From positions 1-64,000 of the IMG/VR virus record IMGVR_UViG_3300025449_000010: DNA of 64,000 nt; one strand, given 5' to 3'. The position numbers were made by a program, and so were the translations under genes. Shown here piece by piece: positions 1-64,000 of the stretch. Positions within the stretch are counted from its first letter, which is position 1. Every line of letters begins with the position of its first letter. The notes beneath the pieces are model-generated. The model ran no database searches. It had not been told where the DNA came from and saw only the letters and a list, made by a program, of their open reading frames with translations. This DNA is from a virus.

Positions 1-65
1 GCCCTGGACATATTCACCTGCAAGATTGTACAGATAACTGCCTCCATCTTCACCTACATTTCCTG

Positions 66-1286
66 ATGCTCACACTGCCACCAGATCAAGTCGTAGCCAA
101 CGCCTCCAACACCCCGCCCAGTCTGCCTGACATACTAAATGCCCAGACTGATGCCATGTCTGCTGCCCAATACAGCTACACACAGTCAGCCACTGTCTCA
201 CGTGTTGGAAGCACGCAGGTCATCAATCCAACTGACCCGGAGCTGCAGCTACAGTGGATTAAGTCTGTACAGGTGGTAGACCCCAGCGACTCCACCAGCA
301 TACTCTCACGTACCTTCCATGTCCTCCAGTTCGCCTACGACTACGCCATGTCCTGGAATCACAGTCCAGACCCAGCCTACCAGACTGACCTGCTCTACTG
401 TGTCACAGCTCACTTCAATGACAATGTCTACGCAGCAGGTGCACCTGACTTCATACGCTGGCAGCACCTGACACTCCCCTACAGCTACACCAAGCTCTAT
501 CAGAACAACAAGGTAGGCAGCACCAGCTTCATCGAGGCTCCCAAGTCCACAGGCACGGCTGACAGCACACCATCTGACACACCGCCTGGCAATCTGAGCT
601 CCACGCATGTAACTACCACCACCACCAGCTACATCTACGAGAGTCCAGCCTACATCGGCATCCTGATCTGCCGCGGTACCTATCCAGGTGCAATCATCAC
701 CTGCAACACAGATGCCCAGATATACCTGCTAGACAGTCCATCTGGCTATATCAACCCAGCCAGTACCGGAGCGGCGCCGCCCCCAGTGGGTACAATCACA
801 GCCTCCACTGGAGATAAGACCGTCATCACCAGTAGCCGTACCATCACCACTCCAGGTGCAACTGCCCTGTCTCCCACCACTATACAGCCCATCAGTCCAC
901 CTGCCGCGCCAGTGGTGGCTACCATAACTGCAACCCCCGTGGTTGCTGTAGTGACACCTGGAACCACAGGTACGCAGCCAACTGCCAGCGGTACTGCCGG
1001 ACCCATCCTCCTGACCAGCCCATATATCCTGATCTGGGCAGATGTCTGCCAGCTGGAGACAGCCCTGCAGGTCAGGGTGGACTGGTATGGTCAATTTCTC
1101 TTCACTGAGGTATCTGCCACAGGTGGTATTCCAGACAGGGAGATCATATCCTGGGGTGCCGCCACATCACTGACTGACAGACTGGTGCCACCCGGTAATG
1201 TACCTGTAGACACCGACTTCCCAGCAGCACCACATAGCACACCAGTCCAGTGGGGAGCCAATACTCCAGCAGCAGGAGTAGTCTGA
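66..1286 (+). CDS. Hypothetical protein, Thr/Ser/Pro-rich, probably virion structural
   Basis: 406-aa ORF whose ATG overlaps the TGA of an upstream frame (TGATG at 64-68); composition resembles the tail proteins elsewhere in the window; no family motif recognised. Confidence 0.7.
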   Translation: MLTLPPDQVVANASNTPPSLPDILNAQTDAMSAAQYSYTQSATVSRVGSTQVINPTDPELQLQWIKSVQVVDPSDSTSILSRTFHVLQFAYDYAMSWNHSPDPAYQTDLLYCVTAHFNDNVYAAGAPDFIRWQHLTLPYSYTKLYQNNKVGSTSFIEAPKSTGTADSTPSDTPPGNLSSTHVTTTTTSYIYESPAYIGILICRGTYPGAIITCNTDAQIYLLDSPSGYINPASTGAAPPPVGTITASTGDKTVITSSRTITTPGATALSPTTIQPISPPAAPVVATITATPVVAVVTPGTTGTQPTASGTAGPILLTSPYILIWADVCQLETALQVRVDWYGQFLFTEVSATGGIPDREIISWGAATSLTDRLVPPGNVPVDTDFPAAPHSTPVQWGANTPAAGVV

Positions 1287-1510
1287 TGCACCTATCTCTC
1301 CAGGAGGCAGACGATATACGGGGACTGAGACTAGCCCTGATAGCGCGCACCAGAGAAGGTGTTGACCTGGAATACTTAAGGCAAATACACCTGCTGAATG
1401 CAGCGCTGCAGAATATCCTGATCAACTCCCATTATCATGAAACACTACGCATCAATAGAGTCAGAGAGTCCAATAGAGATACCCCTGGAGGAATTCGCAG
1501 CGCTAAGTAG
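1286..1510 (+). CDS. Small hypothetical protein
   Basis: ATG at 1286 coupled to the previous stop (TGATG); overlaps the next ORF by 74 bp, so uncertain. Confidence 0.4.
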   Translation: MHLSLQEADDIRGLRLALIARTREGVDLEYLRQIHLLNAALQNILINSHYHETLRINRVRESNRDTPGGIRSAK

Positions 1511-1700
1511 TAGCTACATCGAGTGCCGCCCCAGCTTCTACACCGGCAACTACATAGGACTGGAGATAATCTCAGATGATGAGGCAGACACCTATGAGCT
1601 GATGGGAGCACTGGTTCAGCTACTGCTGCAGCAGGGTGTCAACTCCTTCTGTCTCAATTTCAATCCAGAACGCCCGCCTGCTGCCTGTAATCTAGTCTAG
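1437..1700 (+). CDS. Small acidic hypothetical protein
   Basis: 87-aa ORF with protein-like composition, convergent with 1697..1996. Confidence 0.5.
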   Translation: MKHYASIESESPIEIPLEEFAALSSSYIECRPSFYTGNYIGLEIISDDEADTYELMGALVQLLLQQGVNSFCLNFNPERPPAACNLV

Positions 1701-1996
1701 GCAGCCTTCAGTGCCTCATCGATCATCTGCAGGGGCACAGTATTGAGTATGAACTGAATCTCAGACACGCTGTAGGAGAAGAGACGGTATGACACCAGCT
1801 CATTCCCCCTGAACAGCAGCAGCTGTATGTCATATATGTCCTGACCATGCAGGCGTCCCTCGAATAGGATAGGGCTAGAGGCTGGTCTCTTCTCCGCAAA
1901 GACTATCTGACCATACGAGGTGACGCTGTATACAATTTCTAGTTCTTCCATAGTATTAATTCTAAGTTGAATACTGTAGTCCCGTATCGGGTGCAA
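1697..1996 (-). CDS. Small hypothetical protein (start may be ATG at 1951)
   Basis: Directly downstream of, and co-oriented with, the giant gene. Confidence 0.55.
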   Translation of the reverse strand: MHPIRDYSIQLRINTMEELEIVYSVTSYGQIVFAEKRPASSPILFEGRLHGQDIYDIQLLLFRGNELVSYRLFSYSVSEIQFILNTVPLQMIDEALKAA

Positions 1997-4900
1997 TCAA
2001 TCCCTGGGGTCCATCTGCATTATTATTCTCATTATAAATGGTTATATTCAGGTTCTCCATCTGCTGTTCTGAGTACATGGAGTTAAACTCACCATTACCA
2101 GTGGGTCCGCTCAGTATGCCAACTGCAATATCGCTGGCCTCTGAACGTATCAACTCAATATCCACATTAGCGACCTGCAGTGCTGATTGCTGGGCAGCTG
2201 CCTTAATCTCAGCGGCATCCTTATAGGCCTGAGTTACTACGTAGTTATTAAGTTCAGCGTCCTCAGTAATACCTGCCAGGGCATAGGCTGCCTTCTGAGC
2301 ACCACTGACCTGCAGTGCCACGCCCACTGCAATAGAGGTAATAATTCCAAACAGACTGCGAGCCTTAACATAGCCAGGCATATCTATCTCTGGACCTATA
2401 TTGAGGTGATTCATCATAACACCTGATAGACCTTCCTCCAGAAACTCACTGGCAGACTGAGTTACCCGACTGAACACATTATCCTCTCCCAGTCGTCTGT
2501 TTAACTTGGTAGTAAGCCTGGATAGATCCTCTGACATTCCCTGATGTCCCTGCATAGTGGCAGAAACTACAGCACCCCACATCATCATGCGAAACCTATC
2601 CTCATAGGCATGGATAAATGCCTGACCATAGCTCTCATCTGGATGATGATACATCTCATTGCGGATACTAATCATAGAGCCGCCCATTATAGCCATACCC
2701 ATAGAGCCCAGTGTCTTCAATGTAGTTCTGGTCTTACCGAGTTCAACTAACTGCGCTGCCCTATGTGATTCCAGTTGGAATACCATGTTAGAGAAGAAGG
2801 CACCGGCTGCCTCATTAATACCGTTATTACTATTCTGATTAGAGTTCGCCAGGGCGCCGCCCAGACCAACCAGCAGTGGATATATGAGGGAATCGTAGAT
2901 CTGTCCGGTACTCTCTATATGCATAGATGCCTGATGAATACTGACTATTTCGCCATTAAATCTCTTCTGATGCTCTATGCTTCGAACCCTATTGATATCG
3001 TATTCCTTACGTGCGAAGTACTCATTGTATAGGCGCTCCACATCTCTCTCAGATAAATCACCATTAAAATCAAATTCTCCTATAGTGGAATGTACAGCAA
3101 CATCTCGATTAGGATTTCTGGGATTTCTTCGTTTAATAGAGTCTATATAGACATCAAATACATTATTTATATGCTTAATGATGTTACCAAAAGCAGTAGT
3201 ATCTAATCCAGCCTTAATTGCTTCTGCATTACCTTCAGTCCTGAGAGCTTTATTACCTTCTGCAGTAAGTAAATCTATGAGATTTTCAAATGCCTTATAC
3301 TCACTCTTACCTGCTATTGACTTACTCATAGTACTGAGATAAGTCCTGAGCATCTGTTTCTTAACAGTTTCACTGTAGGCTTTAATATCTTCTTCGCTAT
3401 TATCTTCAGTTACATGTCCTGTAACAAGCTCCTTACTAGTACTTCCATCGTCATGCCTCACAGTACGTTCCCACTGTACATCTTTAATCATATTAAATAG
3501 GGACATAGATAGACTGCGATAAACTTCATTAGTACCGATACCTTCCTTACCATGGGCAGCTTTAGATATCCAGGCGCCTAGAAATGGAGCAGTATGGGCA
3601 TAGACTGGATCTGATAAATCTTTAGCAGCATATAGAGAAGAAGCCAGAGAAATTTCTGAATTATCTAATAGCTTTTCTCCTTCTCTGCCTATAAAGTTAT
3701 CAACATCTTTTCTTGATTTTCTATATATTTCAGTCAGTATAGTCAATCGATCTCTTTCCTTTCTAAGATATTCAGCATCGGCTTTTCTATTGTTTGTTTC
3801 AAGATCCTCTACATGTCTCTTAAATTCAGATTGACTGAGAATTATAGTTTCCAGGTTTTCTCTTCTCTTCTGGTTAGCTTCAGCATTGCTATTACCAGCA
3901 TCTTCGTCATCATACCAATGCTGTCTGAGATAATCCTGTAAATTACTGTTCTCAATGTTGTAAAGCTCGCTATTCCTACGCCGACTTTTTAAATCTAGTC
4001 TACCTTTTTCGACCTTATAAAATTTATGGAGTTCTTCATCCTTTTCTCGGGCAACCAAGTCTCCATGTTGATCATTAGATCTATCTTTTAAATGTGTTTC
4101 TGCCCTAGTATTGGCTATTAATGTATGTAATCTAGTACTAGCTACATATGCTAACATCTTATTAATGCTGGCATTACTGGTATCGCCAGGAGTCAGTGCA
4201 TTAATCAGAGCCTTACCGTTTTTTATATTTAAACCTCCCTCAGCATGACTACCTTCTAAAAATACCTTAAAGTTATTATCAATCTCATTTGTAGATGTAT
4301 CTATTACTTCTCCAGAAGTACCGCCATGTATTAACTCAGCAATGGTTCTAAATTGCTCTAAAATCATGAAGTTATCCTGCAGAGATTTACTGGGACCTAT
4401 CTTACCTGCCAACTCCTTTATTCTATTTTTTCTTTTTTCGTAGTTACGTTCTTCCTGAATAGATGATAATTCTTTAGATATCTCATCTATATTGCCAGTA
4501 GGTTTAATAAAATCGCGCAGGGACTGTGCAATAGTCTGATGCATACCCTGGATACTCTCGAAACGTCTATTCTCCTTATCTACAGTTCTTTTAAGATTAT
4601 CTACCTCAACTTGTGCTTCTCCTCTGGCAGTTTCCTCATTCATTAATGGTTTTTTAGCCATTATCTGTTCTTTCTTAATTTCTATAAGATCTTCATAGTT
4701 GTTATGAACTGCCTCACTCATAATACCGGTAGACATATGTCCGTATAGGGTTAAGCTAAAGAAATTAACAGCCTTACCGAGTATATTGGATGCCAGTTCT
4801 GCCTGAATCTGTAATGAACCCTCCAGGATATTAGTAGTTGTGGCGGCACCTACATTTAAATTATTAAATAACTTCTGAACACCCTCTAGTACTTCGCCCT

Positions 4901-7900
4901 TATTTTTAGAACTCCACAGATGCTGATAGAATTCAGAAAGTACTCCCGCAGCTGCTCTTCTCTCAGCCTCCTGATGCCCTACCTGGGGTTCTAGCTGATT
5001 ATAGAATCTCTGTGCAAGTAACTGCATATGAGATAGTTCCTGAGTTACATCTGCTGAACCTTCTAAGTGAATTAGATTTCTAAATTTTTCTCTTTTTTCC
5101 TGATCTAACATCTGCCTATTATAGAGAATGTCATATATGGAGTTATAACTTTCCTCTACATTAAACTTAGCCCATGCATTTCTAGACTCACTCAATGTAT
5201 AACCCTTGTCATGCATACTAAGCATAGAGGCTAAAGAAGGTCCAATAAATCTACTATCCATTTGACCTCTTTTAATGCCTTCTTCTATTAACTCTTCTTC
5301 TATTTTTTTACTAGTTATATTCCAGAGAATCCTATACTTCTTATTAGATATTTCATCTGCCCTATCTCCTACCTTAATACCTGTTAACTCCTGTTCAACT
5401 CTCCTATTAACTTCATTCATAAATGCTGTGTAACTATTATCCTGAGAAGAAGCAACAGTGCCAGTATAGCCAGCAAATACAAAGTCTCTACCATTTATTC
5501 CAGCCGTTACTCCAGCTGCTGCTTCGTTCCTTATCTCTAGTTCTGTCTTACCTATAACTGCTGTTTTATTTGTAGATAATTTCCTATACTCAGCTATATA
5601 TTGATTGCGTAATTTTTGATAGTGATAACTATCGTAGCCAGTTCCTATAGATTCATAATCTAAACCAACTAGGTCTGCAATAAATTGTCTGGTCTTCTTG
5701 AGGTGATAATTAGTGCTATATTGCTTCTGTAGATTTGCAATCTGAGATGATAATACTATCTTTTCCTTCTCAAGTTTTGCAACAGTCATATCAATATTTT
5801 TTCCATTCTGAGTGGTTCTACCCTGTTTTCTGAGTTCATTTAGAGAATCGATGGCTATATTGAGTTGAGATAAATTAGTCTGTAGATTAACTATGTTGGA
5901 TTCAATCATAATAACCATGTCACCATCATAGTCACCTAAGTTCTGAATCATACGTCCAACAGTATTGACCATCAATAGACCCTTAGATCTATCTTCATTC
6001 ATCTTCATGAACTGTCTTTTAATTTCTGGACTGACATTAATACCCCTAGTAGCTAGATTAATAGCCGCCTTATTGTAGGTATGTATATCTATTATTTGAT
6101 GATGAAGATAGCTAATATTGAGACCACCTAAAGGCTGTGGACGGTATATCAGAGAACTCAGTGAATTAATTCGAGCCCTACTCTCCAGGTTGCCTAATCT
6201 AATTTCCCATTCAGCTAAATCATCAGGGTCATCAGTTATATTATTTAACTGTGTTCTTGTTATCGTTCCCTGGTTCAGTAAATTATACATATGGCTATTA
6301 ATATTTATTTTTGAAGAATTCCTAGATTTAATATCATTTTTTAATGTAGTTAATTCGCCAATAATATTTCTAAGCTCATCCCTGGGTCCATTACCATAGA
6401 CACCATTAGCGCCACTCATCATAATATTACTGGAAGCTCCAGCTTCAACATCTCTCAGTATTTCATTAAAACTATTGAGATAGGTATCTATACCCCGCAC
6501 CAATGCCTGACTAGAACTACCATATTCAGCCAATTCAGTGCGTCTACCCCCACTGACTTCTATTTTTTTACGTTTCTGCAGCTCTAAGGAACTCTGTCCT
6601 GTAACTGCGATACCTTCTGCTAACCAGGGATTAGAGGTCACCACTCTGGTCTGCCTTTCTAAGTTAAGAGTTATTCTGTTACTTGCAGCAATTTGTCCCT
6701 GTTCCTGTAGAGAATTTATACTACCACGGAGCAGGTCTTGAAATCTCTGTAGTCTCTCTATCATTCGTTTATCTATGGAAATATCAGTAATAATTCCAGT
6801 TTCACCGTTCCTCTTTCTCTCAGCCAGACTGCGATAAAAAGTCATAACATCGCTGTCTGGAGACAACATAGTATGTAACTCTATCTGATTAGAGATCATT
6901 TCAGCGGTAGTATCTCCCAACTTATGCATACCCAGTGATACCAGCGTATCAGATCCCAGTAATACCCCTCTGACTGTCTGATTGTAATCAACAGCGATAT
7001 ATCCAGTGCCGCCCGTACCTCTACTTGTTTCTAGAATAGCTGGTAATTCCAGTAACATATCTCTGGTATTACCGCTATTCTTAAGCCCCTGTTCTATAAA
7101 TTTTTCAGCATGATCAATAATATATAGACCCGATTTGATTCCGCGATCTTCAGTTTCCCTGAACATACTGCGCAGAGCAGTTTTATGATAGGTTTTCAGT
7201 ATCTTATATATAGCTTCTCGACTATAACCAGTGCTATGGGGACCCTGAGCATTCACAGGATTAACAGCACTGATAGTCTCTAGAAATTCTCTCAGAGTAA
7301 TATCTTCCCTAATAAACCTACCATCAGGACCAATTCTATTGGTCTGTCTTCCCACTTTAAGACTAATATCCAGGAAATTATTGCTATTGTTATTAGCGAA
7401 AGTCTCTAGCTGATTATACAGATTGATAAATTTATTATCAGCCATCATATCTCTGGCTTTATCGTTTACCGAAGCTCTACTATTATCCATATCAAAAAAG
7501 GCCATGGCTCTTCCCAGGAGCTGCATACCTGTCTTGGCTTCTTTAAATAACTCATCAGCTCTAGTCTGCTGTTGTTCTACCGTTGGTCTATCACTTGGAT
7601 TACGTCCATTTCTATTCCACTGATCTGATAGTTCATTATCGGCAGCATTAAGAGCATGCAGATAATAGCTACCTATCAATCTACTGCCATTATTGTATAG
7701 GTAAGTATCAATACCTGTAACTGCACTTCCAGCCACAGTACTATCTACTAAACCTACTACATCAAACAGGGTTCCCACATTCTCTTCAAATATCTGACCC
7801 CTGCCACTAAATGAATTCTTCAGTGCTGCAAAAAAGCGATTAGCAGCCTGTTTTCTATTATGAGCCTGTTTAATAAATTCACTGGCTCCAAGTAGGGACT

Positions 7901-10900
7901 TCTGCTGTATCTGAAATTCTATTTCTCCACTACTTCTACTACCTACAGCTACCTTAGATGCAGATGGAGAATGTCCCAGAAAAAGAGCAACTGTTCGCAT
8001 AGACATATCTAGTCCATAGAACATACTGGCTAGGTTATTTTTCCTAGTAGTATCTGTATCATTAACTATTTCATATATCTGAGATGAGGTTAATCCCAGA
8101 GATACTGCTGCCATTTCAAATGCATAATTTTCATAGTTAACAGGCATATTGTCAAACTGCTGTTGACTGCTAACTAACTGCATACCAACATGTAATCCGG
8201 CTACAAAAGATTCAGCAAACATATCTTGCATGCTGCCCGTACTCAGTGCCCTATCGTTTTCACCTGTTTTAGCGCTGCTAATTATTATCTTATTTAAAGT
8301 TTCGATAAATTTAGTCTGAGCGCCATTATCTCCTGCTAATACGGCTGCTAAATCTATACCTCCTCTGGCTTGATTGAATACTTCAAATAGGGGATTAGAA
8401 GTAATATTCAGCCTATTTAACTTATTAATACCGCCTCGAAGAAAGGATTCACTGTCTTGTCGGGATGCCACTCTAATATTTCTCAATATCTCTGGAGCAT
8501 CATCTATTTCCCCATTAATATCTGTAATATTCTCACCGTACCTATGCAATGCTTCAGATATTTTTTTCGCATATTCCTCAGATCTATCCTTATCGTTATC
8601 TTCGCCATAGCCAGTGAATGATTCTATACCAAAAGTCAACAGCATTGCGGCTGCAACTCTCTTAGCACCCAATGCCGATATACCTTCAGTAAGTTCAGCT
8701 ACGCCTTCTTCATGTCTAAGTAACTGGGCTCCATGTCCAGGCATATAGGCTTTAAAAGAAGTTATGTTAGCTATGCCATGTATTTGATGAGCCTGTATTC
8801 CTCTACTACCCTCTACTGCGCTTCTTAGAATACCAAAGCCATCTCTACTCTTACCTAGCCTGCCTTCTCTCTGACTTCTATTGTATTCTGAAGCCCTATA
8901 TTCAAATCCTTCTACATCAAACATCTGCACAACAGATTTAAATAGTCCAAAGTTGGCTTCCTGACGATCTCCAGATACCAGCAACGAAGATCTAATAGAA
9001 ACATTACGAACTACAGTTGCAGAATTAGAACTATCTCCAGATGTTCCTAGTCCTGTTTTGATTTCTATAGAATTGTTGTGATAGGATATACTGACCCTAG
9101 CTCCCAGCGTAGCTTCAGTAATACTACTAGATCCAGAGACAGCCTTATCCTTAATACCTTCGAGTAGTTTAATTAATTTATCACTACCGATACTAGAGCT
9201 ATTTCTATTTTGATCTGTAGATGCAGCCACGGCACTGGCAGCATTGTCAACAATACCTCTAACCTGCTGTGCACTGAGGGTATTTACTATATTACTTCCC
9301 TTCCTGACTAGGTATGCTTCACCTGTATGTGGATCTATAGAGACAATATCGCCAATTCCCAGGTTCAAGTTAGCCATACTAAAGTCATTCATCAGACCGT
9401 AGCTCTTAACCTTCCTATTCTGAATATTGATATTTCCATATCTAGTGGGTACTACTTCTTCCCCGCTATCTGTATTAATTTTCCTGCCAAATCCGGCATT
9501 AGCATAGTAAGTGGCATCATGCAGGTACCCGCCAAGCCTGAGTAACATAATAGGTTGATCTTCCCATCTGTAACCATCCCTATCAGTTATTATCGGAGCA
9601 CCAGTCATAGATGTACCGTCAAGCTGATCTCTAGTTACCGCCCATGCTCTGAGTAAATGCTTCTTCTGTTTATCATCAAATAAATCTCTATATTCATCTC
9701 CATTCAGTTTTGCCTTCATATTTTCATAAATTTTCAACTGAGAAGGAGCCATAAGGGAACGAATATCAGAATCAAACTGATAACCCATTGTCATCATATG
9801 TGGAAAGTAACCACCAAATAACAGAGCAGCTGTAGCTTCTCTTTCACTCGTTCGCCCATCATCGCCAAATAATTCAGTTCTAAAGTTTTTTCTAATATTT
9901 TCTATATAGTTATCAGCCCTGCTTCTATCTTTGGCATCAAAGCTATTAAGTAGGTTTATATAATGAGTATATTCCGCACTGAGTGCAACTTTAGATTTAG
10001 TGCCCATAGCATTACGTATCCTCTGAGCAAACTGAAACTGCTTATCTTTCTTACCAGTGCGAGTTATTAATAATCTATCTTTATTAACTAATGCTGTCTG
10101 ATTACTTGCTACGACCGAATTATAACTATTAATGGCTAAATTTTTCTGACTCTCTAAAAATTCATTTCCTAAATTAGCTACACCAGCGATGTCACTGTAA
10201 TAGTCACTCTCAGTAAATTGAGAGACATCATTACTATCCCTATCTCCATCTATTATGTATCCAATACCAATTGCCTCCAATGCTTCCCAATTGTTCAGTA
10301 GGGATAACTCCTGCATACGAGATCCAGTAGCAGTGGAATAGTATTCCATAGTAGTGTTAGTAATAGCAGAAGCCAGAGCATAAAATCCGGTGCCGCCATA
10401 CTTTGTAGGATCAAATATCATCGGACTCAAGACAGAGGACATACTGTATAGATTGGAAATCCCTACTTCAGCTGAGCCTCTACTTCTCTCTAAAAAGGAT
10501 TTATTAGCATCGTTATATTCGCTACGAGAAATAGTATAGTGAGCCTGAGAATTAGTTCCTAATCCTAATTCAGCAAATGGAATTGTATTAATTGAAACAT
10601 GCTGATTAATCATTTCATTAACATCAACTCTATCGGATAGACCATGAGCCATCAGAGCAAATACATCAGATAGAACATGCCCCTTAGCTCTCTCTTCATT
10701 GGTATTTAATCCTAAAATTTTGCCCAGGGTATTACTGAAAGTGTCTAGATTAACAGAACCCCCAACAGTCTTAGGATTAAACTGATCTATTGTCAGATTA
10801 AATAGTTCTATAATACTATCAAGAGACTCTCTTCTGGTGCTTCCATAGTTAGCATTAAGTCCTCTGGTCAGTTCTACTGTATTTTTGACAACATCATAGA

Positions 10901-13900
10901 GATCTGTCATATGAGGATTCCTAGAAGCTCTTAATCTCTCTCTAACTGATATGACATTTGTCCTTGCTTCTTCAAAAGTTTTGTAATAACCCTTCTCAAC
11001 CCATTTTCTAGCATATTCATCTACATATCTATCCTCATTTACTCTACTAGGTAAGGCACTATTATCCAGAGCCTGAGTCATTTTACCGCCATACTCGGTT
11101 AACAGTATAAGAGTATTTCTAGCCTCGAGTAGAAATTTTTTAACATCCTGGTTTTTAATTTCTACTGCATCTTGAGCTTTTTTACTGGGATCTATAAAAT
11201 CTGCAATCATATCCAGTGCAGCATCATGATCTTTAAAATTCTTATGAACCCAAAATACTCCAGGATTCCTACTATCTATATTTGTATCTACTATTTCTTC
11301 TCTGTTTTTAATAAGATGCATTTCAGATCCAGTCTTCGATGACTTAACCTGAACACCATAGGTTTTACCTTGATAATCATAAATTACATCTATCTTGCTG
11401 TTGACATCGCCTTTCGTATTTTCATCTAATTTTCTTACATTACTAATAACCTTACTAAATCTAGGATCCTGAAGATATTCTACAAACCTATTGACAGCAT
11501 TATCGCCTCCACTGGAATTGTAATTTGTACCAGCATCTTCAGAGAGATAACTTTTATGACTAGTTACCTCAACTGGCTTACCATATGCTCCAGCTAACCC
11601 ATTATCGAGAACTTTACCTTTGATAGGGGTGTCATCAGCTCCAATTAGATTTTTATGGAATCCAAGAGTAGCCTCTAATCTATTTTCTAATTTTCCTCTC
11701 TCAATAGGACTAGAAGAACCCATACCCAGATTAGAAAGAAAATTAACTGTCAAGTCTCTGATAAACCTACTTCTCTCAGAGATGTCATCCATACTATTGA
11801 CATTATTAATGTACTGAGCAGGACTAGCTATTGATTTCCTATAGTTGTATTCCAACACATTACCTAAAATAGCCATAACACCGGTCTGAGCACTGTTGAG
11901 ATACAGTTCATTACCCATACCTGATTTAACAGCACCGAAAGGTGTAGCAAAATTACCAGCATCCTTACTAGCTATTACGCTACCTCTATAGACTCTACTC
12001 TCGTTAGTTAATACTATGGTGCCTTCTAGATTAGTATTTTCAGTGGCATTAGATCTTGCCTCAGTTGAAGAATTTAAAATTGTGTAACTTAAATTCTTAT
12101 TGCCTATTTTGACACTAAAGCTATCTGTACCACCAGACTCCAGAGAACTATTAAGACTAAGCTCTACTCCACCTAAATTATTAAAAGTGTAACTTGTCCT
12201 ATCCTTATTCACCTTCATGTTGTAAGGATTTACAGCAGGACTATACCCCTCTGAACCATATTTTCCATATTCATGAAATGCTTTTTCATATTCTGCCAGT
12301 CTATCCTCCATAGTGGCTCTATGTCCTAATGCCTCAGATACCCTATTGAAGAGTTCTATATCTGTAACACTGCTTCTCTTTAACTGTTCAATTAATATAT
12401 TAAAAGCAGTTTTAACACTCTCGGTATTTCTAATTTGCTTCAATATATCGCCCTTCATATTCTGAGGCTGATCTATTGCTCCCATGAAACTGCGTGGAAC
12501 ACTTTCTTCCTGAAAAAACCTATCTCTCTGCTCCTGTCCCCAGCCCAGAGCTTCACTGAAACCTCTACTTACGAGATTATGTAGGGACTGACTATGTACC
12601 TTAGCAACTTCAGGTAACATATCTCGGTTGCCTAAGACATTGTAGCCAGCATTTGCTGGATTAAATCTAGAAGCATAGTCTGGATTAAGTGAAACCTCAT
12701 TGAGCTCTAAAGATAGTTTCTGTTTATACTCCATGTAGGCTTCATGGCTATTAAAATCAGATTCAGTCAATAACTCCATAGAAAAGGGAGTAAAGTTGCT
12801 TGAACCTATATTACTGGCAATAGTAACTATGTTATTGTTATTATCATATTCATACAGGGAATATGCCTTGGCATGTTGTCTGGGAACTGAGGCTTCCTGC
12901 ACATTTCCACTAGATATAGCCAGCAGAGTTCTTAGGGTATCTCTAACATGTTGTGTAGAATTTAAACCCGTTTCTTCGTATTTGGCTATAGAACCCTGAC
13001 CAAATATATGTTCATACACTTCAAATCCAGCTCGATGAGAGACACCTCCCTCCATAATGCTAGTTAATATATCTTCAGCATATGTACTTGTAGAAGCGTA
13101 TTTCTGTTTAATCATACGCATGTAACCCAGCAAGTTGCCGTTATATTCCTGATTAACCTTACTATCAGGAGCAGAATTCATCTTACTTATAAGGGGATTG
13201 AGTACCTGTTCAGCAAAATTTCGGATATCTACTGCAACAGTTAATCTTCCCTCAATTAAACTGTTAAGAGTTTTTTCCTGTAACCTGGCGTATCTCTGAG
13301 CCAGGTCATTATCTTTCAGGTATCTCTGCATATTCTGATCGTATAGACCAAATTCACTGGTAAAGGCGCCGCCTTCTCTATCTCTAAGTAGACTAGTGCC
13401 CTGTAATAGTAAAGTCTGGTCTAACATCATAATCATGCGGGCAGACTCATTTACACTTTTTTTAAATTTATTATTAGCAGAATCTACTCCATAGGTATAG
13501 TCAGATAGATAGCTCAAAGCACTATCTAAATGTTCATAGACTCCTCGCATATCGGTTGTTTCTTTACCGCTATCAATATCTTTATCAGCAGCAGTGCGTA
13601 GATTATTAAAATTGTCTCTAACCTCATCGCGATCAGCTGAGTAACCAGTAAAATCGCTCTTAGCAATCTTACGTCTCTGCGTATAGAGAATATTCTCCAT
13701 TTCCATAGCACTTCTCTTAGTTTCTGCTAACTTAGATAGTCCAGGATCTCCGTTATACTCATCTTCAATATCTTCAATAGTTTTATTTATTTCATGTTCA
13801 GTACGAAACCTGGCAATAGATACTAGCTCAAAGTTACTGCCAGATAATTCAAAATCCCTACCTACTGGCTCAGTTAGGTTCATTGACCCCAGTATAGATA

Positions 13901-19907: not shown

Positions 19908-21372
19908 GAAAGTCAGACTGCACAAGGAAGACCGCAATCCAGAGGGCGGTCTCAGTCAGAAGGGACGTGATAAGTATAACCGAGCAACAGGCTCACACCT
20001 GAAGCCTGGGGTCAAGGGTACGCCCAAGACTCCAGATGACTACCGGAGGAAGGGGAGTTTCCTGAGCAGGTTCTACGGCGTAGAGAAACTACCTCCACTG
20101 ACTAAACCCAATGGGAAGCCAACCAGACTAGCCCTGGCTGCTGCTGCCTGGGGGGAGCCTGTACCCAGGACTGAAGCCTCCGCCCGCCGCCTGGCTGCCA
20201 AGGGCAGGGCATTATTAGCTAAGTACAAGAGAATGAAGGAAAAACACAGTGAGCCCAGCGGTGCCGCCCCACTACAGCTACTGTCTCAGAACATGGTCCG
20301 TATCCCCCTGGGACTGAAGGGTCAGTGGTTTCATGATGAGTATGGCACTGTCAGGTTCGACGATGAGAAGTTCAGCAAGCTAATTCAGAACTACAACGAT
20401 GACGTACTCGGCTTCAAGCCCTACAGCACATACGGACACCTGGTAGATCCGCGTCACACTGTAGATGGCGAACTGAAGAAGGGGGAACTACGTGACCTAC
20501 AGGTGGATGGAGATATCCTCTACGGAGACTTCGAGGTCAACAATGAGACCTACCAGCTCCTATCTGAGGGACAGTATGAATACTCCAGTCCGGAGATCAT
20601 ACAGGACTTCATCGACAAGAATACAGGTGAAAATCGTGGACCCGTGCTCGTTCGCACAGCACTGACCAATGCCCCATTCCTGCCATTCGGTCAGGTGAAA
20701 ATTGAAATGCTGTCTCAGAGCGCACAAGCACGCCCACACGAACATATGACCTTTGCTATTAAATTAATACATGATGATGTGTCGAATACCCCTATGTCTA
20801 TTGATAATCTAGAGACCGGCTTCAACGAGACCGAGGCAGCTACTGAAGTACTGTCACAGTCCTCAGCTGAGGTTTTAACATCCAATCCTATTGCCGGCAG
20901 TGAACTTGTAGCCGATATCGAAGCTATTAAAGGCATTATCGGTGACCTAAGTACCAAGCTAGAGCAGTCTGAGTCCAGAAATAGTTCTCTCCTCAAGGAG
21001 CTCTCTGAAACTAAACAACTGGCACAGCAGTTTAGTACCCACGTTAGCAGAACTCAGGAAGAATTGTTACTCAACAGCCTCTCCGGTGCTGGCGTGCCTC
21101 CCGTATTTGTACAGCGCTTCTCGCAGTTACGTCGTTCTCTCCTCAACAGCAATGCGTCCTCACAGACCATTAAATTGTCTGTTCGCGGACAAGAGGTGGA
21201 CCGCAATGTTGTAGACGAAGTAGCTGCCCTCCTAGTAGATGCATTCAATGCCAATGAAGAAAGCCGCGTGATCACTGAGCCAGTCGGCGCCGCCCAATAT
21301 GCGGTAGCTGGCGATATCAATGAGCGTCTATCTCTCATGGCTAAACAACTCCGCGAAGCCGCACGTAAGTAG
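19897..21372 (+). CDS. Second Mu gpI-like prohead protease/scaffold with basic N-terminal domain (DUF6321-like)
   Basis: GQWFHDEYG, YGH, YEYSSPEI and ALTNAPF motifs; coiled-coil scaffold-like C-terminus; N-terminal NPEGGLSQKGR...SFLSRF...RLALAAAAW. Confidence 0.8.
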   Translation: MKNKKVRLHKEDRNPEGGLSQKGRDKYNRATGSHLKPGVKGTPKTPDDYRRKGSFLSRFYGVEKLPPLTKPNGKPTRLALAAAAWGEPVPRTEASARRLAAKGRALLAKYKRMKEKHSEPSGAAPLQLLSQNMVRIPLGLKGQWFHDEYGTVRFDDEKFSKLIQNYNDDVLGFKPYSTYGHLVDPRHTVDGELKKGELRDLQVDGDILYGDFEVNNETYQLLSEGQYEYSSPEIIQDFIDKNTGENRGPVLVRTALTNAPFLPFGQVKIEMLSQSAQARPHEHMTFAIKLIHDDVSNTPMSIDNLETGFNETEAATEVLSQSSAEVLTSNPIAGSELVADIEAIKGIIGDLSTKLEQSESRNSSLLKELSETKQLAQQFSTHVSRTQEELLLNSLSGAGVPPVFVQRFSQLRRSLLNSNASSQTIKLSVRGQEVDRNVVDEVAALLVDAFNANEESRVITEPVGAAQYAVAGDINERLSLMAKQLREAARK

Positions 21373-21385
21373 AGGTCTATAACAC

Positions 21386-22717
21386 ATGGCATTCAATACT
21401 CCTCCCGATAGTTATTTACAGCCCTATATCAGTCCATGGACAGTCGTCAGTAGCAATACTGTACCTGGCGAACCTGTCCTACTAGAGCTCGCTAAGGCTC
21501 TCATGGCCACCAATGGTCAGACTCCACTGCTCAATATCTTCCCTGAAGAAATCATCCCTGAGCGTGTAGTAGTTATTCAGCAATCCTTCGAGGGTGTCGA
21601 TACAATCTTCCCCCTAGTTGAACCTGGTAAGCCTGACGTGGTTCTATCTGGTGAGAAAGGTGTAGTCCGTCAGATGATGGTCTCTCCTCTCTATATCAGA
21701 CAGTCTGCGTCCTTCAGCCCAGCCAAGATCAACTACGTACTCCGCGAGGGTACTGTATCAGATCGCAAGCCACCTGAGGAAATCATCCGTGAAGAGATGG
21801 ACCGCATGACCCGTGAGCATGCACTCACCTGGGATGTATATCGTTCCATGATGCTCCTGGGCGGTATTAACTACACAGATCCACGCACAGGTGTTGGAGC
21901 TCAGGTATCTGCACGTATTCCTGCCTGGAATATCTGGAGCTATAACAATACTGATGGCTACCAAGGACGCAATGAGGCTACCTTCTTCCGTTCCATTGTA
22001 GATAGCTACAGTACTGGTGGCAGCGGCACCCTATCTGGAATCTCCTGGGCACATCCTGATGCCGATGCAGTTAACTGTATTCGTCGCCTGGCTCGCTGGT
22101 TCGAGGTACAGAACAAGTCCCGCGTTACTCGCATCTACCTACACCCTGACCTATTGGAAATTCTCAACCTCAACTCACAGGTTCGCCTGGCTGAAGGTGG
22201 AGTTCTCTTCAATACCTATACAGGTAACCAAGACCCAATCAACATGACTGCCACGTCCCAACAGACAGTACCTCTGGTTGTTCCTGGCTCCGGGTTCGAT
22301 AGAGTGATGTCTAACGGGGTAGGAATCGGACCAACTGGACTCACCTCCATTGCTGGTATCCCAATCGAGACTGTACAGACTAAATTCAAGGATCCAGTAG
22401 ATGGTATCTGGAAATATGTATGGCCTAAGAATAAGGTCGTCCTAGTATCTGAGGTAGATCCACAGGGAACTGCTGAAGCTCCTGGACGTACTCAGTACTG
22501 TATAGGCGAGAATCTCAATGCCAATCCAGGACTATGGGTACGCATGAACGAAGAAACTCAGATTCCTGCTGCTCCTGGACGCTATGTTCAGATGGGTAAT
22601 GCAGGTATGCCATACCTCAAATATCCATACCGCGTTGCACAGGTCACAGTCGCCACAGTCGATGATATCAACAATCGTCTCGGTGTACTTCCAGATCTTG
22701 CATTCGGTTCTTACTAG
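21386..22717 (+). CDS. Major capsid protein (HK97-fold, gpE-like)
   Basis: 443 aa directly after protease/scaffold; IFPLVEPGKPD, M.L.G.INY, IYLHPD and YVWPKNKVVL patterns; GAGG RBS upstream. Confidence 0.8.
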   Translation: MAFNTPPDSYLQPYISPWTVVSSNTVPGEPVLLELAKALMATNGQTPLLNIFPEEIIPERVVVIQQSFEGVDTIFPLVEPGKPDVVLSGEKGVVRQMMVSPLYIRQSASFSPAKINYVLREGTVSDRKPPEEIIREEMDRMTREHALTWDVYRSMMLLGGINYTDPRTGVGAQVSARIPAWNIWSYNNTDGYQGRNEATFFRSIVDSYSTGGSGTLSGISWAHPDADAVNCIRRLARWFEVQNKSRVTRIYLHPDLLEILNLNSQVRLAEGGVLFNTYTGNQDPINMTATSQQTVPLVVPGSGFDRVMSNGVGIGPTGLTSIAGIPIETVQTKFKDPVDGIWKYVWPKNKVVLVSEVDPQGTAEAPGRTQYCIGENLNANPGLWVRMNEETQIPAAPGRYVQMGNAGMPYLKYPYRVAQVTVATVDDINNRLGVLPDLAFGSY

Positions 22718-22728
22718 GAGTCATTCTA

Positions 22729-23898
22729 ATGGGAATATTAAATTCACACCAGCTCCTAGCCGGAGCACGCAGATTCAACGTAAACGAGCCATACGTAATT
22801 GGTGGATTCGTTTCTCAGCCCGCAGTATCCATCGATGGAACTACCACTACCCTATTGAAGGTAGCCACAGGCAGTCAGATCGAATTCGATGGATTCACCG
22901 TCAATGCAGGTGCAGTCTCCTTCGACTTCTCTACCCTGCCTAATGTCCAGCCATCTACTCAGTACCTGGTAGCCGCTGTTCCAGCCTATTACGAGCCGCT
23001 GGATCAGACCACTGCAACAGGTCTTGGTCTCAACTACTACGTCTACAATAACCAGCTACAGGAAACCGTCCTGGTTCCCTTCATCAACCCAACCCTGGAA
23101 ACTCAGGTAGCCGCTGCTGGTGGCTATGCTGTCCTAGAACAGGCTGTATACAATGGAACAGCAACCACTGCTCAGCAGAACCTACTGTCTGCCTATGACG
23201 ATGCGATCCAGCATAGCTCAGATCCTCGTTACGTTGGACGTATGTTGCCCATCCGCACTGATACGTATGGATTGGTCATAGCGCAGGTACAGCCCCAGTC
23301 CAATGCCAGCTCCCAGGATGCAACTGTCGGCATGACTGCTGCTAACTTCGCAGCTCTCAAGGCCAGAGTTAACCTCTATCGTCAGAAGCTATCCTACACC
23401 AGAGCAGCAGCAATCACCAAGTATGAGACTGGAGCAATCACCTTCAAGATCTACAAGGCATACGGCTACACCAGTCAGGCTAATCAGCTAGCTCAGATTG
23501 GCGCTGTCCCAGTAGACCTAAGCCAGGCAACTCCATTCACATCTTCTTCTGCAGGTCTTACCTACTTCGAAGTGGTGGAGTACTACTATCCATCCTTCAT
23601 GCCCCTAGGTGAACAGGGTAATCGTCCAGCACTAGTTAACCTATTCACCAATAAGGAGTTGTCCACGCTGGGACGTCTAGACACCATCTATTTCGGTGGT
23701 AACTTCGACAGCAGCCGCCTGAATCGCTATCAGCGTGCTCGTCTGACTAAGTTAGCAGATCCTGTCCTGCTCTGTGAGGTAGTAACCAGCTCAGCAGTTA
23801 ACGGCAGTGGTATTCCAACCAGTGTATCCCTGGTATCTGGCGTATCCTATGAAGGTCTGGTTCCCAATACTGGAGCTAATCCTCCATTCCCATGGTAG
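22729..23898 (+). CDS. Putative capsid decoration/structural protein
   Basis: 389 aa immediately after the capsid gene, with strong AGGAG RBS; assignment by position only. Confidence 0.55.
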   Translation: MGILNSHQLLAGARRFNVNEPYVIGGFVSQPAVSIDGTTTTLLKVATGSQIEFDGFTVNAGAVSFDFSTLPNVQPSTQYLVAAVPAYYEPLDQTTATGLGLNYYVYNNQLQETVLVPFINPTLETQVAAAGGYAVLEQAVYNGTATTAQQNLLSAYDDAIQHSSDPRYVGRMLPIRTDTYGLVIAQVQPQSNASSQDATVGMTAANFAALKARVNLYRQKLSYTRAAAITKYETGAITFKIYKAYGYTSQANQLAQIGAVPVDLSQATPFTSSSAGLTYFEVVEYYYPSFMPLGEQGNRPALVNLFTNKELSTLGRLDTIYFGGNFDSSRLNRYQRARLTKLADPVLLCEVVTSSAVNGSGIPTSVSLVSGVSYEGLVPNTGANPPFPW

Positions 23899-23959
23899 TG
23901 AGATAGATTCCAGTCGGTGTATCCATACCAACTGGGAGCTCACATACCAGCTGAACAAT

Positions 23960-23986
23960 ATATTCCCTGGGTTCTCCGGGGAATAT
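23960..23986 (+). terminator. Stem-loop after the capsid genes (possible terminator or processing site)
   Basis: ATATTCCCTGG-GTTCT-CCGGGGAATAT, 11-bp stem with one G-U pair; no clear U-tract. Confidence 0.4.
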
Positions 23987-24010
23987 TCTACAAATACTCC
24001 TATTAATAAT

Positions 24011-24550
24011 ATGACTGTCAGACTACTAGCTCAGGCACCCTTCAACTACAGCTATAAAAGTAAGGTTCGTCACTTCCTGACAGGCGATTCCTACCATCTC
24101 AACCCCGATGTGCCTGATGAGAAGGCAGAATTAGAATATGTATTGTCCCCACACTTCCCCCACAGGGAGTATATCTATCTATTCGAGCATCCATTTATCG
24201 CAAGCTATCAGGCTGAAATCAACAAGTCCATCTATCTAGACCCCGCACCGTCTGCAGCGGCTGCCAGCGAATATGTACCTGCAGTAGAGTCAGCCACTCC
24301 CAACGAACCAACCCATGAGCTCACATCTGAGCTGAATGTAGTTCCCCAGGCTGAGGCAGAATCAGCTGAGGAAATAGCGGTGCCGCCTGAGAATGCCCCA
24401 ATCGATAGATTCAATGAGTTGTCATCCCTGACTGTCAAGCAGCTCAGAGAATTGGCAGGCACCCTGGGTATTGAATATAGATCTAAGCAACTGACCATCG
24501 AAGAAATCATCGCTAGGGAAGCCAATGGCGATTCATCCCAGAACGGTTGA
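24011..24550 (+). CDS. Head-associated protein with C-terminal Rho-N/HeH-like domain
   Basis: ELSSLTVKQLRELAGTLGIEY..K..TIEEI resembles the Rho-N motif; acidic linker; likely ATG at 24011 (ORF track starts at 23807). Confidence 0.65.
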   Translation: MTVRLLAQAPFNYSYKSKVRHFLTGDSYHLNPDVPDEKAELEYVLSPHFPHREYIYLFEHPFIASYQAEINKSIYLDPAPSAAAASEYVPAVESATPNEPTHELTSELNVVPQAEAESAEEIAVPPENAPIDRFNELSSLTVKQLRELAGTLGIEYRSKQLTIEEIIAREANGDSSQNG

Positions 24551-26540
24551 CAATAACTACCTCTTCATGGTTGCCATCTCCAGCCTACTGCTGGCCAGTA
24601 AGGTCAAAGCAAATGGAGATGGTACCTTTACTGTAGACAGTGCCTTCCAGACCAACGTCACTCAGATATGTCAATATCAATCAGACCCAGAGATATGTCT
24701 GATACTGAGCTCAGCCCGCAATAAGGAAGGAGTATATGTCCTCGGAGGCAGGGTAACCAGTCTCTACATAGATGAGGGAAATACCCGGGAGGCTAATCTG
24801 ACCAGGGTACTGTATAGCTCAATATTCAATCCTGGACTGACCAGAGTATCTGCCATGCTGACAGCAGCTACCCTGATAGGTCAGATTCCACTGGAGGGTG
24901 ATATTAAGTTCTTCTCCCTGTCCAATGAACTCCGCAAACAGGCACTACATGAGCTGGATATGCTGATCGAGCAGATAGCTGATACCCCAGTCACTGAGCC
25001 TGAGGAGGAGAAGGAACGTGCCTCTGTATACCTGGCACTGGAGTTAAATCCCCTCTCAGCTCAGAACACGGCATCCAATGCTGACCTGCGTCCTGAAAAT
25101 TTCACACTGGGCAAGGCTGGACAACCTGTAATAGGCGTCAAGACCTACAGCGGCATAACACTGCAGCCAGGTGAGAGTCTGACCACTGAGGTGTTCATCA
25201 CCAGCAGGGGTCCTGACTATGGAGAATACTTCGATCAGACCCTGACGCTGGCACAGAATACTCAGCCAGTCTACACGCTGACCAACCCAGCCTTACCCTA
25301 CAATGCCACCAACAACCCCTACATAGTCAATACTCAGGTACTGACTGTCAGTCCATCTGACATAGCCCTGGCACTTTCCAGTCAGATTAATAATCTCTCA
25401 CTCAATGCCAGCACTGCAGGTATCGCCAATATCATGTCAGCCGCCAGCAGTGGTGGTCAGCAGTCATACCCATGGCAGAGATCCATAGAGGGTTTCTGGA
25501 CTGACAGCAATATAGCCACAGCAGTCAGCTACTACAAGACTGTACCCAACACAGTAACAACTGTAGACCAATACCTGACTGCAGCAGATACCTCCATCAC
25601 TGCCACCGCCACTGCCAACGGTGTCACACCAGATCTCCCTGGGTACGGCATCGTTCGGTCTGGAAACGTCATGACAGACATCATGGAGCTGAAACTGGCA
25701 CCCCGCAGGGTTGGCGGACATTCAGTCAGTGAGATGATCTCAATATACCCAATGCAGATCAGCCGTGCCGCCACCTCTGCAGTGGGAACACTGCCTGCTC
25801 TTCCAGCCTATAGCAACACTGTCTCTGACCTGATAATGGGATCAGGCAGTGACTACACCAATCTACTGGCTAATCGCCCTGTCAGCGTGATACTGGGAGT
25901 AGACAATAAGAACCTGGAGGAACATAAGGAATTTCCCTACGATACCTTCTATTTCAATTCAACCAGTAGCAGCGGTAGCGGAACCATAACCTATAGGATA
26001 ACCTCACAGGCTGAACCAGGCGTCACCTACACCACTCCCACCTTCACATGGGACAGCGCAGTCAATACCCGGGTAGAGACAGTAGCGGCACAGGCTCTCT
26101 GGTCACATATGAGTACCAGACTGACCAATGTCGATCCAGATCTGCCCTATGAGGATGTCGTTGGTCTCTACGCTGCCCCGCATGCTATTCAGATAATAGC
26201 CTGGCGTGGTAGCACTGTCATAGCTCCCAACTTCCAACTCAAGGTAGTAGTCGATATTGTCAGCGTACCTGCAGGTATACAGGTAGCTACAGGAGATGTC
26301 AATCGCATCAAACCCAATTCACTCTGGGGCAGTCATGCCTCAGTATCAGTCGAATATCAGGCTAAACGTATGTCCCTAGAGGGTAATAAGAAGGATGATG
26401 ATGTCAATGAGCTGATCAAGGCTCCTGACGTCACAGCTAAGACCATTAAACCCCGCAAGATGCGCTCCAATAAGTTTCAGGCTGCCCTAGACAGGATTGA
26501 GAGAACTGAGATGCAGAAGAATCAATATGATCTCTACTAG
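24525..26540 (+). CDS. Virion structural protein (neck/head-tail connector region)
   Basis: 671-aa ORF between head and tail genes; N-terminal ~150 aa helical and adaptor-like; positional inference. Confidence 0.55.
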   Translation: MAIHPRTVDNNYLFMVAISSLLLASKVKANGDGTFTVDSAFQTNVTQICQYQSDPEICLILSSARNKEGVYVLGGRVTSLYIDEGNTREANLTRVLYSSIFNPGLTRVSAMLTAATLIGQIPLEGDIKFFSLSNELRKQALHELDMLIEQIADTPVTEPEEEKERASVYLALELNPLSAQNTASNADLRPENFTLGKAGQPVIGVKTYSGITLQPGESLTTEVFITSRGPDYGEYFDQTLTLAQNTQPVYTLTNPALPYNATNNPYIVNTQVLTVSPSDIALALSSQINNLSLNASTAGIANIMSAASSGGQQSYPWQRSIEGFWTDSNIATAVSYYKTVPNTVTTVDQYLTAADTSITATATANGVTPDLPGYGIVRSGNVMTDIMELKLAPRRVGGHSVSEMISIYPMQISRAATSAVGTLPALPAYSNTVSDLIMGSGSDYTNLLANRPVSVILGVDNKNLEEHKEFPYDTFYFNSTSSSGSGTITYRITSQAEPGVTYTTPTFTWDSAVNTRVETVAAQALWSHMSTRLTNVDPDLPYEDVVGLYAAPHAIQIIAWRGSTVIAPNFQLKVVVDIVSVPAGIQVATGDVNRIKPNSLWGSHASVSVEYQAKRMSLEGNKKDDDVNELIKAPDVTAKTIKPRKMRSNKFQAALDRIERTEMQKNQYDLY

Positions 26541-26549
26541 GGGTATGCA

Positions 26550-27299
26550 GTGACAATATCTAACCTGGTCACACCATCTGCCTACTACATAGCCAGACTA
26601 CTGCAGCTATACCTGGTCTCCCATCCCCTCTTCTATAATCCGCTGGTCACCAATGGAGCCACAGGAACAGCAGTGGGTATAGACGCCTGGCGACTATACG
26701 AGGGCTTTCCTGTGAACAGCAATATCTTCTACTGCACAATCACCCCACATAGTCTGAGTGAACCTGCCCATCCGCGTTCCAGCAATGTGACCTCTCACTA
26801 TACTCCATACAATCTAGGTAAAAATGGTTACGATGAGGTCGTCTACTTCACCAAGGTTGCCTTCGACTACCTCTACCCGATATCTCCTGGCGACTACATA
26901 GATACCTACAGCGCGCCAGTTATTCGAAACTGGAATGATACGCAGAATCATCCAGACCCCACAGTACCGCTCAGCGGTGCCGCCACCACCTCAGTTGAAT
27001 ACAACCCCATTATAGAGGTTATCTCAGAATACCTGGAGGTAACTCGCCTTGCCATAAATGATAAGGATCAGCAGCGATTCTATCTACCATACATCAATGT
27101 CAAGAGTATCCAATGCACCCACAGTGCCCTACTGACAGGTGACTGGGATAAAGATAAGAACCTAATCCTGCAACGTGGATACGTGATGATAGAAACCACT
27201 GCCTACGTACCCAGACAGTGGAGACCAGCACCAGCACCGCCTGACGATATCAAGGTAGAGATACGTACCTCTCCTCCTGGAACGCTGTACACAGGTTAG
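26550..27299 (+). CDS. Putative tail completion/terminator protein
   Basis: 249 aa immediately upstream of the tail sheath; positional. Confidence 0.5.
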   Translation: MTISNLVTPSAYYIARLLQLYLVSHPLFYNPLVTNGATGTAVGIDAWRLYEGFPVNSNIFYCTITPHSLSEPAHPRSSNVTSHYTPYNLGKNGYDEVVYFTKVAFDYLYPISPGDYIDTYSAPVIRNWNDTQNHPDPTVPLSGAATTSVEYNPIIEVISEYLEVTRLAINDKDQQRFYLPYINVKSIQCTHSALLTGDWDKDKNLILQRGYVMIETTAYVPRQWRPAPAPPDDIKVEIRTSPPGTLYTG

Positions 27300-27368
27300 C
27301 CCACAGTAACCTAATACATACATGCTTTAATAATTTATCTGGATAATCATCCGAAGAAAGAAAGAAAT

Positions 27369-30032
27369 ATGGCTACAATTCCTTCAGTAAATTTTATAGA
27401 GCAGGCTTCGTCTACCCAACCAATTCAAACTGGTGTTCGTAACAGAGTTCTAGTAATTGGTGAGTTTGACAGAGGCCCCCTTGGTCCTACTTATATTGGC
27501 GGCGCTTCTGACTTTGCTGTCCGATATGGAGCTGACCCCACTAACAACGGTTCTCTAGGTGTACAGGCAATACTAGATCAAGGAGCAGTCAATATAGCTG
27601 CCCTACGTGTAATAGGTAATGAAAGACGTGCCTATGGTCAATTTAACATTACAGGAGTTGCCACCAGTGCTCCAGGCACAAACTATGATAGTCAGCAATT
27701 AAGTCTATTAGCCAGCACTATTGGCAATGTAGTTCCTAACTTAAACACAGTACTTCGTACTGATATTGAAGCCTCAGGACGTTATACAGGGTCTACCAGT
27801 AGCGTCTATAACTTCTACGTAGCCACTAACTTCAACTCCACAGCAGTGACTGGCTATGTTCTCAAGGCTGCAGTTGGATCTACTCCAGCAGTAACTGTCA
27901 ATATTCCTGCCAATAGCTGGCTGTTGACCTATGTAAATAATGATCCAGACGCAGGTCAACTCAGCTCCAGTGATTTTGTAGGTGCAACTAACTATATCCT
28001 AGTTACAGCTCCCAGTAATCTGGCCTCAGCTCCACTGAGTGTAGCCACCACCGTATATGGAGTTAATGCCACCTATCCTACACCGACTTCTGGAGGTATT
28101 GATGGGCTTGGCTTAACGTTGGGATTCAGTATTCAGACTTCTCTAGATCTAGTTCAAGGTCAGATATTCAGCGTAACTGCATCTAATTTTAATTCACTAT
28201 TCACCCCTATTAAAGTAGTTCCTAACACTACTAATGAGGTTCTTTTTAACCTTATTCAGTCTAATTGGCAGAATACTGGACCAATTGGAAATATATCTCT
28301 AGCATCCAGTAGTCATAGCAATGGTTACATATATGCAAGTAACAGATATCCAGGACAATATGGTAACAACCTGAGCTACAGTCTTCAATTTGCAGTTCCA
28401 GATGGGACAGTTAAAGCCTCAGTTACATCTACCTATACAGCAGCAACTGGTAACACTGCAGCTAGCTATACATTGACATTGGCTAATACATCTCTAACTC
28501 AATATATCCGACCAGGAGCTACTGTCTCAGATGGCGGCACTAATATTAACATTAATGCTCCGACAGTTACCTCAATTAACTCTGCAACTGGAGTAATTAC
28601 ACTCTCTGGAGGATTGACTGCCTCCATAAGCACAGCCTTCGCAGTTACCTTCACCAACACCAGCGGACTTAGCATTGCACAGGTTAATGCTAATAATAAC
28701 GGTTTTTCAACTTTTACCAGCGGTATTGACGGACCTAAATATGCAACTAGAGACCTATACAATATTCAGGGTATAAAACTTATAACCTTGATAGCAGTAT
28801 CTCCTGGTATATGGGCTAATGACCTAAGCATATCCATTACTAACGCCTCTAATCCAGGACAATTTATTATTAACATTGTTGATAACAATGCTAATAATTT
28901 TAATCCACCACTAAATGCAGAATCATTTACAGTTAATATCAGTAATTTTAGTCAAACTGATGGTAGCTTAATTGATTTAAATGGTTCTAATTACATCAGA
29001 GGATTCTTTGTTCCCTATTTAACTAACGGAACTAATTATACTGCATCTCTGATATACGACTGGCCTCAGAGATTATTACCGCCAATAGCTTCAATCAGAG
29101 ATACTCTAGATTTAGCTAATCCTGTAAACTATGGAAAAACTATTCTTACCAATTTTAATTTACAAAACGGTAATAATGGTCCTATTATTCAGAACAGCGA
29201 TTACTACGCGGCCATAGATCAGTCCTATAAAATACCTGTTCATATCATAGTAACTCCAGGCGTTACAGATATAGGGGTACAGTCGGCATTGATTGCGCAT
29301 TGTGAAGCTAGCACTGAATTAGAGCAGCTACGTGTATGTATATTACAGGCTCCTAGATTTTTAAAACCTGAGCAAGCCAAGGCGATTACCTCTTCATTAT
29401 CCTCAGCTCGCGCTGTAATGGTAGTAGGTTGGGGTACCTATAGAGGTTCTGCTCTAGATTACGGTAACTACAATTTACCTTTAGATTCTGTCTTAGCAGG
29501 TAGATTAAGTGCGTTGCCCTTTTACGTTAATACAGCAGCTAGAAGATCTTCAGGTCCAATTGGCTCTATATATGCCTGCGATACGGATCCATATGCGACC
29601 TATAGCCAACTACAGGTCTACGCAGCAGCTAATTTAGAAGTAGTAGCAAGAGATCCCAGTACTCAAGGTTATTATTTCTTCACAGGAGCATCGCTCTCTC
29701 CTAGTCCAGATTTAAACCACATAAGTTATCGAAGAGCCTATGACATAATCAGAATGGATTTGTATGATAACCTGCAAACATACAAATCAGAACCTCTGAC
29801 ATCTACTCTGGTAACTTTGGTAACTGGAGCAATCAATGCCTATATGAACAATAAGCTTAATTCTGGACAAATAGCTTATTTCAATAATAGTAGTACTAGC
29901 GTCAACGCAGGTAATACTCCAAATACATTGGCAGTTTCATTTAGTTTTGCACCGTTAGGTTCTGCTGATTCTATTACGGTGTATATACAACGTGATGCCA
30001 GTGGTCAGTTTATAAATTCATCTTCAAGATAG
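27369..30032 (+). CDS. Contractile tail sheath protein
   Basis: IPSVNFIE, IGEFDRGPLGPTYI..F...YG, ALRV, A.SPGIWANDLSISI, HIIVTPG..ALIAHCE, HISYRR and V.FAPLGSADSI sheath motifs. Confidence 0.93.
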   Translation: MATIPSVNFIEQASSTQPIQTGVRNRVLVIGEFDRGPLGPTYIGGASDFAVRYGADPTNNGSLGVQAILDQGAVNIAALRVIGNERRAYGQFNITGVATSAPGTNYDSQQLSLLASTIGNVVPNLNTVLRTDIEASGRYTGSTSSVYNFYVATNFNSTAVTGYVLKAAVGSTPAVTVNIPANSWLLTYVNNDPDAGQLSSSDFVGATNYILVTAPSNLASAPLSVATTVYGVNATYPTPTSGGIDGLGLTLGFSIQTSLDLVQGQIFSVTASNFNSLFTPIKVVPNTTNEVLFNLIQSNWQNTGPIGNISLASSSHSNGYIYASNRYPGQYGNNLSYSLQFAVPDGTVKASVTSTYTAATGNTAASYTLTLANTSLTQYIRPGATVSDGGTNININAPTVTSINSATGVITLSGGLTASISTAFAVTFTNTSGLSIAQVNANNNGFSTFTSGIDGPKYATRDLYNIQGIKLITLIAVSPGIWANDLSISITNASNPGQFIINIVDNNANNFNPPLNAESFTVNISNFSQTDGSLIDLNGSNYIRGFFVPYLTNGTNYTASLIYDWPQRLLPPIASIRDTLDLANPVNYGKTILTNFNLQNGNNGPIIQNSDYYAAIDQSYKIPVHIIVTPGVTDIGVQSALIAHCEASTELEQLRVCILQAPRFLKPEQAKAITSSLSSARAVMVVGWGTYRGSALDYGNYNLPLDSVLAGRLSALPFYVNTAARRSSGPIGSIYACDTDPYATYSQLQVYAAANLEVVARDPSTQGYYFFTGASLSPSPDLNHISYRRAYDIIRMDLYDNLQTYKSEPLTSTLVTLVTGAINAYMNNKLNSGQIAYFNNSSTSVNAGNTPNTLAVSFSFAPLGSADSITVYIQRDASGQFINSSSR

Positions 30033-30042
30033 GAAAAAATAC

Positions 30043-30912
30043 ATGACCAACACACAGAAATCGACATACAACTACTTTGAATCTGCACCAGTAGATAATG
30101 CCGGTTTAGATCCAGTACAGGGTTTTGATATTGAAGTCTGGGCACAAGATACTGTAACAGGTGCTATCGCCTTATTTGGCAGATTTCAAACTATAACTCT
30201 CAGCGTACGTGATGCCACAGAGACCTATCTATGTCTAGGTGAACGTATGCCTACCTATCTCAATGGTGAAATACAAATTGCATGGGTATTAGAGCAAGGA
30301 TTAGTCGATATTAACTTTCTGAATCGTACTTTCGGATTATCCTCTATGACTCGTTCGAATCATATATCACGTGGACCTCGTTTTCAAATATCATTCGATG
30401 TATCTGCAGCTGAATTAGATATATGGACAGAAACAGGAAGTAGTGGAAGAACACAAAATACCAATGCCAGCGATTTATTTGGAACTACTAACACTATTAA
30501 CAGTGATTGGCAATTTCAAGGCGGATATGGAGGAGGAACAACTAACCGTCTGAATAACGTACAAGTTCCTACTACTGTCAGAACTCAAGGACGTATTGAA
30601 TTACAGAGATGTAAGGTAGATTCTATCTCAATGGGCGCTATGTCAGGTAGGAGAGCAGCAGCTCTTCGCTGGGAAGGTGTTGCTGAAGGATGGGTTTCAA
30701 GTATTAATACACTGCAAACTTACAGAGCTACTAACCTCTCGAATCAGGTAAATGATCTGCCACCTACTGCCTATCAAGGTTTTGATCAGACACAAATAGC
30801 TGGTGCTGCTGCTCAAGGAAATACAGGACAAGAAGGAGTTATATTTGCGCCTGGAACAGTTACTAGTAATAGTAATGCTACATTACCTCCCACAGTTGTT
30901 AATCTTTACTAA
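30043..30912 (+). CDS. Tail tube protein
   Basis: Follows the sheath; DPVQGFDIEV, GRFQTITLSV..E.Y..LGE, IELQRCKVDS and WEGVAEG tube-like motifs. Confidence 0.8.
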   Translation: MTNTQKSTYNYFESAPVDNAGLDPVQGFDIEVWAQDTVTGAIALFGRFQTITLSVRDATETYLCLGERMPTYLNGEIQIAWVLEQGLVDINFLNRTFGLSSMTRSNHISRGPRFQISFDVSAAELDIWTETGSSGRTQNTNASDLFGTTNTINSDWQFQGGYGGGTTNRLNNVQVPTTVRTQGRIELQRCKVDSISMGAMSGRRAAALRWEGVAEGWVSSINTLQTYRATNLSNQVNDLPPTAYQGFDQTQIAGAAAQGNTGQEGVIFAPGTVTSNSNATLPPTVVNLY

Positions 30913-31106
30913 TGTTCTTCTGCCAGCCCAAGGTAGATAAGCTCTCAGGACTGGGGAAGATACTGGGCTGGTCTATCAGTGAGGAACGCTATCACAGTGC
31001 TGCTGGTATCAAGCTGTTCTAGGAACTAGCTGCTGAGCAGGGTAGATTGACAGATAGTCAGATACTCCTGTTGGTTAAGACTGCATACAAATAGCTCAAT
31101 ATAATA

Positions 31107-31136
31107 AAGAGGCTGGAATACCAGCTTCTTTTTTTT
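31107..31136 (+). terminator. Rho-independent terminator after sheath-tube
   Basis: AAGAGGCTGG-AATA-CCAGCTTCTT followed by a T-run. Confidence 0.75.
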
Positions 31137-33185
31137 ATGAAAATATATACTCCAGAAGCACCAATACCGGCTGCAGTAGTTACCCTGGCATCCGGTAAGG
31201 ATCAGAGGCAATGTGCTCAGCCTATTATATTTAGTACATTACCTGGTGCCGCCCCCTATAGCAATACAGCACCATGGATGATTAAATCAGTAGATGTCAC
31301 CCTACTGAGAGACTGGAACTGCGGTCAGTTCAGTCTACTGCTGGCAATTCCCATGGGAGAAAAACTGGGTGCTGTACCCAAGATGCCCGATGTCAGTCAG
31401 TGGCGAGGACCCAAGAACAGCAAGGATGGTTATGTATATCTATCTCCAGAGGATGAAATACGGATATACATGGGATATGTGCCACCAGGTACTGCGGAAA
31501 TTACATATGACATGCTAGACTCAGTTCCCTTCACAGTGAAGGCCCATGATACGTATACCAGCGATCAAGTAGGCAAGACCCAGTCTCCTGCTATAAACTC
31601 TTCTCCAGATAAACCCCTGGCACCTGTCTTCTGGGGTTTCATAGATAGAATAGACTACATGATGGATGAGAAGGGTATTCAGTGTTTCATACAGGGTCGT
31701 GATAGAGTACGCGCCCTTATGGACACTAAAATACTTAATATAGATGCCTTCACAGGTTCTAGTGACATAGCTGAAATAGGTGGAAGTAAGACAGGAAGAC
31801 GTGAACAGATATTATTAGATGTAGCCAATGCTGCGGTAGGGAGTGTCTTAACTGGCGAAATAACTCTAAATGATCTTAAAAATACTCCCGGCTGCTGGCG
31901 TTATATAGTCAGGGGATATGAATTTCTGGGTTATCCATACGATAGCAGCACGGATAAGGCAAAAAATAGCAATAAATATCAAAAGACCAATATCAACGAT
32001 AGTTCAGATAGTGCAGCTCAGACAAGTGTTAGTCGCAATTTAATACCTGTTGAGGGTCCAGCACTGTGGTCTCTGACAGCATCAATGAGTCAAATACCAG
32101 ATGCAGCCTCCGCCACTGAGACATCTAGTATTAAATTTCATAGATGGGTGCAACGTCCACCTATTCAGAAGGGTGTAGGAGGCGTATATGAGGTATTCAA
32201 TAAGATTCCACTGGAGATTATTCACTATCTAGCCAATACTGAGGACAGTGTTACAGACTTCTACTGCAGCCATGTCAATGGGGAATTTGTCTTTGCTCCA
32301 TCATTCCTAGACATCAGTGGATTGCAAGATGAAGAGCGCAATTACCGTACCTACTACTTCTTAACCTCTCCTACTGGAAATTCTCCCTCCGCTGCTCAGA
32401 TGATTAAAAAACTGAGAGCCAGCACTACCAGTCTGGGTATGTATAATCGCTTCGCTGTCTTAGCATCTGGAAACAGTCAGGCAAGTGGCAGTACTGTCAA
32501 TGATCTTAAAGCCATACTAGATGCCTCACCTAATCTACTGAAGGGACGAGATGTTAATCCTCCCTGCCGCACTGTTGTAATACCTGAAGATAATCTAGAT
32601 CAAGCGCAATCAGTAACTGCCAATGCCATGAGCATGGCACTCAGCTATGCAGAAGTAATGGCCAGGGATTCATCTGGAGTTGCCTTCACCATAATGGGAG
32701 ATCCAACTTTCTTCCCAGGGGAAGCCGTAATTATATACAATACAGGTCTACATGACGATGGAGTAGAGGTAGCAGATATATCTAAAACTACTCTGGGTAT
32801 AGATTACTCTAAGTCAGTAATAAATTTTACACAGAACATCAACAGTCTCCTACCCCAGGGTACAGGTGAAGGTAATGGGGATAAGAATGTTACCAATCCC
32901 TTCCTGGTGTCAGCACTGAGTAATAAATTGGGTAAGGGAAAGTTGGATACTACTAATCCGTACAGTAAAGCTATAACCTGGGCACAGGGTGCTATCACAT
33001 CTCCTGACATGAAAGATACCTCAGGTAAATCAACTGGTGTAGCAGGTCCACTGGCTGTAGACAGAAACACGACTAATTCGAGTTGTCCACCTGTATATAA
33101 AATACGCTCTATCCGCCATGTATTAACTACAGCTGGATCTGATGCTGGATTTACAACTAGCCTATTGGGTACTACAGAGCTATGA
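31137..33185 (+). CDS. Baseplate hub protein (gp27/Mu gp44/late-control-D-like)
   Basis: EIRIYMGY, VFWGFIDRI...IQGRD, IMGDPTFFPGEAV and YKIRSIRH...GFTTSL motifs. Confidence 0.8.
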   Translation: MKIYTPEAPIPAAVVTLASGKDQRQCAQPIIFSTLPGAAPYSNTAPWMIKSVDVTLLRDWNCGQFSLLLAIPMGEKLGAVPKMPDVSQWRGPKNSKDGYVYLSPEDEIRIYMGYVPPGTAEITYDMLDSVPFTVKAHDTYTSDQVGKTQSPAINSSPDKPLAPVFWGFIDRIDYMMDEKGIQCFIQGRDRVRALMDTKILNIDAFTGSSDIAEIGGSKTGRREQILLDVANAAVGSVLTGEITLNDLKNTPGCWRYIVRGYEFLGYPYDSSTDKAKNSNKYQKTNINDSSDSAAQTSVSRNLIPVEGPALWSLTASMSQIPDAASATETSSIKFHRWVQRPPIQKGVGGVYEVFNKIPLEIIHYLANTEDSVTDFYCSHVNGEFVFAPSFLDISGLQDEERNYRTYYFLTSPTGNSPSAAQMIKKLRASTTSLGMYNRFAVLASGNSQASGSTVNDLKAILDASPNLLKGRDVNPPCRTVVIPEDNLDQAQSVTANAMSMALSYAEVMARDSSGVAFTIMGDPTFFPGEAVIIYNTGLHDDGVEVADISKTTLGIDYSKSVINFTQNINSLLPQGTGEGNGDKNVTNPFLVSALSNKLGKGKLDTTNPYSKAITWAQGAITSPDMKDTSGKSTGVAGPLAVDRNTTNSSCPPVYKIRSIRHVLTTAGSDAGFTTSLLGTTEL

Positions 33186-35101
33186 GCAGTCTACTATCCT
33201 ATGCAGAGAGTAATGCCTTCCGTTCTCAAAATAGCGTTAACTACTCCATACCCCAGGTTAAGGAGGCCTATGCAGGACTCACCTATGGTATAGTTCAGGC
33301 CTGCACCAGAGAAAACCATGCGCTCCAGGTCTATGATGTGATGCTGATGGAGGCAGGTGGAACTACCATATCTGCAGTTGCAATCAGCAGTATCACTGGT
33401 GGGGGCGGCGCCGGCGAATTTCGCAGACTACGTAAGGGCGATGTGGCTATAGTTGGATTCAGGAAGGGCAACCTGAATGAGGGCTACATACTGGGAATAC
33501 AGGCTGAAATACCTGGTAACTACAGTAATAGACTCAACCTGGGCTACATACCTCCAATCAGTGCTCAGTCCAGCAGCAGTGATCCCAAGTGGGGCACATC
33601 CACCTACAACACCAATGACCATGCCTCATTCCTGACTCATGGAATAGATGGACACTGGAATGGCTACAGCTCATATTTCAATGGTACCTATGATGATCCA
33701 CAGAATCACACCAGTCCAGTGGATGCCAAGACAGCATCACCTCAGTTCTCTGGGGTAGACTACCGTATCAATGGTGACAAGGTAACCTACTGCAATGGAG
33801 CCAATATAACCTATGCAGAGAGCAATATATCTGTGCTTCAGGGTACAACTGAGACTATTCAGACTCGCCTACTCAGTTTTGCCCGCTACTACTGTGACAG
33901 AGCTGCTGCCTATGTCGGCGGCACTCCCCTGACCATAGATGCAAACACCACCAGTCAGCAGGTCAAGGATCAGATAGCACCTCTGACTAAATCTCCAGCT
34001 GTCCCCACCATAGCCCCATCTGGGCTAGTTGGACGTGGGTTTTTCAGCCAGGCTCATCTGGCCATGCGGGAACTAGACCTATGTGCCGCCTTCATAGATG
34101 AGGCTCGTAATGCTGCTGCCTGCGGTGCAGTTCAGCAGGCCACCCTGGCTAACATGTCTAATTCAGCTGCTAATCCCACCAACCCCAGCAATCCTAATAC
34201 CCCACTCAATGTGGCAGCAGGTAATTTCAAGGCCTTCCTGAATACTGCTGTTCATGGATCAGTGCATCCTACAGATGGACAGAATCAGGTAAATCAAGAC
34301 ACTACAGGAGGTATGTGGTCTACTACTGGCAGACTGCAGTCTGTAACTAACAATATAATCATAGCCCCAGGGCATGCCGGTAACTGTGATGCTTCTGCCA
34401 ATGGCTGCCTATATTATGCTCCTCTTAACAGGGGAACACATAATTATAGTAGTATAAAATGGGGAAATGGTGCAAACGGAGCATTACAGACTGATGTCAC
34501 GTATATAGGTCATAATCGAACCCTGGAGAGTGCTATTCTTCAGATGCTCATGCCCTTGATGCAGAATGCACTACAGAATGCAGGCTTCAATGTATCCATA
34601 GTCAATGTGGATCTGGGACACGACTGGGATGAAGCCTTTGACATAATGCGGCAGAATGCTTCAGGCAACAATGCCTTCACCATAGAATTTCACTTCACTG
34701 ACTATAATGAATCTCAACACAGTGGAGTCTTACCGCCTAATATAGCAACTGGTACAGATAAAACCCTCAGTGGCAGCGGTATTAGCGCATACGATATAGC
34801 ATTATCTCAGGGTATAGATGGAATATCTGGATTTGGAGCCTATAGTCAGGACTGGAGAGACACTCTGGCTGGACCACGCCGTGGAGTTACGCTACTGGAA
34901 CTAGGAAGAATAAATGATCAGAATCTAGAAACACTGGTCAGAAGTGCCCTGGGAACACCCAATTCTGCCAGTGCGCAGCAGCAGGTGAATGCAATATTAA
35001 CCAGCTATTCTACTAAGGTAGCCAGTCTACTACAGGCTACCTATAAACTATACCAATCAAGTACAACTACTCCCAGCACTACCATAACTCCTGCCCCCTA
35101 A
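33182..35101 (+). CDS. Baseplate spike-type (gp5/gpV OB-fold) protein fused to N-acetylmuramoyl-L-alanine amidase (Amidase_3-like)
   Basis: N-terminal YGIV...GEFRRLRKGDVAIVGFRKGN..GYILG; C-terminal IIIAPGHAG...E...TIEFH...LLELG zinc-amidase motif order. Confidence 0.7.
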   Translation: MSSLLSYAESNAFRSQNSVNYSIPQVKEAYAGLTYGIVQACTRENHALQVYDVMLMEAGGTTISAVAISSITGGGGAGEFRRLRKGDVAIVGFRKGNLNEGYILGIQAEIPGNYSNRLNLGYIPPISAQSSSSDPKWGTSTYNTNDHASFLTHGIDGHWNGYSSYFNGTYDDPQNHTSPVDAKTASPQFSGVDYRINGDKVTYCNGANITYAESNISVLQGTTETIQTRLLSFARYYCDRAAAYVGGTPLTIDANTTSQQVKDQIAPLTKSPAVPTIAPSGLVGRGFFSQAHLAMRELDLCAAFIDEARNAAACGAVQQATLANMSNSAANPTNPSNPNTPLNVAAGNFKAFLNTAVHGSVHPTDGQNQVNQDTTGGMWSTTGRLQSVTNNIIIAPGHAGNCDASANGCLYYAPLNRGTHNYSSIKWGNGANGALQTDVTYIGHNRTLESAILQMLMPLMQNALQNAGFNVSIVNVDLGHDWDEAFDIMRQNASGNNAFTIEFHFTDYNESQHSGVLPPNIATGTDKTLSGSGISAYDIALSQGIDGISGFGAYSQDWRDTLAGPRRGVTLLELGRINDQNLETLVRSALGTPNSASAQQQVNAILTSYSTKVASLLQATYKLYQSSTTTPSTTITPAP

Positions 35102-35694
35102 TGCCTCTTAATTCTGTATACAATCCCATGCACTGGGGCAATTCCACTCCCAGAAAATGTCAGCCGGAGATAGTGGTATTACATGAAACCAATGTGTCCC
35201 TGGATGCTGCCCTGCAGTATCTGCGTAGACCTATCAATACCGGCTACCACTACATAGTTGCAGAATCCGGTGCCGCCCACCTACTCTGTCCAATAGATCG
35301 TCTCATATACGCCGCAACACCCTCTCAACATTCCAGATACGGCAGACACACAGACCTGGTGGCTGTGCATATAGCACTGGAGACCAGACGGGAGCGTGGC
35401 TACAGTGCCGCCCAATATCAGACCCTGTCAGACCTCCTCAATGCCCTGCAGCTCCCATCTGTATTCCACAGAGATATACATACTGGCATAGAGCCCCGGC
35501 TAGACCCCAGAGACTTTGACTACTCCCTACTGCCAACCAGTGACAATACTGACACAGGAATATACCTGACTCCTGAGCTAGATGCCATCCTCTATTCAGT
35601 CACAGGCACGCATGACCTGAGCTATCTAGACAGTCCAGATATTCCAGTTAAACTAATCCCAGTCAGAGAATATGCCCTTAACCGATCTAGGTAA
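35101..35694 (+). CDS. N-acetylmuramoyl-L-alanine amidase (Amidase_2/AmpD-like)
   Basis: IVVLHET, YHYIV, HIALE, YSAAQYQTL and HRDI...DPRDF. Confidence 0.85.
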   Translation: MPLNSVYNPMHWGNSTPRKCQPEIVVLHETNVSLDAALQYLRRPINTGYHYIVAESGAAHLLCPIDRLIYAATPSQHSRYGRHTDLVAVHIALETRRERGYSAAQYQTLSDLLNALQLPSVFHRDIHTGIEPRLDPRDFDYSLLPTSDNTDTGIYLTPELDAILYSVTGTHDLSYLDSPDIPVKLIPVREYALNRSR

Positions 35695-37060
35695 TGCCGT
35701 CATCAATAAGGCAGCTCAGCTCCCCTCCACCTGCCCTAACGGCGGACAGGGTCAGATGAAATTACCTGCAGACCAGGTAGAACAGGTCAGGTCTAACATC
35801 AATGCCCTGGCTGATAAGTATGGATGCTCAGCAGATGGACTGACTGCCATCATCGTCAATGAATGTAGTTTCGACTACAGGGAATGGGGTGGGAGCGGGG
35901 GCGTCTACTTCGGTTATTTCCAGTGGTGTTCATCCAACAGCGGTGACTGTGCAGGTGAATGGGTCAGGACTGGACTAGCCCGACTGGGACAGAGTCAGCA
36001 GATAAATAGTATAGCCACAGTCAACGGTGCCGCCCAGACTGCCCCAGGAGGCCCATGTGACAACTACCTGAGCTACAATATAGCGCAGTGTAAGGGAATC
36101 AATACCGCAGATATTGCCAGCATATACCTATTAATTCTCTCACCAGCCTACTGTAACTACGGCGATACCACGCCACTGCCAATAGCGGGACAGCAGTCAC
36201 CTAACCTATACGACAGTAATGGGCATATAACCAAGGTTCAGATCAGAGCTGCCCTGGAGAAGGGTGCTCAGGACTTCACTAAAAGCACAGCATCTCTGGG
36301 AACTGGGTCTGGAGTGAATAACGGTGCAGGTACCTACTCCAGTGGGAACAGTGCTGGCTCTAGCTCTATTCCAGTTATATACTTCAATCCCACCCCAGTA
36401 GATCCCTACTACCCCACCAAGGTAATCTGGCAGGGAAGATCCGTCAACAAGATAGTCAGGGCAGCAGGTGGAGGTAATCTGACCTATCCCGGCGCCGCCC
36501 CTCCATCCAGTCCAACTGCAGGACAGGGTAACTCCACATCACTGGGTAAGAATATACCTGCAATGCCAGCAGGCTTCGTACCCACTCCTGCAACCAAGGG
36601 CAGCTTCGGAGATCCCCTACCCCAGCCCTACATAGTGACCAGTGAGTTTGGCGTGAACCGGGGAACCCATATACATGCAGGATTAGACCTGGTACCATCA
36701 TCAAGAAATATATTCGAGACACCGGTACTGAGCGCCACATCAGGTGTAGTAATCAGTGCAGGCTATGAAGCGGACTACACTAATCCCAGAGGAACAACAA
36801 GATGCGATGCCATGTATGCTGGAAAGGGCTTCGGTAGCTTAATTACTGTATACACCTACAATACAGCTCCAGGTGCTCCTGCCTATATACTGTATGGACA
36901 TGTTCTCAGATGGGATGTGAAGGCTGGAGATATAGTAACTAAGGGACAACCAATAGGACTCGTAGGCTGTGAGGGCGATTCCACTGGAGCTCATCTACAC
37001 TTCCAGGTCAATGATTCCAACAATACCCCCATCAATCCCCATAACTACCTGTCGACATGA
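35672..37060 (+). CDS. Lysozyme-like domain plus M23 peptidase
   Basis: N-terminal IVNECSF...YFGYFQW (lysozyme-like); C-terminal HAGLDL, YGH and GDSTGAHLHFQV (M23). Confidence 0.85.
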   Translation: MPLTDLGNAVINKAAQLPSTCPNGGQGQMKLPADQVEQVRSNINALADKYGCSADGLTAIIVNECSFDYREWGGSGGVYFGYFQWCSSNSGDCAGEWVRTGLARLGQSQQINSIATVNGAAQTAPGGPCDNYLSYNIAQCKGINTADIASIYLLILSPAYCNYGDTTPLPIAGQQSPNLYDSNGHITKVQIRAALEKGAQDFTKSTASLGTGSGVNNGAGTYSSGNSAGSSSIPVIYFNPTPVDPYYPTKVIWQGRSVNKIVRAAGGGNLTYPGAAPPSSPTAGQGNSTSLGKNIPAMPAGFVPTPATKGSFGDPLPQPYIVTSEFGVNRGTHIHAGLDLVPSSRNIFETPVLSATSGVVISAGYEADYTNPRGTTRCDAMYAGKGFGSLITVYTYNTAPGAPAYILYGHVLRWDVKAGDIVTKGQPIGLVGCEGDSTGAHLHFQVNDSNNTPINPHNYLST

Positions 37061-37677
37061 GATCAGCAGTAACTAACTATGCCGCTTTCTACAGTAATGA
37101 TCCCAGCTATGACATGGATCACCTGGTCAGCCTGTCTGGGGGCGGCGCCGCCCAGGCATCCCTATTCAGTCAGCTCCTATCCTGGAATCTGACAGATGGG
37201 AATACAGGCTACCAGGACACCAATGCAGCCAAGGTGATGGCCATCACCCTGCCTCGTCAGATGAGAATAGCCATGCTGGGACTGTTGACCATGGTGGAGC
37301 TGAATATAGTAGCCAATAACTCCTCCATATCCTATATAGGCAGCACACCTGATCAACTCTATATACTCCAGGAGTCTATTCTCAATGAGATACCTAACCC
37401 GATAGTATCCAATATGCTCTCCGATGTAGGAAGTAACTATACAGAGCTAATGAACTATCTGTCTCTGGCGGCGCCGCCCACCACCTCTACCCCATACAGC
37501 GCAGTTAATAGCCTATTTCAACAGGCCAATTACAGTAATGATACCTATATGGGCATGGCAGTTAACAGTGATAATGTCACAGCAGCAGGACTACTCTGGG
37601 AATATTTTAACTACCCCAATCAGTTACTGCCCACTGTTCAGAACATAGTATCCACATATATCAGCAATACCCGATGA
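37057..37677 (+). CDS. Hypothetical baseplate-region protein
   Basis: 206-aa ORF, ATGA-coupled in the operon. Confidence 0.6.
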   Translation: MRSAVTNYAAFYSNDPSYDMDHLVSLSGGGAAQASLFSQLLSWNLTDGNTGYQDTNAAKVMAITLPRQMRIAMLGLLTMVELNIVANNSSISYIGSTPDQLYILQESILNEIPNPIVSNMLSDVGSNYTELMNYLSLAAPPTTSTPYSAVNSLFQQANYSNDTYMGMAVNSDNVTAAGLLWEYFNYPNQLLPTVQNIVSTYISNTR

Positions 37678-38789
37678 CATCTCCAATTCAATACCTAGAC
37701 CTGATACCAGTAGCTACTATTGATAATACCGATGTCAATCACCATGCTCAGCTAACACTGGGCATGGACATAGCATCTACTGTGACTCAGATTGGTACTC
37801 AGATAGCCAGGATGCAGTCCCAGGCAGGTTCTGATATCAACACTAATATATCCCTGGCAGCAGAAGCCCTGCTCTACACCCTGTACATTACCAGCACGAT
37901 AGCCACTCCTGATGCCCAGGGCCTGACACCACACTGGTCGAAGATCAGAAGCATCCCGATACTGCCAGATTCACAGACCCTAATTACCAGAATGCAGGGT
38001 TCAGGTAGTAACTGGGCAGGTACATATGGGAGTCTGGGTTACTACACAGTGCACTGCACGGTGCCGCCCTACATCCACTCTACTGCCCTGGTAGATATGG
38101 CTATCGGGCAGATGACATCGGTGTCTCTGTCACTGCAACCATGGGTAGCAGCTCGTACCTCCGACCTAGACCTCAATATCTACAACAGTCTCTTCCAGAT
38201 ACTATCACCTGTAACACCTGCCGTCAGGCTACTAGACTTCCTGCAGGTATGGGTAGAACCGCTACTGACCCAGACAGTAACTGAACCGACCCTACTGTCC
38301 ATACAGTCTGTACTCCGCAACTACGTCATCACCAGTTATGACCTGGATAGCTGGTCATGGAAAATGCTGCATTCCGCATTATCACCATCCATACAGTCAG
38401 CTATAGATGAAATCATCGGCTATGCCCTGAGACCTACTGCAGTATCTGATACCCCTGAGGGACAGTGGCTGCAGGCCCTATATGGCGCTATGCCATCAGG
38501 CAGCACATCCGGTATACTCAGCGATGCCAATCTATTCATATCTAACCTGACTCCTCCTGGGGGATTTAACCTGCTGTTGGTGGGCATAGCTGCTGACCTA
38601 CTGAATAGGGCAGTCATACAGCTAACCAATAGTACCACTATTACCAATTCAGTAGCCTACGAGCTATATCGGGCAGGACTACTCCTGCGCAGGTCTAATC
38701 TAGATATACTCGTGGCAATAGGACATAACCTGGGAATACTATCTCAGATACAGGACACATTACCAGTTCAGGTTAGGAGTCTATTATGA
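37674..38789 (+). CDS. Hypothetical baseplate-region protein
   Basis: 371-aa ORF, ATGA-coupled. Confidence 0.6.
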   Translation: MTSPIQYLDLIPVATIDNTDVNHHAQLTLGMDIASTVTQIGTQIARMQSQAGSDINTNISLAAEALLYTLYITSTIATPDAQGLTPHWSKIRSIPILPDSQTLITRMQGSGSNWAGTYGSLGYYTVHCTVPPYIHSTALVDMAIGQMTSVSLSLQPWVAARTSDLDLNIYNSLFQILSPVTPAVRLLDFLQVWVEPLLTQTVTEPTLLSIQSVLRNYVITSYDLDSWSWKMLHSALSPSIQSAIDEIIGYALRPTAVSDTPEGQWLQALYGAMPSGSTSGILSDANLFISNLTPPGGFNLLLVGIAADLLNRAVIQLTNSTTITNSVAYELYRAGLLLRRSNLDILVAIGHNLGILSQIQDTLPVQVRSLL

Positions 38790-41700
38790 GTAATACGTTT
38801 GACCTATCTCTGCTGTCAAATCCTAATGGGAGTGTAGAATCCGCTACTGCCAATATTGATTGGGCAGCCGATAGTGGAGCACCATACATTACTCCCAACC
38901 CAGCACCAGATTCCCTGGCAGATAAGCTAAAAACAGCCCTGGTGGGTGCTCCAGTTACCCTGGATCAGACAATGGCTATGCTCAATAGTGCTGGAGATGC
39001 CAATTCTGTTACCTACGACACTGTGACATCCACACTCCAGAGTACATCAGCCCAGGCAGATGGATCTAATGGTCCTCAGCAGGCATCTACACAGATAATA
39101 GCTGAGGTACTCAAGGCTCTCAATCCACAGTGTGACCTGGCTAATGCTGCTACAAATAGTATCAGTAATGCCAACTCCATCCTGACTGATGCTGTGACAT
39201 CTGCACAGCTACTGGGCGGCACCCTATCTACTAACCCGAATAGTACACTCAACACCAGTAATACTCCCAGTGCCGCCTCTACCGCAGCTGCAGGTACTCT
39301 AGTTACAACTGCCACTGATCCAACCTTCACCTCATTACCTATACAGGCCAGTAATGACACCCCTACTGTCTCATCTACTGTAGATACCGCCGCCTCTGCA
39401 GTATCATCTTCCAGTAGTTCCTCTATAGACAGTCAAATTCAGGTAGACACCTCCAATATCCAGAGCTATCTAAATAAATCAGTAGCTACTGCCACTGACT
39501 CACTCAAGGCAATGGTAACTGCACTGGGTCAGGTAGGCGGCACCAACTATACAGTCAGTAACGTTAATATAGCTAAACATGATCACAGCATTACCCATGT
39601 TGAGGGTAGTCAGGTATCTAATGCCTATCACTATGAAGTTAACTCCAGTAATCACAGCGTACAGGCATCTAATTACAATTTAATATCGGATTCCATATAC
39701 AGAACATCATCCCAGTTCTTCGAGCAACATGATGCCAAGGTAACAACCGTAGCAGGAGACAGTAACAGTTTTCATGGTGGAGCTCATAACACCAACGCCA
39801 AGACGCATAATGTAGTGGCTGTAGAAACCTCTACGCATACCAGCGGAGATCATACTGTTCAGGTCAATAATAATCTAACTCATAATGTTGGCGGAGATAT
39901 ACTGCATACTGCAGCCAGTATCTCTCAGATGTCTACGGGTAATTACAGCATAGTCAATGGGTCTAGTTATTCAGTCAATACCATTGTCGGACTTAATCTA
40001 TTGGGAAGTGGGGATAGTACTTCATTGAAGGCGTCCAACAGCACTGCTACCAATACTCTCAGTACTGCTGCCAACGCTGCCAGCACACTTACTGGAAACA
40101 TATCTCATAATCTCTTCTCACTACTGGGTATCAACTCCACCTGGCTAAATTCTCTGGGTGCAGTCAGTAATGTACTGGGTGGCGGCACCATTCATCTGAC
40201 TGATAATTTCAATCCATTCAGTATACTGCAAGGCATCATCAGCGTTGGTAGTCTGATTCCGACTGACCTGATAGGATTACTGTCTCTGGCTAATCCCAAT
40301 ATTCTTCGGCAGATACCATTACTACGTACACTCACTTCTGATATTCTCAAAGGCTGCAATAAAGCTCCTGCAAGTAAGAATAGTACTAGTAAGCAGCCTA
40401 CTCTTGGAACTTTTACTGGATCTAGCGCTACTTTGTCTAATTTTCAAAGTACAGATCCAACTAAAACTACAGTGAATAATAGCACGGCTAAATCAACTAG
40501 CTCTAAGAAACCTACGCCAGGAGGTTCACCTGCTATTGATCTAACTTCAGCTAATAAAAATGTAGCCATTAATCCAGTTGGCTGTTATAACAGTAATCCC
40601 ACCAATATATATTGTGAATGGACTCTGCCTAGTAGTGGCGACAGTTCTCCTGCAAATTCCGACAATGGAGTTGTAGATGCAGTTCCCACTCTTAATTTAT
40701 CAATACCGGACTACATTAGGGCCCTTACCGGTAATTCCACAGCAATTGCCTTTCTGAGTAAAGACGCCAATACAGCTAATAAAATAAATAACTACATTTC
40801 TGCATTAAATACATCCTTAGATGATGCTATTACCAATTACAATCTTCCAATAAATATAAGAACAGAACTAGAAAAGCCCTATTCTATAGGTACTGCTGGT
40901 ACTGTAGAATTAATTGCTATCTTATCTTTTTTATATCAGAATCAGCCTCTAACTGCCGTAGACATTACAGAAATTAATCTCACTCAGCAGGGAATAAGTC
41001 CATCCGATGCAAACATAATAATAAACCTATTTAACGGAAGTATGGCTGCTAACCTACTCCAAGCAGCCAATTATGCTATTTCTAACGTAAATACTACTAT
41101 TCAACAGGCAGTCAGTCCATCAACTACAGGTATTAATGCTGGTGGAGGATTATTTGGCAGCAGTAACAGTAATAGTCAAATTAATATAGGAGGTTATAAC
41201 TATTCTGTCAGCAATTTTAATCTATATAGCCAAGCTAATCCTACTTTAAATCTTACTAGTCCCCAGAACTTAGTTGCATCAGTATTGGGCGATATTAATT
41301 CGTTAAATCAGACTAGCCCTGTTCTTAATGCCTTAAATATCAACCCCACTAACTATATAGATCAAATAAATGCCATAACCAATGGTGATCTTACAAGCAA
41401 TACAATTCAATTAACTTTAAACAGTGCCGCCGCCTCCACTCCTCAAAACAATACGCTTGGATTATCTCCGCAGTCTATATTAGTATTTAATGCAGTTAAA
41501 GACAGTATTAATCAGACGCTTTCTCAGACCTACCCCTCATCTACGACTAATAAAATAGTCAATGCCCTAGGCAGTATTACTCTGGGAAGTGCTCAGCAGG
41601 ATCTCAACAGTATAAGCAAATTACTAACTAGCTCTGGCATTATTCCATCTCAGGCAATCAGTATCGCCAGTAAGGTTCTCCCCATAGCTACTACCCTGGC

Positions 41701-42790
41701 AAGTGGTAATGTCATGTCACTGCTATCATCACAGGGACTAACTCAGATAACAAATGCTCTGTCTAGCATACCTGGCATATCCAGTTTGCTGACTAAATCA
41801 AATACCATACTGGGAGATGTATCTAATTTACTCAATATACCTGGTACCGTAGCTAAACTGATTAACAGTAAGATACCTCTACTTCAGCAGCTAGATACTC
41901 TAATTAACTGTCCCGATCTGTTTGGCTCCATAGGTAAGGCACTGGGTAAAGAGACAGGATTTACTGCTATATCGGATGCTGTTAATAAATTAAATACACA
42001 GACTACACAGATTAATTCGACTGCCGCGAAAATCCTCGATATTCCCCCTGATGGTAATAATCCCATTGCCGCTAGTAATGATAGTACCAGTACCGCCTTC
42101 ACCATGTCAGCTGAGGTAGCAGCTCAAGCATATAATCAACAGGCAGTTAATGCTGCTGCAAGTCTAGATCAACATCCAGCTGTTAATTCCACTGGTCAAT
42201 CTCTACAGGCTGCTAGGTACATGGAACAGCTACCTAGATTCATACAGATAATGAATAGTATAGCCCTGTCTCCTGTTACTGCTGCCCGTGAACTGAATAA
42301 TTACTATCAGCAGGTAGGTATTACACCCAACGACACAGCTGAAAATATAGTCAGCAATATAATAAATGCCACGCAACAGATACCCAGCAGCAGTACCGCT
42401 GTACAGATACCACAATGGCCTGCTGAAATGGCCACGGTGGATGTAATTGGTATGAACACTGGAGTGCTGTCTTTCGGTATGCAGACCATGTTTCGTCCTG
42501 ACACCTACTATCCAGGCAGCGGGATGTCTCTGGTAGTCAATGCCCCCCAATACCTGTATAAGGGCATGACACTGACTATTCAGCAGGATGACACTAACTA
42601 CATGCCCATCACCCTCAACTATACCGTCATAGACTATGACCCCACTACCAACCTGGGAGTAGCTATGCTGACTACTCGCTACACCATACTCAAATCAGTC
42701 GACAGTAATGGGCTAATCTACGAATTAAACGCCTCATGCATAGGCAATACTGTAATACCATATATTACGGATGCCTATATATTTGCCTAA
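38786..42790 (+). CDS. Large virion protein with gp5-like beta-helix repeat segment
   Basis: 1334 aa, Ser/Thr/Asn-rich; ~8-residue periodic His-rich strands (THNVVAVETSTHTSGDHTVQVNNNLTHNVGGD) resembling T4 gp5/VgrG C-terminal repeats. Confidence 0.55.
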   Translation: MSNTFDLSLLSNPNGSVESATANIDWAADSGAPYITPNPAPDSLADKLKTALVGAPVTLDQTMAMLNSAGDANSVTYDTVTSTLQSTSAQADGSNGPQQASTQIIAEVLKALNPQCDLANAATNSISNANSILTDAVTSAQLLGGTLSTNPNSTLNTSNTPSAASTAAAGTLVTTATDPTFTSLPIQASNDTPTVSSTVDTAASAVSSSSSSSIDSQIQVDTSNIQSYLNKSVATATDSLKAMVTALGQVGGTNYTVSNVNIAKHDHSITHVEGSQVSNAYHYEVNSSNHSVQASNYNLISDSIYRTSSQFFEQHDAKVTTVAGDSNSFHGGAHNTNAKTHNVVAVETSTHTSGDHTVQVNNNLTHNVGGDILHTAASISQMSTGNYSIVNGSSYSVNTIVGLNLLGSGDSTSLKASNSTATNTLSTAANAASTLTGNISHNLFSLLGINSTWLNSLGAVSNVLGGGTIHLTDNFNPFSILQGIISVGSLIPTDLIGLLSLANPNILRQIPLLRTLTSDILKGCNKAPASKNSTSKQPTLGTFTGSSATLSNFQSTDPTKTTVNNSTAKSTSSKKPTPGGSPAIDLTSANKNVAINPVGCYNSNPTNIYCEWTLPSSGDSSPANSDNGVVDAVPTLNLSIPDYIRALTGNSTAIAFLSKDANTANKINNYISALNTSLDDAITNYNLPINIRTELEKPYSIGTAGTVELIAILSFLYQNQPLTAVDITEINLTQQGISPSDANIIINLFNGSMAANLLQAANYAISNVNTTIQQAVSPSTTGINAGGGLFGSSNSNSQINIGGYNYSVSNFNLYSQANPTLNLTSPQNLVASVLGDINSLNQTSPVLNALNINPTNYIDQINAITNGDLTSNTIQLTLNSAAASTPQNNTLGLSPQSILVFNAVKDSINQTLSQTYPSSTTNKIVNALGSITLGSAQQDLNSISKLLTSSGIIPSQAISIASKVLPIATTLASGNVMSLLSSQGLTQITNALSSIPGISSLLTKSNTILGDVSNLLNIPGTVAKLINSKIPLLQQLDTLINCPDLFGSIGKALGKETGFTAISDAVNKLNTQTTQINSTAAKILDIPPDGNNPIAASNDSTSTAFTMSAEVAAQAYNQQAVNAAASLDQHPAVNSTGQSLQAARYMEQLPRFIQIMNSIALSPVTAARELNNYYQQVGITPNDTAENIVSNIINATQQIPSSSTAVQIPQWPAEMATVDVIGMNTGVLSFGMQTMFRPDTYYPGSGMSLVVNAPQYLYKGMTLTIQQDDTNYMPITLNYTVIDYDPTTNLGVAMLTTRYTILKSVDSNGLIYELNASCIGNTVIPYITDAYIFA

Positions 42791-42804
42791 CGTTAATATC
42801 CCAT

Positions 42805-43179
42805 ATGCAGCCCATACAGGTCACCTATCCAATACAGTACGGCATATCAATCTACGTAGCTCCCATTGTCAGTGTTACCAGCGGCACTGTCAATCTAACT
42901 ATCCGCTATTCAACCAGTAACCCTGTACTTAACAGTGCCGCCACCTCTAACATCCTCTGGAAGAACAGTTCAGGCCACAGTCCCGGTGGAGTTAGATTTG
43001 ACTACAGTAGGAACAGTCAACTGCCTGCAGGCAGCTACTCCGTATCTGTAACCATTACCAGACAGGATGGACTCAACCTCAGTGGCAGCAGGATCTACAC
43101 CATTGACCAGCCCACCGACAACATAGTAATAGGGTTACCGTATAGCATCTATCCCTCTATTCCCCTAGCACATGCTTGA
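42805..43179 (+). CDS. Hypothetical beta-rich protein
   Basis: Likely ATG at 42805 (ORF track starts at 42736); operon context. Confidence 0.55.
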   Translation: MQPIQVTYPIQYGISIYVAPIVSVTSGTVNLTIRYSTSNPVLNSAATSNILWKNSSGHSPGGVRFDYSRNSQLPAGSYSVSVTITRQDGLNLSGSRIYTIDQPTDNIVIGLPYSIYPSIPLAHA

Positions 43180-43531
43180 CATAGGACTCACTAATGGTGA
43201 TATTGCCATCAGTAATAATGACGTAGTAACAGTCACTGATGTGAATAACTATCTGATGAAATCACTGGGCACACCCCAGGGACTGCTATCTCAACTGGCA
43301 TATGACAACAATGGAAAAATAACTGAGATAGATACCACATATGGGAATGCCATCTTCTCTATGCTCTCAGAACCAATCAGTTACTCCCTGATGAATGACA
43401 TGAGGCAAGCAGTTGTAGATGCTTCACTGGGAGCTGCCACTGACGTTACACTGCAGTTCCTGAATGCTGATACTGTAAACACCACGGTAACTACTAATAC
43501 TGGACTGATTCAATTTGTAGCTAAAGCCTAA
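43172..43531 (+). CDS. Baseplate wedge/sheath-initiator (gp25/GP46-like)
   Basis: 119 aa; DI.L.NGDI, L.TPQG and YGN...LSEP motifs; directly before baseplate J. Confidence 0.7.
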   Translation: MLDIGLTNGDIAISNNDVVTVTDVNNYLMKSLGTPQGLLSQLAYDNNGKITEIDTTYGNAIFSMLSEPISYSLMNDMRQAVVDASLGAATDVTLQFLNADTVNTTVTTNTGLIQFVAKA

Positions 43532-43532
43532 T

Positions 43533-44573
43533 ATGTTAATAGACGATGTAGTAAGTCAGGTAAGAGCAGAACTGGGCACCCTCAAGAGTCCATTGTCTAA
43601 TTTTCCAGATCATGGTAACCTCTGGGCAATAGTCAGAGCACTGGGTAGTGTTGCACAGGATCAATTTCAGGCAACAGCTAGTACCAAGCAGTCCATGTTC
43701 ATTCAATATGCCACCGGCAGTGATTTAGATCTCCATGCTGCTAACTACGGATTGACCAGACTGGGGGGCAGCACTGCCAGGGGATACGTATTAATTAGCC
43801 TTACTGGAAGTAGCACTGTATCTATACCTGCAGGAACTGTAATTACCATAGGTGGTCAGGACTATACCATAAATACAGCATCTACCGTATACAGCAACGT
43901 AGAAATACCTGTGGCATGCACATCTACTAATAAGGGTAGTATATACAATGTAGCAGCAGGACAAGCTGGCTCTATAGCTGGATACCCCAACCTAAGCATA
44001 GTAGTTGGACAGTATAGAACTAAGGGAGTTGCTCAGGTAAATATAGCAGGCGGTATTGATGCTGAAAACGATGCAGCCCTGAGAACGCGAATACTGTCCC
44101 TATTTCAGAGGGGCGCACCCAGTCTACGGTCTCTTATTCTCGACCAGGTAGCTGGTATAAGCAGAGTCAATATAGTAGAACCATCATCTGGTGGAGGCTA
44201 TTTCTGGGTCTATGTAGATAGTAGTGACTACGATACCCTGAATCAGGTTAAAACTGTAGTCAATCAGTATCGTCCTATCGGTATAGCAGCAATTGTCAGT
44301 AGCCTGCAGATAGTTAACTATAATTTCACATTGGCAGTCAGTCTGAGCACTACCACCTCAGTATCTACCTTCGAATCCAATGCCAATAGCACGCTGAGTC
44401 AGTACCTAGCCTCACTAGCCCCAGGTACGTCACTGAGTCTCACTGATCTGACCCTATACATCCAGGGCAGTATCTCCCCCGATATAACTATCAGCAGTGG
44501 ACAGGCAATTAGTCTCAATGCCAATCAGGGTGCCGCCCTGGGTAAAATAACATTCAATATAACCTTCAAATGA
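43533..44573 (+). CDS. Baseplate J-like protein
   Basis: ATGSDLDLHAANYGLTR, IPAGTVI, G..YNVAAG and GGIDAENDAALRTRI. Confidence 0.92.
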   Translation: MLIDDVVSQVRAELGTLKSPLSNFPDHGNLWAIVRALGSVAQDQFQATASTKQSMFIQYATGSDLDLHAANYGLTRLGGSTARGYVLISLTGSSTVSIPAGTVITIGGQDYTINTASTVYSNVEIPVACTSTNKGSIYNVAAGQAGSIAGYPNLSIVVGQYRTKGVAQVNIAGGIDAENDAALRTRILSLFQRGAPSLRSLILDQVAGISRVNIVEPSSGGGYFWVYVDSSDYDTLNQVKTVVNQYRPIGIAAIVSSLQIVNYNFTLAVSLSTTTSVSTFESNANSTLSQYLASLAPGTSLSLTDLTLYIQGSISPDITISSGQAISLNANQGAALGKITFNITFK

Positions 44574-46318
44574 TCAACCCAGGCGGTACGTCTAGAATTA
44601 GTGGACTGAGCATTACTCTCACCCCCACAGGTGGACAGGTAATCTATAATCGTGCTCCCCTGGCTAGTGTAACTGTGGTTGAACCTGACGTCCTGCAGTG
44701 GAATGTAACTCAGGAAGTAAATGTAACCAACTCATCCATCAGCATGGAGGGGAATTACACTGCTCCTGCCAGTACTGTCAGGGGTTGCTACGGCAGGAGT
44801 TCAGGTACCGTCTGGGTAATAGAGTCAGGTACCTATAACTGCTACGGTGAAACCACCATCTATGAATATATACCAGTAGATAATAATGGCTACTTCACCA
44901 GATCAGCCAACTACGGAAACTACAGTAATATCATTACCTATGCCCGTCTACTGGAGGTATCTGCCAACAGCATCACACCCATACTGAGAACATATAGCAT
45001 ACCTCAGGGACTGATATCTAATACCATAGACCTGCCCCTGGACTACACCCATCAGTCCATATCCGTAGAACTACTATATATTCAATTACTAGGACAATAT
45101 CTAGGCGGCACCAGTATTGCCGATACATTAGCACTATTACGTAAGATAGACAGCAACGGTTATCTGTACGATACAGTCTGTGGCTACTATGCCTTGGATC
45201 TTCCCACTGCTGCTACCTTCACACTGGACAACGATGTGCTACAGAGTGGCATAGTCAGTGCAGCATCCAATAACTGGATACCAACAAGCAGCACTGTCAC
45301 CTCTATCACCACCTGGGGATGGCATACCTTCATGCAGTCCACAGCCTGGGACACGACAACCAATTATGATGGCAGTATAGATACGGTGGCTGACCTACTC
45401 TATAATTCCAGCCCAGCCACCACAGCAGAGAGCTGTCTCAAGATACTGGGACTACTGGCCTATAATGATCTGAACGTCACTGAGACCTACATACTGGAAG
45501 CCTACAGGGAGTGGCGGGGATTACTCCTGACCGTGGCTGGTACGTCCACCCCAGATCCCTACACAGCAATGCTGCTCGCATTGGTCTTCTACCTCAACGA
45601 TAGACCTGACCTGGTCAGTCAGATGACAGGCACCATCACTCTCAACACCAGTTCACCTTCCAGCCCCATAACCAATACCGGAGGTACTGCCCTGGTCACC
45701 TATGCCCTGGCATCTGCCTTCATACCTGCAGTTCAGTCCCTCTGGAGTGGCGATTCCAGCTGGACATCCTATGACCTGACCAGGCTATACCCCTGCCACC
45801 GTGGACAACTGCAGTCCCTAGACTTCCAGTATTATCGCATTAATACATGGCTACAGAAGTGGATACCATACGCTAAATACTGGTATACAGTTGGTTCACC
45901 CAATCTGAATGACTTCCTACAGGCAATGGGGCTGATCTATGCCTCCTTCTACCTGTTACTGCAGAATGCTCATCAGGCCATATCAGTGCAGAACTCCTGT
46001 CCCCAGGACAGACTGGCCTGGTCACATCTCTACGGAGTAAATTTAGCCAGTCTCAATACTGAAATACTCAGTATACATGGGGTAGGTACCATGACTGACC
46101 TGCTGAGTATAGTCCCCAGTGCGCAGATAACAGAGGAGACCGCCATGGAGCTAGGGCACTATGTGACTCAGACAACTGGAAATCACCTGGGCAGCAGCAA
46201 CGTAACCATAGGTGTGCCTGACCCCACAGCTGATGTTGTAAATATTATTAACCGCTATCGCCCGCTGGCTACTGTCTGGAATGTAGTCAGCTATATAACT
46301 CTAGGAGCCCTACCATGA
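44570..46318 (+). CDS. Baseplate wedge-associated protein
   Basis: 582 aa after baseplate J; C-terminal L..W..LYG...GT...IINRYRPL resembles P2 gpI/DUF2313-type wedge proteins. Confidence 0.55.
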   Translation: MINPGGTSRISGLSITLTPTGGQVIYNRAPLASVTVVEPDVLQWNVTQEVNVTNSSISMEGNYTAPASTVRGCYGRSSGTVWVIESGTYNCYGETTIYEYIPVDNNGYFTRSANYGNYSNIITYARLLEVSANSITPILRTYSIPQGLISNTIDLPLDYTHQSISVELLYIQLLGQYLGGTSIADTLALLRKIDSNGYLYDTVCGYYALDLPTAATFTLDNDVLQSGIVSAASNNWIPTSSTVTSITTWGWHTFMQSTAWDTTTNYDGSIDTVADLLYNSSPATTAESCLKILGLLAYNDLNVTETYILEAYREWRGLLLTVAGTSTPDPYTAMLLALVFYLNDRPDLVSQMTGTITLNTSSPSSPITNTGGTALVTYALASAFIPAVQSLWSGDSSWTSYDLTRLYPCHRGQLQSLDFQYYRINTWLQKWIPYAKYWYTVGSPNLNDFLQAMGLIYASFYLLLQNAHQAISVQNSCPQDRLAWSHLYGVNLASLNTEILSIHGVGTMTDLLSIVPSAQITEETAMELGHYVTQTTGNHLGSSNVTIGVPDPTADVVNIINRYRPLATVWNVVSYITLGALP

Positions 46319-47277
46319 AAATTACAGTAGCTGGACTGGGTCCACGTGGACTCTCCGTATGTCTCTATGCCCTGTCCAGGGGACTAGAGGTAACTGCCTA
46401 CGATCCCAATCCGCTGGGTACATGGGCGCCGCCCCAGATCCTTCCGCAATTTACCCTGCGTAGTCCATCCACATTCGACCTGGTGACTAACGGTCCAGAT
46501 TCACTGCAGGTCTATTCCCTGCGTACCTATCTGGGCTACCCATCTCCAACTGGATTAACCCAGGAACAACTGGAGACTGATGAGTACAGACCCAGTCGCA
46601 TACAAATGTCTGCCTACCTGAACTGGGTATGGAATCAGATCAGAGATTCCATAGACTGGATACCCACCACCTGTCCCAGCCCTCCCACAGTCATGGCAAT
46701 AGGCTCAGGCATACCGAAGATACCCGTCTGGGCACAGAACACCAGGCTACTGAACCAGATCACCAACAATCCGAATCACACAGGAAGAAGACTGCTGGTG
46801 ATAGGCAGTGGACAGCAGGCAGCTGAGTGGGTAGTTCAGCTGGCTGTCAATAATCAGGTCAGCTGGGTTCATAATCCAGCCCGCTCATCTCTCTATCCAG
46901 TTCCCTCCTATACGGACTGGGGAGAGAAGACTGCACTGGGCAGCCACTACTCCAGTAATCTCAATACCATGCAGCAGGCATTCTACCTGGCAGCTGTCAA
47001 GCAGTGGCAGCCCAGCATCACACCTGAGGTATTGGCTCAACTGGATACAGCAGACTATGAGGATATATCCTCCCAGCAGGCACTCAACATTAACTGGGAT
47101 GCTGTGGTACTGGCAACTGGTCGCCAGACTACCCAGCATGAGCTGCATAACTTCAGGGCATCCAACGGGGTCTACTATACAGGTACCAGCGCCATTAACT
47201 ACGATGGACCCAGACAGGGTAGCCTGATCTCAGCAGGGCCGACTGCTCATTCCATAATCAACAGCTTCATCCTATGA
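46315..47277 (+). CDS. FAD/NAD(P)-dependent oxidoreductase, lysine/ornithine N-hydroxylase-like
   Basis: ITVAGLGPRG (FAD Rossmann), LRSP, LLVIGSGQQAAE (NADPH Rossmann) and AVVLATG. Confidence 0.8.
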   Translation: MKITVAGLGPRGLSVCLYALSRGLEVTAYDPNPLGTWAPPQILPQFTLRSPSTFDLVTNGPDSLQVYSLRTYLGYPSPTGLTQEQLETDEYRPSRIQMSAYLNWVWNQIRDSIDWIPTTCPSPPTVMAIGSGIPKIPVWAQNTRLLNQITNNPNHTGRRLLVIGSGQQAAEWVVQLAVNNQVSWVHNPARSSLYPVPSYTDWGEKTALGSHYSSNLNTMQQAFYLAAVKQWQPSITPEVLAQLDTADYEDISSQQALNINWDAVVLATGRQTTQHELHNFRASNGVYYTGTSAINYDGPRQGSLISAGPTAHSIINSFIL

Positions 47278-47834
47278 CCACCCAGATATTCAGTCCACAG
47301 TCTGATACCCTCAAGGTACTCTCCTTCATACAGAAGGTCAGTCCCAGTATGTACTGGGGGATAGGTGGATTCAACCAACAACCACCAGCCAATCTAAGTC
47401 TCAGTGCCGCCCCCACCAGCGACATGGTATTCCTGCCTGCCTATGAGATACTACCTGCAGCACGCATAGACAGCACAGATCCCTGGTCATCCAGTCAGAA
47501 ACAGCAAGCCCAGACAACGCTAGACAATAGTTGGTATCTCTATAGAGGCATTACTGATACTGACTACCCATATCACTCCAGAGTTAGTCCCAACCTGACC
47601 GCCCCCCTGGTGGCTACTAATACCTACGTTTCAGTTAAGATATCGCCGAATCAACTCCCAGGTGCATTCTCCATCCTGGCACTATTCAGTCATGTGGTAC
47701 TGGGTAGCGCTGTCACTGGAACTAATCCACCCTATAGTGCGGCTAATGTGGTAGACACTGGACTACTGCACTGGATAGGTAGCTATAACAGCACTAGCAT
47801 AACCAATACCACCTACTATCAGCTCTTTCTCTAA
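47274..47834 (+). CDS. Putative baseplate wedge protein (T4 gp8-like)
   Basis: MYWGIG N-terminal strand and YVSVKI...FSILALF; precedes the DUF4815-like gene as in many myoviruses. Confidence 0.5.
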   Translation: MTTQIFSPQSDTLKVLSFIQKVSPSMYWGIGGFNQQPPANLSLSAAPTSDMVFLPAYEILPAARIDSTDPWSSSQKQQAQTTLDNSWYLYRGITDTDYPYHSRVSPNLTAPLVATNTYVSVKISPNQLPGAFSILALFSHVVLGSAVTGTNPPYSAANVVDTGLLHWIGSYNSTSITNTTYYQLFL

Positions 47835-47835
47835 T

Positions 47836-50800
47836 ATGCCTGTCAACACCTACCTCTCCAATCCAATCTATCAGGATAAATATACCCGAGCCAGCGGCTG
47901 GAAGAAACTACTATTCACTCCAGGGGGTACCCTGCAGGCTGGGGAACTGATAGAGCTGCAGTCCATGCTGGCAGATCAGAACAGTCAGCTGATGGAGGCC
48001 ATGTACGCCAATGGAGCTATTCTGAATGGGGTGGTGGGAACTGTCAGCGGCAATACGCTGAAGTTTTCAGCTGGTCAGGTATACTTCTCAGGCTATGTAC
48101 TGGATATTCCCAGTCAATCTATTACACTGCCCGATACCTTATCTCACAATGTATACCTACTAGTTACTGAGACCATCACTGAACAGGTATCGAATAATAC
48201 ACTCAACACCTCTGGATCTGCCGATATACTGGTCTGGAAACCATCAATTCAGCTAGGCAGCGGAGATGCACTGCTAGGTACGATCAATAATGGGATATAT
48301 GTGGCAGCCTCACCTCGTGGACTGATAGATGACCGCATAGGATCATTTCTCCATGATCTCTACGGTAATTATCAGGTCTCAGGACTAGACACCACAGTAG
48401 TCCAGAGCAGTACCCCCACATCCACATCTGTAACCTCATCCGATATAGCACCCCTGCAGTCAGAACTGGCAGCACTCAATACCTACATTACACAGCTGCA
48501 GAATCTGGCCGGCACTAACCTCAATAGCACCACACTGGTATCCAGCCTGAGCACTGAGATAACCCAGAGACAGGCAGATGCCAATGCCCTCAGGATCAGG
48601 ATAGGTGCCCTGCAGTCAGGAGGTACAACACAGCAGATAATCCGGAACAGCGCCAACTTCGATATTAATCCAGGTACCGCCTATATTGGAGGGAAGCTGA
48701 TTACAACCACTGGCACATCCCTGGTAGTCCCGATGGATAATATAGGCTCAGCTGCTGTGACTGGAGCTCAATACAGTGGAGTCAGTGCCGCCAGTCAGAT
48801 AATTAACTTCACACAGACGACTGCTCCCAAGCCTGCCATCAATTTTACCATAACATCTAGTAATGGTGTACTGACCAGTGCCGCCTCTCTCTATGCAGGA
48901 GACGTGGTCTATGCAGTATCCCCCGCAATCAGTCCTCTGACGGTGGGAGTCCCCTATACCATCTCATACCTGAGTAGCGGTACTCTGTCCCTAGCTCAGA
49001 GCGGACTGCCTGCCCTGAAACTACCCAGCGGTGTATATTCGCTGAATAGACCTGCCCAGAACTACCTGCAGTTGTCCTTCGCAGGACTCCCATCAGACCC
49101 CATTATCTCAGCTATCACCATTGCGACCACGGTACAGGGAATACCAGATGCCCTGCAGGATATAGTCAATCTACTGAACGGTCAGACCAGCAGCGCAACT
49201 GTCACCTCATCTGCCACAGATGGTCGCAGCACTGCGGGTATTATAGCCTTGCTGAATGAGCATATGACGCTATCGCTCAATGGTAATGCCCTGGAGATAA
49301 CAGCCAAGCCCGTACCTAATCTGCAAAATATAACACTGAATATCACTACAGCAGGCGGCACCACCTCTGACTGGACATCTGGTAACCTATTCAGAACTGT
49401 ACAGGCATCCTATACCCTGGGATTCCAGCCAGTAATTGAGGTGACCCAGGTACTGGGGGTAGTTCAGGTAACCGGTCAGGCAATGACCAGGGGAGCGCTA
49501 TCTGGTGGTAGAGATTCCATAGGCAGCACCAGCCTGGTGGAACTACTGAGAGTATGGCAGGGCACTACAGTATATGTCCTGGGGGTGGACTATACCCTGT
49601 ACAATACCACCGATATAGACTGGACACGTTCACTCACCTCAGGAAATCAACCTGCACTGGGTTCGACCTACTACATCAGCTATACGCAGAATATTCCCAT
49701 CACCGACTATACACTGAGTAATGGGGCAATTAAGTTTAACAGGCAGGTACCCATATCCTTCACTGTCAACTACAGTTATTCCCTGAATGTAGCTGGACTG
49801 ATCACCCTGGATGCCAGCGGTAATTTCAACTATCTACTATCAGCACCCTCAGCCCAGCCCACAGCACCCGCCACTCCTGACAATGTACTGGCAGTTGCCC
49901 GATTCAACATGAACAGCAGCAGTGTTACAGTAACTGCTGCCACTGAGAGTAAGGCTCTGAGCTACGTACAACTCAATCAGCTGGCAGATACAGTTCAGGC
50001 AACTGCCAGTCAACTGGCCTCTCTGCAGTTACAGATCAGCAGTGGTAACAGCAATGGACTACTACCGATAGTGGCAGACCTATTCCATGACCTCTCGCAG
50101 CTGGACTTCTCCAGTGATAGCTTTACTGCCAGCCTGTCACCTATCACTCAGACAATCACACAGGGCATACAGCATGCCACTATACCTCTCAGAGCATCAG
50201 GTTCGTCAGCCAATCTCAGCAACACTGCTGTAACTAATAGTCAGAATACACGGAGTATATCTCAGCCCCTGAGTGCCAGCTATGCCAGTCAGGTTCGCAT
50301 ATACTCTACCGATGCCAATCAATTCATCTGCTCAACTGATGGATTCTATCCCTGTGACCAGATATCTCCTCAGACCAGTGATATATCATCTCAGGTTCTC
50401 TCCGCTGTCACCAATCTCTGGGGCGGCGCCGCCCTCTCCATAGCAGATGGAATAACACAGGGAATACCCTACCGTAATTTCTCTGCCAGTAGGGGCTATA
50501 TTACCTCGCTATCTCAGGCAACTGCACCCAGAACAGTGGTCAACATACGTCTGGAGGAACTGCATAATCAGCCCTACAGCTTCACATGGCGTGGAAACCC
50601 TGTCTCCCTGGGCAGTGCCCTATACGGTAGCTTCGATATCATCACCAATCCAACACTGGACGTAGTGACTGGGTTCTTCAAATCCAATGGACTGTTACCA
50701 TCATCCAGCAGTGGCTGGAGCATCAGTGATGGGGTCATTGCAGGTAAATTCTACATACCTGCAGGTACACCCCCAGGAAACTACGCACTGCAGGTAAGTG

Positions 50801-57927: not shown

Positions 57928-60099
57928 ATGGCAGATGCCACTAATTCTCAGGTTGCGCCTGGTGCTGCTTTAAATATAATTTGGAGTTCAGTTCTAACTG
58001 GTGTACCTATGTATGGTACAAGTTCTGGCGGTAGCTACACTTCAACAAATCAAACACTAACTTTAAATACATCAACCACTCCACAAACGGTAAATCCACC
58101 AACCAGTGTAGTTAAGAATCAACCAGGCATTACTTTTAAATATGGAACTAATACGTGGTATATGGTTCTTCAACCTGCAATGGATCCTGTACTGCCAATG
58201 CAGGGATCTAGGGGCGCTCCCGGTGCCGCCGCAGGTGGAATAGTAGTTAAGGCTAAACCACTAATAGCCCGTCATGTGATACCAGGCTTTGGACCAATAA
58301 TTCAGCATCTAGGTGTCTATAGCACTATAGTTTCCTTCGTAGGAGCATTCGTGGGTTATGAAGGAACTAACCAGAATAATATATCAGAATTCTATACCTA
58401 TCCATCCAGTGTTAATTGGCAATCTAATTCTAATTTAAGCTCAGCTATAGTAGTAGATAGTTATGGAGCTTTTACTACATTCTGGAATGGAGTAGTTAAA
58501 AGCGGTTATCAACTTCAAGTAACTATCGCAACTAACACTATACTGAATGGCAGCAGTTTTAAAGAAAATAGTCTAAGAGATTCAACTGGACAACCTAACT
58601 TTATTGGATACATTTCTAAAATGGAAGCTATGTATGTCAGAGATGACTTAACATGGTACAACATAGACATAGAAGTAGTTGATCAACCTAATGCTATTCC
58701 CGTGCAGTTGCCTGCCTGTAAAAACAGTAGCATTAGTAGTAATGATGTAAACAACGTTTCTAATAGTATTTGTTCTACTGATCCTAGCTTAGGAGAAAAA
58801 GCTCTAAGATGCTATTTAGATCAATGTAAAGCAGTAAAATTAGCAACATTAGCTTCCGATTTAGTAGTAGATGGAGATCCAAAATCACCATATCAAAAGG
58901 CAGTATATAGTGTTTTTTTAATACTAGATACGAGTAAACGAACATTGCCTAAACCTAATAGCGGTAGATTTGGCGGCTCTATTGTTAATTCTATATGGTT
59001 AAGAAATGTTGGAGATGGTTCAATATACACTAGCGATTCTATTGATATTGCTTATATAAAATCCTTATTTGTTAATGTATTAGATGATGATATGACTAAT
59101 TTAATTAACTATAGAAACAATGAAAATAGAATTATATTAACATATGAAAATAGTTCAATAAAAATTAACTTTGACTTTACATATTTAAATCAACAAACAA
59201 GTGGTATTAATTCAAGCGGTAATCTTACTATTTCAAATAGTTATGAAATGACTACAAGTATTTTTAATAATAATTTTATTAATATAAACATTGACAATAA
59301 TTTTTACAATTTTACTAGTTATTTAACATATACTAGTTATAATTATTTAAAACTGGTTAGTTCAGACGCTCAACTACTTGGATTATCTTCTTGTGTCATA
59401 AATAACTCAGACATAAAATTGTTAAATCAAGGCTTACCTGTAGACTCAAAAACAAGTGCAAACCCGACTACTACAGCTTTAAACCCAAATACATGTCCTG
59501 ATGCATTAAAAAACAGCGGCTACTGTACAGCTGTATTTGCAGGTTCATATACATTTTATGTAGCTGGTTCTTGCAGTGCCACAGGACGTATATATGATTC
59601 ATCTGGAAATATAGTATCTTTAAGAGGCAATTTAAGTCCTACAAGTAATGTAGATCCTTTAAATTATTCTAAAAATCAAGCTGAAAATTTCTCATCAGCA
59701 ATTCTTGGCGGTTTTGTTTCTGCTTTAGGTAGAGCAGTATCTGGTTCTTCTAATGAATTTTTAATAGCTAATTATTTTCAAATTAAAAGTGACAATAATG
59801 ATCTTAATAGTTATCCTGGTCTTCAAGTCTTAGCACTTTTTGATGCAAAATCCTCTGATCCAGGAAAAATACAAGCTCATCCATATATTGTAGTTACAGG
59901 AAATAACCCTGGTAAATTTTACGATGGCTATGGTATAGGTGCGACAACTATCTACAATGTTTTAGTCTATACCGACGGTAAAGGTCAGTATTATAAGTAT
60001 AAATCAGATAGCAATAATAATATTACTCTAGACACAGGTCAGGCTTATCAATTTAAAACAGATCCTAACTCTGGACAAACAGGATTGTATCAAATTTAA
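57928..60099 (+). CDS. Virion protein with tail-tube-initiator/GpU-like N-terminal domain
   Basis: IARHVIPGFGPIIQHLG....VSFVGAF and GYISKME...WYNIDIEV resemble tube-initiator folds; AT/Asn-rich central part. Confidence 0.5.
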   Translation: MADATNSQVAPGAALNIIWSSVLTGVPMYGTSSGGSYTSTNQTLTLNTSTTPQTVNPPTSVVKNQPGITFKYGTNTWYMVLQPAMDPVLPMQGSRGAPGAAAGGIVVKAKPLIARHVIPGFGPIIQHLGVYSTIVSFVGAFVGYEGTNQNNISEFYTYPSSVNWQSNSNLSSAIVVDSYGAFTTFWNGVVKSGYQLQVTIATNTILNGSSFKENSLRDSTGQPNFIGYISKMEAMYVRDDLTWYNIDIEVVDQPNAIPVQLPACKNSSISSNDVNNVSNSICSTDPSLGEKALRCYLDQCKAVKLATLASDLVVDGDPKSPYQKAVYSVFLILDTSKRTLPKPNSGRFGGSIVNSIWLRNVGDGSIYTSDSIDIAYIKSLFVNVLDDDMTNLINYRNNENRIILTYENSSIKINFDFTYLNQQTSGINSSGNLTISNSYEMTTSIFNNNFININIDNNFYNFTSYLTYTSYNYLKLVSSDAQLLGLSSCVINNSDIKLLNQGLPVDSKTSANPTTTALNPNTCPDALKNSGYCTAVFAGSYTFYVAGSCSATGRIYDSSGNIVSLRGNLSPTSNVDPLNYSKNQAENFSSAILGGFVSALGRAVSGSSNEFLIANYFQIKSDNNDLNSYPGLQVLALFDAKSSDPGKIQAHPYIVVTGNNPGKFYDGYGIGATTIYNVLVYTDGKGQYYKYKSDSNNNITLDTGQAYQFKTDPNSGQTGLYQI

Positions 60100-60104
60100 T
60101 ATCT

Positions 60105-60437
60105 ATGCGTACTGACTATCCCGTATCTGAAACTACCCTATTAGCTCTCAACTATCCACCCAGTGAGCCTATACATGCTCTGATGTTATCTAATGGCTAT
60201 CTGTGGGCAGATACTACCATACCTGCAGTGAGTATTATCTATATCCTCAATAATGGAACACCTGTCAGCACATCTATAACTGGAATTCAGTTTACATCCA
60301 CACAGTCTATTACATCGGGCGGCACCGTGACTACACAACAGCTTGTCCTACAACCACAGGGCATAACGCTGTCTATTAGTAATATAACGTACCTGCTCCT
60401 GCCCAATGGTCTCAGCTACAGCTCAGCAGCTTCTTAG
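60105..60437 (+). CDS. Hypothetical protein
   Basis: 110-aa ORF in operon. Confidence 0.55.
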   Translation: MRTDYPVSETTLLALNYPPSEPIHALMLSNGYLWADTTIPAVSIIYILNNGTPVSTSITGIQFTSTQSITSGGTVTTQQLVLQPQGITLSISNITYLLLPNGLSYSSAAS

Positions 60438-61425
60438 CCAAGTACAATCCCTAGTTACACCCCTATCTGCATTAACAGTGGATAGTAATGCCAGTGCCCA
60501 GGCGCAGGTAACTCAGAATCAAGACTATCCAAATCGTCCATATAATCCACCCCTATCCTTCCTCTACACCGATACACTGTCAACATTACTGGCTGAAATC
60601 AGTAATAACAACTACATATATGCTGGTCAGATAACCAGACCAGGGACACTGTTAATGCCTGCCCGTACCGCCTACGAGCCGCATCATGTATTTGTCAGTA
60701 GAACTGGATCCTATGCCTACAGGTTCATCTACATACCCCTGAGATTGTTGGCCAACGGCCCTCAGATACTCTCAATTCCAACATGGACATATGACGGTTC
60801 CAGCATCTCTACAGGTACATCCTACAATACTGGCACTATGTTTGCTTCAGATGCCAGTAGCTGGCCGGTTACACATGGTATCTATTGTCAGGACTACTAT
60901 CACCCGCTGGTATTCGGTCTACATTTCACTGGCAATGCTGTAGATATTGCAGGCGGCACTCCGCTCTGGGAATATCAGGACAGACTAGGCTGGCTAGGTG
61001 ACAGGGGTACCCTCTATCTGGATATATATCAACCGCTTGGTATGCGTTTCCCCCTGGGTATACCGATAGGCGGTCAACTGCAGCCAGATCCATCCTACAA
61101 CAGCGGCGAGCTGTACCTACCCAGTAGCGGCTCATATGATTTAATTGGCTACTATAGGGGATACATGACCAATGATACCTATAGTCAGACCACCTACTAT
61201 CTCTACCAGTATCCCGGTGGAGTGTTTCTGAGCAGTGCCGTCCCAATTCCCATACAGATAAATACGGTATGGAATCAGTCTCACACCATATGGAATACAT
61301 CTCAGTGGCAGTGGGGTAATAACACCTATAACCCCCTGTCCAGCGTAATCAGCAGTCTGAGTGGCAGTGAGGCATCTGCTATTACCAGACAATCTGTAAT
61401 TCAAACATGGACGGAGGTGCGCTGA
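60406..61425 (+). CDS. Hypothetical virion-type protein
   Basis: 339-aa Tyr/Gly-rich ORF in operon. Confidence 0.6.
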   Translation: MVSATAQQLLSQVQSLVTPLSALTVDSNASAQAQVTQNQDYPNRPYNPPLSFLYTDTLSTLLAEISNNNYIYAGQITRPGTLLMPARTAYEPHHVFVSRTGSYAYRFIYIPLRLLANGPQILSIPTWTYDGSSISTGTSYNTGTMFASDASSWPVTHGIYCQDYYHPLVFGLHFTGNAVDIAGGTPLWEYQDRLGWLGDRGTLYLDIYQPLGMRFPLGIPIGGQLQPDPSYNSGELYLPSSGSYDLIGYYRGYMTNDTYSQTTYYLYQYPGGVFLSSAVPIPIQINTVWNQSHTIWNTSQWQWGNNTYNPLSSVISSLSGSEASAITRQSVIQTWTEVR

Positions 61426-62129
61426 TGGGAATACTATCCAGTAATTATCAACTGATAGAGATGTATGTAGGTGGCAGCACTGCGCTACAGAACAAGGTAC
61501 CAGACAGCGTCATCATGGAGCTGACCAGGAGACCGCAGGAACAGACCGTTATAGTTAATGCAGCTGCCTATGTCTTCAGTCTGACCTCCCCCTACGGCTA
61601 CGATCCACATATACTCTCAGGCAATATCTATGCTGTCTATAATCAGGCAGGGAGAATGCTCTATCAGGTGGCTGGTCATAACGGCATCTGGGGACGTAAT
61701 GCACTGGACGCTCAGTTGGTATTCGGTAGCCAGCCCTGGGAATACTATTTCGTCAATGCAGGAGGGGGTATTGTATATGGAATACTTCGAGGAGAAGATC
61801 CCATACCCTTGGGCAGCAGTGGGGACACATCAACCTCTCTCAGTAGTGGCAACGGCTGCACCCTGATACTCAGCGGCAGTGGCACAGTCTACGTTCTAGC
61901 TAAGGGTACACGTACCAGCAGCATCTCAGCTGCCATCGTCATGGCACAGGGTAAATCTACTGTCATTACCGGTGCCGCCCCAGTATCAGTGATCATCTCC
62001 AGTGATAGCTGGATATATCTACAGAATGCATCAGGTACGCCCAGTACTGCGATTCTGCCTGGTGATAAGGTAGCCAGTGGGCTATATTTCACCAGAGCCA
62101 GCTCGCCAGATACTGCCATTACCGTTTAA
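61425..62129 (+). CDS. Hypothetical virion-type protein
   Basis: TGATG-coupled start at 61425 (ORF track starts at 61407). Confidence 0.6.
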   Translation: MGILSSNYQLIEMYVGGSTALQNKVPDSVIMELTRRPQEQTVIVNAAAYVFSLTSPYGYDPHILSGNIYAVYNQAGRMLYQVAGHNGIWGRNALDAQLVFGSQPWEYYFVNAGGGIVYGILRGEDPIPLGSSGDTSTSLSSGNGCTLILSGSGTVYVLAKGTRTSSISAAIVMAQGKSTVITGAAPVSVIISSDSWIYLQNASGTPSTAILPGDKVASGLYFTRASSPDTAITV

Positions 62130-62132
62130 TAT

Positions 62133-64000
62133 ATGCAGAAGCAGATAGATATCTCCTCAGGCTTCATGTCACAGTTACTGAAGCTATATCAGAGCGGCAG
62201 TCCTCTCAGTATTGTAGAATTCGTTGAGCAGGTGCTACTGAATGGACAGGTCAATCTATTCCTGGGTCAGAAGATAGTCCTCAAGAGTTTCTACGGTGAA
62301 GAACTCAGCCCAGAGGAGCAGGATACCCTGATTCGCTGGAGGGAGAATGAACAGCGCACCACATGGATACCGGGTAGACAATACAGCAATCTGATTCTGG
62401 AGAGTGGTAGACGCTGTGTGGTGGGGAGTACCATGCTGGCAACTCCCAGCGGACTGCAGCGCATAGATTCCCTGGCATCTGAGACAGGAGCACATATAGA
62501 GACTGTATCTGCCAGGGGCGGCACCGCTGAAATGGTCTACTACTATAATCAGGGCAGACAGAAGACCTACAGACTGGTCACCTCATCTGGACGTACCCTA
62601 CAGGGTACGCCTAATCACCCAGTCATGGTTCAGAGAGATGGCATGTACCTATGGGTACCGCTGAGTGATGTAATTACCAGTGATCAGATATTGATATCCC
62701 GCAGCCACTGCCTGGGCAACGGTGCCGCCTACACCTACTATGAGAATCAACTATGGTCAGACAGTATCTGGAACTACAGCCATGAGAACATCTGCCGTCA
62801 TCTCAGTCGTCAGATAACAGCCAGTCAGAGTGGTGACATCAACAATATCAGAAGCCATAGCTACGAATATATACGCAGACATCAGATACTGGCAACTGCT
62901 GTGGGAATACCCTCCAGCATCATAACCTCCAGGAAGGGGCATCCCCTGACAGACGGTACCTGGATACTCCGCATGGATCCGAAGTGGCGGGCACGGGTAC
63001 TGAATAAGCGAGGCAGCGGACTGGATGAATGGGTAGAACAGGTATCCAGTGTCACCTATGCAGGCTACGAGAATGTCTACGATATCCATGTACCTGGCGA
63101 TCATGCCTTCTGGGGAGATGGTTTCATCAATCACAACAGCGGTAAGAGCATGCTGGTCAGTGCAGTAGTTCTCTATGAGTTCTATAATCTGATTACACTG
63201 AACTCACCTGCCAAGCACTACGGTCTGGTACCCTCAGATCCCATACATATATTCGTAATTGCCCAGTCAGCAGAACAGGTCAAGGAAACCCTCTTCGCTA
63301 AGATAATAGGCTATGCCAGTGAGAGTATGCTCTTCCAGTCCCTGGCTAAGAGCGGCGAGATAGAGATGCTGGCAACTGAAATTCGCTGTCCCGGGAAGAA
63401 TGTGGCTATCTCAGCTAAGCATAGCCGCTCACAGTCCCTGGTCGGCTATAACCTCAAGCTCTTCGTACTGGATGAGGCATCACGGTTCGAGACCAATGAA
63501 CTGGGTGTCAATACAGCAGATACCCTCTTCGATAACGTGGGTAAGGCAGTCAGCACCTTCGGTAAACATGGCAAGAGAGTCATGATCTCCAGTGCCTGGT
63601 GTGAGGGCGACCCCATCCAGCGTGCCTATGACCACTGTCACAGGGATCCCTACAGTCTGGGAATGAGACTGACCACATGGCATCTCAATCACAGCCCCAA
63701 TGTAGCCAGAGATAGTCCACAGATAGTGTCAGACTACCTGAAGAACGAACAACTAGCCCGACTGGAATATGAGGGCATCCGCCCCAGTGCCAGCGGTGGT
63801 ATGTTCACCACGGATATGATTGACAGCTGCACCACTGGACATTCCATGGTAGATACTGCAGCCACTGACCTGGATGTCAGGGGACCTGAGGAGACCAGGA
63901 GGTACGTGGGAATTAATATACTGAGATGTGAACCCAGTCAGGGACCTGGCTATGGGCACATAGACTATGGACTCAAGCGAGACAACTGCGCCTTCGCCTT
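62133..64000 (+). CDS. terL: Terminase large subunit (intein-containing), truncated by the window edge
   Basis: My translation from ATG 62133: LFLGQKIVLK, LILESGRR^SGKS split Walker A, IAQSAEQV, LVGYNLKLFVLDEASRF Walker B, MISSA, EY and GHIDYG nuclease start; missing from the ORF track, presumably because it runs off the window end. Confidence 0.9.
   Translation, partial: MQKQIDISSGFMSQLLKLYQSGSPLSIVEFVEQVLLNGQVNLFLGQKIVLKSFYGEELSPEEQDTLIRWRENEQRTTWIPGRQYSNLILESGRRCVVGSTMLATPSGLQRIDSLASETGAHIETVSARGGTAEMVYYYNQGRQKTYRLVTSSGRTLQGTPNHPVMVQRDGMYLWVPLSDVITSDQILISRSHCLGNGAAYTYYENQLWSDSIWNYSHENICRHLSRQITASQSGDINNIRSHSYEYIRRHQILATAVGIPSSIITSRKGHPLTDGTWILRMDPKWRARVLNKRGSGLDEWVEQVSSVTYAGYENVYDIHVPGDHAFWGDGFINHNSGKSMLVSAVVLYEFYNLITLNSPAKHYGLVPSDPIHIFVIAQSAEQVKETLFAKIIGYASESMLFQSLAKSGEIEMLATEIRCPGKNVAISAKHSRSQSLVGYNLKLFVLDEASRFETNELGVNTADTLFDNVGKAVSTFGKHGKRVMISSAWCEGDPIQRAYDHCHRDPYSLGMRLTTWHLNHSPNVARDSPQIVSDYLKNEQLARLEYEGIRPSASGGMFTTDMIDSCTTGHSMVDTAATDLDVRGPEETRRYVGINILRCEPSQGPGYGHIDYGLKRDNCAFA
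62415..63137 (+). mobile_element. Intein (241 aa) in the terminase Walker A motif, homing endonuclease degenerate
   Basis: Begins CVVGSTML; block B GTPNHPV; ends VYDIHVPGDHAFWGDGFINHN followed by +1 Ser; no intact LAGLIDADG motif. Confidence 0.93.

Follow-up and report, generated by a model that had tools for sequence, protein, structure and literature searches.

A non-palindromic, highly iterated octamer in the DNA of a cyanophage-like phage-plasmid

Highly iterated words in DNA include the HIP sequences of cyanobacteria and the uptake signals of Neisseria and Haemophilus. In Haemophilus proteomes, uptake signals sit where relatives carry other residues; to our knowledge, no uptake signal has been described in cyanobacteria. 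In the available portion of Elhai 2015 (PMC4390886), alternate GC-rich HIPs replace HIP1 (GCGATCGC) at 500-2500 per Mb, and the HIP sequences given there are all palindromes. The word described here, GYGCCGCC, occurs at ~875 per Mb (~1 per kb) in a viral contig of 72,067 bp whose HIP1 count is 0, the absence having already been reported by a sequence-only reading. Two of the alternate HIPs in that portion, GCsGC and GGCGCC, are sub-words of the phage motif, but the phage word itself is not palindromic. In its behaviour it resembles the cyanobacterial iterated words, which are themselves unexplained, as well as DNA-uptake signals known from other bacteria. The earlier idea of an asymmetric HIP1 analogue is a fair description of these statistics (density, GC-richness, lack of HIP1), but a search of 691 cyanobacterial genomes turned up no host that carries the word.

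Myovirus-like and cyanophage-like, the contig represents a freshwater phage-plasmid that encodes TrfA and ParA and has iterons; phages of Microcystis and Microcoleus are distant relatives. Its GC content is 44.1%, against ~45% assumed beforehand. The host is probably a cyanobacterium, because capsid relatives at 44-54% identity occur in cyanophages and cyanobacterial assemblies. The window, i.e. the whole stretch analysed (64,000 nucleotides, positions 1 to 64,000 of IMG/VR record IMGVR_UViG_3300025449_000010), contains 59 exact matches to GYGCCGCC (+ strand 36, - strand 23). In 100 shuffles of the window that preserved dinucleotides, the count averaged 0.91 (sd 0.98) with a peak of 4; none reached 59. 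This bears out the massive over-representation claimed earlier from at least 57 copies; all 33 positions then listed (21 plus, 12 minus) were found on the strand given, as were the first and last copies. The entire contig holds 63 copies, 44 of GTGCCGCC and 19 of GCGCCGCC, with 39 on + and 24 on -.

Table 1. Copies of the word and associated features (window positions, except in the last row)
Feature	Position	Strand	Basis
GCGCCGCC	774..781	+	exact match
GTGCCGCC	1156..1163	+	exact match
GTGCCGCC	1523..1530	+	exact match
GCGCCGCC, antisense in AT-rich giant ORF	2854..2861	+	exact match
GTGCCGCC, isolated GC island in AT-rich giant ORF	4842..4849	-	exact match
GTGCCGCC, giant ORF	7006..7013	+	exact match
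GTGCCGCC, giant ORF	10390..10397	+	exact match
GCGCCGCC, giant ORF	13366..13373	+	exact match
GTGCCGCC, portal gene	16500..16507	-	exact match
GCGCCGCC, portal gene; sole tested site with residues kept in relatives (GGA/GGT/GGS)	17230..17237	-	match and alignment
GCGCCGCC	17580..17587	-	exact match
GTGCCGCC, intergenic, directly past portal gene stop	17669..17676	+	exact match
GTGCCGCC	20261..20268	+	exact match
GCGCCGCC	21287..21294	+	exact match
GTGCCGCC	24380..24387	+	exact match
GTGCCGCC	25765..25772	+	exact match
GTGCCGCC, read GAA; relatives have gaps or other residues	26977..26984	+	match and alignment
GCGCCGCC, sheath gene, read GGA; relatives have SDF/SEF	27498..27505	-	match and alignment
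GTGCCGCC, sheath gene	28533..28540	-	exact match
GTGCCGCC	31246..31253	+	exact match
GCGCCGCC	33404..33411	-	exact match
GTGCCGCC	33917..33924	-	exact match
GTGCCGCC	34083..34090	+	exact match
GTGCCGCC	35270..35277	+	exact match
GTGCCGCC	35405..35412	+	exact match
GTGCCGCC	36027..36034	+	exact match
GCGCCGCC	36492..36499	+	exact match
Palindromic doublet GGCGGCGCCGCC, overlapping inverted copies (37141 on -, 37145 on +)	37141..37152	.	exact matches
Palindromic doublet, overlapping inverted copies (37467 on -, 37471 on +)	37467..37478	.	exact matches
GTGCCGCC	38061..38068	+	exact match
GTGCCGCC	39215..39222	-	exact match
GTGCCGCC	39270..39277	+	exact match
GTGCCGCC	39536..39543	-	exact match
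GTGCCGCC	40181..40188	-	exact match
GTGCCGCC	41424..41431	+	exact match
GTGCCGCC	42935..42942	+	exact match
GTGCCGCC	44530..44537	+	exact match
GTGCCGCC	45104..45111	-	exact match
GCGCCGCC	46426..46433	+	exact match
GTGCCGCC	47404..47411	+	exact match
GTGCCGCC	48785..48792	+	exact match
GTGCCGCC	48878..48885	+	exact match
GTGCCGCC	49354..49361	-	exact match
Palindromic doublet, overlapping inverted copies (50422 on -, 50426 on +)	50422..50433	.	exact matches
GTGCCGCC	52134..52141	-	exact match
GTGCCGCC	52821..52828	-	exact match
GTGCCGCC	53017..53024	+	exact match
GTGCCGCC, last ahead of 3.7-kb motif-free replicon module	53983..53990	+	exact match
Plasmid replicon without any word copy	54400..56634	-	iteron field ~54450-55110, trfA 55110-55883, parA 55873-56634
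306-aa protein gene, divergent from parA	56719..57639	+	helical domain and KOW/SH3-like barrel; predicted fold
GTGCCGCC in first of two 25-nt direct repeats, directly past ParB-like gene	57661..57668	-	exact match
GCGCCGCC in second 25-nt direct repeat (84 bp spacing)	57745..57752	-	exact match
GTGCCGCC	58223..58230	+	exact match
GTGCCGCC	60318..60325	-	exact match
GTGCCGCC	60952..60959	-	exact match
GTGCCGCC	61972..61979	+	exact match
GTGCCGCC, terminase gene	62517..62524	-	exact match
GTGCCGCC, terminase gene	62722..62729	+	exact match
Four further copies past the window (contig positions)	64852, 65416, 65458, 65773	+, -, +, +	exact matches

The word is sharply defined. Its full form approximates cRGYGCCGCCh, 9-10 bases with roughly 18 bits. 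The first position of the octamer is G in 44 copies, with counts of 0, 0 and 0 for the other bases; the second is T (44) or C (19), and the remaining positions are strict. The 63 exact copies outnumber all one-off variants together (~48, with the self-overlapping GCGGCGCC set aside), and a purine precedes the octamer in 61 of 63, in agreement with its earlier description as the usual neighbour. The enriched unit is the octamer and not the GCSGC pentamer, which is seen outside it 62 times against 41.5 expected; this weakens the suggestion of a GCCGC methyltransferase core, and no methyltransferase was found in the 45 ORFs scanned. Every copy contains 1-3 CpGs in a genome with a CpG observed/expected ratio of 0.47, so the copies are kept against CpG decay. 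Some of them form GC islands inside genes with a GC3 of 0.18-0.30. Such islands in AT-rich genes look inserted at first sight, as they would if each copy were the footprint or the core of some small mobile or repetitive element, for instance a MITE, a GC cluster or what is left of a homing site. However, conservation ends at -2 and +1, the other flanking positions from -10 to +18 holding at most 0.22 bits each, the copies lie in frame within continuous ORFs, and neither a tRNA nor a transposase was found on the element. We rejected this origin on these grounds; its probability is close to negligible.

Most copies lie in genes (34 sense, 26 antisense), and three are intergenic. They are read chiefly as G/S-A-A in the sense and G-G-T/A in the antisense orientation, and these two frames hold 49 of the 60 genic copies; GAA, SAA, GGT, VPP, APP and LAAP, the frames named in the sequence-only reading, all occur. 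The excess might accordingly be a side effect of the composition of the proteins and of how codons or codon pairs are used, with frequent Gly-Ala-Ala and Gly-Gly-Thr written in favoured codons, and part of it does arise at the peptide level: shuffling codon order leaves 3.1 copies, and protein-fixed shuffles leave 7.8-9.4. Nevertheless, synonymous-codon shuffles within genes under a fixed protein (n = 300) gave a mean of 4.9 sense copies (max 11) against 34 observed, and 3.0 antisense copies (max 8) against 26. A stricter control (n = 300) preserved the dinucleotides as well as protein and codon usage; its mean was 9.4 and its maximum 17, against 60 genic copies. The enrichment therefore persists under the control for codon and dipeptide usage in which the sequence-only reading had seen its possible undoing, and the copy number is far above what protein and codon usage require.

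Codon choice within the tripeptides also speaks against a coding by-product. The motif codons are used by 17 of 22 GAA, 7 of 23 SAA, 16 of 27 GGT and 7 of 11 GGA tripeptides; the GAA codons are GG[T/C]-GCC-GCC, although only 30% of Ala codons are GCC and only 24% of Gly codons are GGC. One DNA word underlies two unrelated peptides on opposite strands, and neither the GC-island copies in low-GC3 genes nor the intergenic copies fit such an origin. We consider it very improbable and rejected it on the fixed-protein, fixed-codon and fixed-dinucleotide shuffles. In the antisense class, wherever -1 is a synonymous third position, it is a purine (23 of 23; P about 8e-5). AT-rich genes carry 8 copies against 0.57 expected and GC-rich genes 52 against 7.2, a similar enrichment that fits a single uniform process. 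At 11 word sites with at least two aligned relatives (30-55% identity), the residues are conserved at one site only, and the relatives mostly carry other residues. The word is thus a DNA-level signal that shapes the proteins, as had been proposed.

Orientation bears on another suggestion, a Chi-like signal for the host RecBCD or AddAB that would attenuate degradation of phage DNA ends, stimulate recombination and so limit the acquisition of CRISPR or Argonaute guides. The word is asymmetric, GC-rich and 8-10 bp long, its G-rich strand (GGCGGC...) contains the GCGG present in several Chi sequences, no Gam-like or recombinase gene was detected in the ORF scan of the element, and there is a mild strand excess (39:24). 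Chi-like polarity is not evident, however: the strands are interleaved over the whole contig with no switch point (p = 0.077), and the excess tracks the C-richness of the + strand. The usual octameric Chi is far below the ~0.9 per kb and roughly 65-fold excess seen here, and a host genome would be expected to carry the word, which 0 of 691 do. We regard a Chi-like role as unlikely.

The word is carried by 0 of 36 related loci. Among cyanobacteria, we counted the 9-mer GGTGCCGCC in 401 genomes sampled across the phylum and the 10-mer CGGTGCCGCC in a set of 401 from a single large order, which added 290 genomes for a total of 691 distinct ones; none has the word at comparable density, so the attempt to identify the host by its word gave no match in this sample. 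In the best genome, of 8.5 Mb, the 10-mer occurs 213 times against 31 for the control (0.025 per kb), with GTGCCGCC at only ~2x control; the phage density of 0.22 per kb for the 10-mer is ~9x higher. Given its absence from the related loci and the sampled genomes, the word looks lineage-specific.

Such a distribution would suit a reader encoded by the element itself, which would bind or load at the scattered copies of the word: a partition protein of ParB/KorB/SopB type that also acts as a silencer, keeping virion genes quiet in the plasmid state, or a packaging or condensation protein. In the phage-plasmid N15, centromere sites are scattered through the phage genes. Here, the virion modules are rich in copies, and none lies in the replicon module (53990-57661). 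The only candidate reader found on the element is the 306-aa protein, two word copies lying in the direct repeats immediately 3' of its gene. Its predicted fold (mean pLDDT 81) includes a helical domain that aligns to the DNA-binding domains of ParB, Spo0J, SopB and KorB with Z of 7.8, 7.7, 6.4 and 6.3, below the tool's reliable level for helical domains. KorB of the TrfA plasmid RK2 offers a likeness: in the available part of PMC11790492 it is a ParB-family sliding clamp that silences genes from operators at promoter distances reaching beyond 1 kb, its 16-bp operator having GCGGC at the centre.

Several observations count against an element-encoded reader. The top fold matches of the 306-aa protein are to the Rubisco factor Raf1 (Z 9.9, 9.4), Pfam shows no ParB family in it or in 25 homologues, and a PDB sequence search returned no match. 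ParB-type sites are palindromes, few per replicon, whereas 57 of the 63 copies are single asymmetric sites and palindromic doublets occur at 3 loci only. Spacing is close to random (CV 0.89), with no clustering near promoters or gene starts, and the two copies past the 306-aa gene may fall inside a 138-aa ORF (57509-57925). This main alternative is doubtful.

Two relatives of the contig carry the HIP1 of their hosts. One, L001, has 10 HIP1 sites in 19.7 kb and lies inside a MAG with 7,949 sites in 7.2 Mb; in the other, viral record G404, 19 sites were counted where the control gave 0. In both, phage sites per kb are fewer than the host's.

The best explanation places the word, as a true highly iterated word at the DNA level, in the class of HIP sequences and uptake signals. 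That it was imposed by a host outside the sample is our tentative preference, at a probability of about 0.4. We count for a host-imposed word the size and sharpness of the signal, the coding tests, both orientations, the differing residues in relatives, the uniform enrichment and the CpG retention; the HIP1 precedent within the same phage family; the similar density of the alternate HIPs in PMC4390886; and an element that has TrfA, ParA and iterons and, in the 45 ORFs scanned, no methyltransferase, Vsr, polymerase or recombinase of its own. Against it we set the missing host among the 691 cyanobacterial genomes, the palindromic form of the HIPs described in that paper, the sparser sites of the HIP1-bearing phages, the apparent lack of uptake signals in cyanobacteria, and a cyanobacterial host assignment that is drawn from capsid relatives.

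Under host imposition, a sequence-specific and probably host-encoded protein would recognise the word as a 9-10-bp site in duplex DNA, and the word would have been written into coding sequence where small residues (Gly/Ser-Ala-Ala, Gly-Gly-Thr/Ala) are tolerated. Its likeliest source would be the cell lineage and not the phage. The element probably replicates by host machinery (TrfA with iterons, ParA) and apparently encodes neither a polymerase nor a methylase or repair enzyme; over a long stay in the cell it would therefore be subject to any host activity that generates the word or favours it. Two candidates for this activity, which would drive the accumulation, are a biased repair tied to methylation, which has been put forward for HIP sequences, and a drive arising from biased uptake or recombination, of the kind associated with uptake signals; the copies would then be maintained by purifying selection in the face of the strong genome-wide decay of CpG.

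The octamer GYGCCGCC occurs 59 times in the window, 36 times on the plus strand and 23 times on the minus strand. Dinucleotide-preserving shuffles of the window contain a mean of 0.91 copies and at most 4, and none of 100 shuffles reaches 59. All 33 positions that the sequence-only reading had listed for the word were recovered in the table of exact matches. The window makes up the first 64,000 bases of one viral contig of 72,067 bp, and this whole contig carries 63 copies, 39 on the plus and 24 on the minus strand, with 44 copies of the T variant GTGCCGCC and 19 of the C variant GCGCCGCC, corresponding to ~875 per Mb. At position 1, G was found 44 times and the three other bases not once; position 2 is T or C, and the later positions tolerate almost nothing else. 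Position −2 is C in 39 of the 63 copies, position −1 is a purine in 61, and G is nearly excluded from position +1 (3 copies); further out the flanks are random. The full word is about cRGYGCCGCCh, holding roughly 18 bits over 10–11 contiguous asymmetric positions. GYGCCGCC is not its own complement, and its asymmetry extends into these flanking positions. Overlapping inverted pairs at three loci (37141, 37467 and 50422) form palindromes of 12–14 bp; 57 of the 63 copies are single asymmetric sites.

Copies are spaced in a near-random manner (CV 0.89), by which regular spacing was rejected, and an analysis of flank conservation rejected a mobile-element origin. The commonest one-off variants, GTGCTGCC (9 copies) and GTGCCACC (6 copies), are products of CpG decay. 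The pentamer GCSGC was rejected as the repeated unit: the contig has 125 such sites, 63 inside the octamer and 62 outside, the latter against 41.5 expected for all GCSGC under a first-order model, and sub-words of five or six bases show hardly any enrichment where they lie outside the octamer. The word includes GCCGC and often GGCGCC, being present in 13 of the 15 GGCGCC sites. The cyanobacterial word HIP1, GCGATCGC, has no copy on the contig, and CGATCG has one site versus 3.1 expected.

Sixty copies lie within ORFs and three between them. In 26 cases the word is read in sense as G/S/R/C-Ala-Ala and in 23 in antisense as Gly-Gly-Thr/Ala, these two readings (G/S-A-A or G-G-T/A) comprising 49 of the 60 genic copies; 7 copies encode Ala/Val-Pro-Pro and 4 fall in other frames. 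Overall, 34 genic copies are sense and 26 antisense. The sequence-only reading had tied its claim of a DNA-level signal to the enrichment outlasting a control for codon and dipeptide usage. We compared the counts with three nulls over all 45 ORFs, using 300 shuffles each. When codons are permuted inside each gene, 1.7 sense and 1.45 antisense copies arise, and shuffling of synonymous codons under a fixed protein sequence gives 4.9 sense (maximum 11) and 3.0 antisense (maximum 8). With every dinucleotide preserved as well, the total is 9.4 copies (maximum 17), as opposed to the 60 observed. The excess thus survives the protein-fixed controls, and an artefact of codon or peptide usage is rejected.

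Codon choice at the sites points the same way. Of the Ala codons 30% are GCC, and of the Gly codons 24% are GGC, yet GG[T/C]-GCC-GCC encodes 17 of the 22 Gly-Ala-Ala tripeptides and GGC-GGC-AC[C/T] encodes 16 of the 27 Gly-Gly-Thr tripeptides. Among the antisense copies, the −1 purine occupies a third codon position at which the choice is synonymous, and 23 of 23 retain it (P ~8e-5). The excess is found both in AT-rich genes (8 copies versus 0.57) and in GC-rich genes (52 versus 7.2), and the copies form GC islands inside genes with a GC3 of 0.18–0.30. CpG is depleted in nearly every gene (O/E 0.47 for the contig), and therefore a word with 1–3 CpGs must be actively kept. The word is a real, strong, DNA-level signal.

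The portal, scaffold-like and sheath proteins and their neighbours were compared by alignment with those of 36 related loci. At 10 of the 11 sites with at least two aligned relatives, the relatives mostly have residues other than those of the motif tripeptides, or gaps; the only conserved site is that at 17230. Since relatives differ at these positions, the word shapes the proteins, as had been proposed from the sequence.

The element has a GC content of 44.1%. PHROGs and Pfam searches identify a portal, head protease, major head protein, tail sheath, baseplate proteins, amidase, peptidase and a large terminase with an intein, the PHROG terminase matches flanking the intein on both sides. A ferritin-like protein is encoded in antisense within the head module (window 18079–18714, minus strand), and a Lys/Orn N-monooxygenase-like flavoprotein among the baseplate genes (window 46315–47277, plus strand). 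Several large ORFs, including two giant AT-rich ones, have no family, and the second of these is cut off by the end of the contig. In its capsid protein, the element shares 44% identity with relatives of Microcystis phage Ma-LMM01 and with a Microcoleus phage, and 51–54% with the copies found in assemblies of Elainella and Calothrix and in a MAG. Genes for TrfA and a ParA-type ATPase lie inside the myovirus virion gene cluster, beside a field of 22-bp iterons, and the contig is therefore a phage-plasmid. The trfA/parA module is AT-rich and carries no copy of the octamer, and CpG is not depleted around the iterons. A second repeat, which includes TAATTTGTCAC, is present nine times in the iteron field, and in over-representation the repeats of the field rank second among the words of the contig. 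Several palindromes are avoided on the contig: GGCC (O/E 0.29), CTAG (0.52), AAGCTT (1 site versus 19.6 expected), GCTAGC (3 versus 24) and CCTAGG (3 versus 25). CTGCAG, TTTAAA and GGTACC are over-used 2–4 fold.

Features of the element and their positions in the window or, where stated, the contig.
Feature	Position	Strand	Remarks
Giant AT-rich ORF, 4,393 aa	window 1962–15143	-	38% GC; no Pfam family; 5 word copies
Origin-like field adjoining trfA	window 54450–55110		at least 6 direct repeats of ~22 bp, CACAGCGTCGAAGGATTCTACT type
TrfA and ParA-type ATPase	window 55110–56634	-	Pfam E 5e-17; AAA_31 E 3e-27
306-aa protein, divergent from parA	window 56719–57639	+	candidate reader; no named family
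Two 25-nt direct repeats, 72% identical, 84 bp apart	window 57647–57671 and 57731–57755		one word copy each
Large terminase with intein splicing domain	window 62133 to contig 64574 (locus L038:133–2574)		Pfam E 3.6e-10
Giant AT-rich ORF, at least 2,037 aa	contig 65955–72067	+	33% GC; no Pfam family; 0 word copies

A capsid protein scan of IMG/VR found no close relatives, and the only match of the capsid scan in JGI metagenomes is a 10-kb contig that is 100% identical. A profile scan of IMG/VR recovered 32 loci of 31–53% identity, all without the word. In the 36 related loci, a comparison that leaves out two contigs of 83 kb and 134 kb holding the same capsid protein, the word never has more than 2 copies. 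A search for viral relatives of the last ORF of the contig found none. As leads to the host, TrfA homologues offered only one Thermosynechococcaceae MAG, at 43% identity, and one Armatimonadota MAG.

We searched for a host by counting the 9-mer form of the word, GGTGCCGCC, in 401 genomes drawn evenly across the cyanobacterial phylum, the 10-mer form CGGTGCCGCC in 401 genomes of one large cyanobacterial order (290 of them new), and GTGCCGCC in the five best genomes. None of the 691 cyanobacterial genomes sampled carries the word at a phage-like density, a result for this sample and not a demonstration of absence. The best genome has 213 10-mers in 8.5 Mb (0.025 per kb) versus 16 in the 72 kb of the phage (0.22 per kb), and its octamer count is only ~2 times that of its control. 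HIP1 is found in related phages and in the MAG that holds one of them. A related locus on a MAG contig has 10 HIP1 sites in 19.7 kb, and the MAG itself has 7,949 in 7.2 Mb; the 136-kb IMG/VR record of another relative (G404, containing locus L007) has 19 HIP1 sites, with a control count of 0. In this phage family, a phage can mirror the iterated word of its host.

One class of comparable words is that of the HIPs, which run genome-wide through cyanobacterial chromosomes. The sections of Elhai 2015 on these words (PMC4390886) describe HIP1 and alternate GC-rich HIPs (GGCGCC, rCCGGy, GCsGC, GGGATCCC and TCGATCGA), the alternates appearing where HIP1 is low, at a density of roughly 500–2500 per Mb; the HIPs described there are all palindromes, each is accompanied by a methyltransferase that matches it, and the source proposed for them is a repair ratchet that depends on methylation. 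Selection on HIP1 is argued for in the relevant part of Xu et al. 2018 (PMC5861425), where USS of Pasteurellaceae and DUS of Neisseriaceae are also mentioned as DNA uptake signals. The word is likewise short and GC-rich, its density of ~875 per Mb is within the range quoted for HIPs, its excess is on the tens-fold scale (59 versus 0.91 in the window), and it occurs inside genes in more than one reading frame. As in genomes with alternate HIPs, HIP1 is missing from the contig, and the word shares GCCGC and often GGCGCC with the alternates; relatives of the phage carry HIP1 itself. Unlike HIPs, however, the word is not palindromic, with only 3 loci forming palindromic doublets, and its sub-words are hardly enriched alone (62 GCSGC sites outside it versus 41.5). 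It is found on a phage-plasmid and in 0 of 691 sampled cellular genomes, and no matching methyltransferase was found among the 45 ORFs of the element, in which Pfam and PHROGs also detect no DNA polymerase, Vsr or recombinase. An asymmetric word carries direction, and thus cannot come from a palindrome-specific methylase and repair ratchet alone. We know of no agreed function for iterated words such as HIP1 after three decades.

USS and DUS are asymmetric words of 9–12 bp that occur about once per kb and near-equally on both strands. They lie mostly inside genes, in frames that tolerate them and in protein regions of low conservation; exact copies roughly equal in number all copies with one mismatch, inverted pairs occur occasionally, and uptake relies on a sequence-specific receptor of the competent host. 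The word is similarly asymmetric, has about one copy per kb, and is distributed 39:24 by strand and 34:26 between sense and antisense. It is mostly intragenic, in tolerant frames and where the residues of relatives differ, with exact copies about as common as one-mismatch copies and with occasional inverted pairs, but these overlap into 12–14-bp palindromes and do not form terminator hairpins. In length, asymmetry, strand balance, spacing and tolerant placement, the word resembles uptake signals, as these are generally known, more closely. To our knowledge, uptake specificity has never been described in cyanobacteria. Our preferred explanation, to which we give a probability of roughly 0.4, is that the host imposed the word, which would belong with the HIPs or the uptake signals and would have entered the element while it lived as a plasmid in a host outside the genomes sampled. 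A signal of the Chi type, which is also asymmetric, GC-rich and of octamer scale, could protect the DNA ends of the phage; Chi sites are recognised by RecBCD or AddAB and have a strand polarity with respect to replication or to DNA ends. Polarity is not evident in the word, however: the 39:24 split gives p = 0.077, and the strands are interleaved with no switch point. The word is also much denser than Chi, and a host genome should share it; we regard a Chi-like role as improbable. Causes that we have not thought of take up the remaining probability, about a quarter.

The word could instead be read by a protein of the element itself, and the candidate is the 306-aa protein encoded beside parA. 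It has 804 homologues at E ≤ 0.001, and no ParB family was found in it with Pfam. Its structural model (mean pLDDT 81) predicts a helical domain followed by a KOW/SH3-like barrel; a Foldseek search of the model against the PDB gave nothing at E ≤ 0.001. The best structural matches of the helical domain are the alpha domains of the Rubisco factor Raf1 (Z 9.9 and 9.4), and the DNA-binding domains of ParB (Z 7.8), Spo0J (7.7), SopB (6.4) and KorB (6.3) follow. The latter alignments have an rmsd of 3.2–5.9 over 100–126 residues, and because their Z scores lie below the level at which the tool is reliable for helical folds, we treat the ParB-like match as a lead only. The two 25-nt repeats, with one word copy each, are located directly downstream of this ParB-like gene and may lie in a 138-aa ORF (57509–57925).

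Dispersed centromeres exist in the phage-plasmid N15, and the sites of the word are likewise dispersed over a TrfA/ParA replicon. The KorB operator OB of the TrfA plasmid RK2 is described, in the part of the source that deals with it, as a 16-bp palindrome with a GCGGC centre, at which KorB loads and from which it slides to silence distant promoters (PMC11790492). OB shares its GCGGC centre with the word, a protein with a ParB-like DNA-binding domain may adjoin parA here as judged from the model, and loading and sliding of KorB from such operators makes a reading of the word as dispersed loading sites conceivable. In contrast to the word, OB is palindromic and present in few copies per plasmid, and ParB-type operators and centromeres in general are palindromes of 13–16 bp, few per replicon; here 63 sites occur in 72 kb, of which 57 are single asymmetric sites, mostly inside ORFs. 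We consider a reader encoded by the element unlikely on balance.

The word was also sought elsewhere in viral sequences and in the literature. An IMG/VR scan for the 14-base palindromic doublet matched at least 118 loci; those among the matches listed are mostly GC-rich (median GC 67%), and none of them displays the same phenomenon. One locus (L103, in IMG/VR record G697), from a viral contig of 45% GC unrelated to the element, has 11 copies in 13 kb. It was rejected as a second case: its copies are GGCGCC-centred palindromes at roughly 1-kb spacing, and the T variant does not occur. The 15 GC-rich palindromes of this kind all fall in the final 12 kb of the 66.6-kb record; several are at ORF boundaries when ORFs of at least 120 aa are taken, and they apparently lie between short ORFs. 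The end that holds them may be flanking host DNA, or the palindromes may form a family of regulatory repeats. The record G701 was rejected as well, since it over-uses a different word, GGCGCGCC. No blastn or tblastx match to the element was found for loci L103, L044, L066, L108 and L146, and no tblastx match for the whole G701 record. A literature search with four spellings of the word, which did not extend to the supplementary 8-mer lists for 97 genomes of Elhai 2015, found no report of its iterated use, returning only unrelated primers, human promoters and the Kozak context.

Fifteen sequencing runs, all from freshwater or lakes and drawn from 15 studies, contain the element, and four of them may represent the source sample. 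Read mapping recovered strain contigs in three runs that are 1.5–2.4% divergent from the element. The region 31001–51000 contains 638 variable places; of the 40 that are listed, all between 31108 and 34303, none hits the 4 octamers there, with a chance expectation of only 0.4. Because the word sits on a small, abundant and self-contained replicon with strains ~2% apart, the contributions of selection and drive are measurable from population data.

With this word, the HIP class may have gained its first member that is not a palindrome or, what amounts to the same, the cyanobacterial world its first word of the uptake-signal type, although we hold this only as a tentative and rather doubtful proposal. 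It would be an asymmetric self-marker of ~10 bp, present at saturating density on a phage-plasmid and read by a putative sequence-specific DNA machine. In a bolder version of this proposal, the element would itself encode the reader, a ParB/KorB-like clamp loader, with at least 60 intragenic sites silencing the virion genes during plasmid life. The asymmetry of the word limits which kinds of reader come into question. The word itself also offers an inexpensive way to look for the host, which would be sought as a bin from the same lakes with at least 0.2 10-mers per kb. If the reader is encoded by the element, it would represent a novel means by which a phage-plasmid controls or marks all of its genome.
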